From positions 1 to 61,715 of the forward strand of contig JAGVFR010000013.1 of NCBI GenBank assembly GCA_020057555.1: a stretch of DNA of 61,715 nucleotides, given 5' to 3'. The DNA comes from a bacterium (lineage in GTDB: Bacteria > Patescibacteriota > Patescibacteriia > UBA9934 > GWF2-40-263). This document shows positions 1 through 61,715 of the stretch, in pieces (positions within the stretch are counted from its first letter, which is position 1; the number at the start of each line of letters is the position of its first letter). The position numbers were made by a program, and so were the translations under genes. The notes below the pieces were generated by a model. It was not told where the DNA came from, did not search any database, and saw only the letters and a program-made list of their open reading frames with translations.

Positions 1-1211
1 AAAGCGCTAAAATCCCCGACATTTTGGTTTGAGCCGACCCCGCAAGGCAAATTCATGTTGAATATCGCTTTTGGGCAATCAAAATACTTTGTGGATAATC
101 TTTCAGAGAATACTAAAGAGGGTTGCGTCAAAAATTGCGCCGAGGCGAATTGCCAGGCTACGCTTCGCTGGGATATTTGAACGACTTGCTAAAACACACG
201 ATATATAAAGACCCCGAAAGATTTCGCCTCGTTCGTAAAATTTTTGAACTTTACGCAACCGGAAATTATTCTCTGAAAGATGTGCGGAAGTTAATAACTT
301 CCGCTGGCTTGTTGAGCCGAAAGAAAAATATGCTTTCCGTTTCCAATATCCAAAGCATACTTTCCAATTCATTTTATTATGGAGTGTTTAAATATAACGG
401 CGAAATGTATGACGGAAAGCATGAGCCAATGATTCCAAAGAAACTTTTTGAAGCGTGCCAAAAAGTGATGGCGGATCGCTCCCGCCCGAAAAAGCCGAGC
501 CAAAAAGAATATCCATTTAGAAATATGCTCGTTTGCGGGGAGTGCGGTTGCGCCATAACTTCCGAAACGCAAAAAGGACACAACTATTATCGTTGCACCA
601 AAAAGCGGGATAAAAAATGTTCGCAAAAATATATCCGCGAGGAAGTTTTGGCCGAGCAAGTCGCAAACGAGCTTCAAAAAGTTTCTTTGTCTTCCGCTTG
701 GGCGGAGTGGATGCTCACCGAACTAAACAAGGAAGAAGCGGAAGCCGCCCAAAGCGGAGCCGTTTTCGCTCAAAATCTCAAAAACAAAATAAAAGAGCTT
801 GAAGGAAAGCTCGACATACTTTTAGACGCTCACTTGGACGGCACGATTTCACGCGAGGAATATACCGCTAAAAAAGAAAAAATCATCAACGAAAAAAGCG
901 AGCTTCCCGAAAAATCAAAGGATTTTGAGCGAAACTGCAATCATTGGCTCGAACCGGCCAGACAATTCATTTTAGCGGCTCAACAAGCCAAAATTATCGC
1001 TTTGCAAGAAAATCCCGTCGTGGGACGGGATTTTCTCAAAAGGATTGGCTCGAACCGCGTTTTGCTTTCGCAAAAGGTGGCGATTGAACCTAAAAAATCT
1101 TGGCAAATACTATACAATCTGTCTGCCGAGGCGCGAAGCGCCGAGGCAATAAACTCGCAACATACAATTTGGCTCGGGGGGTGGGATTCGAACCCACGAC
1201 CAATTGGTTAA
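1..1211 (+). pseudogene. large serine recombinase (resolvase-domain tail, recombinase domain, zinc ribbon); 5' end lies outside the window; apparent 1-nt frameshift near nt 115-120
   Basis: Frame 1 (nt 1-117) reads ...FMLNIAFGQSKYFVDNLSENTK. Frame 3 continues RGLRQKLRRGELPGYASLGY... The frames join only if one A is added in ACTAAAGAGGG. A zinc ribbon VCGECGCAITSETQKGHNYYRC and a coiled-coil tail follow. The last 14 codons run into tRNA-Asn. Confidence 0.7.
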
Positions 1212-1244
1212 CAGCCAACTGCTCTGCCGCTGAGCTACCCCCGA
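1170..1244 (-). tRNA. tRNA-Asn (anticodon GTT)
   Basis: 75-nt cloverleaf: acceptor TCGGGGG/CCCCCGA, D-arm GCTCAGCGGCAGAGC, anticodon loop CTGTTAA, T-arm GTGGG-TTCGAAT-CCCAC, encoded GCCA end. Confidence 0.9.
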
Positions 1245-1371
1245 ATATTGTTCTTTTATGAACGTCGAGATTATAGCAAAGGGTTAATCTGCAGGCAAGG
1301 CTTTAAATATTGCCAACAATAATAAAACATGCTATACATTTGAACACAATTTCCTTGGAGGGAATAAAAAA

Positions 1372-1653
1372 ATGGATTCGAAAGAGGAACTGGTCACACG
1401 GCTCACTAAACACGCCAAGAACATCAGCAGCATCACTATAACGTGGAACGCGTCTGATGGCGGACCGCGAATGGACATCAATCTGATAGCTAGAAACGGA
1501 AGTGACTTGGACAGCTGGAACGACTGGATGATTCTCGGCGATGGAGGTAGAACGACCGGAGCCGACATTATCATCAATATCATAAGGAGTGTACTTCCTC
1601 ACGCAGGACTCACAGATCGAGGAAACTTTCATCTTCGTTTCGAAATTTCCTAG
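1372..1653 (+). CDS. hypothetical protein (93 aa), GC-richer, SD-led
   Basis: ORF preceded by GGAGGGAATAAAAAA-ATG and followed by an intrinsic terminator. No recognisable motif. Confidence 0.5.
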   Translation: MDSKEELVTRLTKHAKNISSITITWNASDGGPRMDINLIARNGSDLDSWNDWMILGDGGRTTGADIIINIIRSVLPHAGLTDRGNFHLRFEIS

Positions 1654-1670
1654 AATCGCTCACGCGTCTG

Positions 1671-1696
1671 CCTTCACACTATGTGAAGGTTTTTTT
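1671..1696 (+). terminator. intrinsic terminator
   Basis: CCTTCAC-loop-GTGAAGG followed by TTTTTTT. Confidence 0.6.
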
Positions 1697-1918
1697 ATTT
1701 TGTGATATACTTTTATTATAAACTTAAAAGCAAACATATGGCCAAAGGAAAAAACGCGAGAAAGAACATTAAGAAACCGAAGAAAAACGCTAAAAAGAAA
1801 TAAAAAGAGATAGGTTTTGGATAAGTAATTCTTATAAGAAGTATATACGTCCATACTTTTACAGAGGTGTGGACGTTTTTATAGTTCATTAACACTGGTA
1901 TCTTTTTTATCATCACTG

Positions 1919-1947
1919 TTGACACACAATCCGTGTAATAGTACAAT
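1919..1947 (+). promoter_or_regulatory. sigma70-type promoter of the ArsR-family gene
   Basis: TTGACA, 17-nt spacer, TACAAT. An inverted repeat TTAAAC-N11-GTTTAA just downstream is a possible operator. Confidence 0.55.
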
Positions 1948-1983
1948 TAAACTATTAAATAAGTGTTTAATTGATGTAATTTT

Positions 1984-2322
1984 ATGCTTAACAAAAATGA
2001 AATCATTAAGAAGCAAAAACTTCTTAATGAAACTGATGAAAGAATGGCGAATACATTTAAAGCGCTTAGTGACGTGAATCGCTATCGCATTTTTCGTATT
2101 CTTGCAAAACAACCGCAGCTTACTGTCAGCAACATCGCTAAAATATTGAAAATATCAGTCCCTTTAGCATCGCAACATGTAAAAGTCTTAACGAATGCAA
2201 AAATATTGCAAAAGGAACGGGTTGGGAAGAAAATTTTCCCAAAAATTAAACATAGTAATCCGTTTGTCAAAACTGTTATTAAAACAATTCCCTACTGTAC
2301 AAGAGGTGATTATTTCGATTGA
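1984..2322 (+). CDS. ArsR/SmtB-family transcriptional regulator
   Basis: FKALSDVNRYRIFRILAKQPQLTVSNIAKILKISVPLASQHVKVLTNAKIL matches the ArsR winged-HTH pattern. Confidence 0.8.
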   Translation: MLNKNEIIKKQKLLNETDERMANTFKALSDVNRYRIFRILAKQPQLTVSNIAKILKISVPLASQHVKVLTNAKILQKERVGKKIFPKIKHSNPFVKTVIKTIPYCTRGDYFD

Positions 2323-2374
2323 TGGAAATACAGAAAATATTTTACAACCTTAACGAACATTCAATTACATATAT

Positions 2375-2905
2375 ATGACCAACAAATATTTATTTTTAAT
2401 GGCCTTTTCTTTTCCACTATTATCAATGGGTGCCGGATGTGCAATTCAAAATACATATGATCAAACAAATGCGAGCTACAGGAAATATGACAATACAGGC
2501 GCTCAAAATTCTTTTGTTTCATCAACTACCGAAAATTCATTGCCATCTTTACCAACCACATGTACAGACCAAGAGGATGGCATGCCAGTCATCACATCAT
2601 TGTCAAGTTACTCTGGTCCAGTTGGAACAACGCTCGAAATAAGCGGCTGTAATTTTGCTGGTTTCGAAGGAGACCTGAATGCATGGATCGAAGATATCGA
2701 TGGAGTAAAGGGAGTTCTGCATTCAGAAGTTGGATCCACAGAGAAACTCTTGAAGGTCGTCCTCAAATCAAAACTCTGCCAAAAGGATATTTCTTATAGC
2801 GGCCTTACTTGTGACGCGTCGTTAGTTTTAGTTCCTGGAACATATAAAATCTTTGTGTCGCCATGGGGAAAAACAAGCAACAATGTAATATTTGAAATCG
2901 AATAA
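2375..2905 (+). CDS. lipoprotein with IPT/TIG-like domain
   Basis: Signal peptide with lipobox LSMGAGC. PVITSLSSYSGPVGTTLEISGCNF is IPT/TIG-like. Confidence 0.55.
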   Translation: MTNKYLFLMAFSFPLLSMGAGCAIQNTYDQTNASYRKYDNTGAQNSFVSSTTENSLPSLPTTCTDQEDGMPVITSLSSYSGPVGTTLEISGCNFAGFEGDLNAWIEDIDGVKGVLHSEVGSTEKLLKVVLKSKLCQKDISYSGLTCDASLVLVPGTYKIFVSPWGKTSNNVIFEIE

Positions 2906-2973
2906 GTTCAAAATATCCCAAATGTGAAACGACAAAATATCTTATAAACTTACTAATTCACTCACTTTTCAAT

Positions 2974-3264
2974 ATGAAAAATAAATTAAAAAAAGGGCTC
3001 ATAATTGGAAGCCTGCTTGCAGTCGGAGCAGCAATTGGATTTGCAACTACAAAAGACATGAAACAAATTGCAAAAGACTTAAAAAAAAATCTAAATAAGT
3101 TGCAAGATGTTACAAAAGTAGAGTTTGATGAATTAGTCACAAAAGCCGTTGAGAAACATGCAAAAAAAATGGATCTTACAAGTGATGCTAGACAAGCACT
3201 TATGACTGCTTTACGAGCAAGTTGGCGTGAAATCGAAAAAGAATGTCATTCAGGGAAAAAATAA
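2974..3264 (+). CDS. YtxH-like membrane-anchored protein
   Basis: N-terminal GLIIGSLLAVGAAIGFATT followed by a charged helical region. Confidence 0.4.
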   Translation: MKNKLKKGLIIGSLLAVGAAIGFATTKDMKQIAKDLKKNLNKLQDVTKVEFDELVTKAVEKHAKKMDLTSDARQALMTALRASWREIEKECHSGKK

Positions 3265-3274
3265 AGGAATAATT

Positions 3275-3673
3275 ATGAAAAAAATAATCATCATATTAAT
3301 TGTTTTAGCAATTTCAGCAATCATATCGTCTTTAATATTAGCTAAATTTAAAAACGATAAACAAACTGCCGATATTTCAATTTCTGAACATGAAGCTCCT
3401 TTGGCAGAGAACGAAACAAACGAAAAAATTAAACAATTATTCGTAGAAAAGTACCCATCTTTTACTGACACTATCAAAGTGACAATAAATCAAGAAACTC
3501 AAAAGCACGCACGAGGTATAATAAAATTCGTTTCTGACGCTTCTGGAGGAATCTTCCTAGCTACAAAAATCGACGAAAAATGGCAGATAGTATTTGATGG
3601 CAATGGAACAATCCCATGCAGTCTTTCAAAATACGAATTTCCAGATAAGATGTTGTCGGATTGTGCAAAATAG
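3275..3673 (+). CDS. hypothetical membrane-anchored protein
   Basis: ATG at 3275 follows AAAGGAA. N-terminal TM helix KKIIIILIVLAISAIISSLILA. The upstream part of the 3227 ORF overlaps the previous gene. Confidence 0.5.
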   Translation: MKKIIIILIVLAISAIISSLILAKFKNDKQTADISISEHEAPLAENETNEKIKQLFVEKYPSFTDTIKVTINQETQKHARGIIKFVSDASGGIFLATKIDEKWQIVFDGNGTIPCSLSKYEFPDKMLSDCAK

Positions 3674-3702
3674 TTGTGTAAATATTCTATTTGAACAGTC
3701 CC

Positions 3703-3731
3703 TTGCCAAAATCCGAGACTTAAGCTATACT
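3703..3731 (+). promoter_or_regulatory. promoter of the cold-shock gene
   Basis: TTGCCA, 17-nt spacer, TATACT. It is followed by a ~65-nt leader, as is usual for csp genes. Confidence 0.55.
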
Positions 3732-3795
3732 ATCGCTGTCATTTAGACACAGAAACAAAGTCGAGTTTCAAAATAAGCAAACAAAACACATTCGT

Positions 3796-3996
3796 ATGAC
3801 AGGAACAATCAAGACTCTTACGGAAAAGGGATTTGGATTCATTTCTCGCGAAGGCGAGGCAAAGGATCTTTTCTTCCACTCCAAAGAGCTCCAAGGTGTG
3901 ACATATGACGAGTTGAACGTTGGCGACACAGTCAACTTCGAGATCGACAACTCTGGCCCAAAGGGACCAGCTGCAGTCAATGTAACACGCGTATAA
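3796..3996 (+). CDS. csp: cold-shock protein (CspA family)
   Basis: GTIKTLTEKGFGFISREGEAKDLFFH carries the RNP1/RNP2 motifs; 66 aa. Confidence 0.95.
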   Translation: MTGTIKTLTEKGFGFISREGEAKDLFFHSKELQGVTYDELNVGDTVNFEIDNSGPKGPAAVNVTRV

Positions 3997-4003
3997 TAAA
4001 AAA

Positions 4004-4035
4004 TACCGCTCTCAATTTGAGGGCGGTTTTTTTAT
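4004..4035 (+). terminator. intrinsic terminator
   Basis: ACCGCTCTCA-loop-GAGGGCGGT followed by a T-run. Confidence 0.7.
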
Positions 4036-4083
4036 TTCAAATATTAAATAAAAAAAAATGACGATGTCGGTCGTCAAATTCAG

Positions 4084-4479
4084 CTAGTCAGACTTGCGCG
4101 TTCTTGTCACAAGAACTTCTTGAACGAAGATTTGCGGTTCCTCCCAAGGGTGAACTTCGACAATTGCGTCAAGGACTTCGCGAAGACGCACCACGTCTTT
4201 TGATCCTCCACGTGGAAGCGTGAACGAAAGTTCGATCGATGGAACTGCTGATCGTCTTCCTATTTCACCAATCGCCGGCTTCGCGCCTTCAAGAGATCGG
4301 TATTTTTCGAGTCCTATCCCCGACTCGAACACAACTTGATCGTACTTAACTCCGTAACGAAGCGGATCGTGCTCTAAGATGGCATTGGTAACTCTTTCTT
4401 TGAATCCATTGTAGCTCGATACCACAACTGTAACTCGAAATACTCGTTCAAACCCAAACACCTTGCTTCCTTCTGCCAT
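4084..4479 (-). CDS. NIF3/YqfO-associated PII-like domain protein (COG3323-like)
   Basis: YRSLEGAKPAIGEIGRRSAVPSIELSF...VHPWEEPQIF resembles the F-RPLEGANPFIGEVG...HPYEEPAY pattern. Start chosen at the ATG after GAAAGGAGGTCAT. Confidence 0.5.
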   Translation of the reverse strand: MAEGSKVFGFERVFRVTVVVSSYNGFKERVTNAILEHDPLRYGVKYDQVVFESGIGLEKYRSLEGAKPAIGEIGRRSAVPSIELSFTLPRGGSKDVVRLREVLDAIVEVHPWEEPQIFVQEVLVTRTRKSD

Positions 4480-4557
4480 ATGACCTCCTTTCAAAATGAA
4501 AAGTAGCAGATATATGTAAAATTGAAAAGGTTAAAAATATGATAAAATGTTCCTCAC

Positions 4558-5436
4558 ATGAAAACCATCACAACAACATACAAAAATCCTGATCTTGATG
4601 GATACGGATCCGCAATGGCATACGCGGAATTTCTTCGAGCAAAAGGAAAAGACGCTACTGCTCATATTTGGGGCACACCGCATCTTGAAGTTCAATGGCT
4701 TCTTGATACATTCAAACTTCCGAATGCAAAAGGCCAAACAGACGACATAACATCAGAAGTCATTCTTTTGGACGCAAGCAGTCCGGAGGATTTACCAAAA
4801 CCACTTCAAGCAAAACAAGTTATAGAGATTATAGACCACAGAAAAGTCAACGATGTTAACGCTTTTCCAAATGCTACTTCACAAATTGAGCTTGTTGGAG
4901 CGTCTGCCACGCTTGTGGCTGAACGATTCAAAAAAGCGAATCTGGAGCCATCAAAAGAATCAGCGTTGTTTCTTTATGGAGCAATAATTTCAAACACAGA
5001 AAACTTCACTGGAATATTTACTGACCGCGATAAAGAAATGGCAAGTTGGTTGAAACAAATTTCAAATGCGCCGGATGATCTTGCACAACAAATGTTCATT
5101 GCAAAATCCGACTTGTCAGGAAATCGATTGAGAGAAATGTTGTTCGGAGATTTGAAAGTAATTGTTATTCAAGGGAAAACTTTTGCGATTGGTCAGATTG
5201 AGATAATTGGCGTTGACGAGCTTTTGAAAAATCGTCGAGAAGAGATCACGGACATAATGAGGGAAATTCAAAAGACAAACAACTCCGATTTTACTTTTGT
5301 GAATTTTAAGGATCTTGAAAAAGTCTCGTCAAAAAATCTTTGTCTTGATGAGAAAACAACAGAACTCTTGAAAGATTTGCCAGATTTGAAATTTAGAAAA
5401 CATATAATCGCTTGGATTCAGGAAAAGCTAAAATAA
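4558..5436 (+). CDS. DHH/DHHA2 phosphoesterase, family II inorganic pyrophosphatase-like
   Basis: NPDLDGYGSAMAYAEFL, LLDASSPEDL, IIDHRK (variant of the DHH motif), and a C-terminal DHHA2-like region. Confidence 0.6.
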   Translation: MKTITTTYKNPDLDGYGSAMAYAEFLRAKGKDATAHIWGTPHLEVQWLLDTFKLPNAKGQTDDITSEVILLDASSPEDLPKPLQAKQVIEIIDHRKVNDVNAFPNATSQIELVGASATLVAERFKKANLEPSKESALFLYGAIISNTENFTGIFTDRDKEMASWLKQISNAPDDLAQQMFIAKSDLSGNRLREMLFGDLKVIVIQGKTFAIGQIEIIGVDELLKNRREEITDIMREIQKTNNSDFTFVNFKDLEKVSSKNLCLDEKTTELLKDLPDLKFRKHIIAWIQEKLK

Positions 5437-5664
5437 AAAACGACCCGAGTGGGTCGCAGAGTAGATGACAGGAAGCGATAGAATATCTTCTCACTCTTCG
5501 TAATCGAACCTCACGAACACTTTTGTTCTCGAACCATGCCGTTGACAGCTTTTTGCCGCTTGCAACAAAGCGCGTCCAAGACGGTCTCGATCTCTTAAAG
5601 AGAGATCACTGGTTTGAAAAAACCCTTGAGCTATTATCAAGGTAGTCCGGCAGACAGGAAGAAG

Positions 5665-5919
5665 TTAAATGTTCTTGATCGAAGGATCATGCACCAATGA
5701 AGGAACATGTCCGCTGTCGAATGAAACAACGACATTAATAGCGTCTTCCAATTCTGGAACTTTTGCTGAAATTGTCGCCCGACGAAGAGTGTCACTCATG
5801 CATCGCTTGAAAGCGTTGTCAGTTGCGACTGCTCCAGCAAAACATCCTTCAACAGGTGCATCGCCGTTTCCGAGTTCGTTGAACGAACTCGGCCAGTTTT
5901 TCACGTTGATAATGAGCAT
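5665..5919 (-). CDS. hypothetical protein (84 aa), second gene of a GC-rich two-gene operon
   Basis: ATG at 5919 follows AGGAGGTCTC. A terminator CCTTGA-N7-TCAAGG plus T-run lies downstream (plus-strand 5617-5640). The longer 5665..6111 ORF is Ser-rich upstream of this ATG. Confidence 0.45.
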   Translation of the reverse strand: MLIINVKNWPSSFNELGNGDAPVEGCFAGAVATDNAFKRCMSDTLRRATISAKVPELEDAINVVVSFDSGHVPSLVHDPSIKNI

Positions 5920-5948
5920 GAGACCTCCTGTGCTTGACGCTAAATGCG

Positions 5949-6380
5949 TCAGGTTGAACGACGGTGACGAGACAATGCTTGAAACGGAGCTCGCAGTACA
6001 GCGGACAACAGAGTTCCGCAATAGAACCTTGCTGAACGAAGTTGTCGGCGAAACTTCCGATATCTGTCCTCGAAAGCAGTCGGCGGCCACTCGGTTTTTG
6101 GAGCTTTGCATGGAATCTGTGTTCGAACAAATCCATCAACCTTTATCATGTTGTTCGTCTTGATCCTAAGAACAATGTACCAAGTGTTCTCACAGATATT
6201 CACATAGAGTCCATCGTTTCTGAACTGCATTGCTGTGATCGTTGCGTGTGGCCCATGATCCACCACGAATCCGCCGCTACCAGTTGTTCCGATTTCGGTT
6301 TGTTCGCAGGCGATCGAGTTTCCAAACGCCGCTTTCAGACGTTTTTCAAGATCAAGCCTGACTCCTCTCATAGCTTCCAC
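5949..6380 (-). CDS. hypothetical protein (~143 aa), first gene of the GC-rich operon divergent from the serpin
   Basis: SD AAGAGGTG precedes GTG at 6380 (alternative ATG at 6371). Contains IGTTGSGGFVVDHGPH. Arg-rich C-terminal tail. No family recognised. Confidence 0.45.
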   Translation of the reverse strand: MEAMRGVRLDLEKRLKAAFGNSIACEQTEIGTTGSGGFVVDHGPHATITAMQFRNDGLYVNICENTWYIVLRIKTNNMIKVDGFVRTQIPCKAPKTEWPPTAFEDRYRKFRRQLRSARFYCGTLLSAVLRAPFQALSRHRRST

Positions 6381-6486
6381 TTTTTTCACCTCTTTTCTTG
6401 TCTTGGAAACAGACGCTTTTGCAGACTACCCAAAAAAGTATTTTTTGTCTATAGTGTGCATTGACCATTGAGAAAAGGAGGTGCGC

Positions 6487-7386
6487 GTGGAATTAGTTGA
6501 AAAAAGAAGCTTCGCACAGAGTATCTGGCCAATAGATGCCAGTCTGGTTATGGCAGAGCGATTCCTTCTTGGGCCAAATCGAGTTTGGCGATATGTCAAT
6601 CAAACACAAGAAGCCTTTATTCGCGACCACCTCGGTGTCAGTCGCGGAGGATCACTTGATGTTGTGAGATCTATCGCAAGCTATTTAGCGCATGAGATCG
6701 AAGCATGGCTCAAACAACACGGCTTCGAAATCAAAATTGAAACGCTCGAAAGAAACGAGTTCAGTGTCGCGAGTGTTTTGGACGTTCTTTTGAAGTGGCC
6801 TCAAGATTGTGCTGAAAAGTCTGAACTTCACGTTGACGAAACACGCTATACTGGCGTTTGGATCAAACGAGGCGCGAAGTTCCTTTACACTTCAGCTCAA
6901 GACACACCAAAAAAACCGATCGTCAAACTCCCAACGGACAACAAGAGCATCAACGTATTTCTAACAATGCTTGACGAGCCTCCGCTCGGCGAATTCGGTC
7001 TTGTAACTTACGCCAGATACCTCTCTAGCGTAAACAAACAGTGTCTGGATTTGTATGACACTGTTGGTGTGCTCTTTCCAATGATCCAACTTGAGGAACA
7101 TTCGCGACTCGACTGGATCAGAAAAATGTGGACGTTTGACAGTGCTGGATTTCCAGCATTGATTAAACAAGCTGTTCAGATCAACCGCCTGCGCATGAAC
7201 GAGGATGGAGTCCGCGCACAGAGCGCTGTTCAAATTCGAATTCCTACAATCGGAGGATCTTCTCGAAAACCGTACATCTTCAACCATCCGTTTTTGCTGT
7301 GGATAGAACACGACAGCTCTCCAGAACCATTGTTCTCTGCTTGGCTCAACTTTGACTCGTGGAAAAACCCTCATGGCCTGAAGTAA
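6487..7386 (+). CDS. short divergent serpin-family protein
   Basis: Hinge-like NEDGVRAQSAV. YIFNHPFLLWI fits the serpin signature as I remember it. C-terminus PLFSAWLNFDSWKNP matches serpin ...LFMGRVxNP. VLFPMIQLEE resembles the LPKFKLE strand. SD AAGGAGG. Confidence 0.7.
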   Translation: MELVEKRSFAQSIWPIDASLVMAERFLLGPNRVWRYVNQTQEAFIRDHLGVSRGGSLDVVRSIASYLAHEIEAWLKQHGFEIKIETLERNEFSVASVLDVLLKWPQDCAEKSELHVDETRYTGVWIKRGAKFLYTSAQDTPKKPIVKLPTDNKSINVFLTMLDEPPLGEFGLVTYARYLSSVNKQCLDLYDTVGVLFPMIQLEEHSRLDWIRKMWTFDSAGFPALIKQAVQINRLRMNEDGVRAQSAVQIRIPTIGGSSRKPYIFNHPFLLWIEHDSSPEPLFSAWLNFDSWKNPHGLK

Positions 7387-7448
7387 ATTCTATACTTCGG
7401 CCTTTTTTTATTGCTAAAATTTGAGAAATTTGATAGACTTCTTGCATT

Positions 7449-8696
7449 ATGTCAAGAGAAGAACTCAACCAAGAAACATTTTTCGGACTGGGAATAGCTC
7501 CAACACTGTTAGAAAGACTCGAAAAGCTTGGATTTAAGCATCCAACACCAATTCAATTCAAAGCAATTCCAGTTGCCGCAACAGGCGAAGATCTTATTGG
7601 AATTGCGCAAACCGGCACTGGAAAAACACTGGCTTTCACGATTCCAATGCTTCAGCAAATGTCTGCACGTTCAAAAATGGGGCTTGTACTCCTCCCTACT
7701 CGCGAGCTTGCTGTTCAGGTTGATGAGGTCTTGCGCAAAATTGGTTTAACAATGGGTCTTCGCACAGCAGTGCTAATCGGCGGAGTACCAATGAGTCCGC
7801 AAATCAGACAACTTCGCGCAAAACCTCACGTGATTGTTGCAACACCTGGTCGTCTTATTGATCATCTTGAACAAAAAAACTTGAAGCTGGATAGAGTTGG
7901 AGTGTTGGTGCTAGATGAAGCGGATCGAATGCTTGATATGGGATTTGCGCCTCAACTTAAAAAAATTCTTGTTACTGTTCCAACTGATCGTCAAACAATG
8001 TTGTTTTCAGCGACAATGCCGGAGGAGATTGCAAAGATCGCGCGAACATACATGAAACAGCCATTGCGCATCGAGGTTGCTCCATCTGGAACAACGATCG
8101 AAAAAGTTGATCAGGAAGTTTACATTGTTTCAAAAACTGAAAAGGCTCAACTGCTCGAACGTTTACTCAAAGAATACAAAGGCACGGTTCTTTTGTTCAC
8201 TCGCACAAAACATGGCGCAACAAAAGTCGCGCGCATGGTGAAACTAATGCATCATTCAGTTACGGAGATCCATTCCAACCGTTCACAAAACCAACGCCAA
8301 GATGCTATACGAGGTTTTTCATCTGGCAAGTATCGTGTTTTGGTTGCAACAGATATTGCCGCTAGAGGGATTGATGTAAAAAACATCGAACTTGTTTTGA
8401 ATTTTGATTTACCGGATCATTTGGAAGATTATGTTCACCGTATTGGACGAACAGGACGAGCAGGCAAAGCTGGCAAAGCGATTTCGTTCGCGGCGCCTGA
8501 ACAAAAAGCAGATGTCCGCGGAATTGAAAGACTAATTAGAAAAACACTTGCAATGAAAACTCCATCAGGAGAACCTGTTGCGCCAGAACAGCCTCGGCAA
8601 TATCATCACACACCACGAAACAGACGAACTGATTCTGATTTTCGTGGTCAATCACGAAATCGACGTAGTCCAAGACAGCAAAGCCATCATCGTTAA
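7449..8696 (+). CDS. DEAD-box ATP-dependent RNA helicase
   Basis: AQTGTGKT, DEAD, SAT and HRIGRTGRAG motifs; basic C-terminal tail. Confidence 0.95.
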   Translation: MSREELNQETFFGLGIAPTLLERLEKLGFKHPTPIQFKAIPVAATGEDLIGIAQTGTGKTLAFTIPMLQQMSARSKMGLVLLPTRELAVQVDEVLRKIGLTMGLRTAVLIGGVPMSPQIRQLRAKPHVIVATPGRLIDHLEQKNLKLDRVGVLVLDEADRMLDMGFAPQLKKILVTVPTDRQTMLFSATMPEEIAKIARTYMKQPLRIEVAPSGTTIEKVDQEVYIVSKTEKAQLLERLLKEYKGTVLLFTRTKHGATKVARMVKLMHHSVTEIHSNRSQNQRQDAIRGFSSGKYRVLVATDIAARGIDVKNIELVLNFDLPDHLEDYVHRIGRTGRAGKAGKAISFAAPEQKADVRGIERLIRKTLAMKTPSGEPVAPEQPRQYHHTPRNRRTDSDFRGQSRNRRSPRQQSHHR

Positions 8697-8737
8697 AATA
8701 ACAAATTAACCATATTATTCTTTAAGCTACTCCAAAT

Positions 8738-8989
8738 ATGCACAATCTAAATCATCTCCTTAAAGTCACAATGGCGTGGACAACCATCGCTTATGTGATT
8801 TGCTTCGTTGTTGTATTGATTTTTCCTTCAATCAGAGAACTCTTTTTCCAATACGCTTTACACACAAGCATCACGATCAAAAATCTTGACATGAACATAG
8901 GAAATTTTATTTCTGGCCTGATCATCTGGAACGTTTTGGATGTCGTTTTTGTCTGGTTGTTTGCTTCGCTTTACAAATCAATAAAATAG
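8738..8989 (+). CDS. small membrane protein
   Basis: Two predicted TM helices. A bidirectional hairpin GAAGCCCGGTCGGGCTTC lies downstream. Confidence 0.5.
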   Translation: MHNLNHLLKVTMAWTTIAYVICFVVVLIFPSIRELFFQYALHTSITIKNLDMNIGNFISGLIIWNVLDVVFVWLFASLYKSIK

Positions 8990-9019
8990 TTTTTTCAAAA
9001 AAAGAAGCCCGGTCGGGCT

Positions 9020-9784
9020 TCAGAATTCATCGTCTGCTTCAGTAGATGCTGTTTCAACGACTTGAGTCGCGGCAATTCTCGGACATGGTTGCCAAGAACG
9101 CCTGCGGTATGAGAGATACCCTGTGAAGATGTGCCCGAGCAGAGAAAACATACCGAACGCGAGCGCGAAAAGGAAAATTGTGTCCACGATCATTACGATC
9201 GTTGGATGACGATAGCCTTCCGGCATGAAAACCAGAAACGCCATGCCAATGATCTCGGCCCAGATTTTGATTTTCCCGAATCTGTTACTGCTCACATTAT
9301 CGAGCTTGAGATACTGTTTGATCGGACGCATGAGCGTCAGACAAACAGCCGTGATTGTCAGTGAGACAATTACGCTTGTTGTAACATATCCGATTCCGAG
9401 CGAAAAAAGAACGAGAAAGAACCGTAACTTATCTGCAAGAGGATCAAGTGTGCGACCAAGGTGCGTGACACCTCGATAGTTGATGCGCTTCCAGAGTGTC
9501 ATCGACACTTCTTCATCAAGTGACATTGGTTTTCGAGCACCTTGTTGATAACGACTCAATGCGCCGTCCACGAAATCCGTGACAAGACTGATAGTGAGAA
9601 GAATGGCACCAATGACGTAGTGGTCGAATATGAACAGCAGACACATCGGAATGCAGATAATCAAACCGATGAATGTCACTTGATTGGCTGTGAAATGATC
9701 GGAAAGCCAACGTCCTACTGATTTCGAAAGCCCTTGCACAGGTCCGAACTTCGGATCCTTGAGCCAGCGGCCAAATCTCCTCAT
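9020..9784 (-). CDS. CDP-alcohol phosphatidyltransferase family protein
   Basis: DFVDGALSR...GRTLDPLADKL matches D-x2-DG-x2-AR...G-x3-D-x3-D; multiple TM helices. Confidence 0.8.
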   Translation of the reverse strand: MRRFGRWLKDPKFGPVQGLSKSVGRWLSDHFTANQVTFIGLIICIPMCLLFIFDHYVIGAILLTISLVTDFVDGALSRYQQGARKPMSLDEEVSMTLWKRINYRGVTHLGRTLDPLADKLRFFLVLFSLGIGYVTTSVIVSLTITAVCLTLMRPIKQYLKLDNVSSNRFGKIKIWAEIIGMAFLVFMPEGYRHPTIVMIVDTIFLFALAFGMFSLLGHIFTGYLSYRRRSWQPCPRIAATQVVETASTEADDEF

Positions 9785-9876
9785 GATCTCCCTCCTTGTA
9801 GATCTGACGTGCTGATGTTAGACCTATTCAGGAATTTGTCAAAAATAAAACAGGCTCACTCGAGCCTGTTTTATTA

Positions 9877-9990
9877 TTACCAATCGTCACCTACTTCGTC
9901 GCTCGAATCTTCTTCGTCGTCTTCCACGTCCTTCGTTGCTTCGTCTTCTTTCCCATCATCATCGCCGTTCCCCCAATCATCGTCTCCCAT
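9877..9990 (-). CDS. possible small acidic protein (37 aa)
   Basis: MGDDDWGNGDDDGKEDEATKDVEDDEEDSSDEVGDDW, followed on its own strand by the hairpin AAACAGGCTC-GAGT-GAGCCTGTTT. Too short for the ORF track; no SD. Confidence 0.3.
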   Translation of the reverse strand: MGDDDWGNGDDDGKEDEATKDVEDDEEDSSDEVGDDW

Positions 9991-10109
9991 GGCATAACTT
10001 AATGGACAAAACATACGTCTCTGGTAGTGATCAAAGATCGTTATGAGTTAGTAAAATCATAATACCAAATAAAAACTAACGCGCAAGAAGTTGTCAAGGG
10101 TGACAAAAA

Positions 10110-11360
10110 CTAATAGTCACGCAATTTTTCAATCAATGGATTCGCTTGAATCTTTTCAAGCGCTTTTGCTTCAATTTGTCTAATACGTTCACGTGTTACG
10201 TCAAACTCTCGTCCGACTTCTTCAAGTGTGTGGCTGACACCGTCAGTCAACCCAAAACGCATTTCCAAAATTTTCTGCTCGCGCGGTGTTAACCCTTCCA
10301 TTGCTTTTGTAACATAATCTTTCAAAAGCTCACGCGCGGCCTGACGATCTGGTGAAATCGTTTTGACATCTTCCAAAAAGTCTTCAAGTTTTGAGTCTTC
10401 GTCGTCATCACCAACAGAAGTTTCAAGCGAAACTGTGTCTTGAGATATTTTTCTAATATGACGAACTTTGGAAATTGACTCGCCCATTTCTGCCGCGATT
10501 TCTTCCGGAAGAGGTTCACGACCAAGGTCCTGAATAAGTTGACGTTCAATTTGTTGAAAACGATTTATTGTCTCAACCATGTGAACTGGAATACGAATTG
10601 TGCGCGACTGATCTGCGAGCGCGCGCGTAATTGCCTGTCTTATCCACCAAGTCGCGTAAGTTGAAAACTTGTAGCCTTTTCGATAATCGAATTTTTTAAC
10701 CGCGCGAAAAAGTCCAATGTTCCCTTCTTGAATCAAATCCAGAAGTGACATTTGTTTTCCAACGAACTTTTTTGCAATCGAAACAACAAGACGCAAATTC
10801 GCTTCGATTATACGACGCTCGGCTTCTTTTTCATTTCGCTCTTTGCGTTTTGCAAGTGAAACTTCCTGTTCTCCGTTCAGCAAAGGAATTTTTCCAATCT
10901 CACGCAAATACATTTGAATTGAATCTTGAGTCAACTCTGGAATTGCCGCGCCTTTTTGACGCTCGTGCGTAAGACGGATCTTGTCATAGACTTCCCCACG
11001 TTCGATTTCACGACCAAGAATTCCCTCTTTAAGTTCGATAAAATGAACACCAAGCCGTTCCATTCTATCCAAAAATTCCTCAAAAAAATCCACGTAATCC
11101 TCAACTTCAGTAAACGTAAACAAAACTTCATTTTCAGTGATATATCCGCGTTGTTTCCCTTTCTCAAGAATTTTGTTTATTACCTCAACAGACGGAGGTT
11201 CAGCTCGCTTGTAACGAACGCGCTCCGGTTGAACTTTTTTTGCAACAAATTTTTTGCTCGGTGTATGTGGTTTTTTAACCACGTGTTTCCGAATAACTTT
11301 TTTCACGTGCTTCTTTTTGTTCTTTTCAAATTTCTTATTCTTTTTTTTCAACTTATTCAT
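10110..11360 (-). CDS. rpoD: RNA polymerase sigma factor RpoD (sigma-70)
   Basis: Regions 1.2-4 are present: [40 protein letters not shown]. Start set at the ATG (MNKLKKK). Confidence 0.95.
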
Positions 11361-11377
11361 AACCAAAAAAGCTCACA

Positions 11378-13183
11378 TCAAAAATGATTTAATTCTGAAA
11401 GAAGCCGTTTAACAGTTTCTTGATCGCCAGCATGTTCTGCTTGGCGTAACTCCATCGCAATATTTTTGCGTTTGTTCTGCGCTTTAGAATGACGCAGAAG
11501 CAAAAAGAGCATATTTAGTTGTTCCTGCACGTTTTCGGTTGGCAATTGTGAAAACGCCGTTTCAGCGAGAAAATAAATTTCTATGAGAAGCTTTACAAGG
11601 TCTTCTCTTGACTCGCTTTTTAGGTGATTTTCAAGCCTCGAAAAAAAAGATTGTTTTTGTGCAGTGTTGCCAGAATTGTAGAGCCTTTTGGCTATTGTGT
11701 AAAGCTCAACGGCTAATGGGGAGCTGTTTTCTGGAAAAGGGATGTCCATCGAAAACTCTGGATACGCGCTTGGGTTCATCACATAAAGTCCAAGGATCAA
11801 CAATGATGCCCTCTCTTCTTTTGAGGTTGTTGAAGTCGTTTTTGGTTGAACAACTTTTGTCTTCAATTTGTCGTGATCTGATTTTGTTGGAGCAGGAAGA
11901 TGCGATCGAAGAATCGATGTGTCAATTCCAAGAAGTTTCGCGATCTCGTTCAACCAATGTTCTTGTTCAACAACGTCCGTTATTTCAACAAGCGCTGGGA
12001 TGAGTTCCTGCGAAACAGTTTTTTTATCATCAATGTTTGTTAAATTTTTTCCTTGAATCACGCGAGCAATTAGATATTCCATGAAAGGCACTGATGAAGC
12101 TGAAAGTTTTTGCCATGCGGCTGGATCTTTTTGCGCAAGTTCGTCTGGATCTTTTGAACCTGCTGGAAGAATAATCGCGCGAACATCAAACCCAAGTGAA
12201 CGAGCGATTGAAACTCCACGTTTTGCCGCTTTGAGCCCTGCCGCGTCTTGATCAAAACAAAAAACAAGTTTTTTTGTGTATCGCGCAAGAAGTCGCAACT
12301 GATCTTCTGTTAAAGCTGTTCCTGAACTTGCGACAACGTTTTCAACTCCTGCTTTGTGTGAACCAACAACATCTAAATTTCCTTCAACGACGACAGCACA
12401 ATCTTTTTGTTTGATTGAAGTTTTAGCAAGATCAAGGCCGTAAAGCAATGATCCTTTGTGATAGATTGGAGTTTCAGGTGAGTTGATGTATTTGGAAAGA
12501 GAAGCTAAAGAGGCTAAAGAAGTTGAAGAAGCTGGAAGCAGACGCGCGGTAAAGCCGACAGTCTTCCCATGATGATCTCGAAGCGGAATCATTAGACGAT
12601 CACGAAAACGATCAATCAATCCAGAACCTGATCGTTTTTTTTGTCCAAGACCGGCTGTGATAATTTCATTTTCAGAATATCCACGCTTGAGCAAAAATTG
12701 TGTCAGAGCATCCCAGTCTGCTGGCGAGTAACCGAGCTTGAATTTTTCACAAAGTTCAAGCGTGATACCGCGTCCACTTACATACACACGAACCAATTCA
12801 GCAATTTGAGAACCTGCAAATACTTTTTGATAATATCGCGCCGCAAGATCATTGATCTCGTACAAACGTTGTTTAACATTGCTTTCAGTTGTTGGAAGTC
12901 TGCGAACTTCAACACCGGTTTTTTGTCCAAGGTGCATTAGCGCTTCGGAAAAATCCATCCCTTCCATTTTCATGACAAACGAAAAACAATCGCCCCCTTC
13001 CCCGCAACCAAAGCAATGCCAAATTTGGCGATCTGAGGAAACATGAAAAGAAGGGGTTTTTTCAGGGTGAAAAGGACAAATCGCGCGGAAGCCGTGCGTT
13101 CCTGCTGGCTTTAACGTCAAATACTCGCCGATGAGTTCGACGATATCGAGTTTTTGTTTAATTTCATCGCGAGGATCTGACAC
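11378..13183 (-). CDS. dnaG: DNA primase DnaG
   Basis: Zinc finger CPFHPEKTPSFHVSSDRQIWHCFGCG; TOPRIM VVVEGNLDV...DQDAAG. Confidence 0.95.
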   Translation of the reverse strand: MSDPRDEIKQKLDIVELIGEYLTLKPAGTHGFRAICPFHPEKTPSFHVSSDRQIWHCFGCGEGGDCFSFVMKMEGMDFSEALMHLGQKTGVEVRRLPTTESNVKQRLYEINDLAARYYQKVFAGSQIAELVRVYVSGRGITLELCEKFKLGYSPADWDALTQFLLKRGYSENEIITAGLGQKKRSGSGLIDRFRDRLMIPLRDHHGKTVGFTARLLPASSTSLASLASLSKYINSPETPIYHKGSLLYGLDLAKTSIKQKDCAVVVEGNLDVVGSHKAGVENVVASSGTALTEDQLRLLARYTKKLVFCFDQDAAGLKAAKRGVSIARSLGFDVRAIILPAGSKDPDELAQKDPAAWQKLSASSVPFMEYLIARVIQGKNLTNIDDKKTVSQELIPALVEITDVVEQEHWLNEIAKLLGIDTSILRSHLPAPTKSDHDKLKTKVVQPKTTSTTSKEERASLLILGLYVMNPSAYPEFSMDIPFPENSSPLAVELYTIAKRLYNSGNTAQKQSFFSRLENHLKSESREDLVKLLIEIYFLAETAFSQLPTENVQEQLNMLFLLLRHSKAQNKRKNIAMELRQAEHAGDQETVKRLLSELNHF

Positions 13184-13244
13184 AACGCTTACACATTACC
13201 TCTTATTCGAGGATCATCGCAAATATTGGAGAATGGTAATGAAG

Positions 13245-13273
13245 TTGACAATCTAATGATTTTTTGGTAGTTT
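13245..13273 (+). promoter_or_regulatory. promoter of the GGDEF gene
   Basis: TTGACA, 17-nt spacer, TAGTTT. Confidence 0.5.
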
Positions 13274-13306
13274 TCTATGTCCTGAGTCAAAAGTATGGAG
13301 GACATC

Positions 13307-14128
13307 ATGGCTGACAAAGGAAACTTGCTGAAAATCACATTCACTGACGAGGGTGAACTCGTAGTTGAATACCCCGGAGGAATTCGAGATCGAACCGGGA
13401 TATTCACCTCGCTCCAAGAAAAACGCACGGTTCTCGAGTTTGCCATGACAACCGCAGGACAAACTCTTCTCATGAGACAAAGGGGACGGGAAATTCACGA
13501 CCCGCTCACAAGTCTTTTGCGTCGTCAACCTGGCCGCGAGTTAATTCAACAGCAATTGGTACGAATTGCGGCAATGCCATTTACAGGGACGATTTCAATC
13601 ATCCTGATGGATCTTGATCACTTCGGAATACTCAACAAGCAATATGGTATGAGTGTTGGAGATGAAGTGCTCCGCTGGTTCGCACATATTCTCACCAGAA
13701 GAACAAGAAGTTCTGATGTGATTGTGCGATGGGGTGGCGAAGAGTTCCTGGTCTTTACCTCTGCGGGTCTGGCACCGGACGAACGTGGCAAGGCTCGCGA
13801 CAGAGACACTTCGACTAACGCCTTTGTCCAAACAGGTGCCACAGATAGAAGTCTGGGACCAGTTCTGAACAATGGAGAGATAGTCGCTGGTCGTTTCATG
13901 ACAAGTGCTGAGGCTGGACCATGTATGGTTGGTGGTTTAGCGATCAAACAACGAGTTACGATTGCTGTGGCAACACACATCATCACTTCAGCTGAAGACA
14001 GAGACACACTCGCCGAAGGTGTGTTCGAAGGTCTATTCGAACAAGCCGATGCTCTTCTTCGAAAAGCAAAGACTGATGGGCAACGTGGACGGATCTTCTC
14101 TTTCAACAAAGCCATGCAAATCAAGTAA
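13307..14128 (+). CDS. stand-alone GGDEF-domain protein (diguanylate-cyclase-like) with an internal insertion
   Basis: DPLTSLLRR, DLDHFGILNKQYGMSVGDEVL, RWGGEEF, ADALLRKAKTDGQRGRIF. A ~50-aa insert sits after the GGEEF strand. Start taken at the ATG after GGAGGACATC. Confidence 0.75.
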   Translation: MADKGNLLKITFTDEGELVVEYPGGIRDRTGIFTSLQEKRTVLEFAMTTAGQTLLMRQRGREIHDPLTSLLRRQPGRELIQQQLVRIAAMPFTGTISIILMDLDHFGILNKQYGMSVGDEVLRWFAHILTRRTRSSDVIVRWGGEEFLVFTSAGLAPDERGKARDRDTSTNAFVQTGATDRSLGPVLNNGEIVAGRFMTSAEAGPCMVGGLAIKQRVTIAVATHIITSAEDRDTLAEGVFEGLFEQADALLRKAKTDGQRGRIFSFNKAMQIK

Positions 14129-14144
14129 GATGTTTCTTCTTTCT

Positions 14145-14170
14145 GCGCCTTTAACAAAAGGCGCTTTTTT
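14145..14170 (+). terminator. intrinsic terminator
   Basis: GCGCCTTT-AACA-AAAGGCGC followed by TTTTTT. Confidence 0.75.
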
Positions 14171-14208
14171 GATTAATTTGTTCTAATTGTGTAAACTTTC
14201 GTGCGTTC

Positions 14209-14296
14209 GGAGAGATCGCATAGTGGTCGATTGCGCGCGCTTGGAAAGCGCGTATACCGAAAGGTATCGAGGGTTCGAATCCCTCTCTCTCCGCCA
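14209..14296 (+). tRNA. tRNA-Ser (anticodon GGA)
   Basis: 88-nt class II tRNA: acceptor GGAGAGA/TCTCTCC, anticodon loop TTGGAAA, long variable arm ATACC-GAAA-GGTAT, T-arm GAGGG-TTCGAAT-CCCTC, GCCA end. Confidence 0.9.
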
Positions 14297-14346
14297 GTTC
14301 AATGAAGCCAACTGCTTGGCTTTATTGAACTGGACACAGACAGAAA

Positions 14347-14462
14347 GGAGGGATTCGAACGCCGGAGCCATATGCCGTCAGTAGACGGCATGGCGAGGCG
14401 GTGGCCAGACCTCGGCGAGTTGACGAGCCGAGAGTCGAGGTCGAATCCCTCTCTCTCCGCCA
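14347..14462 (+). other. tRNA-like GC-rich element repeating the 3' end of tRNA-Ser (pseudo-tRNA, att-like duplication, or unknown ncRNA)
   Basis: Ends ...TCGAGG-TCGAATCCCTCTCTCTCCGCCA, nearly identical to the last ~29 nt of tRNA-Ser. The 5' GGAGGGA can pair with TCTCTCC. No standard D-arm or anticodon arm. Contains the perfect hairpin ATGCCGTC-AGTA-GACGGCAT. Confidence 0.35.
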
Positions 14463-14488
14463 ATTTTTACATTCAGCGAAATTGAAAT

Positions 14489-15019
14489 ATGAAAATCGGG
14501 GTTGGGTCAAAAAATAAAACTAAAGTTAATGCTGTTACGGAAGTGCTTAACGACTGTCCAATGTTTGCTGATGCAGAAATTGAAGGCGTTGATGTTCAAG
14601 TCGAGCAATTCGGTCATCCAAAAAGTCTTGATGAAACAGTCGCTGGAGCGATTGATCGTGCAAAACAAGCATACGTTAATCACGACTTTGGTTTTGGAAT
14701 TGAAGGCGGACTTATGAAAGTTCCTCAAACCAAATCCGGATATATGGAAGTCGCGGTTTGCGCGATTTTCGATGGCAAGCAAATTCACTTGGGTCTTTCA
14801 CAAGCGTGCGAATGGCCAAAAAAAGTTCTAGAAAAAATACTAGAAGGTCTTGATGGAAGTCAAGCAATGAAAGCAGTTGGTTTAACTCAACATGAAAAAT
14901 TGGGAGAACACGAAGGTCTTGTTGGAATTTTAACAAAAGGGCGTACGAACCGCACTGAATTCAACAAAGGCGCTGTTGTGATGGCTCTCATGCATTTGGA
15001 GAATCCGGAACATTATTAA
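14489..15019 (+). CDS. yjjX: inosine/xanthosine triphosphatase (YjjX/DUF84 family)
   Basis: MKIGVGSKNKTKVNAV..., GFGIEGGL, GLVGILTKGRTNR, AVVMAL resemble YjjX. Confidence 0.7.
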   Translation: MKIGVGSKNKTKVNAVTEVLNDCPMFADAEIEGVDVQVEQFGHPKSLDETVAGAIDRAKQAYVNHDFGFGIEGGLMKVPQTKSGYMEVAVCAIFDGKQIHLGLSQACEWPKKVLEKILEGLDGSQAMKAVGLTQHEKLGEHEGLVGILTKGRTNRTEFNKGAVVMALMHLENPEHY

Positions 15020-15073
15020 AAAGAGATCCTTCGGCTTATTGCCTCAGGATGACGCAAGAAAGTCAACTTGAAA

Positions 15074-15136
15074 TTCGCCATTGACAAATGGCGAATTTTT
15101 TATTAGTCTGGGAACTTTCCAGAACATCTCTGGAAA
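15074..15136 (+). promoter_or_regulatory. terminator-promoter-operator module, copy 1
   Basis: Hairpin TTCGCCATT-GACA-AATGGCGAA plus TTTTTT. The same bases give TTGACA (15081), a 17-nt spacer and TAGTCT. A perfect palindrome TTTCCAGA-ACATC-TCTGGAAA follows at 15116-15136. Confidence 0.6.
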
Positions 15137-15149
15137 AAGCGGAGGAAAA

Positions 15150-16154
15150 ATGAGCAAGTGGACTTTCAACGCAATCCAAGTCAGACAAGATGGCCAAATC
15201 GAAAAGGTTGGACTGTCACCGCATCAATTCACGCGAATCGACAAATATATAGCTGCACTTGAGGCGGCCGCAAGTTCAACCGTTGCCAATCCGATTTTCT
15301 CTCAATACTTTGTCAGAGAGAGCGTTGTGCCAGTACTTGGTGCAATTGTACCGGCTGGCAACATCGAATACGGCCTGTGCCAAGCACTTCATGGCGAAGA
15401 GGCCATTGTGGCCGCGTATCGAAGTAGGTGTGGCAGATCTACTCAAGACGTAGTTATCGGAATCATTGCCGGAAGTCCTGGCAACATCGCGACACCTTGT
15501 GGAAACTGTCGAGATATCTTACTCGATGATCTTGGCACTGATTTCGAAATCGTGTCTGGCGTGGCAGACGGCGGAGAAGCGGTCGTGGCTAACATGAGCC
15601 ACTTTCTGTTTTCAAAGTTCAAGACCTTGAGCACAATCGAAATCCATCCTGACTTGGATAACATGATCAAAGTAACAATTCACCATGGCGATCTTTTGGT
15701 GAACGACGCGTTCTCGCCAAAAAACGTTCACCCTGAACGCAAATATCACGCGCTCATTGCAACCAAAGTTGAGAGGTTCGTCGGCGCGCACGATGTGATG
15801 TGTGATTATCATCCTATCTACGCGCTTCGCGACGCTATTCGCCAAGCAAGACGAAAACACGATCCGTTTGTTCAATCGGTCGTGATTGTAAGCAAAGGCT
15901 CCGGCGAAAAAGCGCCTCATGTCATGTACAAGGATCGTCAGCATCTGCTGTCGCTCAATCTACAAGCAGAATTGCTCGCAAAAGAAGAAAACGATCCACC
16001 AGTCTTTCTCGCAACATACGATGATAAACACAAGGTAACTGGACTGTGGCAAACAAGCGTAAAGCAATGGTTGCCTCTTCCCTTCACTTCTCGCAACTTC
16101 GGCCAGGAACACATTGAGTTACTGACCAACTACTACAAAGGTATAAGGAGATAA
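15150..16154 (+). CDS. two-domain cytidine-deaminase-like protein
   Basis: LHGEEAIVAAY and TPCGNCRDILLD match the CDA zinc motifs (H/C-A-E, PCxxC). The second half is CDA-fold-like but lacks the Glu and Cys ligands (DYHPIYALRDAI). Ends LPLPFTSRNFG, similar to the CDA LLPxxFGP tail. SD GCGGAGG. Confidence 0.6.
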   Translation: MSKWTFNAIQVRQDGQIEKVGLSPHQFTRIDKYIAALEAAASSTVANPIFSQYFVRESVVPVLGAIVPAGNIEYGLCQALHGEEAIVAAYRSRCGRSTQDVVIGIIAGSPGNIATPCGNCRDILLDDLGTDFEIVSGVADGGEAVVANMSHFLFSKFKTLSTIEIHPDLDNMIKVTIHHGDLLVNDAFSPKNVHPERKYHALIATKVERFVGAHDVMCDYHPIYALRDAIRQARRKHDPFVQSVVIVSKGSGEKAPHVMYKDRQHLLSLNLQAELLAKEENDPPVFLATYDDKHKVTGLWQTSVKQWLPLPFTSRNFGQEHIELLTNYYKGIRR

Positions 16155-16171
16155 AGTCCTCTCCGACACGG

Positions 16172-16229
16172 CCGCTATTGACAAATGGCGGTTTTTTTGT
16201 TATTTTTTCTATTCCAGAGTGTTTCTGGA
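16172..16229 (+). promoter_or_regulatory. terminator-promoter-operator module, copy 2
   Basis: Hairpin CCGCTATT-GACA-AATGGCGG plus TTTTTTT. TTGACA (16178), 17-nt spacer, TATTTT. Palindrome TCCAGA-GTGTT-TCTGGA at 16213-16229. Confidence 0.6.
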
Positions 16230-16297
16230 TAAGCCAGTGGCTGGGCCGAAAACATACAGCCAACTTGGTCCTTTGGACCATAGGAAGGAGAAGAGTA

Positions 16298-17041
16298 ATG
16301 CCTCTTCGCACGGGTCGACAGGTTCCGATCGGCAACGGGTCCACTCTCATGATACTCGGTGTTGAGCCAGTGGATCGAGAGCTTTGGGAAAGCCACGAGA
16401 CAGTTCAAGGTCATTGGGTCTACTTCATGGCGCACATTCAGAGTCATGTAGAACCTGCATATGTCAGAGAAGCTATCGTTCACATTCACGCACGAGCGAT
16501 CTGGAAGCTTATGTGCCCGAACAAGCTCGAACAACCACACACAATTCTCATCTCACCTCATGATGAAAGCAACTGGATGAGAGTGATGTTCAGACGACGG
16601 ATCGAAGGTGAACTGTATGATCACAAAAAGTTCCTCCACAACGAAGCGAAAAATCTCAAACACATCTGGCAACTTGTTCGTTACGCTGAATCCGGCTATA
16701 CGAATGAGAACAAGATGTTCAGCACGAGCAAGCTCGGAAGAGAGTGTCCGATTCAGCCATGTCACATAAGAATCGAGGACGGTGTACGACTAGGTCTCGG
16801 TATACCTGAAGCAGAAAAAACCGCGCACCTCATTCTGACATTAGCCAGAGTGATGAGCAGTTGGGGTCCTCGAACAGCCGACTTGTTGGTACTGGGTCTT
16901 AAGATGAAGAGAAGTGAGATATTGAACGGTCTCAACTATCTCATCGAGAACGACTTTCTTGCGAGCGAACCCGATGAAGTTGGATACATCATCCGCGAGA
17001 AATTCGTTGTTCATTGCTGGCGTGCTTTCTTGCACAGCTAA
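16298..17041 (+). CDS. hypothetical protein (247 aa), possible C-terminal winged-helix
   Basis: ATG follows GGAAGGAGAAGAGTA. The C-terminal region MKRSEILNGLNYLIENDFLASEPDEVGYIIREKF looks wHTH-like. No family recognised. Confidence 0.5.
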   Translation: MPLRTGRQVPIGNGSTLMILGVEPVDRELWESHETVQGHWVYFMAHIQSHVEPAYVREAIVHIHARAIWKLMCPNKLEQPHTILISPHDESNWMRVMFRRRIEGELYDHKKFLHNEAKNLKHIWQLVRYAESGYTNENKMFSTSKLGRECPIQPCHIRIEDGVRLGLGIPEAEKTAHLILTLARVMSSWGPRTADLLVLGLKMKRSEILNGLNYLIENDFLASEPDEVGYIIREKFVVHCWRAFLHS

Positions 17042-17057
17042 CACTTCACCACCTTGG

Positions 17058-17088
17058 CTCTTGTCATTTCTCTGACAAGAGTTTTTTT
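17058..17088 (+). terminator. intrinsic terminator
   Basis: CTCTTGTCA-loop-TGACAAGAG followed by TTTTTTT. Confidence 0.75.
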
Positions 17089-17091
17089 ATT

Positions 17092-17283
17092 TCATCGTTT
17101 TTTTCGATCCCATCCATGCGACTGGCCAGGACGAGGGCTTGGATTGTGACCAAGTGGACAGCGCCGACCACCTTTACTCATTCGACAGTACGAACAATTC
17201 GAACCGCCTGAAGACATTGCCTTGCGCGCGCGATCGAGTGAATGAGAACTTTTCTTTTTTTTGTCGTCGTTGAATTTCTGCAT
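17092..17283 (-). CDS. possible small basic Cys/His-rich protein (63 aa, or 41 aa from an internal ATG)
   Basis: ...MSSGGSNCSYCRMSKGGRRCPLGHNPSPRPGQSHGWDRKKR with C-x2-C-x9-C-x3-H spacing. GC-rich. Forms the 3' part of the 17092..17508 track ORF, whose upstream part overlaps the plus-strand paralog gene. Confidence 0.3.
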   Translation of the reverse strand: MQKFNDDKKKKSSHSLDRARKAMSSGGSNCSYCRMSKGGRRCPLGHNPSPRPGQSHGWDRKKR

Positions 17284-17322
17284 ATTGTAAATAGTATAGC
17301 ATAAGTGATAAAGTGAAAAAGT

Positions 17323-17631
17323 ATGGTCAAACTTTTTGAAGGACCATTTCATGAACCAGTTGAAGCCGTTATGAAACGTCTTGGCTACTCTTATCACTGT
17401 GGTCGTGATGGACGTCCTTGTTTTCATCGCGCGCTTAATGATCCAGAGTTTCCTCGATTTCATGCTTATGTAATTCACAAAGACAGTGGAATTGAAATTG
17501 ATCTTCACTTTGACGCGCTTGACTCAATCGAGCACAAAGGAAACCATGAACAATCATGGTCGTATGAAGGAGGACGTGTTATTGGAGAGATGCAAAGAAT
17601 AACGCAAATACTTGAAAGTATTAAAAATTGA
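17323..17631 (+). CDS. hypothetical protein, tandem paralog 1 (FPRFHAYV family)
   Basis: Shares GP...M..LGY...FPRFHAYV...I.I.LH.D...SYEG with the next gene. Confidence 0.6.
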   Translation: MVKLFEGPFHEPVEAVMKRLGYSYHCGRDGRPCFHRALNDPEFPRFHAYVIHKDSGIEIDLHFDALDSIEHKGNHEQSWSYEGGRVIGEMQRITQILESIKN

Positions 17632-17640
17632 TCCGACCTT

Positions 17641-18012
17641 ATGCAACAATTTTTTCAAGGTCCACTTCAAGATCACGCGCGAAATATAATGCGACATCTT
17701 GGTTATGGTGAACAGCGTGCGCGAAGCGGACAGATCAGTTATGTGCGAAGAGTTTCTGGTGACCGATTCCCGCGATTCCATGCTTATGTGGAAGATAAAA
17801 ATAACGGAATACAAATCAACTTGCACATGGATCAAAAAGAAGCGAGCTATGAAGGATCACACGTCCACTCTGGTGAATATGAAAGTCCGCTTTGTCAGGA
17901 AGAGATGAAACGAATAATACAATTCATACAAACTCCAAAAACAGTTTCAACACAGACCCAAGTTCCACAGCAAAAAAAGAAAACAAATTTTATATCAAGA
18001 TTTTTTAAGTAA
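17641..18012 (+). CDS. hypothetical protein, tandem paralog 2 (FPRFHAYV family)
   Basis: Paralog of 17323..17631 with an extra Lys-rich tail. Confidence 0.6.
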   Translation: MQQFFQGPLQDHARNIMRHLGYGEQRARSGQISYVRRVSGDRFPRFHAYVEDKNNGIQINLHMDQKEASYEGSHVHSGEYESPLCQEEMKRIIQFIQTPKTVSTQTQVPQQKKKTNFISRFFK

Positions 18013-18117
18013 CTACAGCCTTCGACTGGCTCAGGCAATAATTTCCGAAGTCGAGTGGACTCATCGCAATGACAGAACGTAAAAAATAGAGCGCCAGTTG
18101 GGCGCTCTTGAGTTTGG

Positions 18118-18702
18118 TCAAGCAATCAACGGTTCAGGAACGAAATCGGATTCGTCTTCACCGTCTGCAAATGCTTGTGCGTTAGGTTTGCCATAGGAAA
18201 GCGCAGGCGCGCGATTCCCATAGTGATCTTCGAGAAAGTCGAGCGTTCCGAGTCTTTCCGCTTCAAGCACCCTTGCTGGTGGAAGACTTACATGTATGAC
18301 CTCAACACACTCAATTCGCAGATCAAGACGTCGTCTCAATGCTTCAATCTTGAGCATTGTTGTTGCGCGAAGCATGTGCCAGTTGTCTGTGACAAGATGA
18401 ACAAGTACGCCATCACAGAATTCCGGATCAGTCTTCAGCGCGCGTACAACAGATTGAACGTCAGCAAGAGTGTTCGCTCGTGCATCGTAAAGTCGAATGC
18501 ACTTACTGACTCCGCGACAACACGCTTCGTTCTCGTACACTTGCAGGTCTGCCCCATTGTTGGCATCGCCTGCTATGACAATTGGAAGTTTGTGCTGAAG
18601 AGAAACTTCGATTGCTCGATTGATTCGACGAAACGAGATGCCATCTTTGTGTGTTTGGTCATCGTGCGGTCCGCACAATGTAACGACTATCGAACGCCTC
18701 AT
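18118..18702 (-). CDS. DUF218/YdcF-like domain protein
   Basis: IVIAGDANNG..., ARANTLADVQ, LVTDNWHMLRA fit the YdcF/ElyC pattern. SD AAAGGAGGAAACCGCC. Confidence 0.6.
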   Translation of the reverse strand: MRRSIVVTLCGPHDDQTHKDGISFRRINRAIEVSLQHKLPIVIAGDANNGADLQVYENEACCRGVSKCIRLYDARANTLADVQSVVRALKTDPEFCDGVLVHLVTDNWHMLRATTMLKIEALRRRLDLRIECVEVIHVSLPPARVLEAERLGTLDFLEDHYGNRAPALSYGKPNAQAFADGEDESDFVPEPLIA

Positions 18703-18728
18703 GGCGGTTTCCTCCTTTTTTTGCCAGC

Positions 18729-18786
18729 GTCATTCTGAGCGAAGCGAAGAATCTTTTGGGAGATACTTCACTTTGTTCAGGATGAC
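18729..18786. repeat. GTCATYCTGA inverted-repeat element
   Basis: GTCATTCTGAGCGAAG... pairs with ...CACTTTGTTCAGGATGAC. A half copy (CCTCAGGATGAC) occurs at 15025-15052. Confidence 0.5.
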
Positions 18787-18797
18787 AAAAGAGCTAC

Positions 18798-19556
18798 TTA
18801 TTCCAATTGCTTCCATAGAGAATCAAAGATCATTGTTTGTGTCAATGCAATGGCTGTATCGTCAATAATAACTCCAAAGAGTTTCTTTTTTTCATCAACT
18901 GACACATAAGCAGTTTTGCCTGGATAGATGAAAATGTACGTTGGAGCTTTATCTTCTTTTGTAAGCCATCTTCGCTCATCCAAACCAGATGTGTTTCCTC
19001 CATGCCCAATCGCGATTGCTCGTACTCGAACTTTTTCTCGAATACGATTTTTTGTATATCCTGGCCATGCGTTTAGAATCAAATCGCGAATTGCGGCTGA
19101 CGAATACACACGATACATTTTGTCGAGCGAATGGGCGCACGTCTGAATTACATCTTCCAAAATCGAACGAACGCCCACCTCGCCCTCGTAGTAAAAAACA
19201 GTAGGACGGTGCTGACTCCATCCAATAAGTTGTTGGAGATTTGGAATAATCTCTTGCAGTTTCAAACGCGCTTCTTGCGCTGCGACTTCTCTACGCGTTG
19301 CAACACCCGTCAGCTTTTTGGGATCCTCTGCCGTAAAGAATCGATGCGTTTTCGCATCCACGAAACTGACAAGGCCCAGATCCATAAGACGTTTGAGCGT
19401 GTCATAAGTAGTTCCTCGATTAAAACCGCTTTCTTGCGCAATCTCACGCAATGGCGCGGTTCCCAGCTTCATGAGAGCGATATAAATTTCGTAGTCTTTT
19501 TGACGAAGACCAATCGCTCCCAATGTCTCCTCTGAAAGTGTATGACGTTTAAGCAT
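18798..19556 (-). CDS. TrmB-family transcriptional regulator
   Basis: GLRQKDYEIYIALMKLGTAPLREIAQESGFNRGTTYDTLKRLMDLGLVSFV. Confidence 0.75.
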   Translation of the reverse strand: MLKRHTLSEETLGAIGLRQKDYEIYIALMKLGTAPLREIAQESGFNRGTTYDTLKRLMDLGLVSFVDAKTHRFFTAEDPKKLTGVATRREVAAQEARLKLQEIIPNLQQLIGWSQHRPTVFYYEGEVGVRSILEDVIQTCAHSLDKMYRVYSSAAIRDLILNAWPGYTKNRIREKVRVRAIAIGHGGNTSGLDERRWLTKEDKAPTYIFIYPGKTAYVSVDEKKKLFGVIIDDTAIALTQTMIFDSLWKQLE

Positions 19557-19636
19557 AGGCGTTAAGATAAATACGACAATTTGTGGATAAACAAAAAATA
19601 CCCTTGAAATAAGGGTATTTTTTTAATCAGATTTTG

Positions 19637-20392
19637 TCAATTTTTTTTCGACAACTTTTTGAAATAAAACCAAAAACCAAACACAACCATTACCGTTGCC
19701 ACATACTGCGCGGGTGTAAATCCAAAATATCTAACATCAATAATAGGTCCGTTAGTAGCGCGCAAAAAATCAAGTAGAAAACGAGCTATCCCCTTCCAAA
19801 CTAAAAAGACCACAATGTAAGTTCCAACTTTTGCTTTTCGATGAGCAAGCAGTAGGAAAAGACAAAATAATAGCAAACCATTTAATGAAAGGTATAAACC
19901 GAGATCATGTCGAACTCCGTCTGGAAATTTCACTCCAAGAAAAAAATTTGTCAGTCGTCCAGGGTGTTCGTGCAATAAAAAACAACCAATGCGTCCAATA
20001 AAAAATCCAAGAGGTAATCCAAAAATTGCTGTATCTGCGTAAGACCAAATATCAACACGACTTTTGTGTAAAAATAAAATTCCGAAAATTACTGAACCAA
20101 TGAATCCGCCCATCACTGACATTCCACCATTCCAAAACTTCAAAAGTTCAATCGGAGAATTAAAATAAAAAGCCGGTTCGTAGATGATGTGAAATAGTCG
20201 CGCAAAAATCATTGCGCCAATAATCACCCAAAAAGCTAGGTCCCAAATTAAATTTGAATCTTGTCCTCGGCGTTTTGCCATCCATGCTGAAACTGATGCA
20301 CCAGCCAAAATACCAAGTGCCACAAATAGACCCCAAACTTGGATTGGTATTGGACCGAGATGAATTACATCGAGATGGAAATATGGAAGCAT
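19637..20392 (-). CDS. lgt: prolipoprotein diacylglyceryl transferase
   Basis: IQVWGLFVALGILAG..., GRIGCFL, polytopic; typical Lgt. Confidence 0.9.
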   Translation of the reverse strand: MLPYFHLDVIHLGPIPIQVWGLFVALGILAGASVSAWMAKRRGQDSNLIWDLAFWVIIGAMIFARLFHIIYEPAFYFNSPIELLKFWNGGMSVMGGFIGSVIFGILFLHKSRVDIWSYADTAIFGLPLGFFIGRIGCFLLHEHPGRLTNFFLGVKFPDGVRHDLGLYLSLNGLLLFCLFLLLAHRKAKVGTYIVVFLVWKGIARFLLDFLRATNGPIIDVRYFGFTPAQYVATVMVVFGFWFYFKKLSKKN

Positions 20393-20465
20393 AGCTGTAA
20401 GCTTTTAGCTGTTAGCTTTTAGAAAAACAATCTAGTGCGTCCTAAAGGCTAATGGCTAAAGGCTT
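20393..20465. repeat. GCTAA-word palindromic intergenic repeat (family G)
   Basis: AGCTTTTAGCTGTTAGC ... GCTAATGGCTAAAGGC inverted arms between the gatA stop and the lgt start. Confidence 0.7.
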
Positions 20466-21917
20466 TTACACTGGAATTCTCTTGTGCCACTCTGTCAGAT
20501 TCTGATAATACATTCCGATTCTAAACAAAGTATATTCATCAAACGGACGACCCATTAGTTGAAGACCGACTGGCATATCTTTTGAAAATCCGCATGGCAA
20601 AGATATTGCAGGAACAGTCGCAAGATTTGCTGTGATCGTATAAATATCTGACAAATACATTGTGAGCGGATCACCAAACTTCTCACCAAGTTTCCACGCA
20701 ATCGAAGGACTTGTCGGTGTCACAATCGCATCAACATGCTTAAATGCCTCGTCAAAATCTTGTTTAATAAGTGATCTTACTTTGAGAGCTTTACGATAAT
20801 ACGCGTCATAATATCCGGCAGAAAGCGCGTAAGAACCAAGCATTATTCTGCGTTTCACTTCAGGGCCAAACCCTTCACCACGAGAAAGTGAGTATGTTTC
20901 AGCAAGATTGTTTCCGGTTGAATGATAGCCATAACGCAAACCATCATACCGACCGAGATTTGAACTTGCTTCACATGGCATTATTATGTAGTAAGTTGCA
21001 AGCGCATATTCTGTGTGCGGCATTGAAATTTCCTCGACTTTTGCCCCACCCTTTTCAAGTTCTGCAACAGCGTTCATGACAAGTTTTTCTACATCCTTAT
21101 CCATTCCTTTCAAAAAATATTCTTTCGGAATTCCAATTTTCATTCCATCAACAGACGGATTCATTAATTCTGGAACACTTGTGTCTTTTAGCTCAACAGA
21201 TGTCGCATCTTTTGAATCTTTTCCTTCGATTGTTGACATGAGAAAAGCAACATCCTCAACTGTTCGAGCAAAAGGCCCGATTTGATCCAAGCTTGATGCC
21301 ATTGCCATTAAACCATAACGAGAAACTCGTCCATAAGTTGGTTTAAGTCCGACTACGCCACAAAGTGAAGCTGGTTGTCGAATTGATCCGCCCGTGTCAG
21401 AACCAAGCGCGATTGGCGCGAGTCCAGCCGCGACAGCAACAGCAGATCCACCGCTTGAACCACCTGGAACTCGTTTTTTATCCCAAGGATTTTTTGTTGG
21501 ACCAAAGTGCGAAGTTTCAGTTGATGAACCCATCGCGAATTCATCCATGTTTGTTCGTCCCAACAAAATCGCTCCAGCTTTTTTTAATCTCTCAACAACT
21601 GTTGCGTTGTAAATGCTTTTGTGACCTTCAAGAATTTGCGAGCCTGAAGTGTTTCCCCATCCTTTAACCATCATGTTGTCTTTCAACAGAACTGGAACAC
21701 CAGCGAGCTTGCCCAAAGATTTTCCTTCAGCTCGGGCCTTATCAATTTTTTTTGCATCGTCTTGCGCTGTTGGTGAAATTTCCAAAACAGAATTCAAATC
21801 CTCATCAACATCTTTAATTCTTTTTTGATAAGCCAAAACAAGTTCTTCAGAAGAAAATTTTTCTTTTTCAAGAGAGCTAACGATTTCTTTGAGAGTAAGT
21901 GTTGAAACATCAATCAT
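20466..21917 (-). CDS. gatA: Glu/Asp-tRNA amidotransferase subunit A
   Basis: Amidase signature GGSSGGSAVAVAAG...GSDTGGSIRQPA. Confidence 0.95.
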   Translation of the reverse strand: MIDVSTLTLKEIVSSLEKEKFSSEELVLAYQKRIKDVDEDLNSVLEISPTAQDDAKKIDKARAEGKSLGKLAGVPVLLKDNMMVKGWGNTSGSQILEGHKSIYNATVVERLKKAGAILLGRTNMDEFAMGSSTETSHFGPTKNPWDKKRVPGGSSGGSAVAVAAGLAPIALGSDTGGSIRQPASLCGVVGLKPTYGRVSRYGLMAMASSLDQIGPFARTVEDVAFLMSTIEGKDSKDATSVELKDTSVPELMNPSVDGMKIGIPKEYFLKGMDKDVEKLVMNAVAELEKGGAKVEEISMPHTEYALATYYIIMPCEASSNLGRYDGLRYGYHSTGNNLAETYSLSRGEGFGPEVKRRIMLGSYALSAGYYDAYYRKALKVRSLIKQDFDEAFKHVDAIVTPTSPSIAWKLGEKFGDPLTMYLSDIYTITANLATVPAISLPCGFSKDMPVGLQLMGRPFDEYTLFRIGMYYQNLTEWHKRIPV

Positions 21918-22222
21918 AGATTTTCGTTTCGACCAAACACAGATTGAACTTCAAGCAAATCTCCATTACTGTTTGAAAAGTTCTTGATGGCACTTTTTCT
22001 CGTATTTTCGTCACTTTGTTCCTCAACGTCAACTCGAAAAACATTTGAAACATCAAGCGCATGTTGCAATTCTGGAACATTGTCTGTATTCACTTCTTGA
22101 AGTTTCGCAACATAATCAAGAATTGAACTTATTTGTTCGCTAAACTGTTCGACTTCATCATCGTTGATGTGCAATCGAGCGAGTTTTGCAATGTATTTCA
22201 CGTCGTTGTTCGATAAAGGCAT
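21914..22222 (-). CDS. gatC: Glu/Asp-tRNA amidotransferase subunit C
   Basis: VKYIAKLARLHINDDEVEQFSEQISSILDYV; 4-nt overlap with gatA. Confidence 0.9.
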   Translation of the reverse strand: MPLSNNDVKYIAKLARLHINDDEVEQFSEQISSILDYVAKLQEVNTDNVPELQHALDVSNVFRVDVEEQSDENTRKSAIKNFSNSNGDLLEVQSVFGRNENL

Positions 22223-22224
22223 AT

Positions 22225-24809
<2,585 letters not shown>

Positions 24810-24833
24810 GATGTTTGAAAAATTCTGATCCAA

Positions 24834-24853
24834 CCCACGGCTAAAGCCGTGGG
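24834..24853. repeat. REP hairpin 3
   Basis: CCCACGGCT-AA-AGCCGTGGG immediately upstream of the RAYT gene. Confidence 0.8.
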
Positions 24854-24860
24854 TTACCAA

Positions 24861-25625
24861 CTATACAAACAAACTCAAATACCACTGCAATGGTGCATTA
24901 CCAAAAAACAGAATCACGGCGGTTCCGATTGCCATAAACGTTCCAAAAGCGATCGGAGTTTTCCGATCAACGCGTTTTGTCAAAAGAAGCATAACGCCAA
25001 TGATCGCGCCAAGCAAATATGCTAAAAACAGCGCAACAAGCCCTTGATTCAGTCCAAGCATAAGTCCCATAAGCGCGCCCATGCGAATGTCTCCACCGCC
25101 AACCCAAGCACCGTTTGATATAACAAATTGAAGATAAAAAAATCCACCAAGAACAACTGCACCAGTAATTAATGACATCGCGGGAACTGTACCGAGCCAA
25201 AGATTAAAAATTATCGCGACTATCATTGCTGGAATTGTAAACCGATCCAGAATGTACATGTGCTTCAAATCGTAAACAAAAATCAAAATTAAAAACGCGA
25301 TGAAAATCCAATCACGAACAATCGTGTACATTCCTTCGATCGAACTGTCATTAAACTTAGAATAAAAAAGAAGAAATAAAATTCCAGTAACAAATTCAAC
25401 AAGTGGATATTGCCACGAGATTACATTTTTACATTTACGACATCTTCCACGCAAAATAAAAAAACTCAACACCGGAATCAAGTCGTGAGCTGAAATTGGT
25501 TCCTCGCAAGTTTTGCATTTTGATCGTCCTTTAATTACTGAACGACCTTCATGAACACGAAAAATGGCAACGTTTAAAAAACTGCCAATGCAGACACCGA
25601 AGACAAAAACAAGAAATTGAAACAT
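24861..25625 (-). CDS. pilD: prepilin peptidase (A24 family)
   Basis: CxxC...CxxC (KCKTCEEP...RCRKCKNVI) and a polytopic C-terminal half with GGGDIRMGALMG. Start at MFQFLVF; the track extension covers non-coding element A. Confidence 0.9.
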   Translation of the reverse strand: MFQFLVFVFGVCIGSFLNVAIFRVHEGRSVIKGRSKCKTCEEPISAHDLIPVLSFFILRGRCRKCKNVISWQYPLVEFVTGILFLLFYSKFNDSSIEGMYTIVRDWIFIAFLILIFVYDLKHMYILDRFTIPAMIVAIIFNLWLGTVPAMSLITGAVVLGGFFYLQFVISNGAWVGGGDIRMGALMGLMLGLNQGLVALFLAYLLGAIIGVMLLLTKRVDRKTPIAFGTFMAIGTAVILFFGNAPLQWYLSLFV

Positions 25626-25956
25626 AAAATATCCCTGTCGTTTGGTTGCAATAGAGACAGACGGGACTCCTTTTTCTTGGCCTTCATACAGAACCAACGG
25701 CAGAAAAAGCGTCCCGCAACTGTCTCTTGTGAACCTTGTTGATTTATTGAATGTATTGAGGCTAAAGAGAGAGGTTTGTAAGATCGTTCGGATCCTCTGT
25801 TCGCCGACATCCGGAGCCGACCTGTACAAACACTCATTAACCACAACGATTCACGTCGGCGAGGACTAAGCCGCCACCACTCACGTTGGTTATCCTCGTC
25901 GACCACGGCGGCGGTCAAGAACAGAGGAACCGGACGATCTTATTTGCAATTCAATT
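25626..25956. ncRNA. unclassified structured element, copy A (shared ~170-nt core at 25626-25796 plus a nested GC-rich hairpin at 25780-25941)
   Basis: No credible ORF. The long hairpin GAGACAG..GGGAC..CTTTTTCT / AGAAAAAG..GTCCC..CTGTCTC is conserved with copy B at 58268-58434, with a variable apical loop and indels that are not multiples of 3. Confidence 0.45.
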
Positions 25957-26463
25957 CTACTCCGTACACGTCCCTGCCTCCATTCCATCTGGTGTTGCGC
26001 AATTTACCCCTGTTTGAAGTCCAACAGCAGTTAACCCATTTTCAAGTTCAAAATGAATAACATATGAATCACCCTCGTCAAGAACACTGTAACAAAAAGC
26101 ATTTCGAGCCGGCTCTCCGCATGTGATTATGCCTTTCAAACCATTTTCATATGTTCGTGGAACACGTCGCAAAAATACCGCTTCTTCACTTGAACAATCA
26201 CTTCCAAATCCCGACAAACTTAAACACGCGCTTTGCGCAACATCACCAAGCGGCAATAAATTTCCAAGTGGATAGGAATTATTTTCATTGAAATAATCCT
26301 CAAGCGCACTCTGAACCAAACGCACGTTTGACAAACGTGTTGCGTCACGCTGTTTAGAACGAGCGGAATTCACAGCAACTGCCGAGAATGTTCCAACAAG
26401 CGCGATAATGGCTACAACAACGAGAATTTCTATATGAGTAAAACCTTGTTTTTTTGTGTACAT
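25957..26463 (-). CDS. type IV pilin / pseudopilin
   Basis: Prepilin leader MYTKKQG|FTHIEILVVVAIIALVG. Confidence 0.9.
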   Translation of the reverse strand: MYTKKQGFTHIEILVVVAIIALVGTFSAVAVNSARSKQRDATRLSNVRLVQSALEDYFNENNSYPLGNLLPLGDVAQSACLSLSGFGSDCSSEEAVFLRRVPRTYENGLKGIITCGEPARNAFCYSVLDEGDSYVIHFELENGLTAVGLQTGVNCATPDGMEAGTCTE

Positions 26464-26471
26464 ATATTTTT

Positions 26472-27575
26472 TTATTCAATTTCTCTCATGGCCAATCCGA
26501 CCGCGACACTCATTCTTGGACCAATCTCTTCCAAAACAACTGACAAATCCTGTGGATACACAACGCGTGCCCATGGATCACCTCTGTATACATTCATATT
26601 TAATGTTGCTGACAGGTATTCTGGAACGCGCGGTAAATGAGCGGATCCTCCTGTTAAGATAATTTTCTCAACTTTTTTTGTTTCAGTAAATTCCATGTTT
26701 GCAAATAATTGAAACGCGTAACGGATTTCATTAACAAGTGACTGAAAAACCGGTTCGAGTAAAACTGGCAGACCTCCAGCAAGTGTTGATTGTGTGGATT
26801 GAACTTCGCCAAAATCTCTTTTCATTCTTTCAGCTTGCGCCATATCAACATTTATAGACGCGCTCATTCGACTTGTAATTGCGTCTCCTCCGAGATTTAC
26901 ACTTCGAGTAACAAATGGAATTCCCTTTTCAACAATAGTGATATTTGATCGTCTTGCGCCAAGATCAATAATCATGATCGCGCTTTTGTCTTTTCCAACA
27001 AGTGAACGAATAAGCGCAAACGACTCTGTATCCAAAGCCTGCAACTGAAGTTTCGCAACTTTAAAAATTTCTACATATTTTTGCACTAACGTTTTCGCCG
27101 CTCCAGTAACAAGAACTTTTATTTCTTTTTCGTCCATCTCGGTCATCTGGGCAGTCTGGGACTTCTCGGACTTCTTTTCCTCCCCATCTAAAAATGTCGA
27201 ATACGTGATCATTTCAGAAAGAGGAAGTGGTGAAAGCTTTCCAATCTCAACATCAATAATTGGTTTGAGTTGTTTGCGATCTTTTGTTGGTGGAAGAGAT
27301 AGAATCGTGGAATAAACATTTGACATTGGAAGCGCGGCCATCGCGATTGTTGAACGGCATCCGGCTTTTTTGCAAACTTCTGCCAAAAGCTCGCCAGCTT
27401 TTTTTGTGTCGTCTATCAACAAACCTCCAGCATCTGAAACCGGAAGTTCGGCATATCCATAAGTCATCAAACGCGCACGGCCTTTTTCATTCGCAAGTTC
27501 AACCAGTTTTATACTGCTTGCACCAATATCTACTCCAAGATAACCACCTTTTTGTTTTTTTCCAAAGAGGCTCAT
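26472..27575 (-). CDS. pilM: type IV pilus assembly protein PilM
   Basis: YLGVDIGASSIKLVEL...; actin-like ATPase fold pattern; LTGGSAHLPRV. Confidence 0.85.
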   Translation of the reverse strand: MSLFGKKQKGGYLGVDIGASSIKLVELANEKGRARLMTYGYAELPVSDAGGLLIDDTKKAGELLAEVCKKAGCRSTIAMAALPMSNVYSTILSLPPTKDRKQLKPIIDVEIGKLSPLPLSEMITYSTFLDGEEKKSEKSQTAQMTEMDEKEIKVLVTGAAKTLVQKYVEIFKVAKLQLQALDTESFALIRSLVGKDKSAIMIIDLGARRSNITIVEKGIPFVTRSVNLGGDAITSRMSASINVDMAQAERMKRDFGEVQSTQSTLAGGLPVLLEPVFQSLVNEIRYAFQLFANMEFTETKKVEKIILTGGSAHLPRVPEYLSATLNMNVYRGDPWARVVYPQDLSVVLEEIGPRMSVAVGLAMREIE

Positions 27576-27631
27576 AGTGGTTTAAGTATAACACAGAGTG
27601 AAAAAGTGATGGAGTGGTTGAGGGATGAAAC

Positions 27632-27653
27632 AAAAAAGACCCGAGATCGGGTC
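27632..27653 (-). terminator. intrinsic terminator
   Basis: Minus strand reads GACCCG-ATCT-CGGGTC followed by TTTTTT. Confidence 0.75.
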
Positions 27654-27668
27654 AGAGAACAAAGAGCC

Positions 27669-28325
27669 TTACTTGCGGACAAACAGAAAGCGGCAGTCGG
27701 CAAGCCACCTGCGGTCGAACCAGTAGGAGCCGAAGATGCGCCTTGCGGAAATGCTGTGCAACGCAGCGAGGCACCGGCCGCCGCAGTCCATCGCGAACGA
27801 ACCAAGAGCGATGAGCAGAAACTGACTCTGGAGGTCAGGATTCTTCTTCTGGAACTCATATGCTTCGATGTGAGTTGCTGGACGATAGCCGAACTTGTCC
27901 ATCTCGACTATTGCGTCTTCGGACTTGATCTCCCTATTGAAATGCTTCACAAGGAATATCTCGTAACCTGGAGTCTCGGCAATATTAACGCAAGAAGCGT
28001 GCTTATTGAATGGACGACCGTCAAATATGATCGAAACATTACCATTGCCGAACTCCTGCTCGAGCTCGGAGAATGACGGAAACGGAGCATAGGATACTGG
28101 AACAAAATACTCGTTTTCGACGAGACATATCACGGATTGTCCTTTCAGCCAATCCTCGTGCGCAAGATCGACCATTTTCTTAAGTGTTTTTCTTCCTTGA
28201 GGCGTTACGAGCCGATAGATGGCTTCAAATGGAACCGACTTCTCACGTGTCAATTCCATCAGGCCACTCACAAGCCCTGCAAAGTATCCAGCACCGCTCT
28301 CGATCTCTGACACTCGTTTTCTCAT
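27669..28325 (-). CDS. hypothetical protein with conserved C-terminal ...GYRPAT...LIALGS...RFLFVRK domain
   Basis: Start at the ATG after GAGGTGTGTC. GC-rich. I remember the C-terminal pattern from other uncultured-bacterium hypothetical proteins, but no function is known. Confidence 0.5.
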   Translation of the reverse strand: MRKRVSEIESGAGYFAGLVSGLMELTREKSVPFEAIYRLVTPQGRKTLKKMVDLAHEDWLKGQSVICLVENEYFVPVSYAPFPSFSELEQEFGNGNVSIIFDGRPFNKHASCVNIAETPGYEIFLVKHFNREIKSEDAIVEMDKFGYRPATHIEAYEFQKKNPDLQSQFLLIALGSFAMDCGGRCLAALHSISARRIFGSYWFDRRWLADCRFLFVRK

Positions 28326-28394
28326 GACACACCTCATTTGGTTTGGCTTGCCCCTCATCTAGCACCATGCCAGACCCCAGACTCGCCATTCCTT

Positions 28395-28523
28395 ATTGAG
28401 ACCTCTGAAAAAAACGATCTGCTCGTGCTTCGGCTAAGAAGACCCTCACCGTAGCGATTGCTACGCCTCGGATTTTCTTAGTCTCCAGCACGTCGCATCT
28501 CATCTTTTTTCAAAGGTCTCAAT
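28395..28523 (-). repeat. long imperfect hairpin in the 5' leader of the 27669..28325 gene
   Basis: 19-nt arms ATTGAGACCTCTGAAAAAA / TTTTTTCAAAGGTCTCAAT enclose ~90 nt with nested pairings (CTAAGAA/TTCTTAG, GTAGC-GAT-TGCTAC). Confidence 0.55.
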
Positions 28524-28548
28524 TTTGCAGAGATCTTTATCAAAAATG

Positions 28549-28597
28549 CCAGAATTATCTGGACAAATAACGTATCAAAATATAACAATATTGTCAA
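28549..28597 (-). promoter_or_regulatory. promoter plus CCAGA/TCTGG palindrome for the 27669..28325 gene
   Basis: Minus strand: TTGACA (28597-28592), 17-nt spacer, TACGTT, then TCCAGA-TAAT-TCTGG. The -35 overlaps the rnhA stop codon. Confidence 0.5.
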
Positions 28598-29010
28598 TGC
28601 CTCAATGAATCTAAAACTTTATTCACCAACTCATCAGCTTCTTTGTTTTTTTCACGACGAACATGCGTGAATGTAACTTTACGAAATGAATGCAAAAGAT
28701 TCTTAACTTCTAAAAATCTTTTAGCGATTTCTGAATCTTTAACTTTGTATTCACCTTTAAGCTGACGATACGCAAGTTCTGAATCGAGATAAACTTCGAT
28801 CTGTCTGCAACCGAGCGCGCGAGCTTTTTCAAGACCAATAACAATCGCTATGTACTCAGCTTGATTGTTTGTTGTTTTGCCAAGATATTTTGAAGCTGTC
28901 GCGATTGTTTTACCTTCTTTTCCAGCGATAATTTCTTTTAATACAGCGGCTGACGCGGCAGGTCCTGGGTTTCCACGAGAACCACCGTCGGTGTAGATAC
29001 GGAGATGCAT
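28594..29010 (-). CDS. rnhA: ribonuclease HI
   Basis: IYTDGGSRGNPGPAA..., NNQAEYIAIVIGLE, REKNKEADELVN. Start at MHLRIY; the track extension reads through a word repeat. Confidence 0.9.
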   Translation of the reverse strand: MHLRIYTDGGSRGNPGPAASAAVLKEIIAGKEGKTIATASKYLGKTTNNQAEYIAIVIGLEKARALGCRQIEVYLDSELAYRQLKGEYKVKDSEIAKRFLEVKNLLHSFRKVTFTHVRREKNKEADELVNKVLDSLRH

Positions 29011-29016
29011 AGAATA

Positions 29017-29055
29017 TGAAAAAGTCCAAGAAGACCAAAAGGACCAAAAGGATAA
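29017..29055. repeat. GGACCAAAAGG word repeat (family K)
   Basis: GTCCAAGAAGACCAAAAGGACCAAAAGGA directly upstream of the rnhA start. Confidence 0.6.
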
Positions 29056-29060
29056 AAACA

Positions 29061-30155
29061 TTAACGAATTAGTTTGATTAACTGTGGAAGCTCTGCAACT
29101 GTTTCTACACGAAATCGCACGCGGCCAAGAACTTGCCCGCGTTTTGTTTCAACATCAACACGCCACAAACCAGGGGTTATAGCTGTTTTCATTGAATACC
29201 CGCGATACCCTTCCTCGCGACCACCGGTAATTGAAAACGACAAACGATCTTTTTGAATCCACGCGTGTTTTTCTTCATCATAAATTTGCCAATTATGAAC
29301 AACAATCGTGTTCAGTTCGGTTGGCGCAAAAATTGATGAAAAAACAAACACGCGATCGCTTTTTTGTATGTGAATTGTTTGAACTGGAAGAATGCGTTCG
29401 ATCAGACTTCGATTCTCATCAAGAATTTGATACTGACCATCTGAACGCATGACACTATGATACACACCAGCTTCTCGAAGTGAAAGAGGAATTGGCGGAA
29501 TCAGATTCAAAAAATACAAAGCGTTCATTATAACGAAAATTGACAGTGTGCAGACTATAACTCGCTTCCCTGTTAATCTTATTTTTTCAAAAAACTTTGC
29601 AAGAACCGATAGATACAACAAGAAAAATCCAAGACTCAAGACGCCAGACGCGACGAAAAATAATGGATCGATTGAATTGAACAAGTAAGAAAAAATTACA
29701 GAGAAAACAGAAAAGAGAACAAAATAATATACACTCATGTGAATCAACGGCCTGACATACGCTGTACGGAACACTTCATTTGACAGCATTAGGAATGCAA
29801 TCAAAATGAGCAGTGGCCAGCTCACGGAAAACGATCCGCTAAACCAATAAAAAATAAAAGACGCGCTCAAAAGCGCGCCAAGCGAAAACTGAAGAATAAG
29901 CGGAGCAAGCAAACAAAGATAAGAAATTATTTTGCCTTTACGGTTTACGATATATAACAACACTATTGCAGAACCGACAATTACAATATGAACAGCAAGA
30001 ATCAAAAACGCAGTTTGAATTTGAATGCTTTTGAATGTTACAAAATCAACTGCAACACCAAACAAGAGCGTGCCAGGAAGAAGCACACGTTCGTATTTCT
30101 CAAAAAAAAGTTTCAATTTTTCGTATCGAACCAATCTTTTCACTTGCTCTTTCAT
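29061..30155 (-). CDS. polytopic membrane protein with C-terminal beta-rich domain (DUF2914-like)
   Basis: About 8 TM helices followed by ...GLWRVDVETKRGQVLGRVRFRV. ATGA overlap with the maf stop. Confidence 0.45.
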   Translation of the reverse strand: MKEQVKRLVRYEKLKLFFEKYERVLLPGTLLFGVAVDFVTFKSIQIQTAFLILAVHIVIVGSAIVLLYIVNRKGKIISYLCLLAPLILQFSLGALLSASFIFYWFSGSFSVSWPLLILIAFLMLSNEVFRTAYVRPLIHMSVYYFVLFSVFSVIFSYLFNSIDPLFFVASGVLSLGFFLLYLSVLAKFFEKIRLTGKRVIVCTLSIFVIMNALYFLNLIPPIPLSLREAGVYHSVMRSDGQYQILDENRSLIERILPVQTIHIQKSDRVFVFSSIFAPTELNTIVVHNWQIYDEEKHAWIQKDRLSFSITGGREEGYRGYSMKTAITPGLWRVDVETKRGQVLGRVRFRVETVAELPQLIKLIR

Positions 30156-30766
30156 ACGTTGTGTTGTTTTGAGTCTTCCGAAATAAAATCCCAAACATCG
30201 ATTCCAAATTCATTCAAAAGTCTGGCAAGTGTCGTCACTGATAATCCAAGTATACCAAAATAGTCACCTTGAATTTTATCAGCAAACAAAGAGGCATATC
30301 CCTGAATCGCGTACGCGCCAGCATGACCAAACGGTTCGTTAGTATTAATATAGTTCTCAATCTCCTGATCTGAATACGATCTAAATGTAACATAAGACAC
30401 AGAAACATTGGTTTTTACAATGCTTGTTTCTGTATCGATAATCGCAAGACCGGTCATTTGCTGGTGTGTTGTTCCACGTAAAAGCTTAAGCATCTCTCGC
30501 GCATCCCCTGGTGTTTTTGGTTTACCCAATCGATGATTTCCAAACACAATAATTGAATCTCCACCTATCACAATCGCATTTTTATATTTTTCTGCAACAG
30601 CTTTGACTTTTCCAAAAGCTAAATGTTGGACTAATTCTCTTGGTGGAAGATCAAGCGCCATATCCTCTGCATATTCACTAGCAACAGCTTCAAATGGAAT
30701 ATGTAAAAGTGTCATCAATTGTTTTCGCCTTGGCGAAGTAGAAGCAAGAATAATTTTTTTGTTCAT
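30152..30766 (-). CDS. maf: Maf-family nucleoside triphosphate pyrophosphatase
   Basis: IILASTSPRRKQLM..., GAYAIQG. Confidence 0.9.
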   Translation of the reverse strand: MNKKIILASTSPRRKQLMTLLHIPFEAVASEYAEDMALDLPPRELVQHLAFGKVKAVAEKYKNAIVIGGDSIIVFGNHRLGKPKTPGDAREMLKLLRGTTHQQMTGLAIIDTETSIVKTNVSVSYVTFRSYSDQEIENYINTNEPFGHAGAYAIQGYASLFADKIQGDYFGILGLSVTTLARLLNEFGIDVWDFISEDSKQHNV

Positions 30767-32514
30767 ACGTTGTTTTTGATGATAATATCTTCAACTTGTA
30801 ACTGCAATTCGCGGTTGCCGTTCCATTCATTAACTCTAACATGATAAACAAGATCAATCGACTGTCCAAGTGAGATATTTTGCGCGCGATCACCAAAACC
30901 AAAAGCAATCGCTGGAAGTATTTGACCTTGCGGAGAACGAACAGAAAGTTTTAGATGCTTTCCTTCGTTTCCAACTGGCGCAAAAGAAACAAGTGTCAAA
31001 CCGCGTGAAGAAAATAACGGCTCTGTATTTCCATGTCCAAAAGGCCGACATCGTTCAAGTGAATCAAATAGCGACCAATTGATTTCTTCCAGCGTCAATT
31101 CCTTTTCTATATCAAGATGTGGAATTAGATCTTCTTGTTTTATTTTTTCTAACGCAAAAGCATGAAGTGAATCTACAACTAATTTAAGATTTTCTTCTCC
31201 GCGAATTGAGAAACCGCAAGCCTGCGGATGACCACCAAATTTTTCCAAATGCGCAGATACATGGTGAAGTGCTGATGTCACATCAAAATCTCCAAATGTT
31301 CTTCCTGATCCAACATACAAATCACCTGACTTTCCAATCACATACACCGGACGTTTGTGTTCGTTTACAAGTTTTCCAGCAACAAGACCGACAAGACCTG
31401 GAGACCAGGAATCGGAAATAGCGATCAAAATATTTGTGAATGGTAGGGTTGATAAAAAAACTTTTGCTTCGCCAAACATTTGTGAAGACTGACGCTGACG
31501 CTCTTTATTTGTTTCCTGTAGACGCATCGCAAGTTCTGTCGCTAGTGTTTCATCTTCTGCCAATAACAAATCCAAAGCTTCGGTTGCGTGATTGATTCGT
31601 CCTGCCGCGTTCAATCGAGGTCCAATTTGAAAACCGATCGAGGTTGTATCAAGTGTTCCAAATGTTCCACCTGAAATCTCAATCAATTTTCGTAAACCGA
31701 TTCGTTTTGTTTTATTCAAAACAAGAAGTCCGAACATTTCCAACAATCGATTTTCTCCCAAAAGCGGCATCACGTCTGTAACAGTCGCGACAGCAACAAG
31801 ATCAAGCAGCCATTTTTCAAATCCTTCAGGAATTTTAGCACCACGTTTTCTCGCTTCTTCATACAAAGAACACGCGAGCTTGAACGCGACACCTGTTCCA
31901 CACAAAAATTTGTTTGGATATGTTTCACCTTTGATAAGAGGATGAATTATAATCGTTTGATCTGGTATTTCATCAGGAATTGCGTGATGATCGCAAATGA
32001 TTGTGTCTGTACCAAAAGTTTTCGCGTGATCAATCGCTTGCTTGTTACTGATCCCACAATCAACTGTGATAATAAGTTTCGTGTGCTCGTGCGTGTTCAA
32101 ATGTTCAACTGTTTCAACTGACAAACCATATCCTTCTTTTTCACGATGTGGAATATATGAAGTGACAAGTTTTTCATCAAACAAAAATGCGCGACACAAA
32201 TCACGCAAGCATGTTAGCAAAAGTGTATTTCCACAAACACCGTCAGCATCGTAATCACCGTGAACTGTTATTGTTTCTTTTTGTTCAAGCGCTTGAAAAA
32301 TTCTTTGCACAGCTTTGTTCATTTGATGAAACAAAGCTGGCGAGTGAATATCGCGACTCCAATCCGGGCCGAGATATAAGTCCATTTCTTCTTGTGTACG
32401 CAAATTCCGATTCCAAAGCAACTGCAAAAGAACCGGATGAATTTCCGGAAACTGTTGCTTCACCTCCTCACTTATTGATTCAGCAATTTTCCAAATTGAT
32501 TTTTTGTAACTCAC
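30763..32514 (-). CDS. recJ: single-stranded-DNA-specific exonuclease RecJ
   Basis: VHGDYDADGV, ICDHHA, GGHPQACG (DHH/DHHA1). Confidence 0.9.
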   Translation of the reverse strand: MSYKKSIWKIAESISEEVKQQFPEIHPVLLQLLWNRNLRTQEEMDLYLGPDWSRDIHSPALFHQMNKAVQRIFQALEQKETITVHGDYDADGVCGNTLLLTCLRDLCRAFLFDEKLVTSYIPHREKEGYGLSVETVEHLNTHEHTKLIITVDCGISNKQAIDHAKTFGTDTIICDHHAIPDEIPDQTIIIHPLIKGETYPNKFLCGTGVAFKLACSLYEEARKRGAKIPEGFEKWLLDLVAVATVTDVMPLLGENRLLEMFGLLVLNKTKRIGLRKLIEISGGTFGTLDTTSIGFQIGPRLNAAGRINHATEALDLLLAEDETLATELAMRLQETNKERQRQSSQMFGEAKVFLSTLPFTNILIAISDSWSPGLVGLVAGKLVNEHKRPVYVIGKSGDLYVGSGRTFGDFDVTSALHHVSAHLEKFGGHPQACGFSIRGEENLKLVVDSLHAFALEKIKQEDLIPHLDIEKELTLEEINWSLFDSLERCRPFGHGNTEPLFSSRGLTLVSFAPVGNEGKHLKLSVRSPQGQILPAIAFGFGDRAQNISLGQSIDLVYHVRVNEWNGNRELQLQVEDIIIKNNV

Positions 32515-32609
32515 AAACCAAGACCAACGACGACACTAAACAAAACCATTGAGAGAATCACCATCACGACAATGATTGTCCAAAATACTCGAAACCTTTT
32601 TTGGTGCAT
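32511..32609 (-). CDS. possible 32-aa membrane peptide, translationally coupled to recJ
   Basis: MHQKRFRVFWTIIVVMVILSMVLFSVVVGLGL. Its TGA overlaps the recJ GTG start (GTGA). Too short for the ORF track. Confidence 0.35.
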   Translation of the reverse strand: MHQKRFRVFWTIIVVMVILSMVLFSVVVGLGL

Positions 32610-32615
32610 ACTTTT

Positions 32616-34406
32616 TTATTCGCGTTTTAATACTTTAAGATAAGCGTCTGTCGGAATGTTTACTGTCCCTTTTCCGATTTCTGCCATTTTTGCTTTTCCC
32701 TTTTTCTGTTTTTCCAAAAGTTTACGCTTGCGTGTCACATCTCCACCATAAAGTTTCGCAGTAACATCTTTACTCATCGCGGATATTCGCTCTGATGCAA
32801 CAATTTTTCCGCCAATACTCGCTTGAAGTTTGATAACAAAATTTTCCCTTGGAATAGTGTCTTTTAAAATATTTAACACGCGTCGTCCGGTGCGCTGTGC
32901 TTCATTTTGATATACAAGAGTAGCAAACGCGTCAACAGCTTCTTCAGCAACCAAAATATCCATGCGCACAACATCCGCGTCGCGATATCCAATCAATTCA
33001 TAATTCATCGAACCATATCCAGCAGTTGCGCCTTTTAGTTTGTCGTAAAAATCCACAATGATCATTGAAAGTGGAATTTCGTAATGCAAGATCGCGCGCT
33101 CGCCAAGAAGATACTCTGTATTTTTATATACACCGCGTCGCTCTTGCACAAGATTCATAATTCCACCGATATATTCTGAAGGACTTACAATATCCATTTT
33201 CACCCAAGGCTCCTCAATCTTCTCAATAAAAGAAGGATCAGGAAGTTCCAATGGACTTTTGATAGTTTTTATTTCGCCTTTTCGCAAAATCACTCGATAA
33301 GCAACCGAGGGAACAGTAACAACTAAATCAAGACCGAATTCACGTTCCAAACGCTCTTTGAGAATTTCCAAATGCAACATTCCAAGAAGTCCAGCGCGAA
33401 ATCCATAACCAAGCGCTGGTGAATGTTCTGATTCATAAACAAGTGAAGAGTCATTTAGTTTGAGCCGTTCGATCGCTTCACGCAAACGTTGAAAATCATC
33501 CCCTTCTTTTGGAAAAACTCCGGCATAAACCATTGGACGAACTTCTTTGTATCCAGCAAGCGCTGAAACGTTCGCGTTTCGATCGGTGATTGTGTCACCA
33601 ACACGACAACTTCCAATCTCTTTCAAACCACTTACCATATACCCGATTTGTCCGCATTCAAGAATCGGCGATGATTTCAAACCGCCAGGAGTTACTGCTC
33701 CAACTTCTAAAACTTCAAATGTTTTATCAGTGGCAACCATGCGCACAAGGGATCCTTTTTTAATTTCTCCGTCCATGACGCGAATGTATGCCATGACTCC
33801 GCGATAATCGTCGTAGAATGAATCAAAAATGAGCGCGCGAGTTGGCGAATCTTTTTTTCCAGATGGCGGCGGAATTCGATTCACGATTTCTTGCAATAAT
33901 AGTTCAACCCCATGCCCTGTTTTTCCACTCACACATAAAATTTCCTCTGGTTTGCATCCGAGTAATTGAACAAGCTCTTCCTTTCTACGTTCAACATCAG
34001 CGGCTGGGAGATCAATTTTGTTGAGAACCGGAATGATTGTGAGTTCCTCTTCAAGAGCAAGATATAAATTGCCGATTGTTTGAGCTTGAATTCCTTGTGT
34101 CGCGTCAACAAGAAGTACCGCGCCTTCAACTGCCGCAAGAGAGCGAGAAACTTCGTAATTGAAATCAACGTGACCCGGAGTGTCAATCAAATTTAAGATA
34201 GTGTCTCTCCACATCATTCTTGCTGGCGCGAGTTTAATCGTAATTCCCTTCTCACGTTCCAAATCCATTGAATCCAAAATCTGTTCTTTCATGTTTCGCT
34301 TATCAACAGTTCCTGTAATTTCAAGCAACCGATCCGCGAGAGTGGATTTTCCATGATCAATGTGAGCAATAATGCAAAAATTTCGGATATTGGATTGATC
34401 GGACAT
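32616..34406 (-). CDS. lepA: translation elongation factor 4 (LepA)
   Basis: IRNFCIIAHIDHGKSTLADR, DTPGHVDF, NKID, LepA C-terminal domain. Confidence 0.97.
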   Translation of the reverse strand: MSDQSNIRNFCIIAHIDHGKSTLADRLLEITGTVDKRNMKEQILDSMDLEREKGITIKLAPARMMWRDTILNLIDTPGHVDFNYEVSRSLAAVEGAVLLVDATQGIQAQTIGNLYLALEEELTIIPVLNKIDLPAADVERRKEELVQLLGCKPEEILCVSGKTGHGVELLLQEIVNRIPPPSGKKDSPTRALIFDSFYDDYRGVMAYIRVMDGEIKKGSLVRMVATDKTFEVLEVGAVTPGGLKSSPILECGQIGYMVSGLKEIGSCRVGDTITDRNANVSALAGYKEVRPMVYAGVFPKEGDDFQRLREAIERLKLNDSSLVYESEHSPALGYGFRAGLLGMLHLEILKERLEREFGLDLVVTVPSVAYRVILRKGEIKTIKSPLELPDPSFIEKIEEPWVKMDIVSPSEYIGGIMNLVQERRGVYKNTEYLLGERAILHYEIPLSMIIVDFYDKLKGATAGYGSMNYELIGYRDADVVRMDILVAEEAVDAFATLVYQNEAQRTGRRVLNILKDTIPRENFVIKLQASIGGKIVASERISAMSKDVTAKLYGGDVTRKRKLLEKQKKGKAKMAEIGKGTVNIPTDAYLKVLKRE

Positions 34407-34501
34407 AAAAAATGAAAGCCGTTAGCTTTTAGCTGTTAGCCGTTAGAACAGAAAATGCGTTTGCTTTACCTAAAGGCTAATGGCTAAAAGCTAGTGGCTA
34501 T
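34407..34501. repeat. GCTAA-word palindromic repeat (family G)
   Basis: GCCGTTAGCTTTTAGCTGTTAGCCGTTAG ... CTAAAGGCTAATGGCTAAAAGCTAGTGGC. Confidence 0.7.
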
Positions 34502-35869
34502 TTATATTTCGTACTTCTCCTGAAACTCTGGAATAACAACTTCGGTTTTCAATTCATGACGCAGATGTGTTGCAAACACTTCTTGAGCTTCTAAATCTCC
34601 ATGCACAAGAAAAACCTTTTGAGGAATCTTTCCATCTTCTGGATGAAGCCATCGAGTGAGTTTATTCATATCTCCATGCGCAGAAAAAGCGCCGATTGCT
34701 GTTGTTCGAGCGTTTACTCTTACTTCTTCACCGTAAATTATCACACGTTTTGCTCCTTCGTAAATTTTTCGACCGATCGTTCCTTTTGCTTGATAGCCAA
34801 TGATAAGCAATGTTGTTTTTGGATCTGAAAGATAACGAATCAAATGATGCATGATTCGACCACCGGACATCATGCCAGAACCTGCAACAATGACTTTTGG
34901 CGGAGGAGTGTCATTGATTTTTTTTGATTCATCCACTGTCAATGTTTCTCTCAAATTCTTAAAACTAAAAAAATCTCGGTCAGCTTCTTGTAAAATCGAG
35001 GCATCAAATTCCAAATACTCTTTGAAATCGCGATAAAGTTGAGTCGCGCGAATCGCCATTGGACTATCAAGAAAAATCGGACAACTGGTTACAAGATCAT
35101 GCTCAAGAATTTGATTCAACGCATACAAAAGTTCTTGAGTACGTTCGATCGAAAATGCTGGGATAAGAAGAACTGATCTATCTTTGAGTGTTTGTTCAAT
35201 CGCGGCTTTCAACTTTGACTCACGTTCACTAACTGGTTCGTGCACACGATGACCATAAGTTGATTCACAAACAACAATGTCAGCATGAGAAATTATTTCC
35301 GTGTCAGGTAAAATTGGCACATCATCGTTTCCAATATCACCGGAAAAAACAATTCGTTTTCCTTCAGCTTCTACAGAAATGAAAGCTGAACCAAGCACAT
35401 GCCCTGCCTCGTGAAACATCACAGAAATTCCAGGCGCAATATCAAGTTCCTCGTGATAAGCGACTCCATTTACGGAATCAAACGCGTTCAACAAATCTTC
35501 CATTTCATACAAAACTGAACTTCCACATTTTTCCGATTCTTCCTTCATTATGTGATGCGCGTCTTCAAGAACGAGCTTACTCAAACCAATGCACGGATGA
35601 GTCATATAAACAGGACCTTCAAACCCTGCTTTGAAAAGTTTTGGCAAACGTCCTGTGTGATCAGCGTGCGGATGAGTAACAAAAACAGCTTCGACTTGTT
35701 TTGCGTCAAAATCAAATGGCTCAAAGTTTTTTCCACCGCACAAATGTTCTCCTTGAAACATTCCGCAGTCAATTAAAAATTGATGCTCTTTTTTATTTGA
35801 ATCAAGAGCACGCAACAGAAAACACGAACCAGTTACTTCACGAGTGGCTCCGTGGAACGATAATTCCAT
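34502..35869 (-). CDS. MBL-fold beta-CASP ribonuclease/hydrolase
   Basis: GATREVTGSCFLL, HPHADHTGRLP, beta-CASP motifs. Confidence 0.8.
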   Translation of the reverse strand: MELSFHGATREVTGSCFLLRALDSNKKEHQFLIDCGMFQGEHLCGGKNFEPFDFDAKQVEAVFVTHPHADHTGRLPKLFKAGFEGPVYMTHPCIGLSKLVLEDAHHIMKEESEKCGSSVLYEMEDLLNAFDSVNGVAYHEELDIAPGISVMFHEAGHVLGSAFISVEAEGKRIVFSGDIGNDDVPILPDTEIISHADIVVCESTYGHRVHEPVSERESKLKAAIEQTLKDRSVLLIPAFSIERTQELLYALNQILEHDLVTSCPIFLDSPMAIRATQLYRDFKEYLEFDASILQEADRDFFSFKNLRETLTVDESKKINDTPPPKVIVAGSGMMSGGRIMHHLIRYLSDPKTTLLIIGYQAKGTIGRKIYEGAKRVIIYGEEVRVNARTTAIGAFSAHGDMNKLTRWLHPEDGKIPQKVFLVHGDLEAQEVFATHLRHELKTEVVIPEFQEKYEI

Positions 35870-36285
35870 ATTGATAAACCTAGAATTGAAAGAATAATCA
35901 TCTGTGAACTAACACAAATTAAACACCACACGCGTAAAATCGCAAATTCAATTCCAGTTAAATATAGGCTGAACAATAATCCACCGATGGATGCCAGAAG
36001 AACAAATTTATCCATTGAGCGGTCTGATTGATTGCGAAGCGAAAGAAACGCTCCGATTGCAAGAAACACATATCCGATCACACCAATCAGCGCGACTGGA
36101 ATTCCTGCAATTTGTGAATATGTACCTTTATTAACAACATCGCAATCAAACGTGCTATTTATGGAACAAAATTTTCCAGATGCGAAACCGGCGTTATGAA
36201 AAAGCGCGTAAAGAGAAATCGCAAAACCGATTAATGAAAGCGCTATTATCCATGTAAGACGTTTTGATTTCATATTTTTGCTCAT
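35833..36285 (-). CDS. vitamin K epoxide reductase (VKOR) family protein
   Basis: CSINSTFDCDVV, GIPVALIGVIGY, WCLIC. Confidence 0.85.
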   Translation of the reverse strand: MSKNMKSKRLTWIIALSLIGFAISLYALFHNAGFASGKFCSINSTFDCDVVNKGTYSQIAGIPVALIGVIGYVFLAIGAFLSLRNQSDRSMDKFVLLASIGGLLFSLYLTGIEFAILRVWCLICVSSQMIILSILGLSIWNYRSTEPLVK

Positions 36286-36671
36286 GGAGTTTGTGGAAGT
36301 TCACATTGACTTTTCTCTGCTAATTCGTCAAGCGACCGTTCACCTGAAAGTCTACTTCCATCAGCAAACTCCCAAGTTGGATAACCTTCTATTCCAGCGT
36401 CTTTGCACTCTTGACTCATTGCTTTTGAACCAGGAAGAGAACATTCAATATATGCCACTTTCTCAAACGCTCCTTCAAACAATTTTTTTTGACTCTGACA
36501 ATGAGGACACCACCATGCGCCGTACATTTTCACACTTTGATCAGTTAAACATTGGGCAAAGCTGTCATATTTAGACGGTCCTGAATTTTGTTTTATCACA
36601 ACAACAATCAAAATTACGACAATAATTGCCGCGGCCGCGTAAAGATAGGAGGAGGAAGATATTTTTGTCAT
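36282..36671 (-). CDS. membrane-anchored thioredoxin-like protein (VKOR partner)
   Basis: YGAWWCPHCQSQKKLF ... GIEGYPTWEF. Start at MTKISSS (alternative at 36704). Confidence 0.8.
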   Translation of the reverse strand: MTKISSSSYLYAAAAIIVVILIVVVIKQNSGPSKYDSFAQCLTDQSVKMYGAWWCPHCQSQKKLFEGAFEKVAYIECSLPGSKAMSQECKDAGIEGYPTWEFADGSRLSGERSLDELAEKSQCELPQTP

Positions 36672-36707
36672 ATTTGTTGTTAAAGTATACCCTATGACAA
36701 TCAAATT

Positions 36708-37763
36708 ATGAAATTGGATTGGAAAAAACTTAAACGCCCGATTTTGGCACTTTCGCCAATGGCCGACATGACTGATTCGGCGTTTTGTCGTATTGTGCGA
36801 AGAATAACAGAGTCGAGAGAGTCTAAAAAAGAGTCAATGGAGTCAATAGAGTTAAAAGAAACTACTGAACCAACTATATTGACTTCTTCGACTTCATTGA
36901 CTTCAAGACTAGTGTTGTTCCGCGAAATGGTTTCTTCGGAAGCTGTTGTGCGCGAAAACAAAAAAACTCTCAACATGACAACGATAAATCCAGTTGAACG
37001 TCCGATAGTGCAACAATTGTTTGGGAGCGATCCTGAAGTAATGGCCGAAGCCGCGCGAAAAATTGAAGAAGAACATCACCCTGAAGGTTTTGATATCAAC
37101 ATGGGTTGTCCTGTTTACAAAATAGTTCACAACTTCAACGGCGCAGCACTAATGAACGATCCAGAGCGCGCAACAGAGATTGTTAAAAAAATGAAGGCTA
37201 CAGTTTCTGTTCCAGTGTCAGTCAAAATCAGAACTGGTTGGTCTGATTCAAAACAATGTTTGGAATTTGCTCATGTGCTTGAAAACGCTGGGGCTGACAT
37301 GATCACGGTTCATGGACGAACAAAAGTTCAAGGATATTCTGGAAAATCAGATTGGGATCAAATTCGTGGAGTTAAAGAGCGTGTTTCAATTCCGGTTTTG
37401 GCAAATGGAGATATCCACACAGCTGAATTGACTTTGAAAGCTTTAGAACAAACAAAATGTGATGGAGTTTCTATTGCTCGCGGCGCGCTTGGTAATCCTT
37501 GGATATTTCGACAAATTTCGGAAATGTTGGATGTAAAAACTCCGACTCCTGTTTCTTGGAATGAGCGGATCGAGGTGATGAAAACACATTTTGCTTTTCA
37601 CATTGAACAATACGGCGAGCGAGGCGTTCCAACTTTTCGGAAACATGTAAGTTGGTATTTGCGTGGAATTGCAGGCGCAAAAAAATATAAAGAAAAACTT
37701 CACACAGCATTAACGGTCGAAGAAATTAATAATCTTTTGGATGAGATGAAAGATAAAATATGA
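36708..37763 (+). CDS. dus: tRNA-dihydrouridine synthase with an in-frame low-complexity insertion
   Basis: LSPMADMTDSAFCRIVRR...QLFGSDPE...DINMGCP...HGRT. A ~34-aa insert TESRESKKESMESIELKETTEPTILTSSTSLTS is present. Confidence 0.85.
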   Translation: MKLDWKKLKRPILALSPMADMTDSAFCRIVRRITESRESKKESMESIELKETTEPTILTSSTSLTSRLVLFREMVSSEAVVRENKKTLNMTTINPVERPIVQQLFGSDPEVMAEAARKIEEEHHPEGFDINMGCPVYKIVHNFNGAALMNDPERATEIVKKMKATVSVPVSVKIRTGWSDSKQCLEFAHVLENAGADMITVHGRTKVQGYSGKSDWDQIRGVKERVSIPVLANGDIHTAELTLKALEQTKCDGVSIARGALGNPWIFRQISEMLDVKTPTPVSWNERIEVMKTHFAFHIEQYGERGVPTFRKHVSWYLRGIAGAKKYKEKLHTALTVEEINNLLDEMKDKI

Positions 37764-38641
37764 AAATCGGAATTCTAATTTTGTCAGAACCAGCGCTTGA
37801 TAACTACACCGGAGTTGTACGACTTGAAGAAACAGCACAAGCACTTGGCCACACTGTTGTTCGTTTGTACGAACCAAATTTTTCGCTTTGTGGCGATGAA
37901 CTTTTTTACGATGGAAAACAAGTGCCAGAAGTTGACGTGATAATTTCGCGACCAAACTTTATTGAAGAACCAAGTTTACATTTTTATGTTGTAAACACAC
38001 TGATTGAAAAAGGATATCGAGTTCTAAATGGTAAACCGTCATTTGCGATCGCGAAAAATAAAATCGAGCAGTTGCGTGTGTTTCAAAAAAATAAATTGCC
38101 TTATCCAAAAAGTTTTATAACAAAAAATCCAGAGATCGCGCTTGATGCTATAAAACAAATTGGTTTTCCTGTTGTGATAAAAGTCGCTTTTGGAACAATT
38201 GGAAAAGGAGTTTTCTACGCGCCAAATCAGGAAACGTTCGGCCCAATTGTTGAGTACTTGGCGATTCGAGACCGAAATCCAGTGATCGTACAAGAGTTTA
38301 TCAAAGAGGCTGACCGAAAAGATTTGCGAGTGTTTATTATTGGAGGAAAAATCATTGCATCAATGGAACGTTGCGCGCCTGAAGGTGATATTCGAGCAAA
38401 CACGAGCAATGGTGGAACCGGAAGATCAGTAACACTTACCGATCAAGAACAAAAACTGGCTCTTCAAACAGCTAAAGTGTTTGATTTGGATATTATCGGA
38501 ATTGATATAATTCGATCGAATCGCGGGCCACTTGTTTTGGAAGTAAATTCAAATCCAGGATTTACCGAACTTGAACGCGCAACAGAAACTGATGTCGCAA
38601 AAGCAATTATTCTCTACTGTGTCATAACGGCTAACGACTAA
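37760..38641 (+). CDS. rimK: RimK-family ATP-grasp ligase
   Basis: FPVVIKVAFGTIGKGV, DLRVFIIGGKI, IGIDIIRSNRGPLVLEVNSNPGF. Confidence 0.85.
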   Translation: MKIGILILSEPALDNYTGVVRLEETAQALGHTVVRLYEPNFSLCGDELFYDGKQVPEVDVIISRPNFIEEPSLHFYVVNTLIEKGYRVLNGKPSFAIAKNKIEQLRVFQKNKLPYPKSFITKNPEIALDAIKQIGFPVVIKVAFGTIGKGVFYAPNQETFGPIVEYLAIRDRNPVIVQEFIKEADRKDLRVFIIGGKIIASMERCAPEGDIRANTSNGGTGRSVTLTDQEQKLALQTAKVFDLDIIGIDIIRSNRGPLVLEVNSNPGFTELERATETDVAKAIILYCVITAND

Positions 38642-38706
38642 TGGCTAATTGCTCAAAAATAAAAAAGCAAGCCGAGTTGGCCTGCATAGAACGTGGAACA
38701 AAGAGT

Positions 38707-38853
38707 CTAGCCCTTCTTCTTGCTCTTGATGTTGAGGTGGCCCTTGAACTCCTTCCTCGCAGAGATTCCCTGCCCGTGCCTGGTCTTGGCGATGTGTCGG
38801 ATCATCTGACCCGGGTTGTTCGTCCTGTACTGGCACTTCGGGCACTGCTTCAT
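38707..38853 (-). CDS. 48-aa C2H2-type zinc-finger miniprotein
   Basis: MKQCPKCQYRTNNPGQMIRHIAKTRHGQGISARKEFKGHLNIKSKKKG, with C-x2-C-x12-H-x5-H spacing. SD GAAAGGAGCAACAG. Terminator GCAGGCC-AACTC-GGCTTGC plus T-run. Very GC-rich. Not in the ORF track. Confidence 0.6.
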   Translation of the reverse strand: MKQCPKCQYRTNNPGQMIRHIAKTRHGQGISARKEFKGHLNIKSKKKG

Positions 38854-38880
38854 CTGTTGCTCCTTTCAGAGTATAGATCT

Positions 38881-38938
38881 ATCTGCGCCTGTCGCAGATT
38901 TGCCCAAATAGAATACCAGAATTTACAGATTTTGTCAA
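38881..38938 (-). promoter_or_regulatory. promoter and leader palindrome of the zinc-finger gene
   Basis: Minus strand: TTGACA, 17-nt spacer, TATTCT, then ATCTGCG-N5-CGCAGAT. Confidence 0.5.
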
Positions 38939-38973
38939 TAATGCTAGATTTGGGTAGTAATTTGAGAGATTAT

Positions 38974-39047
38974 TCCGGGGTCGTCTAGCGGCAGGACATG
39001 TGCCTCTGGAGCATAGAACCGTGGTTCGAGTCCACGCCCCGGAACCA
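38974..39047 (+). tRNA. tRNA-Gln (anticodon CTG)
   Basis: Acceptor TCCGGGG/CCCCGGA, anticodon loop CTCTGGA, T-arm CGTGG-TTCGAGT-CCACG, ACCA end. Confidence 0.9.
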
Positions 39048-39082
39048 ATCTAAAACACCGATGCAAATCGGTGTTTTAGATT
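39047..39082. terminator. strong hairpin after tRNA-Gln
   Basis: AATCTAAAACACCGAT-GCAA-ATCGGTGTTTTAGATT; no clear U-tract on either strand. Confidence 0.4.
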
Positions 39083-39120
39083 AAAAAAAACTTTCAAGCG
39101 ACTTTTTTTTGACGACCTTT

Positions 39121-40599
39121 CTATGTCATCACTGTCCCACCAAACTCGCTCACGAGCTTTTGCAAATCTTCTTCGTTTTCATGCTTTTTTTGAATAGCTT
39201 TTACTTTAATACGCCTGCCGATTACTTTTTCCAAAACATCCTCAATCACCTGACGGTTTTTATCTTTGTTAACCGTTTGAACATACAAATCATACGCAAA
39301 ACCAAGTTCAACATGCTCGCCTGTTACACCGCAAACTTCGCATGACTGCATGAAGAGCGGCAATGATGCATTGCACTCTTTGATCTGCTCGAAAATCTGC
39401 GGCCATTTCGCGCGAACTTCTTCAAGAGAAATTACTGGGATTGTGTCAAAAACTGTTTTGTTTACCACTTCGACAAGCTCAGGGAGTAATGCGTCTTTAG
39501 TTTCTTCCTTCTCGACCTTTTCTTCCCGATCCGAAACAACCCCCTTTTGATTAAAATCCACTTTGTGATCCGACTCACACAATTCAACAATCGCGAGTTC
39601 GATCGGAAGCTGTGGCAAATGTTCAGAACGAATTTTTGTTTTCGCTTCAAGCAATGAGGTTAAAGCTTGACGCATAAACGAAACATCCGACTCTGGGACA
39701 GTTTTTGAAAGTTGATCAAACATGTGATCGCGTAAATTCGCGATCACATCTTCAATAAACATTTTCAGATCGACGCCTTGTTCAATAAATGTGTTCAAGT
39801 CAAAAATACAAACCTGTGTATTTTTTTCAAAAAGATGGTTCACAAAAGTTTCAACCAAAACAGTAGTTGTTGCTGGAAGAACAAGCGACGCAAGCTCAAC
39901 AGTGATGTGTTTTTCACCCAAAGCCATGAGCTGACCAAGCAAACTCTCCGCATCTCGCGCGCAACCTGTGCTATGACGTACAACTTGTTCAAGAACCTCA
40001 TCGTCAATTTTCATTTCTTCTGATTTTGTTATTTCTTTCAATCGTTTCATCATCTCTTCTTTTTGAATGCGCTTAAAATCAAAACGCTGACATCTACTCA
40101 CGATTGTTTCCGGAACTTTGTGAATTTCAGTTGTTGCTAAAATAAAAAGCACATGCTCTGGCGGCTCTTCAAGCGTTTTCAAAAGCGCATTGAATGCCGA
40201 AGTCGAAAGCATGTGAACTTCATCAATGATAAAAACTTTTTTCTTTAATTTGTTTGGAGCAAAACGAACGCTTTTGATAATATTCTCGCGAACGTTTTCA
40301 ACATCAGTGTTTGACGCGGCATCTACTTCGTACAAATCAAGAGCGGAGCCAGAAGTGATCTGTTCACATGCTGAACACGTGTTGCAAGGTTCATTGTGTT
40401 TTGGTTTTTCGCAATTAACAAGCTTTGCCAAAAGACGCGCTGTTGTTGTTTTTCCAACTCCACGCGGGCCAGTAAACAAATAAGCATGGGCAATACGGCC
40501 CATTTCAAATTGGTTTTGTATAGTTGTTGAGACATGCGGTTGGCCGATCAAATCCGAAAACTTTTGCGGTCGGTAGGCGCGATAGATTGCAAGAGACAT
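39121..40599 (-). CDS. dnaX: DNA polymerase III subunit gamma/tau
   Basis: YLFTGPRGVGKTT, CNTCSACEQI, FIIDEVHMLS, SRCQRF. Confidence 0.95.
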   Translation of the reverse strand: MSLAIYRAYRPQKFSDLIGQPHVSTTIQNQFEMGRIAHAYLFTGPRGVGKTTTARLLAKLVNCEKPKHNEPCNTCSACEQITSGSALDLYEVDAASNTDVENVRENIIKSVRFAPNKLKKKVFIIDEVHMLSTSAFNALLKTLEEPPEHVLFILATTEIHKVPETIVSRCQRFDFKRIQKEEMMKRLKEITKSEEMKIDDEVLEQVVRHSTGCARDAESLLGQLMALGEKHITVELASLVLPATTTVLVETFVNHLFEKNTQVCIFDLNTFIEQGVDLKMFIEDVIANLRDHMFDQLSKTVPESDVSFMRQALTSLLEAKTKIRSEHLPQLPIELAIVELCESDHKVDFNQKGVVSDREEKVEKEETKDALLPELVEVVNKTVFDTIPVISLEEVRAKWPQIFEQIKECNASLPLFMQSCEVCGVTGEHVELGFAYDLYVQTVNKDKNRQVIEDVLEKVIGRRIKVKAIQKKHENEEDLQKLVSEFGGTVMT

Positions 40600-40602
40600 A
40601 GA

Positions 40603-41208
40603 TTAACTACTTACTATACTTTCCACTGCAGCGAATGCTGAATCTCCTGAACGTGGCACAACAACTACGACTTCGTCTCCTGGCATTGCTTTGAAATACG
40701 TAACGCTCGCAGTGAGCACTTTATACACCTGATCGTCTGCTGTCACAACATACTCTTGTGTTGACGAATCAAGAGCGAGTTTACCAAAAAGTCTCTGTCG
40801 TTCCACAGGCCCGATTTGCTTATAAACGTGTGTCCCATCAGGTTGAATTGTGAGTTTCAAAATATCTCCCTCTACCAAACGAGATTTTGACGCGTAGTTT
40901 TCAGGAACTTGATAACGCGCACCATCAGCGCCGACCATCATTTCTCCATCAAACACTCCTTCAAGAACTCGGCTTCCGGTTTTCTGTTCAAGATCTTGAG
41001 TCAAACCATTGTTGTGAGTCACCAAATCAACTAGATGTCGCGTTGCTCGTGCTGAATCACCTTGTTCAAGTAACTGAATTACGTGCGTGATACTGTCACG
41101 CATTTTTTTGAGCATTTGAACAGCAAGTTGATTTCGTGTATCTGCAAACTCCACACGATTCGCGTGCGATTCAACATCTGGTTCGTTCTCAAAGATATCG
41201 TCAGGCAT
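40603..41208 (-). CDS. hypothetical protein
   Basis: 201-aa ORF packed between the ATPase gene and dnaX. Contains YQVPENYASKSRLVEGD. No family recognised. Confidence 0.6.
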   Translation of the reverse strand: MPDDIFENEPDVESHANRVEFADTRNQLAVQMLKKMRDSITHVIQLLEQGDSARATRHLVDLVTHNNGLTQDLEQKTGSRVLEGVFDGEMMVGADGARYQVPENYASKSRLVEGDILKLTIQPDGTHVYKQIGPVERQRLFGKLALDSSTQEYVVTADDQVYKVLTASVTYFKAMPGDEVVVVVPRSGDSAFAAVESIVSS

Positions 41209-41213
41209 AAATT

Positions 41214-43766
41214 TTATCTCTCTCCAATCGGCGGAGGCTGTGGACCGCGAGGGGCTGCGCCAAGCGCAGTTCTCTCAAGAATATCCGCCTCAACTAAACG
41301 ACGGTCTCGTCCGTATTTCAATCTTGATAACTCTTTGATTCCTTCCGCCAATTCCCGATCGCCAAGCGGCGCTGGTTCAAGTTTCATCGTGAATGGTTTG
41401 ACTTGCGAATTTCCAACAATCATTCGAACATACCAAGTAAACTTGTCTGAATTCATCAAATCATATCCGGCAAAATCAGGGGTGTAAATTTTTTCAAGAG
41501 TATCAACATCTTCAGGACCAATGCGCGCAACATACGTTGTACCAACGTTTCCAAAAACAGCGTCTTTGATTTTTGTATCATTATTTTTTACAAGTTGGCC
41601 GATGTATTGATGCGCGATAATCAAATTCAATCTATACTTGCGAGCTTCTGATAAAATAGTCGCGATCGAATCTGTTATGAAATTTTGAAACTCATCAATA
41701 TATAAGTAAAAATCGTGTCGCTGTTCTTCTGGAATATCCGCGCGTGTTAGAGCCGCCATCTGAAGTTTCGAAACAATAATCATTCCAAGCAGGTCAGCGT
41801 TTACATCACCAGTCTTCCCTTTTGATAAATTAACAAGCAGAATTTTTTTCTTATCCATGACTTCGCGAAAATCAAAACTTGAATGCGTTTGGCCGATTAT
41901 ATTTCGCATCATTTCATTTTCAACAAAACGACCGACTTTTGAAATCAAATATCCTAGCATTTCTGATTTGTGAAAATCACTTGTTTTTGCCATTTCGTTT
42001 TCCCAAAATGAACGAACAACAGGATCTTTCACTTTTGCGACCCAGCGTTTTTGAAAAGCTTCATCTGAAAACATGCGTGGAATTTCAGCAATCGTGCCAG
42101 GCTGTTCAGGATCAGACATGAGAGTCAACATCACATTTCGCATGTTGTGCTCAAACATCGGACCGATCATTTCCGGTGGAAAAAGTTTGTAAAAAATCGA
42201 GATCATTTCTTGAACAGCAAAATCTTTCATTGATTCATCTTTAGCTTCAAGCATATTCAACCCCATCGGACGTTCCAAGTCTGATGGATTGAAATGAACA
42301 ACATCATCCACTCGCTCGCGAGGAATGTTTCCTAAAATCTGTTCAATCAAATCTCCGTGCGGATCAACAACCGCAACTCCGTGTCCAGCTTTAATATCTT
42401 GGATCGCGTATTTCGCGATTGTTTGAGATTTTCCAGAACCGGATTTTCCAATTAAATACATGTGACGAGTTCTGTCGGAATTTTTCATCCACACAGGCGT
42501 CTTGATCCCGCGATAAACGTTAAATCCTAATTCAAAATCTCCATCTGAAGGGCCACTTGGAACACCTGAAGGAACAGATCCGCTTCTCGCTCCCAACCAT
42601 TTGATATTTGGAGTTTCAGTCCATGGCAAAGGCAAATGCCAAAGACTTGCCATTTCTTCCGCGTTCAAAACCATTTTATATTTTTCATCAATCGTTCGAT
42701 AAATAAATTGTTGAATGAGATTCTTTTTTGAACGAGGCACGGCTTTCACAAACGAATTCCCATACTGATAAATGTTAAACTGCGAAAACGCGTTCAACAT
42801 GTTTTGAAGAGTTGATTCTGCGGCTGTTGCAGTTTGAGAAGCAACAACAAGTCTCACACAAACATTCAGTCCAGCTTTACTGGCTTTCTCTTCAAGCCCT
42901 TTTACAACCTCTTCTTCTTGCGGAGACAAACGATAATCTCTGTCTTCTTTTTCTTTGTTATCACCTCCACCTGTAAGTTGTTGAAGTGTGCTCTTGTGCC
43001 CTTTTTTCTTTCCTTTGAGCGCGTCACTCAAACTCATGCCTTGTTGCATGCTAGAAGCAAGAGCAACTCCTCGCGAACGCCAAGATTTATATGCAGAACG
43101 AACAACAAATTGAAAAACGGCTCCTTCTCCTTCTGGAACACTTGTTAAAACATTTGTTAGAGAATTGAGTGGATCCTTGTCGAGTTTGCGATATGTTTTG
43201 ATTGGAAACGCGCTTTCTCGAGCAAAACGAAGATAACTTCCGACAATAACGCTTTGCGCCGAAAAAATGTTGTAGTCTTCGACTTCTTCCAAATACGCAT
43301 CCGGATATGCGGCAGAAATCTGCTGTTCAACATAAGTGGCCATGTGCATTGGAACAGTTACAAAAAATTGAATCAATTTATGTTCAACAACAATTTCAAA
43401 AGCGACTTCGTCTGATCTTCCAAAAAACCATTGCTTCAAGCCTCGCTCTCCTTTCAAGCCACCAATCGCTGAAAAAACAGTTTCAGCGGCCGCGATTGCT
43501 TCTTGCACTTCCTCTTTTTGCGGACCGCGATTGCTTTCTTCTTCTCGACGAAATTTTGGAAGAGTTACGAGTATTGTTCGGCTTTGAAATGTTGCGTGTT
43601 TTGCCGCGTTCGTTTTACGTATAAACCAGCGTAATAAAAAAAGACAACAAAAAAATAAAACAGCTACAACTGGAATCCAAACAAAATCCATGTAAGCAGA
43701 AATATCAAATTTTTCTGCTTGGATTAGTTGAGCTTCTGGCTGCAAAAACATTTGAAGCAATATCAC
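41214..43766 (-). CDS. membrane-anchored TraD/VirD4-like P-loop ATPase (coupling-protein family)
   Basis: N-terminal TM helix. Walker A IGKSGSGKSQ. VVDPHGDL. Walker B FYLYIDEFQNF. IIAHQYIGQL. Confidence 0.7.
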   Translation of the reverse strand: MILLQMFLQPEAQLIQAEKFDISAYMDFVWIPVVAVLFFCCLFLLRWFIRKTNAAKHATFQSRTILVTLPKFRREEESNRGPQKEEVQEAIAAAETVFSAIGGLKGERGLKQWFFGRSDEVAFEIVVEHKLIQFFVTVPMHMATYVEQQISAAYPDAYLEEVEDYNIFSAQSVIVGSYLRFARESAFPIKTYRKLDKDPLNSLTNVLTSVPEGEGAVFQFVVRSAYKSWRSRGVALASSMQQGMSLSDALKGKKKGHKSTLQQLTGGGDNKEKEDRDYRLSPQEEEVVKGLEEKASKAGLNVCVRLVVASQTATAAESTLQNMLNAFSQFNIYQYGNSFVKAVPRSKKNLIQQFIYRTIDEKYKMVLNAEEMASLWHLPLPWTETPNIKWLGARSGSVPSGVPSGPSDGDFELGFNVYRGIKTPVWMKNSDRTRHMYLIGKSGSGKSQTIAKYAIQDIKAGHGVAVVDPHGDLIEQILGNIPRERVDDVVHFNPSDLERPMGLNMLEAKDESMKDFAVQEMISIFYKLFPPEMIGPMFEHNMRNVMLTLMSDPEQPGTIAEIPRMFSDEAFQKRWVAKVKDPVVRSFWENEMAKTSDFHKSEMLGYLISKVGRFVENEMMRNIIGQTHSSFDFREVMDKKKILLVNLSKGKTGDVNADLLGMIIVSKLQMAALTRADIPEEQRHDFYLYIDEFQNFITDSIATILSEARKYRLNLIIAHQYIGQLVKNNDTKIKDAVFGNVGTTYVARIGPEDVDTLEKIYTPDFAGYDLMNSDKFTWYVRMIVGNSQVKPFTMKLEPAPLGDRELAEGIKELSRLKYGRDRRLVEADILERTALGAAPRGPQPPPIGER

Positions 43767-44251
43767 AAACGTAGAATTTTATCTGTTTTTATTTTTGCTT
43801 CTTGTTCAAGGAAAAAACGGTTAACGCCTGGAATCAATTTAAGCCAATTGCGAATGAGCAAAAAAATCTTTTTTGCGTTCACTTTTGTTTTGTGAACAAT
43901 CTGCATGATCTTTGACAAGGTTTTTTCTCCTTCTGCTTTGAATACTTCTTGTTTGTCTTTTGGCATTGAAAGATAAAGATCAGTCAGATCTTCCTGAAGA
44001 ATTGATTCAATTTTTTGCTCAATCGGATCGGTTGTTACTTGAACTACTGAAGCGACCACGACCGGTTTCACTGTGACTTCCTGACTGACACCAGTTTCAC
44101 TTTCTTGTTTTCCCTCTTGGTCCTCTTGGTCCTTTTGGTCTTCTTGGACCTCTGGGCCTTCTTGGACCTCTGGGCCATTTCCCTTTTCAACCAAAACCCG
44201 CTCCGCTTCCTGCGGAGTTTCTTTTGGCTTGAGTGCTGGAAAATCTACCAT
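43763..44251 (-). CDS. hypothetical protein with an acidic word-repeat tract
   Basis: GPEVQEGPEVQEDQKDQEDQEGK is encoded by family-K-like DNA words. GTGA overlap with the ATPase gene. Confidence 0.5.
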   Translation of the reverse strand: MVDFPALKPKETPQEAERVLVEKGNGPEVQEGPEVQEDQKDQEDQEGKQESETGVSQEVTVKPVVVASVVQVTTDPIEQKIESILQEDLTDLYLSMPKDKQEVFKAEGEKTLSKIMQIVHKTKVNAKKIFLLIRNWLKLIPGVNRFFLEQEAKIKTDKILRL

Positions 44252-44286
44252 AGATGTGTAAACAGTTTACCACAAAACTCATTCTA

Positions 44287-44323
44287 ACAAAAAAGAACCA
44301 CTCGTATTATTGAGAGGTTCTTT
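44287..44323 (-). terminator. intrinsic terminator after nrdJ
   Basis: Minus strand: AAAGAACCTCTC-loop-GAGTGGTTCTTT followed by a T-run. Confidence 0.65.
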
Positions 44324-44338
44324 AATTAAAATGTATAT

Positions 44339-47300
44339 TTAACTGCACCCGCTCGTTGCGCCGCAATTCAGACACTTATAACATGCGGCGTTACGGACCA
44401 TGATTGAACCACAAGTGTCACACGCTGGCGCGTCAGATTGATTATCAAAAGTCTTTGTTGTATCGAACAGCTTTGGCTGTGAGACAATTTCTTCCTTTGT
44501 TTCCGTTACATCCTTTACTTCCATCTCAACATTGATTCCAAGCGAAATTTGTGATTCTTGCGGTAAAAATTTAATCGCGAGCCAACGGAAAATATAATCA
44601 GTGATGGATTTCGCAATACGAATTTGTGGATTGTTCGTGTATCCGGACGGCTCAAAGCGCATGTGTACAAACTTATTCACCAAAACTTCAAGTGGAACAC
44701 CGTATTGCAGACCAATTGAAATCGCAGTCGCGAAACTATCCATAAGTCCACTGATGACCGAGCCCTCTTTTGACATTGTCATGAAGAGTTCTCCTGGTGA
44801 ACCATCATCATACAAACCAACTGTGATGTATCCCTCGTGACTTCCAACTTTAAACTTATGCGTGATCGCGCGCCTTTCATCAGGCAAACGACGACGACGC
44901 AGTTTGTTGTCTGAAGTAACAGTCACTGTTGGAATAGTCACTTTTTCTTCTTGCATATTGTTGTCCTCCTCTTGCTTATTCCCTCTTGCCCCTTCTTCTT
45001 TCTTATTCTGTTTTTTCGCATCACTTTCTTTTGACGTCGTAAGTGCTTGTTGACGCTTTGATCCATCTCGGTAAATCGCAATCGCTTTCAAACCAAGTTT
45101 CCAACCTGTTTCATAAACTTCAATGATGTTTTCCGGAGTCGCGTCATGTGGCATGTTCACGGTTTTTGAAATCGCGCCTGAAACAAACGGCTGAACAGCG
45201 GCCATCATTCGAACATGACCCATATAATGAATTGTTCGAATTCCGTTTGTGGCCTTAAACGCGCAGTCAAAAACCGGTAAATGTTCTGGTTTAATATGCG
45301 GTGCGTTTTCAATCGTGTCTGTTTTTTCAATATGTGCCAAAATTTCTTCTCTTTCTTTTTGTGAATATCCAAGTCTTGTAAGCGCTTCTGGAACTGTATT
45401 GTTGACGATTTTCAACATTCCTCCGCCAACAAGCCACTTATATTTTACAAGAGCGATATCTGGCTCAACTCCTGTTGTATCACAATCCATCAAAAATGAA
45501 ATAGTGCCTGTTGGCGCGATCACACTGATCTGCGCGTTTCGCAAACCATGGAGACTTCCGTGTTCCACAACATTGTCCCAACTAATGCGAGCTTCTGTAA
45601 GCAAATCAGCAGGAACGCCATTTTGATTGATTTCATACGATGCGTCGCGATGCATTCGCATTACTTCAAGACACGACGTTTCGTTTTGTTTATATCCTGC
45701 AAACTGCCCGATTTTTTCCGCGATCTTTGAGGATTGAAAATAACAATGTCCGCTTTGAAGTGAAGTGATCGCGGCCGCAAAATTTCGACCTTCGTCAGAA
45801 TCATACGGAATACCTCGGCTCATGAGAAACGCGCCAAGATTGGCGTATCCGATTCCAAGCGGACGATAATCCAAACTGTTTTGTTCAATTGCCGGAGTTG
45901 GATAAACGGAATTTCCAATAATAATTTCCATGGCTGTCACAATGATTTCGTTTGCTTTTTTGAATGCCTCGACATCAAAAACTAATAGACCGTCAACTTC
46001 TTTACGAAATTTCATTATGTTAAGCGACGCCAAATTGCACGCGCTGTCATTTAGGAACATGAACTCGCTACATGGATTTGACGCGTAAATTCGATCTGTA
46101 TTTTTGCATGTGTGCCATTTGTTGATTGTTGTGTCGTATTGAATTCCAGGATCACCACATTGCCAAGCGGCCTGCGCCATTTTGTCCATGAGCTCTTTTG
46201 CTTTCCAAGTTTGAACTGGTGCTCCGGTTATTACAGCGTGAGTTGTCCAATCTTCATCTTTTTCAACAGCTTGCATAAACGCGTCTGTTACACGGACAGA
46301 GTTGTTTGCATTTTGAAAATAAACTGAAGAATATGCTGAACCATCCATTGAACCATCATAACCAGCGTCCATTAGCACCCAAGCTTTTTTCTCTTCCTCA
46401 ACTTTGCATTGAATAAAATCATTGATGTCTGGATGATCAATATCTAAAATAACCATTTTTGCAGCGCGGCGAGTTTTTCCACCGCTTTTGATAACGCCGG
46501 CAAAAGCGTCCAATCCTTTCATGAAAGAAACAGGCCCGGATGCTTTTCCATTACTTCCACCTAGAAATTCTTGCTTTGATCGCAATTTTGAAAGATTTGT
46601 TCCGGTTCCTGATCCGCCTTTGAACAACATACCTTCTGTGACACACAAATTCAAAATAGAGCGCATGTCATCTTCAACTGAATTGATAAAACACGCGCTA
46701 CATTGTTGTGGACGAGAAGTTCCAACATTAAACCAAACCGGTGAATTGAACGCGGCCATTTGATTTACCAAAATATAGTGAAGTTCATCTTCAAAAGTTT
46801 GCGCATCTTCTTTTGTTGCGAAATATCCATCCTTACGACCCCAGTTTGAAATTGTTTTTGCCACGCGCGAAACAAGTTGTTTAACTGAATATTCACGATC
46901 AACTTTCCCAACTGTTCCATAAAAATATTTTGATACAACTATGTTTGTTGCTGTCTGTGTCCAATTTTTTGGAACTTCAACTCCTTTTTGTTCAAAAACC
47001 ACTTCGCCTTTTGTTCCGCTGATAATCGCGTCTCGCGTTTCCCATTCGATTTCATCAAATGGATGGACGTTTGGTGTTGTAAAGCGACGTTCAACCGTTA
47101 TTCCATGACCGTAAACTTCACCACGTTCGTCTGTTTGCACGGCCGCTCGGTAATTTAGATATTTTTTCGCTACATGGATTAGGTTGTTATCAATAAGTGT
47201 TACATTTACAACCTCGCGGACATCAGCAAATGATGGAACACTGTGCCCATTGAACCTGTGTGTTAGCCGACTCACAACTTGGCCAGCTATTTTTTCAGTA

Positions 47301-47500
47301 AGCTTTCCAGATTTGATACCTGATGCTTCAAGTGCTTGTTTGATTGAATGCGCAAGTTTGTGCGGTTCAAACATTTGTTCTGAACCATCACGTTTGTGAA
47401 GCGTTTTTACAGAAGTCATGAATTGCCAAACCGCTTCAGAAATATTTTCCGAGCCAGTCGTTGTTTGATTGGTTTGGGAAGCAGTTTGATTGGAAGGCAT
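44339..47500 (-). CDS. nrdJ: adenosylcobalamin-dependent (class II) ribonucleotide reductase with ATP-cone and C-terminal zinc ribbon
   Basis: N-terminal ATP-cone, NPCSEF active-site region, C-terminal CDTCGS...CYKCLNCG. A Lys/Glu-rich insert lies near residue ~820. Confidence 0.92.
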   Translation of the reverse strand: MPSNQTASQTNQTTTGSENISEAVWQFMTSVKTLHKRDGSEQMFEPHKLAHSIKQALEASGIKSGKLTEKIAGQVVSRLTHRFNGHSVPSFADVREVVNVTLIDNNLIHVAKKYLNYRAAVQTDERGEVYGHGITVERRFTTPNVHPFDEIEWETRDAIISGTKGEVVFEQKGVEVPKNWTQTATNIVVSKYFYGTVGKVDREYSVKQLVSRVAKTISNWGRKDGYFATKEDAQTFEDELHYILVNQMAAFNSPVWFNVGTSRPQQCSACFINSVEDDMRSILNLCVTEGMLFKGGSGTGTNLSKLRSKQEFLGGSNGKASGPVSFMKGLDAFAGVIKSGGKTRRAAKMVILDIDHPDINDFIQCKVEEEKKAWVLMDAGYDGSMDGSAYSSVYFQNANNSVRVTDAFMQAVEKDEDWTTHAVITGAPVQTWKAKELMDKMAQAAWQCGDPGIQYDTTINKWHTCKNTDRIYASNPCSEFMFLNDSACNLASLNIMKFRKEVDGLLVFDVEAFKKANEIIVTAMEIIIGNSVYPTPAIEQNSLDYRPLGIGYANLGAFLMSRGIPYDSDEGRNFAAAITSLQSGHCYFQSSKIAEKIGQFAGYKQNETSCLEVMRMHRDASYEINQNGVPADLLTEARISWDNVVEHGSLHGLRNAQISVIAPTGTISFLMDCDTTGVEPDIALVKYKWLVGGGMLKIVNNTVPEALTRLGYSQKEREEILAHIEKTDTIENAPHIKPEHLPVFDCAFKATNGIRTIHYMGHVRMMAAVQPFVSGAISKTVNMPHDATPENIIEVYETGWKLGLKAIAIYRDGSKRQQALTTSKESDAKKQNKKEEGARGNKQEEDNNMQEEKVTIPTVTVTSDNKLRRRRLPDERRAITHKFKVGSHEGYITVGLYDDGSPGELFMTMSKEGSVISGLMDSFATAISIGLQYGVPLEVLVNKFVHMRFEPSGYTNNPQIRIAKSITDYIFRWLAIKFLPQESQISLGINVEMEVKDVTETKEEIVSQPKLFDTTKTFDNQSDAPACDTCGSIMVRNAACYKCLNCGATSGCS

Positions 47501-47742
47501 AGATGAAGAAGAAAGTTAGAAAAGAAGTGAAGAGCAAGTGAGTGTAAACTTTTCTTAAAAATGGATGATATTTCGGTGCGCGCTGAGGACGTTGCCGAGC
47601 CGTACTGAAATGTACGGTGAGGTGACGACCGGAAGCGCAAGCCGAAAGATCGCCAGTTTTAAGAAAAGTCAGTCAAAAAACAATCCCCACTGGGATCATT
47701 TATATTCACTCCTGGAAGGCTCGTAAACACCGTTCCTCACGA

Positions 47743-47798
47743 CCACACAATATCTTGTGGTACAACTACATTTTATACCCCTATATATTGGGAGTCAA
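47743..47798 (-). promoter_or_regulatory. nrdJ promoter with two NrdR-box-like palindromes
   Basis: Minus strand: TTGACT, 17-nt spacer, TAAAAT. CCCAATATATAGGGG lies within the spacer and CCACAAGATATTGTGTGG just downstream. Confidence 0.4.
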
Positions 47799-47826
47799 AG
47801 ATGCAGTTATCCACAGCAACAGCTTA

Positions 47827-48405
47827 TCAAAACCCCATCGTAAGATTGATTTTTGGCGCCAATTCCTCCTTTTTCTCGAAATTTACAGGAATAGCTCGTC
47901 GCCCGTGCAAACGATCTTCATACGCAAGTGCCTTATACTTGAGTCCGTACTCGTAAACCGCTTTTGTAACTTTCACATCTTGCAAACAATAATCCTTAAT
48001 TTTCTGAATCTCGCCTTGCTTCCACCATTCAACTGCTTGAAGTCCGTGTCCAGACTTGCGCACCCCAACTGTCGCGGCCGCAACATCATCAAGTTTTAGC
48101 CGAAATCCAAGAATATTATGAATCTCCTCAAGAATATCAAGACTTGAAAAAGTAAGAAAATCTCCGCTGTAATAATTGTTCATGACTGGATAATCAAAAC
48201 CTTTTGTGTTGTATCCGATAATTCGATCAGACTGCTCTAATCGTTTCCAAAGCATAGGAAGTTCTGGTTCTTCAAACGCTTCGTACGTGTCAGTCTCATA
48301 AAAATAACAACCGATCACACTGATGAGCAGTTTGTCATGGTTATATCCACCAACATCTTGAAAAGTGTTTTGTGTTTCAATGTCGAGAACGATTTCTTTG
48401 GACAT
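47827..48405 (-). CDS. RNase H-like 3'-5' exonuclease (DEDD family)
   Basis: IVLDIETQN..., IIGYNTKGFDYPV, YCLQDV. Confidence 0.65.
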   Translation of the reverse strand: MSKEIVLDIETQNTFQDVGGYNHDKLLISVIGCYFYETDTYEAFEEPELPMLWKRLEQSDRIIGYNTKGFDYPVMNNYYSGDFLTFSSLDILEEIHNILGFRLKLDDVAAATVGVRKSGHGLQAVEWWKQGEIQKIKDYCLQDVKVTKAVYEYGLKYKALAYEDRLHGRRAIPVNFEKKEELAPKINLTMGF

Positions 48406-48407
48406 AG

Positions 48408-48445
48408 AAAAAAGGTCAGAAAGGACTGAAAGGTCGGAAAGGTCA
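48408..48445. repeat. GGTCAGAAAGGAC word repeat (family K)
   Basis: AAGGTCAGAAAGGACTGAAAGGTCGGAAAGGTC directly upstream of the exonuclease start. Confidence 0.6.
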
Positions 48446-48455
48446 AAAAAAATAA

Positions 48456-49874
48456 TTAAGACTCGAGCTTTGCAGAATTAGCGGCGGCGGTTACGGATTC
48501 GGAATACGACGGAAACGCGTGGATCATGCCGGCTAATTTGTCTATTGTAGCATTGAGATAAATCGCAAGCGCAATTTCGTGAACCACTTCCCCAGCACGT
48601 TCACCGATTATGTGGCCTCCAAGAATCTTTCGCGTTTTCGGATGAGCAATTATCTTGATAAGTCCTTCTGAACCGTGTTCTGTTGCTGTTCGTCCAAGCG
48701 CGGAAAACGTATAACGACCTACCAAAACTTTTCCGAGCGCTTCTTTTGCTTCTTTTTGTGTCATTCCAACTGACGCAACTTCGGTTGATAAAAATGTTAC
48801 TCGCGGTACAACACGTTCGTCTATTTTCATTCGAGTTGTTTGTTTCTTTTTCGCCATAAGCGCGGCATTGTGTCCGGCAACATATCCTTCGTGATGCGCT
48901 GTGTGTGTGAATTGCATTCCACCACATACATCGCCTGCGGCAAAAATATACGAAACTGACGTTCGTTGTTCATTTGTCGTGATAACGCTTCCACGACTGC
49001 CAATCTTGACTTCCAACTTTTCCAAACCAAGACCATTAGTATTCGCTCGACTTCCTGCCGCTAAAACAACTTGTTCAACAGCGTGCATTGTGCGATTCCC
49101 TCCTACGTCAACATTTACACCATAAACTCCGCCACCACCATTTACAACCTCAACGACATTTGCGTTCGTAACAACCTCAACTCCAAGCGATTCGAGTGCT
49201 TTGCGAGCCAAACCGGCAATCTCTACGTCTTCGCGATGCAAAACCTGTGACGCACTTTGAATCAAAACAACGCGTGTGCCAAAAGACGCAAAAAATGTCG
49301 CGAGCTCACATCCAACCGGACCTCCACCAATAATTCCAAGCGACTTTGGCTGACGTTTAAGACGAAAAGCATCCTTCCACAGCAGATACTTAAGTGTATC
49401 TATTCCCTGAATTGGCGGAACAAATTCCACAGATCCGGTTGCAATTACAAACGTTTTTCCAATCAAATTTTCTCCTTTTACTTCAATTGTATGCTCATCA
49501 ATAAATTTTGCTTTGCCAATTTTCACAACAATGCCAAGTGAACGAAATATCTTTTCATATCTCGTTCCATAAGTTCCTCCACCAGTAATTGACTGAACAA
49601 CATTTTCACGATATTTCATCACTAAATCATAGTTGTACGAAACTGAACCAACACTCACACCGTAATCTCTCGCGCGATTTGCCAAACGATAAACAGACGC
49701 GGTTTTTAGAAGAGCTTTTGATGGAACGCAAGCATAATTTGGACAGTCTCCTCCGAGCCTTTCGTGTTCAACAACACAAACACTCGCACCGGCTTTTCGC
49801 GCAACTTCAGCAGCTGAAAAACCAGCAGACCCAGAGCCGATTATGATTACATCAAATGTTTGGATTTTGGGCAT
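48456..49874 (-). CDS. FAD/NAD(P)-dependent pyridine nucleotide-disulfide oxidoreductase (Lpd / mercuric reductase-like)
   Basis: DVIIIGSGSAG, redox-active GGDCPNYACVPSK, GGGPVGCE, C-terminal dimerisation domain. Confidence 0.85.
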   Translation of the reverse strand: MPKIQTFDVIIIGSGSAGFSAAEVARKAGASVCVVEHERLGGDCPNYACVPSKALLKTASVYRLANRARDYGVSVGSVSYNYDLVMKYRENVVQSITGGGTYGTRYEKIFRSLGIVVKIGKAKFIDEHTIEVKGENLIGKTFVIATGSVEFVPPIQGIDTLKYLLWKDAFRLKRQPKSLGIIGGGPVGCELATFFASFGTRVVLIQSASQVLHREDVEIAGLARKALESLGVEVVTNANVVEVVNGGGGVYGVNVDVGGNRTMHAVEQVVLAAGSRANTNGLGLEKLEVKIGSRGSVITTNEQRTSVSYIFAAGDVCGGMQFTHTAHHEGYVAGHNAALMAKKKQTTRMKIDERVVPRVTFLSTEVASVGMTQKEAKEALGKVLVGRYTFSALGRTATEHGSEGLIKIIAHPKTRKILGGHIIGERAGEVVHEIALAIYLNATIDKLAGMIHAFPSYSESVTAAANSAKLES

Positions 49875-49885
49875 ATGTAAAAAGA

Positions 49886-49990
49886 TAGTAGGAAAGTAGC
49901 AGAGTAGTATAGTAGCAAAGGGTTAAAACAAATTTTCAAGCATATTTTTATTTCCCTATGCTACTTTGCTTCTTTTCTACTTTGCTACTG
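49886..49990. repeat. GTAGCAAAGTAG word palindrome (family T)
   Basis: TAGTAGGAAAGTAGCAGAGTAGTATAGTAGCAAAGGG ... CCCTATGCTACTTTGCTTCTTTTCTACTTTGCTAC. Confidence 0.7.
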
Positions 49991-50986
49991 ACTATTAAAC
50001 ACTTCCTCTGCAACATTCCACAACCGATCATCTCCATTTATTTTCAACAAATACCACCACTCTGCTCCCCACAAATATGCTTCAGGCAATTTCGATTCTT
50101 CTACAAACTCTAAATTTTTCTTGAACATGTCTTCATCAAAAGATTGGTACCACTGCGAAAGCGAGAGTGATTCGATTGGCTCTGGAAACCATGGTTCAGC
50201 TTGAAGTTCAGTGACTATCACATTATCAACAAATCTCTGGGCCAACTGCGCACGCGTATAATAATACTCCGGTGTGAGCGGAAACATGAAATATCCAAAA
50301 AGATCATTCCATGTTAAGCGATACATTGAAATTCCCAAAATGTCAGCGGCGCGCCCTTCATTTTCCCACGAGGCAAGTTCACCACTCACTGTAATTTGAA
50401 TTGGATGAACTGGATCAAGCGATCGAACTAAATCCACTCGTTGTTGAAATTCCGCGAGTTTAAGTGGAACGCAAATTCCAAAAGGAAAAAAAGGTTCATT
50501 TTCAACTTGCCATCGTTCAAGCGCTGTTGAATTTTTATACCGGTTCACAACTGCCGTAATCATGTTTAGCGCGCGTGATTGTTGCTTTTCTGATTCCAAC
50601 GTTTCCGCCCAATCAGGAATAAAACATTCTGGCCAACGAGGAACTTTTATACCAACAACAAGCGTTAATTTCACATCATGATCTTCTGAATATAAGATAA
50701 TTTCGTCTAGCTCCTGCCAGTCAAACTTGTCCTGTGTTTTTTCAATCTCTGACCAATAAACAGGTAGACGAATGGCCGTCACATCAAGTTCTTCCACAAA
50801 TGCGCCATATGCTTCTTGAACATTCAGACCAAGTTGTTTTGCGTATATTGTTGAAAACGTTATTCCATAACGCGGTGGAGTCAAATTTATTTTTGTTCCA
50901 AGCTGTTGATTCATCAAAAAAAATAAAGCAAGACCTCCAACTAGCAGGATAAATAAAATTAAAAGGGTGTGAAAACGTTGTTTCAT
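49985..50986 (-). CDS. membrane-anchored glycoside hydrolase, (beta/alpha)8 clan GH-A-like
   Basis: N-terminal TM helix; IRLPVYWSEIEKTQDKFDWQELD; WQVENEPF (NEP acid/base). Confidence 0.5.
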   Translation of the reverse strand: MKQRFHTLLILFILLVGGLALFFLMNQQLGTKINLTPPRYGITFSTIYAKQLGLNVQEAYGAFVEELDVTAIRLPVYWSEIEKTQDKFDWQELDEIILYSEDHDVKLTLVVGIKVPRWPECFIPDWAETLESEKQQSRALNMITAVVNRYKNSTALERWQVENEPFFPFGICVPLKLAEFQQRVDLVRSLDPVHPIQITVSGELASWENEGRAADILGISMYRLTWNDLFGYFMFPLTPEYYYTRAQLAQRFVDNVIVTELQAEPWFPEPIESLSLSQWYQSFDEDMFKKNLEFVEESKLPEAYLWGAEWWYLLKINGDDRLWNVAEEVFNSQ

Positions 50987-52566
50987 GAAATCTCTTCACG
51001 CTTTTCTCGCAAAAACGCAAGCCAGCTTTCAATCACGTCAATTGCCGCCTTGAATGGCGCTTCAATAATAAAATCAAAAAAGAAAAGAAAAATGTTTATT
51101 CGCGGTGCTCGCATTGCGATCCAGCGTCCAACTCGAACGATAGGTAAAAACAACATGTCGCCAAGAATTCCGAAAAATCCTCCTGAAGTTTCAATAACAA
51201 GATATTCCTTGCGTGTGTTGCGGATACGAAGTCCAAAGTACGCAACGAGTGACAAGAAAAACAGAAAAAAGAAAATTGACAAACTGTTAAATCCGAATGT
51301 TCGCAATCCCCACGCGATAAGAGTCACAACAGCGACAAAAACCAGAAGATACACAAAATGGAATATGGCCCAAAGCGCTCCGCCTCCCCATACGCGCTTT
51401 CGCAATACGAATGTCGTGTCTTCTCCAAGCCCTAAAAATGCGTGTGCTTCTTCGAGAATCTTTGCGTTGTTTTTCTTTTTTGAAATACGAACAGTAAGTC
51501 CGACAAACGCAAGCAGTAACGGCGGAAACATTATGTTAACTGCTAAAGGTAAATAATCAGTTGAGTGCAAAACAAAAAGTTCGTACGGATATTCAACAAG
51601 AATTGCAAGAATAGACTTTGTGAGAAGAAGAAAAAACGCGGCTCGAATTACAGTGCGAGAAAGTCGCGCGCGAAAAACACTGTATCGTTCTTTCACAGCT
51701 GAAGTGATCGCGGAATCTATCGTGTTTGCGTCTTGTTCTGTAACAGCATCAGAAAAAGCTTGAGGATTGTCTTTTGCAATATCTCCAATAAGATGAAAAA
51801 CAATGGAGTGACGGCGTACAAATCTATAAACCACGTCCGCTGATTTGTGATGTACCTGTTCTTCAATTGAAGCAACAACTTTTTTAAGATTCACAGCAAT
51901 CTCTTGAACAACAGGATCGCTTGATTGCGCTGTGCGCCAAGCAGGATAATACAAAGTCAAAATTCGATAGCGAAGCGTTGCTCTATTCGATTTGAGAACA
52001 CTGCGATGAACAGCAACATACAACTGTAAATCACGATCTTTTTCAGCAACTGCATTGGTTTCCCATTGCACTCGCGCTTTGAGAGCCTGATACGCATAAC
52101 TCGCGAGTGATTCATCAACGCAAGGCGGCGCAACAATGTATTCAATCTCTGTTGAGAGAACATCAAGAAGCCATTGATAACGAAATTGGCCGTCGTGGGT
52201 TTCTTCCTCAAGAGTTCCAAACATTTTTTTGTATTTCTCTAAAACATTCGCGACCTCGCCGATTTTTCCAGTCGGAACTCTTTTATTTGGAAGATATTTT
52301 GCCCAAACAAGCTCTTTCAACAAATGTGAGGATAATTTTTGTGAATCCGTTTCGCCCAAACGTCGTTTCAAAACACGACGAATCGCGTTGCGACGAAGAA
52401 GATGTTCTTCATCATATTCAAGAGTGTTGCGAACTGTTTCGTACGCAGAAGCAGCAACAGAAACTGTGTCAGAAACTTTAATTACATCTTCGGCTTTTGG
52501 TTCTTCCTGCGCCTCCTGATTCATTTGAAGAATTGTTGTAACAAGATGTTGTAGAGATTTTTCCAT
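50983..52566 (-). CDS. hypothetical polytopic membrane protein
   Basis: 527-aa ORF with a soluble N-terminal half, C-terminal TM helices, and a 4-nt overlap with the downstream gene. Confidence 0.6.
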   Translation of the reverse strand: MEKSLQHLVTTILQMNQEAQEEPKAEDVIKVSDTVSVAASAYETVRNTLEYDEEHLLRRNAIRRVLKRRLGETDSQKLSSHLLKELVWAKYLPNKRVPTGKIGEVANVLEKYKKMFGTLEEETHDGQFRYQWLLDVLSTEIEYIVAPPCVDESLASYAYQALKARVQWETNAVAEKDRDLQLYVAVHRSVLKSNRATLRYRILTLYYPAWRTAQSSDPVVQEIAVNLKKVVASIEEQVHHKSADVVYRFVRRHSIVFHLIGDIAKDNPQAFSDAVTEQDANTIDSAITSAVKERYSVFRARLSRTVIRAAFFLLLTKSILAILVEYPYELFVLHSTDYLPLAVNIMFPPLLLAFVGLTVRISKKKNNAKILEEAHAFLGLGEDTTFVLRKRVWGGGALWAIFHFVYLLVFVAVVTLIAWGLRTFGFNSLSIFFFLFFLSLVAYFGLRIRNTRKEYLVIETSGGFFGILGDMLFLPIVRVGRWIAMRAPRINIFLFFFDFIIEAPFKAAIDVIESWLAFLREKREEIS

Positions 52567-52568
52567 AT

Positions 52569-53915
52569 TTACACAATAAGTGGCAGTGGATGTAATTCAC
52601 TCTTTCGCCCTAAAACAGTGTCCTCAATACGATACGTTCCGTGTGTCGGAGCTTCAATATACCCGTTCCAAGCCATTCTCGCCACTCCGCCTGAAGAAAT
52701 CCAATCAAACAGCCATTCATCAGTATATTTTGGATCGTTTTGCGGAATACCCCCACCAACATAATCAAGCCATACGCGATTAAACTCTTCCTGCGAGCCG
52801 ATTGGCGGAGCCATAATAATTGCAATGCCAAGACCGCAATAAAACGACAACTCACTCGGTTTTGTCCAAAGAATATCAGTTGTTTTTAGAAGCTCTGTGA
52901 AACCGGAAAAATATGAAGATCGCGATTCAAACTCCGGAACATTCACCCAAGTTCCAAGTGACTTTTTAAGTCCAGCATCAGAAACAGCTTGACGATAAAA
53001 ACGCGCAGCATCTTTTCTAACACCAGCGACAAGATTTAATCTGATTTTTTGTTGAGAAATTTTTGCTTTAAGACTGTTTAAAACCTGAACTCCAAGTTGT
53101 CGCTGTGCCCCTGCTCCACCAACACTATAAGTGAGCGTGAGTGGATGTTGTTCGTCTGTTTTGCAACGCATTGTTCCAAGTTCAGCTTTGAGCGCTCTTG
53201 CATAACGTTCTTCAAAAATTCCTTGTGGATCAAGATTGCAAAGTCGAGCTCGAAGATTTTCTTTAAGCGCAATCGCGCGTTCTCCGCCAATCAATTCTTT
53301 TGGAAGCGGAAAACCAGTGAGAAAAATGTTTTCCTCACGCACGCCATATAGTTTCAACCGTTCAACAACACGGCCGTTGCTTGCAAAATATTTTATTCGA
53401 CTTCGTTGAGGATCAAGCGGCGCCCATGTGCGGGAAATGTCCGCATCAGTTGTAACACACCAAATGTCACCGGGGTAATCAAAATAATCAGCCGCGAACG
53501 CTGGAATAAAAAAAGTCGTGACAAGTGGTTTTGGATCTTTTGAAAACTGTTCGATCAAATGCTTGCCAAGCCCTTTTCGAATTGATGAGTAAATTTGTTT
53601 GAGTTGAAAGTTTGGTTTTGAAAGATCACGACGCGGATAAAATCGTGGGATTTCCTGCCATTGATCAAGCGCTTCAAACAAAAAATTTCCTACAACTGGA
53701 ATTGGTTTCATGCGCGAGATTGCTTCATAGAGCTCGCGACTTTCTAACCATAATTTCTTATCATGCTCTGGGATCCCTTTATAATCATTCGCGGATACGA
53801 CTTCTCCATTTGAAAGATCAGCGAGAGCGTAAGCCGCGCGCGAATGTCCGTACCCCATGTTTACGTCAACAATCCATGCCGCGCTATTATTTTTTTTGTA
53901 AGAATGGTTTTGCAC
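52569..53915 (-). CDS. putative glycosyltransferase (MGDG-synthase/UgtP-like)
   Basis: N-terminal VNMGYGHSRAAYAL resembles the GxGH..AA motif of diacylglycerol glycosyltransferases. Confidence 0.45.
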   Translation of the reverse strand: MQNHSYKKNNSAAWIVDVNMGYGHSRAAYALADLSNGEVVSANDYKGIPEHDKKLWLESRELYEAISRMKPIPVVGNFLFEALDQWQEIPRFYPRRDLSKPNFQLKQIYSSIRKGLGKHLIEQFSKDPKPLVTTFFIPAFAADYFDYPGDIWCVTTDADISRTWAPLDPQRSRIKYFASNGRVVERLKLYGVREENIFLTGFPLPKELIGGERAIALKENLRARLCNLDPQGIFEERYARALKAELGTMRCKTDEQHPLTLTYSVGGAGAQRQLGVQVLNSLKAKISQQKIRLNLVAGVRKDAARFYRQAVSDAGLKKSLGTWVNVPEFESRSSYFSGFTELLKTTDILWTKPSELSFYCGLGIAIIMAPPIGSQEEFNRVWLDYVGGGIPQNDPKYTDEWLFDWISSGGVARMAWNGYIEAPTHGTYRIEDTVLGRKSELHPLPLIV

Positions 53916-53918
53916 AGA

Positions 53919-54629
53919 TTAAAAAAACGTTCGTTCTTCAGATTTAGAAATTATCTCAAACGCTTCATCAGCTGTGTCAACAATCGTGAATAGCGCGATA
54001 TCTTTTGCGGCAATTGTTTTGTACGTATCAAGCAATGTTTTTTCCATCCATTTTACAAGTCCTCCCCAATACTCTTTTCCAACACAAACAATTGGTGTTG
54101 ATTGCATTTTGCCAGTTTGAATCAAAGTTACGATTTCAAAAAACTCATCAAGTGTTCCATATCCACCAGGGAAAAACACGTACGCCTGCGCAGAAGCCGC
54201 CAAAATCACGCGACGTGTGAAAAAATAATGAAATCCACGACCGCGAGTAAGATATTCATTCGCGCGTTGTTCGTTTGGTAGCTGGATGTTCAAACCAAGA
54301 GATGTTCCACCAACTTTATACGCGCCTTTGTTTCCGGCTTCCATAATTCCAGGACCTCCACCGGTTATAACTGTGAAACCATATTTTCCGAGTAGCCTTC
54401 CGAGTTTTTCAGCTTCTTTATACCAACGGTCACTTTGTTTAATGCGTGCTGAACCAAAAAAAGTAACTTCACGCGAAGATTCGGACAGGAATTGAAAGCC
54501 TTCAACAAACTCTGCCATGATTCGAAATATGCGCCATGTAATATCGTTCATGCTAGGAGGAGCTTTTACATGCGCTTTCTCGTCTGGCGCAAGCGGAAGA
54601 CGACAAAAATTGTTTGGTTGATTATCCAT
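53919..54629 (-). CDS. LOG family / TIGR00730 Rossmann-fold nucleotide-binding protein
   Basis: ITGGGPGIMEA ... FPGGYGTLDEFFE. Confidence 0.85.
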   Translation of the reverse strand: MDNQPNNFCRLPLAPDEKAHVKAPPSMNDITWRIFRIMAEFVEGFQFLSESSREVTFFGSARIKQSDRWYKEAEKLGRLLGKYGFTVITGGGPGIMEAGNKGAYKVGGTSLGLNIQLPNEQRANEYLTRGRGFHYFFTRRVILAASAQAYVFFPGGYGTLDEFFEIVTLIQTGKMQSTPIVCVGKEYWGGLVKWMEKTLLDTYKTIAAKDIALFTIVDTADEAFEIISKSEERTFF

Positions 54630-54760
54630 AGTGGAATTATTTTAGCACACTTTAACACTGGACAAAATCTCGAGGAATGCAGTATATACTTAACGGGTAT
54701 ACTCTATGGACAAAAAACAGTCGATGATGTAATATCTTTTTGTTCATATTTAATGTCACC

Positions 54761-54797
54761 TTTACTACTCCGCTACTTTACTACTCTGCTACTATCC
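54761..54797. repeat. CTACTTT word repeat (family T)
   Basis: CTTTACTACTCCGCTACTTTACTACTCTGCTACTATCCC ends 3 nt before the rpmB ATG. Confidence 0.6.
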
Positions 54798-54800
54798 CAT

Positions 54801-55046
54801 ATGTCAAAATCTTGTCTTATCACTGGCAAAAAAACTACTGTTGGAATGCATGTTTCACACTCAAAACGAAGAGTGAAACGCAAACTTTTTGCTAATTTGC
54901 AAACTCGTCGACTTTTGAATCCTGCGACCGGCAAAATGGTCATGGTCACGATTTCAAACCGCGGTTTGCGTACTCTCAAAAAATGGGATCGCGAGGGAAA
55001 AAAGTACGATCTCGCCGCATTGAAAAAAGCAGAACATATCGCATAA
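54801..55046 (+). CDS. rpmB: 50S ribosomal protein L28
   Basis: MSKSCLITGKKTTVGMHVSHSKRRVKRKLFANLQ. The longer track ORF is a spurious extension. Confidence 0.9.
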   Translation: MSKSCLITGKKTTVGMHVSHSKRRVKRKLFANLQTRRLLNPATGKMVMVTISNRGLRTLKKWDREGKKYDLAALKKAEHIA

Positions 55047-55053
55047 ATAAAAA

Positions 55054-55096
55054 CCAGTTACGCCCTTCGACAAGCTCAGGGTATAACTGGTTTTTT
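55054..55096 (+). terminator. intrinsic terminator after rpmB
   Basis: CCAGTTA...TAACTGG followed by TTTTTT. Confidence 0.65.
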
Positions 55097-55102
55097 GATT
55101 AA

Positions 55103-55129
55103 ACAAAAAAGCAACCCAGAACGGGTTGC
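55103..55129 (-). terminator. intrinsic terminator after the Cys-rich gene
   Basis: Minus strand: GCAACCC-loop-GGGTTGC followed by TTTTTT. Confidence 0.7.
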
Positions 55130-55166
55130 AGAGTATTGGATGAGAAATACATTGGACGAAGTTATC

Positions 55167-56141
55167 TCACATTTCACCGCATTTTCCACATTTGAGACTT
55201 TCGACTTGCTTTTCTGTCAAGCAGTCTTCACAAGAAGAAGTCCCATTGCAAGAAATCTGAATACAGAGATCGTGGTGAATCCTGCTTCGCACATCCGAAT
55301 CTGTCCATTTGTGTTTCCACCAAGCATAAAATTCTCGAATTCCCCTTTTCTTCCACTGAAACAACTTCTCCATAGAAAGTCCTGCTTGAAGATCTTGTGG
55401 AAAAAAGTCGTTGTGGTGAAGAAGACTAAACACTTCATTTACTAGATTGTGACGACCGAGAACTCCGTTACCGCGAGTGAAAAAGAACGGAGATGGGGTT
55501 ATGTCCAACTGGATGAGTTCCAATAGGAGCCTTGTCTTATAACGAATTTTCTGTTGAAGATTCGCTCTAACGTCTTCCGATGAGACAGACGAAGAGACAG
55601 AAACTGGGAATAACACTATGCGTTCCTCCGACTCGACTGTCAAGAATTCTGTCATTGTGTCGATACACCACCAAAGATCCTCACCTTCTTCCGCGAACAC
55701 ATCACGAACAAACATGTATTCGGACTTCTCTTGTTTCTGTTTGGATCCCTGCTTCTCACTCCTTACAGAAACAAGAGCGGATACGGAACTAAGGCAATCA
55801 GAAAGTATCTGATCATCCTTGCTTGGTTGAGGAGCTACTTCGCTCGGCTTGTCAGCCAGAGGAGAAGTTGCGGCCTCGAGAAACTCTACAACACCGACTT
55901 TCTTGCAGTTCTGACCCTGACACCCGATCTGCACGTTCTGATCTGGCTTGAAAGGCTCAACGTAACACCTCTCAAACCGTTCATCTAGCAACATTGTGAC
56001 GCAAGCTTCTGCGCTCATCCACAGACTCGGGTTGTCATCGCAGTGTGGCATCGGACATTCAACAATGAACTCCGATTTTTTCTCTTCGCTCTGGCACGCG
56101 AACTGGATGAAAAGAACAAAGCACACAAACAGACGCTTCAT
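55167..56141 (-). CDS. secreted/lipoprotein-like Cys-rich hypothetical protein
   Basis: Signal peptide MKRLFVCFVLFIQFAC. Cys clusters at both ends (CPMPHC..., CIQISCNGTSSCEDC...CGKCGEM). SD AAGGGAGG. GC-rich. Confidence 0.6.
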   Translation of the reverse strand: MKRLFVCFVLFIQFACQSEEKKSEFIVECPMPHCDDNPSLWMSAEACVTMLLDERFERCYVEPFKPDQNVQIGCQGQNCKKVGVVEFLEAATSPLADKPSEVAPQPSKDDQILSDCLSSVSALVSVRSEKQGSKQKQEKSEYMFVRDVFAEEGEDLWWCIDTMTEFLTVESEERIVLFPVSVSSSVSSEDVRANLQQKIRYKTRLLLELIQLDITPSPFFFTRGNGVLGRHNLVNEVFSLLHHNDFFPQDLQAGLSMEKLFQWKKRGIREFYAWWKHKWTDSDVRSRIHHDLCIQISCNGTSSCEDCLTEKQVESLKCGKCGEM

Positions 56142-56197
56142 GACGAACCTCCCTTTTCGATATATTTCGCCGTAATTGGCGGTAAATCGAACAATTC

Positions 56198-56226
56198 AGG
56201 ATAACCCAAAATAGAGATTTTGTCAA
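56198..56226 (-). promoter_or_regulatory. promoter of the Cys-rich gene
   Basis: Minus strand: TTGACAAAATCTCTATTTTGGGTTATCCT (TTGACA, 17-nt spacer, TATCCT). It is close to the zinc-finger gene promoter TTGACAAAATCTGTAAATTCTGGTATTCT. Confidence 0.5.
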
Positions 56227-56241
56227 TCATTTTACGAAAAA

Positions 56242-57336
56242 CTACTGCAAAATAGCCTCAATTTTTGAAATCAACTCTTCCAAGCCAGTCCTTTTTTGGG
56301 CTGAAATACTGATGGCCTTTCTATCGCCTAAACGACTCACAATTTCTTTTCGAGTCGCAGATGAAACTATATCAGTTTTGTTGAGAACTAAAATTCGTTT
56401 TTTTTGATCAATGCCAAGTCGTTTTAAAATATCATCAACAACATCAAGTTGTTGAAAAAAATGTTTGTCACTTGCGTCAGCGACATGCAAAAGCAAATCA
56501 GAGTCAACAGCTTCTGAAAGCGTTGAAGCAAACGCGTTCAAAAGTTCTGGCGGAAGTTCTTTTATAAAACCGATAGTGTCAGAAACAAGCGCGACTTCTG
56601 CTCGTTTTGGTAAAAAAAGTTGACCAACACGCGTATCGAGCGTTGCGAAAAGCTCGTTGGCCGCATATTCTTTTCGTCCTGTCAGAGAATTGAGAAGTGT
56701 TGTCTTGCCTGCATTTGTATATCCAACAACTGCTATTGTCTTAAGATTGTTCCGTTTTCTTGACGCACGTTGTAGATCACGGCCTTTTTGATATGTTTCC
56801 AATTTGTCCTTGATGTGCCGTTCTTTTTCTTTCAAATGTCGTTTCATGCGCTCGATGTTTGTTTCTCCGATTCCGATTGTTCCAATTCCACCAGCCTGAC
56901 GCGAAAGTTCCATTCCCATTCCAAAAATCCTCGGACCCATGTGACGAATGCTCGCGAGTTCGATTTCGAAACGTGCTTCTGTGGTTCTTGCGTGTTTGGC
57001 AAAAATTTTCAAAATTAAATCAATTCGATCCCAAACTTGAATTTTGTATTTTCGCAATTGTTCTGAAAGTTCAAATGTTTGGCGAGGTTTTAGTTGCGCA
57101 TTAATAATCAATAGTGTTGCGCCAAGCTGTTTTCCTTCTTCACCAAGTTCGATCACTTTTCCAGTTCCGATATATGTTTTTGGATGCGGCGCAAATCGCT
57201 TTTGCCATTTTTTAACAATCACAATTCCGCCGTACGTATGTACAAGTTCTTCAAGTTCTTCCATCCGATCCATTGCATGCTCTCCAAGCATCTTTGGATG
57301 AATGAGATCAATTAGAATCGCTTTTTGCTGGGACAT
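56242..57336 (-). CDS. hflX: GTPase HflX
   Basis: HflX N-domain, VGYTNAGKTTLLN, DTIGFI, NKTD. Start at MSQQKAIL; the 22-codon track extension lies inside a hairpin. Confidence 0.9.
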   Translation of the reverse strand: MSQQKAILIDLIHPKMLGEHAMDRMEELEELVHTYGGIVIVKKWQKRFAPHPKTYIGTGKVIELGEEGKQLGATLLIINAQLKPRQTFELSEQLRKYKIQVWDRIDLILKIFAKHARTTEARFEIELASIRHMGPRIFGMGMELSRQAGGIGTIGIGETNIERMKRHLKEKERHIKDKLETYQKGRDLQRASRKRNNLKTIAVVGYTNAGKTTLLNSLTGRKEYAANELFATLDTRVGQLFLPKRAEVALVSDTIGFIKELPPELLNAFASTLSEAVDSDLLLHVADASDKHFFQQLDVVDDILKRLGIDQKKRILVLNKTDIVSSATRKEIVSRLGDRKAISISAQKRTGLEELISKIEAILQ

Positions 57337-57341
57337 ATTGA

Positions 57342-57419
57342 CGGAGCCGAGTTGAACTATGTCGTAGGGAACAGCGGCGACAGTCCGATGGCCCGGAAAC
57401 ATAGTTCAACTCGGCTCCG
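57342..57419. repeat. perfect 20-bp inverted repeat directly upstream of hflX
   Basis: CGGAGCCGAGTTGAACTATG - 38 nt - CATAGTTCAACTCGGCTCCG; GC-rich. Confidence 0.7.
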
Positions 57420-57439
57420 GAAATCATTTCAATCATACC

Positions 57440-57468
57440 AAAAACCGCCCTTCGACTCGCTAGGGCGG
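57440..57468 (-). terminator. intrinsic terminator after hup
   Basis: Minus strand: CCGCCC-loop-GGGCGG followed by TTTTT. Confidence 0.65.
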
Positions 57469-57486
57469 CTTGGTTTTTCAAAAAAT

Positions 57487-57768
57487 TTATAGCACTGCGT
57501 CTTTTGCTTGCTTTGCAACGCGGAACTTCACGACTGTCTTCGCCGGGATTGAAATGCTCGCGCCGGTCATTGGGTTGCGACCTTGGCGTGCGGCTCGTTG
57601 TTTCTTAACGAGCTTACCAAGTCCTGGGAGGTTGAATTCCCCGCTTGTTTTGACCTCTTTATAGGCCAACTCAACGAACTTGTCCCATGCGTCAGAAGCC
57701 TCTTTTTTTGAAGCTCCCATCAACTCGGCCAATGTGTTAACAAATTGGCTCTTGGTCATTTTTGCCAT
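57487..57768 (-). CDS. hup: HU-family DNA-binding protein
   Basis: MTKSQFVNTLAE..., GRNPMTGASISIPAKTVVKFR. Confidence 0.95.
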   Translation of the reverse strand: MAKMTKSQFVNTLAELMGASKKEASDAWDKFVELAYKEVKTSGEFNLPGLGKLVKKQRAARQGRNPMTGASISIPAKTVVKFRVAKQAKDAVL

Positions 57769-57846
57769 AAGTGTAAAAAACTTAAGTTTTACTAGAGCAT
57801 TTTAACAGGGATAGATAAAAAAGGCAAGGGAATCAAAGAAAAAACG

Positions 57847-58227
57847 TCAATCTTTATGCACAGCGAACCATTCACCTGCTTTTTGAATGTCATCTTGAAT
57901 GATCTTTGCCATCTCGTCTTCCCCAGGAAATGGCACTAAATCCCTTATTTTATTGCATAAAACAACGTTCAGATGTTTTCCTGTAAGGTCTATCTCCTTC
58001 TGATTGAGTAGGTGAACTTCGATTTTTAGATGGTATCCTGTTCTCCCGTCATTTATGCAAATTAGCGATGGAAAGAGTATTCCTTCAAGTTCTGTATTTC
58101 CAACATAAACCCCAAGAGCGGGGATTACCGCGCCTTGCTCCACAGCTAAATTAGCTGTTGGACAGCCCATTCGTGTGGCCATTCCCTCCCCTTTTTCCAC
58201 ACGACCGCAAAAACACAATTCACGCAT
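57847..58227 (-). CDS. ribK: riboflavin kinase domain protein
   Basis: GRVEKGEGMATRMGCPTANL ... IEVHLL ... IRDLVPFPGEDEM. Confidence 0.75.
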   Translation of the reverse strand: MRELCFCGRVEKGEGMATRMGCPTANLAVEQGAVIPALGVYVGNTELEGILFPSLICINDGRTGYHLKIEVHLLNQKEIDLTGKHLNVVLCNKIRDLVPFPGEDEMAKIIQDDIQKAGEWFAVHKD

Positions 58228-58267
58228 ACTAATTTAATCTAGCAAATCACCTAACGTTTAGGCAAGT

Positions 58268-58434
58268 AGGATCGTTCTCAACTTACAACCTTCCTCTTTA
58301 GCCTCAAGCCAATCAGTCAATAACTTTAGGTTCACAAGAGACAGTTACGGGACGCTTTTTCTGCCTCTATTCGATGTATAAGGCCAAGAAAAAGTCGGCC
58401 CGTCTGTCTCTACTGGAACAAACGACAGGTTATT
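58268..58434. ncRNA. unclassified structured element, copy B (inverted relative to copy A)
   Basis: AGGATCG..CTTACAACCTTCCTCTTTAGCCTCAA...GGTTCACAAGAGACAGTTACGGGACGCTTTTTCTGCC...AAGGCCAAGAAAAAG..CCCGTCTGTCTCTACTGGAACAAACGACAGG aligns to the reverse complement of 25626-25796. Confidence 0.45.
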
Positions 58435-58911
58435 CTAAAAATTCTCCTTGATAAAACTCAACGCGCGTTTGAGAATTGGAATCATGTCTGGATAACTTGA
58501 TTGTTTCAAGACAGCGCTTATCGGCAACCACTTTGCATCAAGCGCGTGTTCTTTTGGATCTGGATGTAAATTCGCATTACCGGGTGTTTCAAAAAGAAAA
58601 AAATGAATGTCTTTGTGAATCAACTTCCCTTTTTTACTAAATTGATCGCGAAACCAAATATCAATTTGACCAAGCTCTTCAAGCAAACGAATCTGTTCAA
58701 GTCCAAGCTCTTCTAGTGTTTCGCGAGCCGCCGCTTCTTCAAGCTCTTCACCTTTTTCAACATGACCTTTTGGAAAGGTCCACTTTCCATACGAATCTTT
58801 CATCATCGCGATTAAAAGACGGCCCTTTGAACGTTTCAAAACAATTCCTCCTGCTGATTCTTCCTGTTCAACCGGTTCACGGTGTTTTATTTTCAGTTTT
58901 TTGTTCAACAT
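58435..58911 (-). CDS. NUDIX hydrolase
   Basis: Nudix box GHVEKGEELEEAAARETLEELGL. Confidence 0.9.
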   Translation of the reverse strand: MLNKKLKIKHREPVEQEESAGGIVLKRSKGRLLIAMMKDSYGKWTFPKGHVEKGEELEEAAARETLEELGLEQIRLLEELGQIDIWFRDQFSKKGKLIHKDIHFFLFETPGNANLHPDPKEHALDAKWLPISAVLKQSSYPDMIPILKRALSFIKENF

Positions 58912-60124
58912 AGGTACCTAAGATAACCTTGATCGCAACATCAAGTTGAGGATCAATTCCTTTTTTGAATTCTTCAATCGCAAACTGTATGACAATGTCA
59001 GGTGTGATTCCTGTTTCGTGAATCGTGCGACCTTTTGGCGTATACCAAGTTGCGGTTGTAACTTTCACAGCTGACCCGTCGCTTAATTCTCGATAATCCT
59101 GAACAGAACCTTTACCAAACGTTTGAGTACCGACAAGTTTAGCGACTCCGTAGTCCTGCAAAGCACCAGCAACAATTTCAGAGCCTGAAGCGCTTCCGCC
59201 ATTCACCAAAACAACTGTTGGAATATCAGCAAGACGTGCCGCGCTCATTCCTTTGAAGGTTTGCGCGTTTTCTTGTGCTTTTTCGATCACAACTGGTTGA
59301 TATCCAATCCAAGCCGATGCAACATCAATGGCTGAAGTGAGAAGTCCACCTGGATTACTGCGCAAATCAAGAATTATTCCACGAACATTTTTTGTAAGTG
59401 TTTCTTGAATCGCGTCCAAAAATAATTCAGCTGTGTCATCATTGAATGTTGAAATTGAAATTCGCATGATGTTGCTTTCATCAATCTTCCACTTCACTGA
59501 ATCAATAACAATTTTTTCGCGTGTGATCGTAATTTCTGTAAGTGAATCCAAACCATTTCGACTGATAGACATCTTAACTTGTGTTCCAGCGTCACCGCGA
59601 ATTTTTGAAACTGCTTCATCAACGCTCATACCAAGTGTTTCAACCCCATCAATCATCACAATCCAGTCGCCTGGTTGAATACCAGCACGAGCGGCAGGGG
59701 CATCATCAAGCGGAGCAACAATAACCAACTTTTCATCTCGAATTCCAATTTCTGCGCCTATCCCACTAAACGACCCGTTCAAACTCGAAATAAATTCCTC
59801 TGCGTCTTTTGGATCAAAATAAACTGAATATGGATCGCCGAGTCCTTCAAGAATTCCTTTGAGCGCGCCGTAATACAAATCCTCATCAGATACTGGCTGT
59901 TTGTAATATGAAGTTTTTGCAAAATTCCAAACATCCCAAAATTGTTGAAAGTCAACTTTATCTTCGATTGCAGTTTGACCTTTAGATTCAGGAATCAGAT
60001 TTTGTGTTGAACGTGCGCCTCCGACAAAATATCCAATCACAAACGAAAACACGATAATAAGCGCGCTAAAAAGAAAAAGTACTGTGTGCGGGATATTCTT
60101 TTTTGGAAAAAAGATTGAAGGCAT
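58877..60124 (-). CDS. ctp: carboxy-terminal processing protease (S41) with PDZ domain
   Basis: PDZ PAARAGIQPGDWIVMIDG; catalytic region DLRSNPGGLL ... NGGSASGSEI. Start at MPSIFFPKK. Confidence 0.9.
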   Translation of the reverse strand: MPSIFFPKKNIPHTVLFLFSALIIVFSFVIGYFVGGARSTQNLIPESKGQTAIEDKVDFQQFWDVWNFAKTSYYKQPVSDEDLYYGALKGILEGLGDPYSVYFDPKDAEEFISSLNGSFSGIGAEIGIRDEKLVIVAPLDDAPAARAGIQPGDWIVMIDGVETLGMSVDEAVSKIRGDAGTQVKMSISRNGLDSLTEITITREKIVIDSVKWKIDESNIMRISISTFNDDTAELFLDAIQETLTKNVRGIILDLRSNPGGLLTSAIDVASAWIGYQPVVIEKAQENAQTFKGMSAARLADIPTVVLVNGGSASGSEIVAGALQDYGVAKLVGTQTFGKGSVQDYRELSDGSAVKVTTATWYTPKGRTIHETGITPDIVIQFAIEEFKKGIDPQLDVAIKVILGTYVEQKTENKTP

Positions 60125-60130
60125 GATAAA

Positions 60131-60167
60131 AAGTAGTATAGTAGAAAAGTAGCAAAGTAGCAAAGGG
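60131..60167. repeat. GTAGCAAAGTAG word repeat (family T)
   Basis: AAGTAGTATAGTAGAAAAGTAGCAAAGTAGCAAAGGG between the divergent ctp and PEGA genes. Confidence 0.65.
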
Positions 60168-60196
60168 AAGTGAATTCTGCTATTTTAGCATCGCCT

Positions 60197-61393
60197 ATGA
60201 AACCTAAATTCTGGAGACCATTATTATTCTTCATATTCGTCGTAGCGTTTTTGATAAGCGCTCCGATTGTTGTCTTATACACGGCCGGTTATCGCTATCA
60301 ATTTGGAGTTAATAAAATCGTACAAACTGGAATTTTGAACGTAACGTCTTTTCCTCGTGGCGCTTCAATTTTTGTTGATGACAAAAAACAAAAAGAAAAT
60401 ACACCGGCAGTGATTGACGATGTAATGCCTGGAAAACACAAAGTGCGTGTACAAAAAGACGGTTACACTTCTTGGAAAAAAACACTCGAAGTAATTAGCA
60501 AGCAAAGCACGTTTGCTAATGATATCGTTTTGTTTCTTGAGCAAGATATGGAATCAGAAACAATCACACTTAAAACAAACCCAATTATAAATCAATCAAC
60601 AAAACAATGGGCGTATATATCAGACGATGATTCTTGGGTTGAGGTTATAGTGAAAGAAAATTTTGACGCGCAACCAAAATCACTTTTGCGTTTACCAAAA
60701 CAAAAGTTAAAAACATATTCTATTGAATGGACAGATACAAACGAAATCAAGTTCATTGAAGAAATCGGAGCAAAACAAGCAACAACGCTTCTTAATGTTC
60801 AAACCGGTGAACAAAAACCATTTGATGAAAAACTGAATCGCTTCGCAATCAAAAATTTATCTGATAGAAGTGTTCTTTCTGTAAAAGACGAAAACGACAT
60901 TGCAATAATTATCGCTTATCTTCCGCTTGGCTCATATGTTTTTGAAAATTCTCCGAAGCCGTATCTTTTACTGAAGGACACCACGCACAATAGACTAATT
61001 CTTATTGATCCAACACAAACACAAGAACAGATACTTTTGAATGTTTCGGCAAGTCAATGGAATTGGTCGAGTGCTAGAAACGCATTGCTGTTTAGTGATG
61101 GGTTTGATGTTGCAGTATATTCCCCACTTTCGCATAAACAAGAAACTCTAACGCGCGTGAGTGAACCAATCAGTGGACTCAAATGGTATGAAAAGGGCTA
61201 TATTGCGGTTTTTGCTTCGAAAGAAGGTATTGCGGCTTTGGAACTTGATCAAAGATCACAAAAAAATAAAACGACCCTTGTTGAAGAGTCGTTTGTAAAT
61301 CAATTTTGGTTTGAGAATGGAGGAGAATGGATCGTGTGGACAGTTGAGAAGGATTCGGGAGTGGAAGTGGTGAGAAAAAGGTTGCAAAAATAA
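60197..61393 (+). CDS. membrane-anchored PEGA-domain protein
   Basis: TM helix LLFFIFVVAFLISAPIVVLY. PEGA domain SFPRGASIFVDDKKQKENTPAVIDDVMPGKHKVRVQKDGY. Confidence 0.75.
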   Translation: MKPKFWRPLLFFIFVVAFLISAPIVVLYTAGYRYQFGVNKIVQTGILNVTSFPRGASIFVDDKKQKENTPAVIDDVMPGKHKVRVQKDGYTSWKKTLEVISKQSTFANDIVLFLEQDMESETITLKTNPIINQSTKQWAYISDDDSWVEVIVKENFDAQPKSLLRLPKQKLKTYSIEWTDTNEIKFIEEIGAKQATTLLNVQTGEQKPFDEKLNRFAIKNLSDRSVLSVKDENDIAIIIAYLPLGSYVFENSPKPYLLLKDTTHNRLILIDPTQTQEQILLNVSASQWNWSSARNALLFSDGFDVAVYSPLSHKQETLTRVSEPISGLKWYEKGYIAVFASKEGIAALELDQRSQKNKTTLVEESFVNQFWFENGGEWIVWTVEKDSGVEVVRKRLQK

Positions 61394-61398
61394 AAAAC

Positions 61399-61485
61399 CC
61401 TAGCCATTAGCCACTAGCCATTAGCTTAAATAATTCTTTTTAATTCCTAACGGCTAACAGCAAACGGCTAACAGCAAACGGCTTT
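61399..61485. repeat. GCTAA-word palindromic repeat (family G)
   Basis: CTAGCCATTAGCCACTAGCCATTAGC ... CTAACGGCTAACAGCAAACGGCTAACAGCAAACGGC between convergent genes. Confidence 0.7.
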
Positions 61486-61487
61486 TT

Positions 61488-61715
61488 CTACAATTCCACA
61501 AAACTATTATCGCCGACAATTAATCTGTGTCCGCTTTTTGGATGAGTGCGTGTGTAATCAACGAGAGTTGCATTTAATCCGATCAAACTGTTTACAATTC
61601 TACGCGTTGTGTCAATCGTAGCTCCATCAAAAATAATTGAATGTTCAACTTCTGTTTGATTGATTTTTACATTATTACCGATCGCTGTGTATGGCCCGAT
61701 ATACGAAGAAGTGAT
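61488..61715 (-). CDS. sugar-phosphate nucleotidyltransferase, C-terminal left-handed beta-helix part (partial; 5' end outside the window)
   Basis: My own translation: ...YIGPYTAIGNNVKINQTEVEHSIIFDGATIDTTRRIVNSLIGLNATLVDYTRTHPKSGHRLIVGDNSFVEL*. It resembles long-form glucose-1-phosphate thymidylyltransferases. Not in the ORF track. Confidence 0.6.
   Translation of the reverse strand: MTSSYIGPYTAIGNNVKINQTEVEHSIIFDGATIDTTRRIVNSLIGLNATLVDYTRTHPKSGHRLIVGDNSFVEL

Follow-up and report, generated by a model that had tools for sequence, protein, structure and literature searches.

Shine-Dalgarno (SD) motifs are scarce in CPR bacteria, and the Parcubacteria have partly lost the anti-SD (PMC9297842, PMC10783764), CCTCCT being missing from about half of their 16S sequences (PMC9297842). 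A quadruplet pairing between U(-1) and A37 has also been described (PMC10018350). The window analyzed here, the whole stretch of 61,715 nt with 62 curated genes, comes from the chromosome of an uncultured Candidatus Uhrbacteria (CPR/Patescibacteria) bacterium, as identified from the relatives of its RpoD and hyp334. An initial annotation had proposed that GC-richer genes with strong SD sites stand in a low-GC, largely SD-less backbone. Our data confirmed that this dichotomy is real and stronger than first stated.

The SD class comprises 12 genes, or 13 if the small gene starting at 38853 is counted, and makes up about one in five of the window's genes. Its members have a GC content of 0.45 to 0.50, a GC3 of 0.42 to 0.58, and a GGAGG-type SD 3 to 10 nt 5' of the start, whereas the backbone of about 49 genes has a mean GC of 0.402, a GC3 of about 0.31 to 0.33, and no SD. 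All 12 motifs listed initially were found 3 to 10 nt 5' of an ORF-opening ATG or GTG, and the genes behind them, with GC values of 0.454 to 0.499 (0.565 in the 48-aa gene that starts at 38853) and GC3 values of 0.415 to 0.575, exceeded the backbone in both measures (Mann-Whitney, P = 2e-6 for GC and P = 2e-5 for GC3). The list had missed one member, a CDP-alcohol phosphatidyltransferase gene starting at 9784 on the minus strand. With cutoffs of GC ≥0.45 and an SD duplex dG ≤-6.8 kcal/mol, the two-by-two table of GC against SD was 12/2/1/47 (Fisher P = 5e-10), and tests of the association covered the window together with about 30 related loci. The claim that every GC-richer gene has an SD held for all 12 genes named but not for Csp (GC3 of 0.51), HU (GC3 of 0.54), or a 63-aa basic Zn-ribbon gene (17092-17283, minus strand); since these are GC-rich and lack an SD, GC alone does not dictate SD use. 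Among the genes named as SD-less backbone, dnaG, with normal GC, carries a GAGGT that is conserved but, at 11 nt upstream, mis-spaced, and the one called trmB encodes a TrmB-family transcription regulator.

Could chance purine-rich motifs or biased start choice mimic such a class? Some starts were curated by eye, and about 20 chance combinations of SD and start occur within genes. However, a start-agnostic automated caller reproduced the association, which was also replicated with independent database gene calls at other loci, and SD positions are conserved among orthologues. GGAGG occurs 62 times on the two strands of the window; 9 copies lie 2 to 13 nt 5' of curated starts, where 0.37 would be expected, and all 9 belong to GC-rich genes. 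A GC-matched null gives a dG of ≤-9 at 1.5% of sites, against 10 of 12 observed, and none of 17 operon-internal genes reached ≤-7. We regard an artefact as effectively refuted.

The two gene sets differ in the whole layout of their starts. A U at -1 precedes 43 of 50 backbone starts but only 1 of 12 SD-class starts (P = 7e-7), compared with 12% of internal Met codons; an SD and a U(-1) exclude one another. Among backbone first genes, 8 of 31 have TGnTAnnnT ending 6 to 14 nt 5' of the start (0.24 expected), against 0 of 11 in the SD class. The DEAD helicase exemplifies this arrangement (7431-7451, plus strand): its extended -10 box, TGATAGACT, ends 9 nt before the ATG, which has U(-1) and no SD. 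Boxes of the same kind precede DHH (4540-4548), hyp102 (17306-17314), and PEGA (60178-60186) and, on the minus strand, PilM (27585-27593), hyp162 (44264-44272), LOG (54639-54647), and RibF-C (58236-58244). With such a box 8 to 12 nt 5' of the ATG, the transcripts are predicted to be leaderless or to have leaders of a few nucleotides. Internal backbone genes are coupled, either overlapping by 1 to 4 nt or standing no more than 17 nt apart. SD-class genes, on the other hand, are laid out as monocistronic units with a predicted -35/-10 promoter, a leader of 20 to 55 nt, and their own terminator, which directly follows each of the nine such genes at 1 to 20 kb, hyp143 excepted. Consensus TTGACA promoters had been reported initially for several GC-rich genes; an exact TTGACA -35 occurs in 5 of 11 SD-class units versus 2 of 31 backbone first genes. 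The region from -30 to +30 also folds more stably in the SD class (-10.3 versus -6.0 kcal/mol; P = 3e-4).

At the left end of the window, hyp93 (1372-1653, plus strand; 93 aa, no family) has GGAGG at 1357-1361 with a spacer of 10, a terminator at 1670-1690, a GC of 0.482, a GC3 of 0.543, and a dG of -9.8. The 131-aa hyp131 (4084-4479, minus strand; GC, 0.477; dG, -12.6) has AAGGAGG at 4484-4490 with a spacer of 4 and a terminator at 4059-4076, and its probable counterpart in L141 (128 aa), judged by syntenic slot, is GC-rich (0.494) and carries GAAAGGAGGG. hyp84 (5665-5919, minus strand; 84 aa; GC, 0.455; dG, -11.0), with AGGAGGT at 5923-5929 and a terminator at 5624-5642, follows hyp143 at a distance of 29 nt, and the two may form a bicistronic unit. 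hyp143 itself (5949-6380, minus strand; 143 aa, GTG start; GC, 0.486; dG, -7.1) has GAGGTG at 6387-6392, and its orthologues in L083 (90%) and L141 keep GAGGTGA. hyp299 (6487-7386, plus strand; 299 aa, GTG start; GC, 0.463; dG, -13.1) has AAGGAGGTG at 6475-6483, a terminator at 7378-7400, and a weak serpin-like match; a search of 5.8 billion proteins gave only 6 homologues, and a homologue in L139, at 47% identity, is still GC-rich and has AAAGGAG. The CDP-alcohol phosphatidyltransferase gene (9020-9784, minus strand; GC, 0.475; GC3, 0.506; dG, -11.7), with AAGGAGG at 9791-9797, a terminator at 9004-9021, and a predicted promoter TTGACA-16-TAACAT, has an orthologue of 87% identity with an identical SD in L083. 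The GGDEF-domain gene (13307-14128, plus strand; 273 aa; GC, 0.487; dG, -9.3), divergent from dnaG, has GGAGG at 13297-13301, a terminator at 14145-14164, and a predicted TTGACA-17-TAGTTT promoter with TG; it is absent from L083 and L084, and a 56% homologue in L138 adjoins DnaG-RpoD.

Next to one another stand hyp334, a two-domain cytidine-deaminase-fold protein (15150-16154, plus strand; GC, 0.480; GC3, 0.490; dG, -9.5), with GGAGG at 15141-15145 and the conserved leader hairpin CCAGAACATCTCTGG, and hyp247 (16298-17041, plus strand; 247 aa, no family; GC, 0.484; GC3, 0.528; dG, -9.4), with AAGGAG at 16285-16290 and a terminator at 17056-17083. Both have their -35 TTGACA within a terminator loop, hyp334 in that of the yjjX hairpin (15070-15099) and hyp247 in that of hyp334 (16170-16193). 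The DUF218 gene (18118-18702, minus strand; 194 aa; GC, 0.491; dG, -11.8) has AAGGAGG at 18711-18717 with a spacer of 8 and a terminator at 18088-18108; across four genomes, its 5' UTR is conserved in the SD-ATG block and nowhere else, the remainder being unalignable. The weakest SD of the class, GAGGTG at 28330-28335, precedes hyp218 (27669-28325, minus strand; 218 aa; GC, 0.499; GC3, 0.575; dG, -6.9), which has no match in PDB or Pfam. On the basis of its sequence, zf48 (38707-38853, minus strand; 48 aa), with a C2H2-like zinc finger (Pfam E = 3e-5), AAGGAG at 38860-38865, a GC of 0.565, a GC3 of 0.92, and a dG of -8.2, is probably a real small gene of the SD class, and the 115-aa ORF antisense to it (38641-38988, plus strand) looks artefactual. 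Lastly, hyp324 (55167-56141, minus strand; 324 aa; GC, 0.454; dG, -12.2), Cys-rich with a signal- or lipoprotein-like N terminus, has GGAGGT at 56147-56152, a predicted TTGACA-17-TATCCT promoter, and relatives in only 12 clusters among 1.84 billion representatives.

Repeated acquisition, gene by gene, from SD-using, higher-GC donors was one of the two explanations offered initially; the foreign SD and unameliorated composition would have been kept, and sigma-70 promoters picked up or brought along. Such import would fit the atypical composition, the narrow families, and the faster evolution of SD-class proteins, and GeneMarkS-2 takes such "atypical" genes as likely horizontal transfers (10.1101/193490). 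Turnover at SD-class sites is pointed to only by two cases, both in L081, where MsrAB and a methyltransferase occupy the hyp247 slot (L085 has a hyp247 fragment) and the DUF218 allele is only 54% identical. Polarised synonymous changes in the class lean only slightly toward loss of GC (92 S-to-W versus 70 W-to-S; implied equilibrium GC3 of 0.42, current 0.48), and DUF218 alone appears to be decaying in GC. However, orthologues in independent assemblies (L081, L083, L084, L085, and L141) retain synteny, high GC, and the SD. Seven genes are syntenic in relatives, namely, hyp131, hyp143, hyp299, CDP-alcohol phosphatidyltransferase, hyp334, and DUF218, with GGDEF in a 56%-identical relative, and their divergence follows the backbone order. 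The hyp334, GGDEF, and hyp299 families are still GC-rich with an SD down to 47 to 56% identity, and this combination is kept at 47 to 62% amino acid identity, where synonymous sites are saturated. The search for nearest homologues yielded no donor outside the CPR: the families are CPR-wide or confined to close relatives, all homologues found are CPR or uncultured, and none beyond these is closer than the CPR ones. Phage (PHROGs and IMG/VR) and defence libraries gave no match except generic GGDEF-domain ones (to seven PHROGs families of unknown function), and neither mobility genes nor repeats were found at SD-class genes. The one probable island of the window with real integration hallmarks, region 1-3700 with a recombinase and tRNA-Asn, is AT-rich and SD-less. 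The split is shared by inheritance with related genomes, so the DNA is not a fresh import; and since orthologues keep synteny, GC, and SD, with the homologues found confined to CPR or uncultured sources and no phage or defence matches, a recent origin outside the lineage is poorly supported, and we consider it improbable.

Exchange within the CPR is possible, if still unlikely. Here the genes would descend vertically in the short term, but in the long term homologous recombination between CPR lineages, whether or not GC-biased conversion goes with it, would exchange or replace them and hold them near a pool average of about 48 to 50% GC, as promoter-SD-terminator cassettes expressible in any recipient. 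The autonomous, cassette-like build of SD-class genes, their CPR-only homologues, and the DUF218 and hyp247 replacements between conserved flanks suit this idea, as does the CPR-wide hyp334 family, whose GC3 stays at about 0.45 to 0.52 across lineages with a backbone GC3 of 0.30 to 0.50. Where a CPR genome has a very low or high GC, however, hyp334 follows host composition, its gene GC tracking genome GC from 0.33 to 0.67, which also speaks against import. Moreover, hyp334 identity falls in the order L083 > L085 > L081, the backbone order that vertical descent predicts, GC-biased conversion should also have raised the GC of conserved flanking genes, and no recombination breakpoint was directly evident.

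Codon usage bears on the further proposal that SD genes are no more than the leadered genes with the highest expression and that translational selection favoring C-ending codons has raised their GC3, as in Csp and HU. The consensus promoters and the strength of the SDs agree with it, and the shift is mostly toward C-ending NNY codons (TTC, 0.60 versus 0.19 in the backbone; AAC, 0.69 versus 0.37; ATC, 0.50 versus 0.25), parallel to Csp, HU, and L28. Yet pooled usage is less biased than that of the backbone (Nc, 54.5 versus 46.2), near-unbiased codons being as import would also predict, and third positions are near-uniform (A,.25; C,.27; G,.21; T,.27). G-ending or rare codons rise (AGG, CTG, TCG, and CAG), unlike in Csp and HU, as does CCG, an increase of AGG, CTG, and CCG being compatible with import too; GC1, GC2, and a K-to-R shift are raised as well. 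The proteins evolve faster rather than slower, and the clearly highly expressed Csp, HU, and L28 lack an SD. The rejection is only moderate, as the reference set holds only about 240 codons, but expression bias strikes us as very unlikely.

We therefore favor, with a probability of about 55%, a resident, heritable class of SD-dependent genes beside an SD-independent majority, two start signals operating side by side. This supports and extends the other initial explanation, a distinct translational regime, in that SD and U(-1) exclude each other, leaders and promoters differ, and the SD is conserved, both in the otherwise unalignable DUF218 5' UTR and across the hyp334 family. In that family, dG is ≤-8 in 21 and ≤-7 in 22 of 33 homologue loci, whereas strong SDs have a background frequency of mostly 5 to 13% in Patescibacteria loci (0 to 38% across the loci scanned), in contrast to 50 to 61% in Firmicutes. 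The label "accessory" is only partly apt for a set that includes a cytidine-deaminase-fold enzyme and a lipid synthesis enzyme. According to this model, the majority, about 80% of genes and the housekeeping backbone, would initiate without an SD; operon-first genes, often with extended -10 promoters, would have leaderless or few-nucleotide-leader mRNAs. Starts of the majority lie in AU-rich, weakly folded RNA, and their U(-1) probably adds a pair with A37 of the initiator tRNA to the codon-anticodon duplex, as published E. coli and chloroplast work suggests. The minority of 12 to 13 genes would each form a self-contained unit of promoter, leader, SD, non-U(-1) start, coding sequence, and terminator. 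Their mRNAs are GC-richer and more stably folded near the start. Pairing of the SD with the 16S anti-SD would most likely anchor the 30S subunit in cases where a route relying on unstructured RNA would fail. Orthologues holding position, SD, and high GC in related genomes suggest that the class, a mix of lineage-restricted, fast-evolving hypothetical proteins and a few enzymes, is inherited. Weighing against this reading are the hyp334 GC3 offset, which is large within the Uhrbacteria clade alone and close to zero farther out in the CPR, the GC-rich genes that lack an SD, and the turnover seen at hyp247 and in the L081 DUF218 allele. Neither the window nor any other locus retrieved contains a 16S gene, and so many Parcubacteria 16S sequences lack CCTCCT that it is only from conservation that we infer a functional SD-anti-SD interaction. 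The high synonymous GC might stem from selection acting on mRNA properties, from recombination accompanied by GC-biased conversion, from within-CPR gene flow, or from very slow amelioration.

The same split is seen with database gene calls at five other CPR loci, where strong-SD genes have a GC of 0.503 versus 0.447 and U(-1) occurs at 1 of 8 strong-SD starts versus 46 of 72 (P = 0.007).

Our data confirmed that the strength of Shine-Dalgarno (SD) sequences in this window (61.7 kb, 41.4% GC) tracks gene composition. We curated 62 protein genes, the GC-rich ones by hand, computed GC for each codon position of every gene, and scored SD strength as the best duplex energy (dG, in kcal/mol) that the 20 nt preceding the start can form with a canonical anti-SD, ACCUCCUUU. 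With cutoffs of GC ≥ 0.45 and dG ≤ −6.8, the genes gave a two-by-two table of 12/2/1/47 (Fisher p = 5e-10), and 49 of the 62 had a dG above −6.8. All SD motifs listed in the initial annotation were recovered, 3 to 10 nt before an ORF-opening ATG or GTG, and the compositional offset that it had described is real. Twelve genes have a dG of −6.9 to −13.1, a GC of 0.45 to 0.50, and a third-position GC (GC3) of 0.42 to 0.58, while the other curated genes cluster at a dG of ~0, a GC of ~0.40, and a GC3 of ~0.31 to 0.33; between this SD class and the largely SD-less backbone, the offset is +0.07 in GC and +0.13 in GC3.

Counting both strands, the window contains 62 copies of GGAGG; nine sit 2 to 13 nt before curated starts, where 0.37 would be expected, and all nine belong to GC-rich genes. 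Under a GC-matched null drawn from the interior of the same GC-rich genes, a dG of ≤ −9 has a probability of 1.5%. An automatic, start-agnostic caller also recovered the association. Chance pairs of an SD and a start are present inside genes of the window; at the heads of ORFs, pairs of an SD and a start are confined to the GC-rich class, except for an upstream in-frame ATG of the rpmB ORF (54570). When long ORFs served as the training set for a codon model, most of the GC-rich genes were left uncalled, which supports their atypical codon usage.

The two classes required some refinement. The listed SD genes hold, but the list had missed the gene for a CDP-alcohol phosphatidyltransferase (9020-9784, minus strand, start at 9784). 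The claim that every GC-richer gene carries an SD stands for 12 genes but not for Csp, HU, and an unannotated gene (17092-17283, minus strand; GC 0.49) encoding a very basic 63-aa Zn-ribbon protein that is 92% conserved in the related locus L081; the promoter of this gene, TGCTATACT, lies 9 nt before the ATG and is of the leaderless type, and the gene has no SD. Likewise, most backbone genes lack an SD as described, with the exception of dnaG, which has a conserved but mis-spaced GAGGT. That SD-like element (within 13184-13210, minus strand) lies 11 nt before the dnaG start, a noncanonical spacing, and is also kept upstream of dnaG in three related loci (L083, L084, and L138), where its presence, not its spacing, was scored. 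At 38641-38988, two antisense ORFs overlap: a 48-aa C2H2-like gene starting at 38853 (38707-38853, minus strand; GC3 0.92), which has an SD and is probably real, and a 115-aa Leu-rich ORF on the plus strand, which would be ATGA-coupled to rimK and run into tRNA-Gln and looks like an artifact.

The backbone has a start signal of its own. A U directly before the start codon, U(−1), is found at 43 of 50 backbone starts (86%) versus 1 of 12 SD genes (p = 7e-7), and at only 12% of internal Met codons and 18% of all ATG triplets. Adenines are also present in the backbone (A(−4) at 25/50, A(−3) at 19/50), with U(−1) the dominant signal. The pattern was replicated with the gene calls that databases give for five other CPR loci, where U(−1) precedes one of eight strong-SD genes versus 46 of 72 SD-less genes (64%), and GC is 0.503 in strong-SD genes versus 0.447 in the others. 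Examples of UAUG starts in the backbone lie at 7449, 27575, 47500, and 60124.

An extended −10 box, TGnTAnnnT, ends 8 to 12 nt before the ATG in 8 of 31 operon-first backbone genes (0.24 expected), at 4540-4548, 7431-7439, 17306-17314, and 60178-60186 on the plus strand and at 27585-27593, 44264-44272, 54639-54647, and 58236-58244 on the minus strand; no SD gene has a box of this geometry. More generally, TAnnnT occurrences peak 9 to 14 nt before the starts of backbone first genes. Such a distance leaves room for a leader of a few nucleotides at most, and these operon-first mRNAs are therefore predicted to be leaderless or very short-leadered. Each of the 17 genes internal to a backbone operon overlaps its upstream neighbor or lies directly behind it (−4 to +17 nt), and none of them has an SD with a dG of ≤ −7, the best being −6.4 for hyp201 (hypN denotes a hypothetical protein of N aa).

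The SD genes, judged by their predicted signals, are autonomous transcription units. As the initial annotation had noted, several of the GC-rich genes use TTGACA promoters: an exact −35 is found in 5 of 11 SD genes versus 2 of 31 backbone first genes. Their predicted −10 box ends 20 to 56 nt before the start, and within 1-20 kb, eight of the nine SD genes are directly followed by an intrinsic terminator, the exception being hyp143, 29 nt upstream of hyp84. Folding of the region from −30 to +30 gave −10.3 kcal/mol for SD genes versus −6.0 kcal/mol for the backbone. The start region is thus more stably folded in GC-rich mRNAs, and we infer that such mRNAs are barred from the unstructured-RNA/UAUG route and need SD anchoring.

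The terminator hairpins after yjjX (15070-15099, plus strand) and hyp334 (16170-16193, plus strand) both contain TTGACA in their loops, where it doubles as the predicted −35 for the next gene, a layout conserved in L081 and L083 to L085. The hyp334 leader also carries, just before the SD (~15118-15135, plus strand), a small conserved inverted repeat, CCAGAACATCTCTGG, that could act as an operator or form a regulatory hairpin.

What holds the GC of these genes high is a separate question. Translational optimization for high expression would raise GC3, and a shift toward C-ending NNY codons is indeed common to the SD class and the ribosomal, HU, and Csp genes. However, this cause is unlikely, as codon bias is weaker in the SD class than in the backbone (pooled Nc, 54.5 versus 46.2), codons that are rare or end in G become more frequent, and protein evolution is fast, with a mean identity to the closest relative of 89% versus 94.5% for the backbone. 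On the Nc values and the rise in rare codons we largely rejected it, a rejection that is moderate, the high-expression reference set being small. Third positions of SD genes are near uniform (A,.25; C,.27; G,.21; T,.27).

Synonymous changes polarized among close relatives gave 182 GC-to-AT versus 255 AT-to-GC changes for the backbone, implying an equilibrium GC3 of 0.36 versus a current 0.28; the parsimony method is therefore biased upward by ~0.08. Read with that bias, SD genes showed 92 GC-to-AT versus 70 AT-to-GC changes (p = 0.10) and an implied equilibrium GC3 of 0.42 versus a current 0.48. Per gene, and under the same parsimony bias, fluxes look balanced in hyp334, hyp143, and hyp299, while that of the DUF218 gene is skewed and looks like decay. 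Among hyp334 homologs, a large GC3 offset is limited to those with a very AT-rich backbone, and SD strength shows a weak trend with the offset (Spearman, −0.43, p = 0.04; Mann-Whitney, p = 0.10) over genes that are not phylogenetically independent. Maintained selection, recombination with gBGC, CPR-internal gene flow, and slow amelioration are all possible sources of the high synonymous GC.

The window shows reduced-genome gene content (rpoD-dnaG, gatCA, ligA, lepA, recJ, nrdJ, dnaX, type IV pilus genes, and a VirD4-like ATPase) and only three tRNAs (tRNA-Asn, tRNA-Ser, and tRNA-Gln). Its RpoD is 67% identical to that of a "Ca. Falkowbacteria" MAG, with the next-best matches mostly from Patescibacteria MAGs, and hyp334 has orthologs at 82 to 90% identity, two of them named "Ca. 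Uhrbacteria"; on these matches, the source is assigned to an uncultured Uhrbacteria-like CPR bacterium.

The first of two explanations offered by the initial annotation was repeated acquisition from an SD-using, higher-GC donor. Acquired genes have atypical composition, and this is found here (GC of 0.45 to 0.50 versus 0.40; GC3 of 0.46 versus 0.33). Patchy distribution is not: only hyp247 is replaced, its slot in L081 being occupied by MsrAB and a methyltransferase, and a GGDEF gene is lost in L083 and L084. The gene order of the window is common to five independently assembled relatives (L081, L083, L084, L085, and L141), in which hyp131, hyp143, hyp299, the phosphatidyltransferase, hyp334, and DUF218 occupy the same slots and the syntenic SD-class genes keep a GC of 0.46 to 0.49 and an SD beside SD-less neighbors. 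The GGDEF gene has a 56%-identical homolog in L138, divergent from dnaG-rpoD as in the window, and is therefore ancestral and was lost in some lineages.

Homologs of the SD-class genes also point to residency. In a metagenome scan, the family of hyp334 (15150-16154, plus strand) was found at 51 loci, with the 5' end and start assignable in 33; the SD is kept in most of these, with a dG of ≤ −8 in 21 homologs (39 to 89% identical) and ≤ −7 in 22. Nearly all are GC-richer than their own flanks, with values that range from 0.33 to 0.67 in step with the GC of the host genome. A hyp299 homolog at 47% identity has a GC of 0.49 and AAAGGAG beside genes with a GC of 0.38. In the search for a donor, all hyp334 matches with a named source came from Uhrbacteria, Parcubacteria, or Patescibacteria; GGDEF, hyp299, and hyp324 belong to tiny families with members from uncultured organisms only. 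PADLOC gave no defense match, SD-class proteins had no match in IMG/VR viral contigs, and PHROGs gave only generic GGDEF-domain matches, which tie the GGDEF gene to families of unknown function.

Acquisition from outside is thus weakly supported, and the SD genes are, by synteny, CPR-only homologs, and the lack of mobility or phage matches, mostly not recent imports. They resemble classical acquired islands, for which Lawrence and Ochman reportedly proposed amelioration after acquisition, in that their base composition and codon usage are atypical, they evolve faster, and many of them encode hypothetical proteins. They differ in being single-gene units that lack mobility hallmarks and have conserved synteny, in an offset that persists over deep divergence, and in having homologs only within CPR. 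Compositional atypicality together with an SD should not be taken as evidence of recent HGT. Turnover at SD-class slots does occur, at hyp247 and at DUF218 (18118-18702), which is 54% identical to its L081 counterpart (4309-4887) between flanking genes at 88 to 94%, with L083 and L085 alleles at 92%; this suggests allelic replacement or rapid diversification. Nor is the SD class purely "accessory," as it had been called, since hyp334 is a two-domain protein of the cytidine-deaminase fold. PDB sequence searches with hyp247, hyp218, and hyp131 gave no match, and the AlphaFold model of hyp299 is poor (pLDDT 41).

Integration hallmarks are found only at 1-3700, an AT-rich, SD-less segment that is probably a true integrated element. 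Its large serine recombinase (123-1211) runs into tRNA-Asn (1170-1244), and only one SD-class gene, hyp93, lies near the two. The genes after the recombinase (ArsR, TIG-like, and two hypotheticals) have a GC of 0.32 to 0.39 and are SD-less; L141 has a NosD-like gene in place of the ArsR, TIG-like, and hypothetical genes. Elsewhere, an IS200-like Y1 transposase (24333-24809, within 24200-24860, minus strand) is flanked by the palindrome CCACGGCTTTAGCCGTGG, copies of which lie upstream of ligA and of the transposase, and the two resemble a REP/RAYT-like pair. A related ~170-bp segment lies at 25779-25944 and, in L081, at a different place (8362-8530).

Whether the SD functions was judged from conservation, which is the sole evidence, since neither the window nor 139 retrieved loci contained a 16S 3' end and about half of Parcubacteria 16S reportedly lack CCTCCT (PMC9297842). 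In DUF218, nothing in the 5' UTR other than the block AAGGAGG-N8-ATG can be aligned across four genomes, and the hyp334 family retains its SD across deep divergence. From this conservation, we infer that a working anti-SD persists in the lineage, unused by most genes. Under the same scoring, strong SDs are found at mostly 5 to 13% in Patescibacteria loci (range, 0 to 38%) versus 50 to 61% in Firmicutes loci. The gene for bS21, rpsU, is not in the window, and tblastn of all retrieved loci gave no homolog, an uninformative result.

The second explanation of the initial annotation, a distinct translational regime, is the better supported of the two. In its boldest form, to which we give a probability of only about 15%, the SD-led GC-rich genes are a conserved translational regulon switched on as a block via 16S anti-SD availability. 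Ribosomes of Uhrbacteria-type CPR would by default initiate by an SD-independent UAUG/leaderless route, for which high GC and structured leaders would silence these mRNAs. A change in anti-SD availability, for example, through occlusion by a bS21-like protein, heterogeneous ribosomes, or growth and attachment state, would then switch on a monocistronic set of cytidine-deaminase-like, lipid-synthesis, GGDEF, secreted Cys-rich, and orphan proteins.

If true, this would be a second independent case, beyond Bacteroidia, of the SD as a regulatory code and not a general start signal. The CPR make up a large share of bacterial diversity, yet their translation start is almost unstudied, and a scarcity of SDs and a partial loss of the anti-SD are all that published work notes. 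A sharp, heritable split between UAUG/leaderless and SD-led genes would offer a testable dual-initiation model for reduced genomes, explain miscalled starts and missed "atypical" genes in CPR MAGs, and provide the few cultivable CPR systems with a small, conserved group of candidate genes under different regulation.

The window is a variant of known SD-independent and dual-initiation systems. Low SD usage is known for several CPR groups (PMC9297842, PMC10783764); these reports concern the same superphylum and treat 16S anti-SD loss or variation and overall SD frequency, and contain neither a conserved GC-rich SD-led minority nor a U(−1) signal. The literature that we searched likewise contained no description of such a minority or of a U(−1) rule in CPR. 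In mechanism, Bacteroidia are the nearest analog: their ribosomes ignore SDs, the canonical 16S anti-SD being kept but sequestered by bS21/bS18/bS6, and anti-SD availability controls a few SD-led genes, rpsU among them (PMC7797042, PMC9976891, PMC13000453). Bacteroidia-type initiation in Flavobacterium johnsoniae shares genome-wide SD scarcity with what we see in the window and in Patescibacteria loci, start choice by AU-rich unstructured context and specific upstream nucleotides, and a small remaining set of strong-SD genes, for which the ribosome presumably keeps its anti-SD. However, the SD-led set here comprises ~20% of the window genes instead of one or a few and is compositionally distinct, the main context signal is U(−1) instead of A(−3), and many first genes look leaderless.

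Group C of GeneMarkS-2 (10.1101/193490) has a Pribnow box ~10 nt from operon-first starts, a second gene population with SD, and a subset of atypical composition, all as here. There, internal operon genes use the SD, whereas here 0 of 17 do and only monocistronic genes of atypical composition carry it; the atypical genes here are also GC-richer, not GC-poorer, and conserved in relatives, not sporadic. Finally, in the quadruplet pairing described by PMC10018350 and the work that it cites, a U immediately 5' of the start codon favors start selection by U-1:A37 pairing with the initiator tRNA, an effect that is modest in E. coli. The same nucleotide directly precedes the start here, but it is near-obligatory in SD-less genes and avoided in SD-led ones, which suggests that U(−1) plays a primary role in start recognition.

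Follow-up and report, generated by a model that had tools for sequence, protein, structure and literature searches.

A short serpin homologue with a predicted reduced fold, member of a large unnamed family of uncultivated bacteria, archaea and large phages

The window, that is the whole stretch of 61,715 nucleotides that was analysed, contains a gene for which a preliminary description had proposed a short, divergent and possibly minimal serpin. The C-terminal homology, the models matching serpins and the conserved short length presented below bear out this proposal. The gene, here called the mini-serpin gene, and the features that accompany it are the following.

5952..6380, minus strand: divergent orphan ORF of 143 aa, having a raised GC3 in common with the mini-serpin gene
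6475..6481, plus strand: Shine-Dalgarno sequence AAGGAGG, placed 5 nt upstream of the GTG at 6487 by direct reading of the sequence
6487..7386, plus strand: mini-serpin coding sequence, 299 codons plus stop, GTG start, identical to P0001
7378..7400, plus strand: terminator-like hairpin followed by a T-run, overlapping the mini-serpin stop codon, a match to consensus only

The ORF listing gives a longer frame of 301 aa (6481..7386, plus strand), the alternative GTG of which, at 6481, overlaps the AAGGAGG ribosome-binding site; in the orthologues an ATG occupies the codon equivalent to the GTG at 6487. Position 6487 is the better start, and residues are numbered from it, residue n beginning at window position 6487+3(n-1). 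In the comparison with an 85%-identical orthologue (locus L002) the dN/dS of the mini-serpin gene was 0.185, and 0.17 for the N-terminal 222 codons alone. This is therefore a real gene under purifying selection. Its closest copy in species-representative genomes is just 45% identical.

The hairpin stands between the mini-serpin gene and a DEAD-box helicase gene, which begins 62 nt further down on the same strand; upstream there is a DHH/DHHA2 gene. Two small unknown proteins had been described as the only neighbours, but these two genes are also there, along with just one conserved small divergent ORF, a second small ORF, of 81 aa in the relatives, being missing from the window. The 143-aa ORF has an 87% identical orthologue in loci L002-L004, was not found around more distant members of the mini-serpin family and, like the nearby small ORFs, gave no match in Pfam, PHROGs, PADLOC or PDB. 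The gene had also been placed in a GC-rich island. The G+C content is indeed raised, although modestly, with 46.5% at 5437-7386 versus 41.4% in the whole window (98th percentile at that length). The local shift in composition is seen more clearly in GC3, which is 0.46 in the mini-serpin gene and the divergent 143-aa ORF versus 0.30-0.32 in the flanking genes. Both genes may have been acquired jointly. As had been stated, no protease gene was detected nearby: a protease domain was found neither in the window neighbours scanned with Pfam nor in those neighbours of the syntenic relatives having precomputed Pfam hits. An all-against-all comparison of ORFs in 22 loci did not identify any conserved partner gene, and what loci among the 22 have in common is the mini-serpin gene itself, overlapping shadow ORFs and generic ABC ATPases. 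Individual neighbourhoods are heterogeneous, and no defence genes were seen adjoining the mini-serpin gene.

The mini-serpin belongs to a family of at least 801 clusters at 50% identity (E<=1e-30), most of the best 150 representatives having 276-320 aa. With its 299 aa the mini-serpin does not attain the 350-450 residues typical of serpins; since a length of about 290 aa is conserved across hundreds of clusters, it is not a fragment. The family gene stands alone on bacterial, archaeal and large phage contigs. Its cellular contexts include the str operon region (L001), the archaeal TruD and PTH2 genes (L028) and the PGK and TIM genes (L020). On the viral side, 4 matches were obtained among 2.9 million viral contigs, and the IMG/VR contigs carrying family members measure 26-435 kb and encode a phage-type RtcB ligase, a clamp loader and PHROG families of unknown function as neighbours; one copy labelled 'MAG' is actually on a phage contig. 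The family has no Pfam model of its own and the sources name its members 'hypothetical protein' at most. A non-exhaustive search of the literature on short, minimal or truncated serpins, and on serpins of Patescibacteria, DPANN, Dependentiae, huge phages and anti-defence, did not find such a family described.

The Pfam search advised in the preliminary description matched the Serpin family (PF00079) with an E value of 1.5e-5, at a score (24.8 bits) just below the gathering threshold of 27 bits. The match covered residues 227-285 of the 301-aa ORF and model positions 305-363 of 370, with 59 residues aligned. PF00079 was also matched at E<=0.001 by 110 of 150 family members (best 2.1e-10), among which it was the sole Pfam family in common, and the phage copy at L022:5752-6912 exceeded the gathering score with 32.9 bits. 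Comparison of the family profile with PDB sequences gave 148 distinct sequences at E<1, the best being PAI-1 (6.8e-8), and nearly all of the 60 matches listed were serpins. Several of these alignments were colinear from profile position ~68-119 to the C-terminus, and the HMMER alignments of eight different serpins began colinearly near strand s3A (e.g., profile position 103 corresponds to SerpinB3 residue 189). In addition, hhalign of 160 family sequences against a profile of three serpins (alpha-1-antitrypsin, PAI-1 and ovalbumin, with sequences confirmed against PDB chains) gave a probability of 95.4% and an E value of 2e-8, versus 0.7% for the reversed control, with a confident block between mini-serpin residues 191-289 and alpha-1-antitrypsin 282-390. 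The single mini-serpin sequence was aligned to alpha-1-antitrypsin over residues 222-287 and nothing more. Judged from these alignments, the last ~100 residues are homologous to serpins.

By the same sequence methods the N-terminal two-thirds (~190 residues) have no significant similarity to serpins, so that the 'divergent N-terminal third' announced earlier falls short of the stretch revealed by profile and hhalign comparisons. A 41-sequence profile of residues 5-222 retrieved no serpin from the PDB sequences, and hhalign of residues 1-222, 1-91 or 92-222 against the three-serpin profile did not surpass the reversed control. The best local N-terminal matches of hhalign nevertheless fell, without significance, at the colinear places expected: residues 4-24 opposite alpha-1-antitrypsin 45-65 at low stringency, and residues 43-78 opposite 129-164 with an E value of 0.05.

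Two independent AlphaFold2 models were obtained, one from 15 sequences (pLDDT 80.7, pTM 0.80) and another from 150 (pLDDT 89.8, pTM 0.87), and in both the confidence was low in the reactive loop alone. The top 50 Foldseek matches in the PDB were all serpins (E 1e-10 to 1e-7, probability 1.00), PEDF, Hsp47, ovalbumin and corticosteroid-binding globulin being among the top ones. The query-normalised TM scores were 0.41-0.59, about 0.5 or more for most, in gapped alignments with rmsd of 7-9 Å; a value above 0.5 requires that more than the C-terminal 100 of the 299 residues match. In BFVD, which collects structures predicted for viral proteins, the 26 informatively named matches at E<=0.001 were without exception serpins of poxviruses, giant viruses and other eukaryotic viruses, again with a probability of 1.00 and including serpin-like proteins of 301-347 aa. 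The top match there bears an unrelated name and six others are nameless on file, and the best TM score (0.67) was that of a Pithovirus protein. By structure comparison, the models thus agree with the overall serpin fold, which is characterised by three beta-sheets and the loop on top. Some 20 predicted secondary-structure elements follow the serpin order, except that helices A, C and D are missing and s2A is vestigial. The complete set of helices A-I and the five-stranded sheet A (s1A, s2A, s3A, s5A, s6A) were not found in the models. The loss of helices A to D, which had been pointed out as something to be checked, is hence seen for A, C and D, helix B being assigned as kept. The elements, all on the plus strand, were assigned as follows.

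6511..6564, plus strand: putative s6B and helix B (residues 9-26), a strand and a helix by DSSP in both models
6601..6717, plus strand: putative helix E, s1A and helix F (residues 39-77), a helix, a strand and a helix by DSSP
6763..6798, plus strand: s3A (residues 93-104), ending in W104, by DSSP, conservation, hhalign and HMMER
6811..6969, plus strand: putative s4C, s3C, s1B, s2B and s3B (residues 109-161), by DSSP order and colinear HMMER alignments
7069..7107, plus strand: s2C and s6A (residues 195-207, VLFPMIQLEEHSR), conserved and inside the confident hhalign block
7174..7230, plus strand: s5A and hinge (residues 230-248), by Pfam and PDB alignments and hinge statistics over 122 members
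7231..7272, plus strand: reactive-centre loop (residues 249-262, QIRIPTIGGSSRKP), exposed and variable, with the lowest pLDDT in both models
7273..7305, plus strand: s1C and s4B (residues 263-273, YIFNHPFLLWI), the serpin signature, inside the Pfam alignment
7327..7371, plus strand: s5B and C-terminal tail (residues 281-295, PLFSAWLNFDSWKNP), with P281, F283, W292 and P295 conserved

Helix A is considered absent because just 8 residues stand before the first strand, and helices C and D absent and s2A vestigial because only 12 residues separate helices B and E; DSSP of the models reduces s2A to 0-3 residues. Since sequence similarity is insignificant in the N-terminal part, the assignment there rests on the predicted structure and the element order, and the identity given to each element is a probable one. 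According to it the N-terminus would keep a compressed arrangement of s6B, helix B, helix E, s1A and helix F. The family motif eIN.FL...GF.I, in residues 39-77, resembles the motif IN.WV...T.G.I of serpin helix F. From s3A to the C-terminus the predicted structure keeps the serpin core: sheets B and C, s5A, s6A, the hinge, the loop, s1C, s4B and s5B. Within this core W104 falls opposite the breach residue Trp194 of alpha-1-antitrypsin and is conserved in 98% of the family, P198 is invariant, and Q231, 95% conserved, is aligned with His334 of alpha-1-antitrypsin, a position at which PAI-1 likewise has Gln.

The motifs quoted in the preliminary description are all present in the translation of 6487-7386: VLFPMIQLEE corresponds to residues 195-204, MNEDGVRAQSAV to residues 237-248 and IRIPTIGGSSRKP to residues 250-262. 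YIFNHPFLLWI had been proposed as the serpin signature, and it agrees, at residues 263-273, with the PROSITE pattern PS00284, to which 94 of 160 family members conform. In serpin numbering the hinge comprises P17 E239, P15 G241, P14 V242, P12 A244, P10 S246, P9 A247 and P8 V248. The residues E239-D-G-V-R-A-Q-S-A-V248 agree with the consensus of the inhibitory subclass (P17 Glu, P15 Gly, P14 Thr/Ser/Ala/Val, small residues at P12-P9, neither Pro nor charge at inward-facing positions, and an exposed loop of ~17 residues from P17 to P1). Over 122 members, Gly is found at P15 in 100%, Ala/Val at P14 in 99% and at P12 in 86%, Ser at P10 in 90% and Ala at P9 in 88%. P12 is Val in 30% of the members, and Arg at P13 and Gln/Glu/Lys at P11 are more conserved than in classical serpins, which may reflect a different constraint. 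The loop beside this hinge is hypervariable, the column entropy being 2.4-3.7 bits at P6 to P7' versus 0-0.75 at P15, P14, P10 and P9. Counting 14 residues from P15, the scissile bond is tentatively predicted at I255-G256 (7249-7254), give or take ~2 residues. P15 and the PF motif are 27 residues apart here, mostly 26-29 in the family and 25 in the three reference serpins, and the P1 residue is hydrophobic in the mini-serpin and its close orthologues (Ile, Met, Leu).

With respect to the classical inhibitory serpins (PF00079, MEROPS I4, such as PAI-1 and alpha-1-antitrypsin), the mini-serpin is homologous in the C-terminal ~100 residues, from s2C to s5B, and has in common the signature, Gly at P15, small residues at P14, P12, P10 and P9, the breach Trp and an exposed, variable loop of near-canonical length. 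It differs from these proteins of ~380-400 aa in having 299 aa, in lacking helices A, C, D and almost all s2A, in an N-terminal two-thirds unrecognisable by sequence, in a Pfam score under threshold, in a family loop 1-4 residues longer, in the conserved P13 Arg and P11 Gln/Glu/Lys, and in a predicted cytoplasmic location with no signal peptide. We know of no characterised serpin as small as 299 aa. Cowpox CrmA, with 341 aa and no helix D, inhibits caspases and granzyme B. Such reduced viral serpins (CrmA and the short forms of poxviruses and giant viruses), which are intracellular and virus-encoded, indicate that helix loss is compatible with inhibition. In comparison with them, the mini-serpin family is ~40-50 residues shorter, also lacks helices A and C and is borne by prokaryotes and phages, and no closer sequence kinship to them than to other serpins was seen. 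The characterised prokaryotic serpins (thermopin, tengpin, miropin, siropins, chloropin, Pnserpin, aeropin) are bacterial or archaeal, as are members of the mini-serpin family, but unlike the mini-serpin they are full-length (~370-420 aa), score above the Pfam threshold and frequently are lipoproteins or secreted proteins. Several of them have a hydrophobic P1 and inhibit elastase-, chymotrypsin- or subtilisin-like proteases (PMC8233489, PMC10090351, PMC5297747). The superfamily phylogeny of 2021 left out sequences whose length was over 25% below the median (PMC8233489); the length of the mini-serpin is at about this cut-off and its family may for this reason have been excluded.

All these results indicate that the mini-serpin is very probably a serpin homologue with a reduced serpin fold. 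We also predict, with only slightly better than even confidence, that it is an active protease inhibitor, and we lean to the same modest degree towards the full statement that this reduced serpin acts as a suicide-substrate inhibitor in the cytoplasm, where its action is expected because no signal peptide is present. According to this mechanism, a protease would cut the exposed loop near I255-G256. The hinge segment P14-P8 (V-R-A-Q-S-A-V), whose even positions face inwards and carry small or hydrophobic residues, would then be inserted as a new strand between s3A and s5A, and the protease would stay trapped, covalently bound as an acyl-enzyme. The hydrophobic P1 points to a protease of the subtilisin, elastase or chymotrypsin type as the target. 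We infer the metastability of the mini-serpin, its inhibitory activity and its target; inhibition requires a metastable state, and this might be abolished when helices A, C, D and most of s2A are lost.

This loss is the first of the points in favour of a second reading, possible although clearly less probable, in which the serpin-derived fold is non-inhibitory, its reduced scaffold being reused for a binding, chaperone-like or structural role. The conserved 'hinge' would then serve, with the same reduced likelihood, for interaction with a partner instead of loop insertion. Ovalbumin, PEDF, Hsp47 and the hormone-binding globulins have the serpin fold and are non-inhibitors, and four such proteins were among the top structural matches. 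The unusual conservation of Arg at P13 and of a polar P11, the Val at P12 in 30% of members, and the failure to find a protease partner in any neighbourhood examined point in the same direction. However, small or hydrophobic residues occupy the even hinge positions P14, P12, P10 and P8 and polar ones the odd positions, as expected of an inserting strand that buries one face, and no Pro or charged residue is present at P14, P12 or P10. Ovalbumin has Arg at P14, unlike the mini-serpin. A near-canonical, hypervariable loop beside a fixed hinge is typical of inhibitors that diversify their specificity, and conservation extends to the breach Trp and the shutter Gln.

A rather unlikely variant of the inhibitory reading is that the mini-serpin is specialised for phage-host conflict and not for housekeeping. 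Phage copies would block defence proteases, while cellular copies would trap phage maturation proteases or be phage leftovers, suppositions that are equally doubtful. Poxvirus CrmA, which blocks host caspases, offers a precedent. The specialisation would agree with the family members on IMG/VR contigs beside phage-type genes and the 'MAG' copy on a phage contig, with a stand-alone gene in variable contexts, with the hypervariable loop and, in the window, with the small islet of atypical GC3 formed with the orphan gene between housekeeping genes. On the other hand, PADLOC and PHROG families gave no match to the mini-serpin, many copies have ordinary cellular genes as neighbours, as in L001, L028 and L020, defence genes were not seen adjoining, and the 4 matches in 2.9 million viral contigs are few. 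A broader conjecture, which we regard as speculative, is that the mini-serpins of ~290 aa form a large clade, so far undescribed and below the size of any characterised serpin, which still inserts the loop with a four-stranded sheet A and no helix A, C or D, and that huge phages, bacteria and archaea, for the most part known through metagenomics, employ it intracellularly as a weapon in protease-based conflicts. Mini-serpins would in that case block the protease effectors of defence systems or trap phage maturation proteases, and they would be a prokaryotic counterpart of poxvirus CrmA.

It is very improbable that the resemblance is a chance or convergent one, confined to a short C-terminal beta-hairpin motif in an unrelated fold. 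The lack of significant serpin similarity in the N-terminal two-thirds would be in line with it, but Pfam, the profile search of PDB sequences and hhalign with its reversed control all point to serpins, the two models retrieve serpins with TM scores above what the C-terminus only could reach, and the order of ~20 elements is that of a serpin. Less probable still is a decayed remnant, either a pseudogene or a 5'-truncated fragment, of an ordinary bacterial serpin of ~400 aa: the protein is ~95 residues shorter than alpha-1-antitrypsin and its Pfam match is limited to the C-terminus, but the length of ~290 aa is kept over hundreds of clusters, the dN/dS is low in the N-terminal 222 codons too, the conserved start has a strong ribosome-binding site of its own, the missing helices include two from the interior (C and D) besides the terminal one (A), and the entire chain is confidently folded in the model of pLDDT 89.8.

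Serpins are the textbook case of a metastable fold that works through a large conformational change, and it has long been asked, with a view to folding, polymerisation disease and inhibitor engineering, which parts of this fold of ~400 residues can be dispensed with. If the ~290-residue family is active, as predicted, the working serpin core would be much smaller and would offer a compact scaffold, and the family could show the smallest serpin fold still functional. A large family with no Pfam model, with 'hypothetical protein' names and with a length at the limit of filters suggests that the serpin diversity of prokaryotes and phages may be underestimated, and its presence in huge phages raises protease inhibition as a possible phage-host tactic.

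Some minor observations were also made. A weak Pfam match to mTERF (E 0.0056) and an NCBIfam match to L23 (E 0.076) were taken as noise, and nothing significant was found in PADLOC or PHROGs for the mini-serpin or three diverse relatives. The PDB entry 9hbk, a 'superinfection exclusion protein', was discarded as a lead to function as it is vaccinia K2, an ordinary poxvirus serpin. Some family members carry an N-terminal extension of ~85 aa, with no significant match in the PDB and, for two examples, no PHROG family; in the full-length L022 copy, which has this extension, Pfam identified the Serpin domain alone.

An ORF of 301 codons was found in the window at 6481..7386 of the forward strand. 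Its ribosome-binding site, AAGGAGG at 6475-6481, is overlapped by the GTG at 6481, the GTG at 6487 sits 5 nt past it, and orthologues have an ATG start at the codon equivalent to GTG 6487 in an alignment of 15 relatives. This spacing and these starts place the mini-serpin gene at 6487-7386, encoding 299 aa, and bear out the limits proposed in the preliminary description, whose quoted motifs were all present in the ORF translation. When compared with the 85%-identical orthologue of the syntenic locus L002, dN/dS was 0.185 and low in both parts (0.17 for codons 1-222 and 0.22 for the remaining 77), so the gene is protein-coding and under purifying selection over its full length. No hydrophobic signal-peptide-like stretch was read in the N-terminal sequence, which suggests that the product should be located in the cytoplasm.

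Further features of the window
1170-1244, reverse strand: tRNA-Asn, adjoining the end of a recombinase
5952-6380, reverse strand: orphan 143-aa ORF, divergent from the mini-serpin gene, no match in Pfam, PHROGs, PADLOC or PDB
7378-7400: terminator-like hairpin and T-run, consensus match only
7421-7450: promoter-like site for the next gene, consensus match only

The mini-serpin had been described as a short divergent serpin, and the Pfam Serpin model (PF00079) supported this in part: the ORF was matched at E 1.5e-5, but the 24.8 bits obtained are below the gathering score of 27, and the alignment comprised only residues 227-285 of the 301-aa ORF (model positions 305-363 of 370). An NCBIfam scan gave nothing useful, and the serpin matches of a single-sequence search of PDB chains were marginal only. 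In the 15-relative alignment the motifs N-E-x-G-x-R-A-Q-S-A and P-F-L-x-W were invariant, and its profile matched 148 distinct PDB sequences at E<1. Among the 60 matches listed, all were serpins except two protein A chains, PAI-1 being the top one (E 6.8e-8). Several alignments were colinear from about profile position 68-119 through to the C-terminus; profile 68-281 was aligned to neuroserpin 145-390, and 103-282 to SerpinB3 189-387. In addition, PF00079 was matched by 110 of 150 family members at E<=0.001 (best 2.1e-10), and no other Pfam family was common to the 150 scanned. The PROSITE serpin pattern fits YIFNHPFLLWI and is matched in 94 of 160 family members. Alpha-1-antitrypsin, PAI-1 and ovalbumin, each confirmed as full-length against PDB chains (~850-880 bits), served as reference serpins. 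Alignment of the 160-sequence family with their profile by hhalign gave a probability of 95.4% (E 2e-8; reversed-profile control, 0.7%), with a confident block, at default stringency, between residues 191-289 and alpha-1-antitrypsin 282-390. Judged by sequence, the N-terminal part is unrecognisable as a serpin: no serpin was found in PDB sequences with a profile of residues 5-222, and hhalign of residues 1-222, 1-91 or 92-222 against the three serpins was no better than the reversed control. The best local hhalign matches lay at the places expected from colinearity (192-210 with 283-301; 43-78 with 129-164), though this agreement was not significant.

AlphaFold2 models were obtained from 15 sequences (pLDDT 80.7, pTM 0.80) and from 150 (pLDDT 89.8, pTM 0.87), low confidence being confined to about residues 245-260. 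With both models, the top 50 Foldseek matches in the PDB were serpins only (probability 1.00, E 1e-10 to 1e-7, query-normalised TM mostly 0.5-0.59). Since a TM above 0.5 is unattainable from the last 100 of the 299 residues alone, the modelled fold resemblance would reach further. In BFVD, which collects predicted structures of viral proteins, 26 matches were found at E<=0.001, and those informatively named were all serpins of poxviruses, giant viruses or other eukaryotic viruses. The best query-normalised TM (0.67) was with A0A481Z725, a 657-aa Pithovirus LCPAC201 protein named 'Sine oculis-binding protein' and not serpin, which may have a similarly reduced serpin domain. From the order of predicted elements and low-stringency hhalign, the element order of the modelled mini-serpin matches that of serpins.

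Predicted structural elements of the mini-serpin (residues) and the serpin elements assigned to them
9-11, strand: s6B
14-26, helix: helix B
39-52, helix: helix E
60-65, strand: s1A
68-77, helix: helix F; family motif IN.FL...GF.I, serpin IN.WV...T.G.I
93-103, strand: s3A, ending in W104 opposite breach Trp194
109-161, five strands: s4C, s3C, s1B, s2B, s3B
171-181, helix: helix G or H
195-198 and 200-207, strands: s2C, s6A
230-245, strand: s5A and hinge
about 246-262, loop: reactive-centre loop
263-264, two-residue strand: s1C
269-275, strand: s4B
283-287, strand: s5B

Only eight residues precede s6B, too few to accommodate helix A; helices B and E are twelve residues apart, which excludes helices C and D and nearly all of s2A, in agreement with the minimal serpin contemplated in the preliminary description. 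The size gap to alpha-1-antitrypsin is explained by these losses, which come to roughly 95 residues, and sheet A of the model may therefore be four-stranded. We consider it very probable that the mini-serpin is truly homologous to serpins and adopts a reduced form of their fold.

With classical serpins, which are ~100 residues longer, the mini-serpin has its C-terminal core and its predicted mechanism in common, and characterised prokaryotic serpins are full-length, whereas the mini-serpin has 299 aa. CrmA, which is without helix D, has 341 aa, and we know of no smaller characterised serpin. A superfamily phylogeny of 2021 left out any sequence that fell short of the median length by more than 25% (PMC8233489), and the length of the mini-serpin family is about at this limit. 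In a non-exhaustive literature search no published description of such a family was found; if activity were proven, it would bear on serpin structure, folding and phage biology.

The hinge was counted in 122 family members.

Hinge and loop positions in the family
P17: Glu 89%
P15: Gly 100%
P14: Ala 88%, Val 11%
P13: Arg, Lys or His
P12: Ala 57%, Val 30%
P11: Gln, Glu or Lys
P10: Ser 90%
P9: Ala 88%
P8: Val, Ala or Thr
P6 to P7': entropy 2.4-3.7 bits

Even positions are small or hydrophobic and odd ones polar, an alternation that would be required of a strand entering sheet A with one face buried. Family members mostly have 26-29 residues from P15 to the PF motif; the mini-serpin has 27 and each of the three reference serpins 25. 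The scissile bond, located by counting from P15, is predicted at I255-G256, and the predicted P1 of close orthologues is Met or Leu; Ile, Met or Leu at this position suggests a target resembling elastase, subtilisin or chymotrypsin. As hinge, breach Trp, shutter Gln, and loop length and variability all fit the inhibitory pattern, we lean towards a cytoplasmic suicide-substrate protease inhibitor, in which the loop would be cleaved near I255-G256 and the hinge strand would then enter sheet A. The main rival, a non-inhibitory, repurposed scaffold, is less probable; in its favour, the losses in sheet A and helices might abolish the metastability needed, and the hinge has unusual conserved polar residues.

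A large protein database yielded 15 relatives (285-376 aa), labelled 'hypothetical protein' or unnamed, and a scan of 1.84 billion cluster representatives gave 2,688 proteins at E<=0.001, of which 1,404 reached <=1e-10 and 801 reached <=1e-30; lengths of 276-320 aa predominate among the best 150. About 12% of members (of 164, 20 have at least 340 aa) have an N-terminal extension, among them a phage copy (L022:5752-6912) and the proteins P0015, P0023, P0024, P0045 and P0046. This extension, of ~85 aa with the motif ERY..K..MHLGP.RR.L..GDV.EW (14 copies aligned), matched nothing significantly in the PDB; two examples compared with PHROGs, and the single copy scanned with Pfam, likewise gave no match. 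Species-representative genomes held only 17 copies, the closest 45% identical to the mini-serpin, in MAGs labelled Patescibacteria, DPANN archaea, Babeliales, Gammaproteobacteria, Acidobacteria, Ktedonobacteria and others. Four copies were found in IMG/VR, on contigs of 26-435 kb, and phage-type RtcB ligase, clamp loader and PHROG families occur among the neighbouring genes. One 'Paludibacteraceae' MAG contig was identical to one of these IMG/VR viral contigs (L014/L023), so some of the family's MAG taxonomic labels may be binning errors involving phage contigs. Other copies lie among clearly cellular genes, for instance in a str operon region (L001) and with archaeal TruD and PTH2 (L028).

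The window itself is bacterial chromosome, with genes for class II ribonucleotide reductase, LigA, LepA, RecJ, GatA, DnaX, Lpd and Lgt, rpoD, dnaG, a VirD4-like coupling protein and three tRNAs. Two small divergent unknown proteins had been taken as the only neighbours of the mini-serpin gene; instead, DHH/DHHA2 and DEAD-box helicase genes flank it, and the layout DHH/DHHA2, 143-aa ORF, mini-serpin, helicase is kept in three relatives (L002-L004). Window 5462-5905 was unalignable to the otherwise syntenic L002, whose 81-aa ORF is missing from the window. No neighbour was conserved across 22 family loci and, in line with the preliminary description, which saw no protease gene nearby, none of the neighbours that were Pfam-scanned or had precomputed Pfam matches carried a protease domain. 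The GC-rich island that it reported holds as to composition, 5437-7386 being at the 98th percentile of GC for its length and GC3 being 0.46 in the mini-serpin and 143-aa ORF versus 0.30-0.32 in the two flanking genes, but the islet is small; high GC3 also occurs in some other window genes. Such a small compositional islet is compatible with horizontal acquisition. This islet-like context and the copies on phage contigs make a putative specialisation in phage-host conflict plausible. A pseudogene or a chance similarity is contradicted by the coding, homology and structure evidence.

The ORFs at 50983-52566 (reverse strand, 526 aa), 15081-16154 (forward, 357 aa) and 16178-17041 (forward, 287 aa) had no Pfam match. 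The VirD4/TraG-like type IV secretion coupling protein (850 aa, 41214-43766, reverse strand), amid housekeeping genes, hints at a conjugative element or a host-associated lifestyle. At 123-1244, a large serine recombinase, present with its C-terminal part (Pfam Recombinase and Zn_ribbon_recom), abuts tRNA-Asn, a junction that resembles the border of an integrated element situated left of the window.

Follow-up and report, generated by a model that had tools for sequence, protein, structure and literature searches.

A structured element family behind tRNA genes of Patescibacteria that ends in a copy of the tRNA 3' part

The DNA that follows tRNA-Ser(GGA) in the patescibacterial contig JAGVFR010000013.1 (the 61,715 nucleotides analyzed here, referred to as the window) contains one intact copy of an element family that occurs downstream of tRNA genes throughout the Patescibacteria. 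This copy comprises a hairpin at 14297-14330 and a unit of 116 nt at 14347-14462. The family, whose elements are GC-rich and about 115-125 nt long, matches no RNA or mobile-element family described in Rfam 15 or in the full-text literature searched. On balance, we are inclined to regard it as a novel, small, protein-less structured element that spreads by duplication (i.e., a selfish one) and homes to tRNA genes.

The element at tRNA-Ser(GGA) and its fold

The tRNA-Ser(GGA) gene carrying the element is located at 14209-14296 of the + strand (ARAGORN; Rfam RF00005, 57 bits). It is one of three tRNAs found in the window by ARAGORN, and a scan of the whole window at the Rfam gathering thresholds also returns three tRNAs only. 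After a spacer of 50 nt (14297-14346) follows the 116-nt element (14347-14462, 65% GC), the total insert behind the tRNA being 166 nt. The element ends in an exact copy of the last 22 nt of the tRNA gene: the 22-mer TCGAATCCCTCTCTCTCCGCCA occurs twice in the window (14275-14296 and 14441-14462), with zero occurrences expected (100 shuffles). With one 1-nt gap allowed, the likeness amounts to 29 of 30 nt. Both the 50-nt spacing and a shared end of about 29 nt had been recorded in a first-pass annotation made from the sequence alone, and both are confirmed here.

All parts of the window copy are read on the + strand. The first copy of the direct repeat (14275-14296), within the tRNA gene, consists of the 3' half of the T-loop, the 3' strands of the T-stem and of the acceptor stem, G73, and CCA. 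Directly behind the tRNA lies the upstream hairpin (14297-14330), a 15-bp stem around GCCAAC-TGC-TTGGC, which is joined to the core by a linker (14331-14346) that is alike in the Ser-linked copies of G000:C6, G001, and G007, G000 being the genome of the window. The 5' strand of the closing helix P1 (14347-14358, GGAGGGATTCGA), supported by the MFE and centroid folds and by covariation, is complementary to tRNA positions ~56-66. Two arms are delineated by fold and covariation: the P2 arm (14360-14400) with a CGCC/GGCG base, a GGA/GA internal loop, GCCAT/ATGGC, an AT bulge, and GCCGTC-AGTA-GACGGC, and the P3 arm (14402-14442) with a conserved U.G followed by a GGCC/GGTC base, GAC/GTC, and CTCGGC-N10-GCCGAG. 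The second copy of the repeat (R, 14441-14462) supplies the 3' strand of P1 (14441-14452) and an unpaired tail (14453-14462) ending in GCCA. The window copy has the third-best score among the 106 collected family copies. Its genome (848,922 bp in 30 contigs) contains four copies, the fourth of which is divided between two contigs, C18 and C11, at the start of each.

Folding of the 116 nt gives -63.1 kcal/mol, with z = -5.73 relative to 200 shuffled sequences; the predicted fold is a three-way junction formed by the closing helix and two long arms. In P1 (10-12 bp), GGAGGGATTCGA pairs with TCGAATCCCTCT, while the last 10 nt (CTCTCCGCCA) are unpaired. Both hairpins that the first-pass annotation had named in the GC-rich interior are present, and its statement that the element has no D-arm or 7-nt anticodon loop holds as well. 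In an alignment of 106 copies (104 distinct) to a covariance model, a fitting that in itself favors the structure, standard pairs fill 95.3% of cells in the distinct copies versus 71.3% with shuffled partners (0/500 shuffles reach the observed value), and double changes involving both sides occur in 31 of the 32 pairs; when partners are slid by 1-3 columns, only 35-47% are paired. Pairing amounts to 92% in helix 1 (P1, with double changes in 6/6 pairs), 93.5-99% in helices 2-4 (P2, all with double changes), and 95-97% in helices 5-6 (P3). An independent MAFFT/RNAalifold analysis of 24 copies recovers these helices, and compensation is seen in 23 of 32 pairs. The core further contains three G.A-rich internal loops and several tandem G.A motifs, and the U.G at the base of the second arm (P3) is kept in 84/104 copies. 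Since both U.G and tandem G.A would be mismatches on the opposite strand, these sequence features point to the + strand as the one that folds.

An acceptor-like stem between the 5' GGAGGGA and the 3' TCTCTCC, proposed earlier, is not a property of the family. All seven pairs are possible only in the window copy (1/40 tRNA-linked copies ending in CCA), where they arise because the Ser tail is a CT repeat; the remaining 39 copies form 4-6 of the 7 pairs. Family covariation favors the P1 register GGAGGGATTCGA/TCGAATCCCTCT over the acceptor-like one. Lacking an acceptor helix, the element falls outside the tRNA-like RNAs as usually understood, and of the earlier proposal of a tRNA-like ncRNA only the structured, CCA-ending, RNA-like unit is retained. 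A likeness to 5S rRNA, which has the same size and topology, was also considered and dropped, there being no Rfam 5S match at E ≤ 10.

The neighbors of the element in the window are dnaG, rpoD, a GGDEF gene, and a gene for an NTPase. The GGDEF gene had been suspected of belonging to the same event as the element on account of its GC content; no such link is found, as its GC of 0.46-0.51 is within the range of the neighboring genes and it has its own terminator (14145-14164). No sigma-70-like promoter was found in 13900-14700.

Distribution and tRNA linkage of the family

A covariance model built from 24 copies was used for genome searches. In a sample of the order, it matches 60/151 genomes and 23/55 genera, with 1-13 copies per genome; in a sample of the phylum, matches are found in 9/151 genomes (7 of them outside the order), and one 0.6-Mb genome has as many as 10 copies. 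The exact core motifs GAACGCCGGAGC and GCGAGGCGGTG, separated by a gap of 18-48, define at least 121 loci in species-representative genomes, in a set that needs an intact core motif and in samples that are MAG-heavy and in which kin are not independent. Conservation of the core across the phylum amounts to 23 exact nucleotides. Among the core-motif matches listed, record titles refer to Saccharibacteria, Uhr-, Kaiser-, Magasanik-, Yanofsky-, and Woesebacteria, Paceibacterota, and others, almost all of them Patescibacteria. Many copies sit at contig ends.

Searches outside the cellular genomes and in reference collections gave no relatives. The exact core pattern has 0 matches in viral contigs, and blastn of the element against phage and plasmid collections gives no match. 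In Rfam 15, no family covers the core in the window (E ≤ 10), in agreement with the covariance-model check that the first-pass annotation had called for, or in six other copies (E ≤ 1). A description of the element was not found in the openly accessible full-text literature searched, nor in two preprints from 2026 that were checked for relevant terms.

Some element-bearing records are titled Gammaproteobacteria or Chromatiales (L085, L089, L104, L106, L123, and L146) and are probably mislabelled or mis-binned MAGs. In a subfamily (L088, L099, L119, and L126), an extra hairpin separates the core, which ends in ..GGGAGA, from the copied 3' strand of the T-stem.

A tRNA gene on the same strand is located at most 260 nt upstream in 84/104 copies, and the distance from tRNA to core is 20-80 nt in 74 of these 84. 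The linked tRNAs span 18 amino-acid types. Exact identity with the 3' end of the tRNA extends over at least 17 nt in 55 of the 84 linked copies, over 10-16 nt in 12, and over less than 10 nt in 17; of the 26 copies that were examined first, 20 agree with the tRNA at all 21 nt and another at 20 of 21. The copied repeat begins at C56 of the tRNA T-loop and is 15-89 nt long, reaching either the tRNA end (~21 nt) or, in the 42-89 nt cases, continuing through the tRNA terminator, often without a mismatch. When the tRNA gene does not encode CCA, the copy in the element also has no CCA and runs on into the gene's own trailer. Such ends imply that the repeat was taken from DNA or from a primary transcript and not from a mature tRNA.

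The 5' strand of P1 is complementary to tRNA positions ~56-65 and varies with the tRNA. Over six scored pairs, it achieves on average 5.30/6 with its own partner, 3.79/6 with partners on other tRNAs, and 4.17/6 with those of other copies in the same genome. Where the core is intact, copies have often lost the acceptor-strand part of the tail, or show it in degenerate form, while keeping the P1 part; the CCA tail is therefore probably a by-product and not the working end. A conserved hairpin precedes the core in nearly all copies, at 0-16 nt in copies other than that of the window, often with the stem GCAAGCCAA/TTGGCTTGC and the loop CUGC. A terminator is usually present between the tRNA and the element, and an intrinsic terminator follows most copies.

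Native tRNA terminators are often long hairpins, as in L030, L033, L039, L104, and others, 75 nt upstream of the element. In these hairpins, a downstream segment pairs with the acceptor strand and CCA of the tRNA itself around an A-tract/T-tract.

In 20/104 copies, there is no tRNA within 260 nt. At G000:C24:7375-7488 (-), a copy carries the 3' end of tRNA-Leu(GAG), the gene for which is on another contig (G000:C27:35539-35622). This copy adjoins a convergent tRNA-Val(TAC), and upstream of it only an 8-nt remnant of a tRNA end is found.

Gain, loss, and possible modes of spread

Close relatives differ in the presence and in the state of the element. The tRNA-Ser locus of the window, for which a comparison with relatives had been advised in the first-pass annotation, is occupied in G001 by a copy with 83% identity, differing in its closing helix by a compensatory change (C-G to T-A); in G002, the orthologue (G002:C9) is cut after 31 nt. 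Between two tRNA-Ser genes on G000:C6, the order is repeat-hairpin-core-repeat-hairpin with a perfect 64-nt repeat, and G001 and G002, from the same genus, have only repeat-hairpin between those two genes. A copy at G002:C6 is without the whole of P3, yet it lies between perfect 58-nt repeats. Perfect repeats of 55-89 nt are found in the family, as are tandem units of 130-190 nt. At a tRNA-Asp site, G018 is filled and G133, of the same genus, is empty. In this pair, the tRNA has kept its native terminator beside it (91% identity over query positions 21-168, in one pair with one syntenic flank), and the position of this terminator places the insert of G018 ~40 nt past the tRNA end.

The nearest core is found on a different tRNA in 34/36 informative copies and in the same genome in 18/36, a pattern that applies to all copies examined from G034, G018, and G104. 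Such clustering of cores by genome points to movement between the tRNA genes of one genome or, alternatively, to gene conversion, which could have acted on old copies without any recent spread.

A unit thus built consists of the hairpin, the anti-T-arm 5' strand, the core with its two arms, and the tRNA gene copied directly from C56, and its 5' strand pairs with the copied tRNA piece to close the three-way junction. On the reading as a selfish element, the unit would multiply by passing between the tRNA genes of a genome, and it is gained, lost, and decayed between close relatives. Its junction with the target would lie in the near-universal T-loop (TTCGA), a sequence common to all tRNA genes, and insertion would duplicate the target DNA from C56 onward. 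Transcription may occur by read-through from the tRNA or together with it, the + strand then folding as RNA. At a new site, the 5' strand would need to be adapted to the tRNA found there. The E. coli literature describes how quasi-palindromes are corrected in a templated manner as DNA is replicated. As quick re-matching of the 5' strand is hard to achieve by point mutation, either templated correction of this kind, in a single step, or slower selection for the closing helix could be proposed. Since the tRNA and the copied tail would offer two homology arms, the element may also spread between relatives by homologous recombination.

Twenty-three exact core nucleotides shared across a phylum are unusual for a purely selfish repeat and suggest a selected RNA function; conservation of the loops on this scale argues for a folded RNA that is recognized by something, which is why readings as a cellular RNA and as a guide or ribozyme have been kept. 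A cellular ncRNA is a less likely reading. It would act in the maturation, stability, or folding control of the neighboring tRNA, or titrate a factor that reads the T-arm or the 3' end; selection would keep the RNA beside tRNA genes, and gene conversion would even out the copies within a genome. Very strong covariation with near-invariant loop nucleotides throughout the phylum, gene-like intrinsic terminators behind most copies, the 21-nt copy that stays identical to the tRNA while the flanks diverge, and the compensatory C-G to T-A change by which the orthologues in G000 and G001 keep P1 are all consistent with such a role. It is harder to reconcile with the patchy occurrence (60/151 genomes, 23/55 genera), with 1-13 copies placed on different tRNAs in different genomes, with presence and absence varying within genera, and with truncated and internally deleted copies; moreover, the frequent loss of the acceptor-strand tail makes a role as a mimic of the tRNA 3' end unlikely, and a terminator usually separates the element from the tRNA. 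A new class of structured RNA that propagates itself, base-pairing by its 5' strand with the universally conserved T-arm of tRNA genes or primary transcripts and, with no protein encoded by the element, joining itself to the target's 3' part or copying it, is considered unlikely. Such an RNA would be a ribozyme- or guide-like tRNA-homing molecule, the target-matching helix of which is rewritten at each jump. Quite unlikely, too, is a guide-type or catalytic RNA in which the 5' strand serves as T-arm guide, the core as scaffold or ribozyme, and the tRNA piece is a captured or bound target, acting with a trans-encoded or host factor or alone. Its complementary 5' strand and identical 3' piece could pair with both strands of T-arm DNA, the three G.A-rich internal loops are typical of protein-binding or tertiary motifs, and P1 is re-matched on new tRNAs in what looks like a templated manner. 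Against this, P1 sequesters about half of the putative guide, no Rfam ribozyme or guide family matches, and no recombinase or nuclease adjoins the element at 20 loci: within ±3 kb, housekeeping genes are found, and the only mobility gene is one Xer-like integrase 1.7 kb away, in a neighbor scan of 96/133 predicted ORFs (≥90 aa) that left out 37 short or overlapping ones. Partner proteins were searched for in five copy-rich genomes (G000, G002, G034, G104, and G292). The TnpB zinc ribbon (PF07282), RtcB, and Nop are each found in 0/5, and reverse transcriptase (RVT_1) in 2/5; IS91 Y2 is found in 0/5, with a control that gave no match anywhere either. Phage_integrase occurs in 5/5, with only 1-2 Xer-like genes each, and Y1_Tnp, likewise in 5/5, is not associated with the element in the 151-genome sample of the order (41/60 carriers versus 65/91 non-carriers).

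An integrase scar and a pseudo-tRNA, both raised in the first-pass annotation, fare worse. The former would be an attR-type remnant of an integrase-borne island, inserted at the 3' end of the tRNA and subsequently stripped of its cargo. In its favor are the direct repeat, which takes up the tRNA 3' part from the T-loop onward and is what stands of that proposal, and the fact that large-serine-recombinase elements do integrate at tRNA 3' ends here (e.g., G037). We nonetheless consider it very improbable, because the core of ~95 nt covaries across the phylum, as is not expected of a scar, because the ORFs scanned near the 20 loci include no integrase, apart from the one Xer-like gene, and no cargo, and because the native terminator is undisplaced and stays with the tRNA (in the one filled/empty pair, G018/G133). 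In addition, 74/84 copies leave just 20-80 nt between tRNA and core, and the recombinase elements end before the terminator, hairpin, and core, the core being absent at 29/30 of their loci. Virtually no credence is given to a pseudo-tRNA or an intron-containing tRNA. The segment from the T-loop to CCA is indeed tRNA sequence, and GGAGGGA/TCTCTCC can pair in the window copy; however, ARAGORN and the Rfam tRNA model (E ≤ 10) are both silent at 14347-14462, ARAGORN making no intron-containing tRNA of this segment, and the D and anticodon arms are absent. Comparison within the family is equally adverse: the same core stands behind tRNAs of 18 amino-acid types, and acceptor-like pairing is complete (7/7) in 1/40 copies.

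The serine recombinase was rejected as the partner of the repeat; its gene is part of a different element, itself widely shared, that landed at a tRNA end. In G037, tRNA-Ser is separated from an element copy by a 3.4-kb insert that encodes a large serine recombinase; of 30 recombinase loci, one has the core within ±1.5 kb. The recombinase elements are homologous to one another up to a conserved end of their own, beyond which the native trailer begins; terminator, hairpin, and core lie outside the homologous stretch. A fragment of a large serine recombinase is also found in the window at 111-695 (+), cut by the contig start and with one in-frame TAA; it is 34% identical to the recombinase of G037 and runs toward the 3' end of the convergent tRNA-Asn (1170-1244, -). 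In numerous genomes of the order, related elements occupy tRNA 3' ends and terminate in ...CACCGCCA; at 1e-10, the recombinase is matched in 94/151 of the order genomes, with identities between genera of 94-97% in some cases. A second conserved trailer motif behind tRNA 3' ends reads roughly GGACAA..TTATCGG..CAA....GGGGCGACYGAT (L206 371-422 and 3902-3953; L022; L071; L213) and has the appearance of a left end, or attachment region, in serine-recombinase elements. In G037, the motif also follows the tRNA-tail copy of the element, and that copy can therefore be a landing site.

Other mobility-related genes were seen in the same genomes. ORFs with a Y1_Tnp (IS200/RAYT-type) domain are located at 24429-24740 (-) of the window and at G000:C13:93-416, and Y1_Tnp proteins of 175-300 aa, encoded by 106/151 genomes of the order, are unusually frequent for genomes so small. 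Two RVT_1 genes are present in the 0.85-Mb genome of the window, at G000:C17:43228-43872 (-) and G000:C29:682-1296 (+).

Patescibacteria have tiny genomes with very little spare DNA, yet many of these contain up to 13 copies of a 120-nt element. If the element is mobile, it moves without a transposase, integrase, or reverse transcriptase of its own and re-tunes a helix for each tRNA, which would constitute a new mode of spread; if it is a cellular RNA, it would represent an unstudied, phylum-wide class of tRNA-linked RNA. In practical terms, it breaks assemblies at tRNA genes, creates extra tRNA 3' ends that are landing sites for integrating elements, and provides an easy sequence marker for the phylum.

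Comparison with known systems

Integrative elements that target tRNA genes, such as genomic islands, phages with att sites there, and the tycheposons of Prochlorococcus (10.1101/2020.12.28.424599), resemble the family in the partial direct repeat of the tRNA from the T-loop and in the insertion downstream of an intact tRNA. Unlike integrative elements as generally described, the patescibacterial element is an insert of ~150 nt with no integrase or cargo and with a covarying three-way junction. It also differs from them in its undisplaced native terminator, in the many tRNA types that are occupied per genome, and in its 5' strand complementary to the repeat.

REP/REPIN-RAYT systems and bacterial MITEs (PMC3184786) are, like the element, short, GC-rich, hairpin-forming, multi-copy, intergenic, and non-coding, and they often break assemblies. 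Unlike REPINs and MITEs as generally described, the element has no fixed terminal inverted repeats: its closing stem is built from the target sequence and varies with the tRNA. Instead of a short target duplication, it exhibits one of 15-89 nt anchored at C56. Its location downstream of tRNA genes, the lack of an association with Y1, and the conservation of its core across the phylum further separate it from REPIN/RAYT systems.

Guide RNAs of mobile elements include the TnpB omega RNA, the IS110 bridge RNA, and the homing crRNAs of CAST aimed at tRNA genes. These RNAs and TIGR-Tas (PMC12045711) share with the element a structured scaffold joined to a locus-specific segment, with tRNA genes as a homing landmark. 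Unlike omega, bridge, and CAST RNAs as generally described, the element has no nuclease or recombinase beside the 20 loci (PF07282 and Nop 0/5 in the copy-rich genomes), its specific segment is half buried in a helix, and it has no Rfam match. It contains both a 5' strand complementary to the target and a 3' piece identical to it, and the two pair with each other.

An ordinary tmRNA is encoded elsewhere in the genome of the window. tRNA-like RNAs comprise the tRNA-like domain of tmRNA, viral tRNA-like structures, and the Y-RNA-like YrlA. Similarly to the element, they are larger structured RNAs that include a segment derived from the T-loop and terminate in NCCA. Unlike them, the element has no acceptor helix, places the 3' strand of the T-stem in a different helix, and occurs in multiple copies with many tRNA identities.

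Follow-up and report, generated by a model that had tools for sequence, protein, structure and literature searches.

What does a palindrome that recurs immediately downstream of promoters do, and how do two copies of it come to flank a single gene? The question is raised by a contig of 61,715 nucleotides, here called the window, from a groundwater lineage of Candidatus Uhrbacteria, on which a deaminase-like gene lies between two modules that each combine a terminator hairpin, a promoter and the palindrome TCCAGA-N5-TCTGGA. A preliminary description of the sequence read this arrangement as a duplicated regulatory cassette flanking an inserted gene, and the palindrome as an operator for one dimeric regulator, with the product of the following 247-aa gene as the candidate. 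To our knowledge gene regulation in the Patescibacteria (candidate phyla radiation) is almost unexplored, and the locus offers a testable conserved cis-element common to three transcripts together with a candidate new leader RNA. The individual pieces belong to known kinds. The features discussed are collected in Table 1.

Terminators and promoters fused into single modules

The two modules share the sequence CATTGACAAATGGCG, which is exact at 15079-15093 and has one mismatch at 16176-16190. In both, a stable G+C-containing stem is followed by a U-tract and preceded by a co-directional gene, the distance from stop codon to terminator being 51 nt for copy 1 and 16 nt for copy 2. Each is predicted to be an intrinsic terminator, which would end the upstream gene. 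The -35 TTGACA of the next promoter lies within the loop and upper stem of the first hairpin (15081-15086) and in the loop of the second (16178-16183), so that the DNA of the terminator loop would double as the -35 of the next gene's promoter with the T-run falling in the promoter spacer.

The first terminator is conserved in the related loci L010, L011, L013 and L047, and five relatives share without change the -35 of the overlapping promoter and the TAG..T of its -10. The second terminator is identical in L047, and L005 has its terminator apart from the -35; a promoter at an equal distance precedes the 247-aa gene in L001, L004, L005 and L008. The hexamers of the third palindrome-bearing promoter are likewise conserved in orthologues, all three being predicted promoters of the sigma-70 type. 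Upstream of deaminase orthologues whose proteins are 82-90% identical, the module keeps its hairpin arms, -35, -10 and palindrome arms without change, and differences fall in the loop and the flanks. The shared hairpin, the terminator hairpins and the TTGACA promoters with 17-nt spacers in the preliminary description are real, and they are conserved upstream of orthologues elsewhere.

Its proposal of a duplicated cassette fares less well. A hairpin carrying a -35 in its loop occurs at 1858, 14151, 15081 and 16178 in the window and, with an unrelated stem, at L050:4829. The module at 14151 carries the -35-like TTAACA in its loop, with a 17-nt spacer to TAATTT; it lies upstream of tRNA-Ser and has no palindrome. 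The recurrence of the composite design at 1858, 14151 and L050:4829 indicates a habit of the lineage rather than a special duplication, and compact fused modules are typical of these Uhrbacteria. In compact genomes it is known for a terminator to be followed at once by an overlapping promoter, insulating neighbours in very short intergenic regions. Unlike such a plain overlap, the elements here are fused, with the -35 hexamer forming the hairpin loop and the U-tract lying in the 17-bp spacer, at no fewer than four sites in the window. We know of no name for this arrangement, and the locus illustrates well how terminator and promoter can be fused into ~45 bp in such tiny genomes.

Table 1. Positions of the features discussed; terminators, promoters and the leader are predictions.
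Feature	Position	Strand	Details
Terminator hairpin, third module of the same type	14145..14179	+	GCGCCTTT-aaca-AAAGGCGC followed by T6; 3' of GGDEF gene
Terminator hairpin, copy 1	15070..15103	+	GAAATTCGCCATT-GACA-AATGGCGAATTTT and T-run; stem 15070-15099; -16.6 kcal/mol, z -6.8; 3' of NTPase_I-T gene
Sigma-70-type promoter, deaminase-like gene	15081..15109	+	TTGACA 15081-86, 17-nt spacer, TAGTCT 15104-09
5' hairpin/palindrome	15116..15136	+	TTTCCAGA-ACATC-TCTGGAAA; -9.4 kcal/mol; at predicted transcript start of deaminase-like gene
Two-domain cytidine-deaminase-like gene	15150..16154	+	334 aa; conserved and syntenic in Patescibacteria
Terminator hairpin, copy 2	16170..16199	+	GGCCGCTATT-GACA-AATGGCGGTT (U.G wobble) and T-run; stem 16170-16193; -13.2 kcal/mol, z -3.7; deaminase-like gene
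Promoter, 247-aa gene	16178..16206	+	TTGACA 16178-83, 17-nt spacer, TATTTT 16201-06
Structured 5' leader RNA, 247-aa gene	16213..16297	+	~85 nt; from covariation, covariance model and metagenome scan
Leader P1 (the palindrome)	16213-16218 with 16224-16229	+
Leader P2	16238-16243 with 16257-16262	+
Leader P3	16264-16271 with 16275-16283	+
Leader Shine-Dalgarno sequence	16282-16290	+	3' of P3
Orphan 247-aa gene, variable cassette	16298..17041	+	model: N-terminal alpha/beta domain, long helix, C-terminal wHTH-like domain
Terminator, 247-aa gene	17056..17090	+	GGCTCTTGTCA-tttctc-TGACAAGAGTT and T-run
218-aa gene, third palindrome transcript	27669..28325	-	first gene upstream of pilM, pilin gene and prepilin peptidase gene
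Third promoter	28549..28597	-	TTGACA 28597-92, 17-nt spacer, TACGTT 28574-69; -35 overlaps stop codon of RNase H-like gene

A conserved deaminase-like gene beside a variable orphan gene

The residues H81, E83, C117 and C120, which make up the HxE and PCxxC zinc-binding motifs of the deaminase-like protein, are invariant in 21 homologues. These motifs align with those of cytidine deaminases in the PDB, to which the protein gives a weak match (E = 0.006), and a Pfam match was not found even at E ≤ 10; the earlier label of deaminase-like holds for the motifs, though the overall sequence supports it weakly. Every close relative has the gene together with its module in the same syntenic position, which argues against the gene having been inserted. 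The comparison of genomes that had been suggested for this segment shows instead that the variable gene is its 247-aa neighbour. In L010 and L011 the slot of the 247-aa gene holds MsrBA and a methyltransferase, and in L013 an unrelated 227-aa orphan, for which an hhalign probability of 9.6% led us to reject the idea of a diverged homologue. The gene has an internal deletion in L047, where both palindromes are kept, and is 5'-deleted in L006. Among the seven matches and 20 representatives found, no member of the 247-aa family came from the L010, L011 or L013 MAGs. Judged from conservation and synteny, the evolutionary reading of the locus can be corrected: the deaminase-like gene belongs to the conserved core, and the variable, dispensable cassette that is gained, lost and eroded consists of the 247-aa gene together with its promoter and leader. 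A phage or plasmid origin was considered and rejected, as blastn against phages matched tRNA-Ser only, PHROG and PADLOC gave nothing and IMG/VR held no relative of the 247-aa gene.

The 247-aa protein has no match in Pfam, PADLOC or PHROG. Its AlphaFold (AF2) model is confident (pLDDT 84.7, pTM 0.81) and in overall layout resembles CodY. The C-terminal ~80 residues superpose on the winged helices of MarR, ArsR, CodY-C and TubR with Foldseek probabilities of 0.9-0.99 and rmsd of 3-4 Å, all E-values being 0.026 or above. The wHTH-like C-terminus noticed earlier thus reappears in the model as a predicted winged-helix-like domain. From this it might be supposed that the protein represses its own gene and, through the palindrome, controls the deaminase-like gene and the gene starting at 28325, the deaminase-like gene having inserted between duplicated cassettes. 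Every intact member of the 247-aa family has the palindrome or a covarying equivalent at its own promoter, and no other two promoter modules of the window are as alike as copies 1 and 2, which score 18 where the mean is -3.2 (sd 6.1), as such a model would predict. We nevertheless regard it as very improbable. The palindrome of the deaminase-like gene is kept in L010, L011 and L013, where another gene holds the slot, and L047 retains both palindromes with a broken gene. The wHTH-like domain is mostly acidic or neutral, with a pI of 5.0-6.3 in five of the seven members, and residues of the putative recognition helix vary even among members with the same TCCAGA arms. The Foldseek E-values and the lack of a Pfam match also count against the model, and the deaminase-like gene is syntenic and core. 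The 247-aa protein is probably not the regulator of the palindrome.

A palindrome at three promoters

In the window, TCCAGA-N(3-7)-TCTGGA matches twice, at 15118-15134 and 16213-16229, where 100 shuffles gave an expectation of 0.00; relaxing the pattern to TCCAGA-N(2-8)-TCTGG adds one match, at 28549-28563 on the minus strand, with 0.14 expected. The hexamer TCCAGA by itself is common (49 copies in the window), and what sets the sites apart is the pairing of two arms. An uptake sequence or restriction site was rejected, since the hexamer is neither rare nor over-abundant and only three sites are paired. At the third site 5 nt separate the -10 from TCCAGA-TAAT-TCTGG, behind which comes a T5 run. 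The pattern TTGACA-17-TAnnnT occurs only ten times on both strands of the window and three of these carry the palindrome, always beginning 5-8 nt past the -10; the arms begin within the same range in 13 of 13 distinct sequences, placing them at the predicted transcript start. The two copies and the minus-strand site reported before are confirmed above chance expectation, as is their position behind promoters, and the palindrome is a real, conserved regulatory signal common to three transcripts. No additional relaxed palindromes were found near promoters within the window, and ~290 kb of related loci yielded no further TCCAGA palindromes outside the three gene families.

At the deaminase-like gene, where a GGAGG Shine-Dalgarno sequence lies 5 nt downstream of the palindrome, the arms are invariant in the relatives and the loop is variable. 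The spacing between the arms also differs, L011 having N4 where the window, L010, L013 and L047 all have N5. At the 218-aa gene the window has N4; the orthologue L051 has N5, reading TCCAGA-AAAGT-TCTGGG with an outer U.G wobble. Distant deaminase orthologues (≤63% identity) have no TCCAGA; in one of them, L022, another hairpin (ATCCGG-N10-CCGGAT) lies 8 nt past the -10.

The three proteins encoded behind the palindrome showed no paralogy when this was considered. The palindromes themselves could descend from one ancestral promoter-hairpin module that was copied to three places, with no shared trans-acting factor, the arms being identical since mutations in a stem need compensation. Stems under a pairing constraint evolve slowly, and the sequence shared by copies 1 and 2 exceeds what generic promoter modules have in common. 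In addition, other promoters of the window carry unrelated 5' hairpins, which shows a general structural role: hairpins near the 5' end are common behind strong promoters here, 7 of 13 reaching an MFE of -6.7 kcal/mol or below within the first 30 nt, compared with ~7% of random 30-mers. Copy 3, however, has only the functional hexamers in common with copies 1 and 2. The same arms are also found in distant genomes of the 247-aa family (L001 and L004) with no adjacent deaminase gene, and a single ancient copy must then have kept 12 nt amid total change around it. Descent by itself seems unlikely to account for the palindromes.

A structured leader, and the level at which the palindrome acts

Upstream of the 247-aa gene the palindrome forms the first of three helices in a predicted leader. 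In the alignment 98.3% of the cells in these helices are paired and 10 of the 20 pairs show double changes, a result reached by none of 500 shuffles; slid controls gave at most two. In P1 both sides have changed in three of the six pairs, with compensatory variants in L007 (TCCGGA..TCCGGA) and L008 (TCAGC..GCTGA), and P2 and P3 show compensatory and G-U changes. Searching the L007 and L008 loci for the TCCGGA and TCAGC variants elsewhere gave nothing informative. The whole leader folds no better than shuffled sequence (z = -0.55), so the support for it rests on covariation, in a set of only six sequences from about four lineages. The unpaired stretches UAAGCCA, CUGGGCYR and AAAACAU are highly conserved, and the leader is far better conserved than the protein of the family (33-69% identical). 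Protein coding as the source of its conservation was rejected, because the proteins start with a conserved MPLR behind a strong Shine-Dalgarno sequence and because the changes are compensatory; an alternative CCAG/CUGG hairpin competing with P2 found no covariation support on inspection of the alignment.

In its ~85 nt, three covarying helices and conserved unpaired stretches, the leader is like the cis-regulatory leaders and riboswitch candidates of Rfam type that comparative genomics has revealed. Unlike these it matches no Rfam family: at the gathering threshold of Rfam 15 just tRNAs match in the window, E-value mode over 15000-16400 and 28250-28650 gave nothing relevant, and neither the leaders nor the long-hairpin repeat in relatives had a match. 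A covariance model and a metagenome pattern scan both place it solely with the 247-aa gene family, which led us to discard the idea of a widespread RNA motif; it is limited to one very small orphan family. Nor does it have an obvious expression platform, since the consensus fold leaves the Shine-Dalgarno sequence free. On its covariation we consider the leader a candidate new structured cis-regulatory RNA, which would probably control expression of the 247-aa gene via a ligand or a protein.

The change between N4 and N5 at orthologous sites, together with the position of P1 inside a covarying leader, makes us lean towards RNA; a hairpin loop tolerates such a change easily and a dimeric operator less easily. 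Wobble pairs that form on the sense strand only are found in L051, at the outer edge, and in two terminator stems, that of copy 2 and that of copy 1 in L047. The frequency of 5'-proximal hairpins behind strong promoters in the window points the same way. With confidence that is about even, we favour over a DNA operator the explanation that the palindrome acts mainly as a transcribed, 5'-terminal RNA stem-loop. Transcription is predicted to start at, or 1-2 nt before, TCCAGA-N4/5-TCTGGA. The resulting UCCAGA-loop-UCUGGA would work mainly after transcription: the base-paired 5' end could protect the mRNA from 5'-end-dependent decay, an effect known for such ends, or, alternatively, could serve as a handle for a shared RNA-binding factor, and at the 247-aa gene the same stem-loop would be P1 of the longer, family-specific leader.

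Stem-loops that stabilise mRNAs are found in the 5' UTRs of E. coli ompA and papA and, in B. subtilis, as 5' stabilisers such as ermC and aprE. A review describes stabilising 5'-terminal stem-loops as established (PMC3997798, citing Emory et al, 1992; Bouvet & Belasco, 1992). As in these stabilisers, the hairpins described here are short and precede the Shine-Dalgarno sequence, each lying at the predicted start of the transcript or a nucleotide or two from it, and they keep their pairing by compensatory change with a loop free in sequence. They differ in that the same 6-bp stem occurs in three unrelated transcripts and their orthologues, the start sites here being predicted.

This identity of the 6-bp arms at three unrelated genes and orthologues, with non-conserved loops, is the main point against action as RNA. 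A purely structural hairpin needs no sequence conservation and short A-form RNA stems are seldom read in a sequence-specific way, while identical arms with a variable centre at unrelated genes are the classic signature of a DNA operator. G-U pairs are absent from the six core pairs, the sole wobble lying at the outer edge, and the centre of the palindrome at about +9/+10 of the predicted start would suit a lac-type repressor too. It is possible, though we think it the less probable case, that a dimeric factor conserved in Uhrbacteria, other than the 247-aa protein, binds TCCAGA-N4/5-TCTGGA as DNA at +1 to +17 and represses at least three promoters, those of the deaminase-like gene, the 247-aa gene and the lead gene of the pilM cluster. 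The archaeal TrmB family recognises the TGM site TATCAC-N5-GTGATA, and like this and lacO1-type operators the palindrome is a 6-N5-6 inverted repeat with conserved arms and a variable centre, found just past the -10 of several promoters and overlapping the predicted start site. A TrmB-family regulator gene (18798-19556) conserved 3-4 kb downstream, syntenic in the window, L010, L011 and L013 and so co-occurring with the sites, would encode one candidate binder. Its own promoter, however, has another palindrome, TACCCT-N7-AGGGTA, without a TCCAGA site. Also unlike such operators, two independent sets of orthologous sites show a 1-bp difference in half-site spacing, and one instance lies inside a covarying RNA leader, where the arms of the 247-aa family show compensatory changes and the other helices are clearly RNA. 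The confinement of the sites to three gene families across ~290 kb also counts against a DNA operator. As for the operator of one dimeric regulator proposed in the preliminary description, three unrelated genes do have the palindrome with conserved inverted half-sites in common; the spacing of the half-sites is not fixed.

Whether read as DNA or, as we favour, as a 5'-terminal RNA stem-loop, the palindrome marks genes with a possible common theme. The 218-aa gene family lies upstream of pilM, or of comEC and recA, its product giving only weak C-type-lectin-like matches in a structure search (E ≥ 0.1). A 247-aa homologue in L001 adjoins a pilus and ComF cluster, and the deaminase-like gene fits nucleoside salvage. 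For the operator model this would mean a small regulon, possibly of nucleotide salvage and competence. In a more speculative and rather unlikely version, UCCAGA-N4/5-UCUGGA would mark an Uhrbacteria regulon of DNA uptake (pilus/competence) and nucleoside salvage that is read by a factor, either at the promoter or at the start of the transcript, with the leader as a new riboswitch-like class controlling an orphan sensor of CodY-like layout; if true, this uncultivated phylum would have its first described cis-regulatory code. The three genes bearing the palindrome are also, in agreement with the preliminary description of those at 15150, 16298 and 28325 as GC-rich, the GC-richest in the window (0.48-0.50 against 0.414).

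A palindrome at the predicted start of three transcripts

All the sequence features listed in the preliminary description were found at the positions it gives them, and its observation of the palindrome and modules is confirmed as biologically real. TCCAGA-N5-TCTGGA occurs in the window only at 15118-15134 (copy 1) and 16213-16229 (copy 2), ahead of the 334-aa and 247-aa genes respectively, where 0.00 sites would be expected. Relaxing the pattern brings in just one more site, 28549-28563 on the minus strand (0.14 expected), before the 218-aa gene; the hexamer alone is common, with 49 copies. Each plus-strand copy is preceded by a stable hairpin and T-run (-16.6 kcal/mol for copy 1 and -13.2 kcal/mol for copy 2), whose loop and upper stem contain a perfect TTGACA 17 nt from TAGTCT (copy 1) or TATTTT (copy 2). 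At the minus-strand site TTGACA-17-TACGTT is followed 5 nt further on by the palindrome, and the -35 of this promoter overlaps the stop codon of an RNase H-like gene. Only ten such promoter patterns are found in the window, three of them with the palindrome. In all 13 distinct sequences the palindrome arms start 5-8 nt past the -10, which is the predicted 5' end of the transcript.

Four sites in the window (1858, 14151, 15081 and 16178) came out of a scan in which a stem of 6 bp or more had to surround a TTGACA-like hexamer, with a T-run next and a -10 at 16-18 nt; the scan also gave one match, with an unrelated stem, on another Uhrbacteria contig (L050:4829). Given this recurrence, the two plus-strand modules are not the special duplicated cassette that had been proposed; terminator-promoter fusion is a habit of the lineage. 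Even so, no other two promoter modules in the window resemble each other as closely as copies 1 and 2 (z-score ~3.5), so these two may be partly homologous or have undergone gene conversion. The fused form of copy 2 is found only in the window and in the related locus L047, the terminator and -35 being apart in L005. U.G wobble pairs in the hairpins of copy 2 and L047 copy 1 fit a sense-strand RNA hairpin. The Lgt terminator and the TrmB promoter overlap too, in a register unlike that of the fused modules. At ~19600-19640 (minus strand) the -10 of the TrmB-family promoter, TACCCT, forms the 5' arm of TACCCT-N7-AGGGTA, with a T-run after it; this could also serve TrmB as an autoregulatory site.

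Features of the window and helices of the leader before the 247-aa gene
Feature	Position	Strand	Detail
DnaG	11378-13183	-	
GGDEF protein	13295-14128		
GGDEF terminator fused to tRNA-Ser promoter	14151		GCGCCTTT[aaca]AAAGGCGC, T6, then TAATTT
tRNA-Ser(GGA)	14209-14296		
NTPase_I-T/DUF84	14489-15019		
334-aa gene	15150-16154		deaminase-like
Helix P1	within leader		palindrome
Helix P2	within leader		UGGCUG/CAGCCA
Helix P3	within leader		CUUGGUCC/GGACC-AG, includes G-U variants
247-aa gene	16298-17041		
Two small conserved ORFs	downstream of 247-aa gene		
DUF218	past the small ORFs	-	
TrmB-family regulator	18798-19556	-	
Lgt	beyond TrmB-family gene	-	
218-aa gene	27669-28325	-	

A core deaminase-like gene and a variable slot

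The window comes from the chromosome of a Patescibacteria (CPR) bacterium. Its 334-aa protein is 82-90% identical to proteins from groundwater Candidatus Uhrbacteria MAGs and belongs to a large family in Patescibacteria and DPANN (more than 200 matches), with H81, E83, C117 and C120 invariant across 21 homologues. Cytidine deaminases in the PDB are weak matches (E = 0.006) and a Pfam search matched no model; judged by its sequence, the protein is deaminase-like. The copy 1 hairpin is kept upstream of the gene in L010, L011, L013 and L047.

Close relatives keep the order NTPase, deaminase, slot, small ORFs, DUF218, TrmB and Lgt, and the slot directly 3' of the deaminase gene varies. It holds the 247-aa gene in the window, L005 and L006, a 227-aa orphan unrelated to it (hhalign probability 9.6%) in L013 and L014, and MsrBA with a methyltransferase in L010 and L011. 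L047, with 86-91% DNA identity to the window, has both modules and lacks window positions 16266-16858, most of the 247-aa gene, an internal 593-bp deletion (~7950-8090) joining the leader to codon ~183. L006 (330-360) has lost the promoter, leader and first 17 codons, on a contig of only ~2x coverage where an assembly artefact is possible; with this reservation for L006, the deletions are two independent natural events. The 247-aa family is tiny, with 7 proteins in one search and 20 representatives among 1.84 billion in an exhaustive profile search. The deaminase gene is therefore core, and the dispensable cassette is the 247-aa gene together with the promoter and leader that belong to it, the opposite of the inserted deaminase gene first proposed.

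GC content in the window is highest in the three palindrome-bearing genes and in the GGDEF gene (0.48-0.50 vs 0.414 overall), and only ~6% of its 700-nt tiles reach 0.47 or more. The 3' end of tRNA-Ser(GGA), CGAGGGTTCGAATCCCTCTCTCTCCGCCA (14268-14296), recurs as an att-like direct repeat at 14435-14462, ~140 nt past the tRNA, which points to the remains of an element integrated at the tRNA. An IS200-like Y1 transposase gene (24333-24860, minus strand) adjoins the prepilin peptidase gene, and in L010 (1-130) an rve-type transposase ends just 5' of the deaminase terminator-promoter hairpin. A long-hairpin element of ~190-230 nt, with no match in Rfam, lies between the NTPase gene and the deaminase promoter in L047 (9290-9530, minus strand), L011 (~690-930) and L013 (~322-470). 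The window lacks it at this site, homology picking up exactly at 15075; a related fragment is present at about 57.4 kb of the window (~57352-57409).

A structured leader, and the palindrome as RNA or DNA

The most novel concrete outcome is the structured leader at 16213-16297, which is conserved far better than the 247-aa protein itself (33-69% identical) and has the palindrome as its first helix. RNAalifold and pair counting gave three helices, with 98.3% of cells paired and changes on both sides in 10 of 20 pairs; none of 500 shuffles scored as high, and no more than 2 were obtained with slid controls. P1 varies to UCCGGA/UCCGGA in L007 and UCAGC/GCUGA in L008, while the unpaired stretches UAAGCCA, CUGGGCYR and AAAACAU are near-invariant. 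The leader matched no Rfam family, and a covariance model and a metagenome scan with the core pattern found it solely with the 247-aa gene family.

At the deaminase gene the palindrome arms are invariant in five genomes around a loop of ACATC, ACTTC, ATGTT or, in L011, the N4 ACTT. Hairpins lie in the first 30 nt after 7 of 13 strong promoters in the window, vs ~7% of random 30-mers. The leader covariation, N4/N5 loops, predicted 5'-end position and frequent 5' hairpins speak for a transcribed stem-loop at the 5' terminus, an element type known to stabilise mRNAs (PMC3997798). The same arms at three unrelated genes, with free loops, nevertheless have the look of a DNA operator for a conserved factor, and a purely structural hairpin does not explain this identity. 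We therefore give the stem-loop about an even chance and regard the operator as a somewhat less likely alternative.

The 247-aa protein, with a wHTH-like C-terminus, had been put forward as a candidate regulator acting on such an operator. Its AlphaFold model is confident (pLDDT 84.7, pTM 0.81); in Foldseek its last ~80 residues align to MarR, ArsR, CodY-C and TubR winged helices and the full chain loosely to CodY, with all E-values at least 0.026, so that on the model a wHTH-like fold is reasonable. Four points speak against its being the regulator: the protein is absent or broken in L010, L011, L013 and L047, which keep the palindrome; 5 of 7 members have an acidic or neutral C-terminal domain; members with the same promoter arms differ in the putative recognition helix; and the three palindrome-bearing proteins are mutually unrelated. 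What stands of the preliminary interpretation is thus the conserved modules, the shared element and the fold; the inserted gene, special duplication and regulator do not. The elements are new members of kinds already known; regulation in this phylum is unexplored.

The 218-aa gene and its leader

The palindrome of the 218-aa gene is N4 in the window and N5 with an outer U.G pair in the syntenic orthologue L051 (66% identical). The remaining leader, 28326-28394 (minus strand), is almost identical to L051 2581-2649, though the proteins are just 66% identical. Its part GGGGUC...GAUGAGGGGC is retained in a 52%-identical homologue (L053 ~240-300), with UCU/AGA swapped to CCC/GGG, making it a candidate second structured leader. 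A 129-nt self-complementary insertion (28395-28523, minus strand) with 19-nt terminal inverted repeats, ATTGAGACCTCTGAAAAAA / TTTTTTCAAAGGTCTCAAT, also lies in this leader; it is not in L051 and has no second copy in the window.

The protein belongs to an orphan family of 56 homologues; its model is confident (pLDDT 88.2) and a structure search with it gave no significant match. Members lie directly upstream of pilM, a pilin gene and a prepilin peptidase gene (window, L051) or of comEC and recA (L053), and the protein is likely competence- or pilus-associated. CPR bacteria are reported to be naturally competent (PMC10633639). Since a homologue of the 247-aa gene also lies beside a pilus and ComF cluster (L001), the two neighbourhoods hint at a connection to competence and nucleotide salvage.
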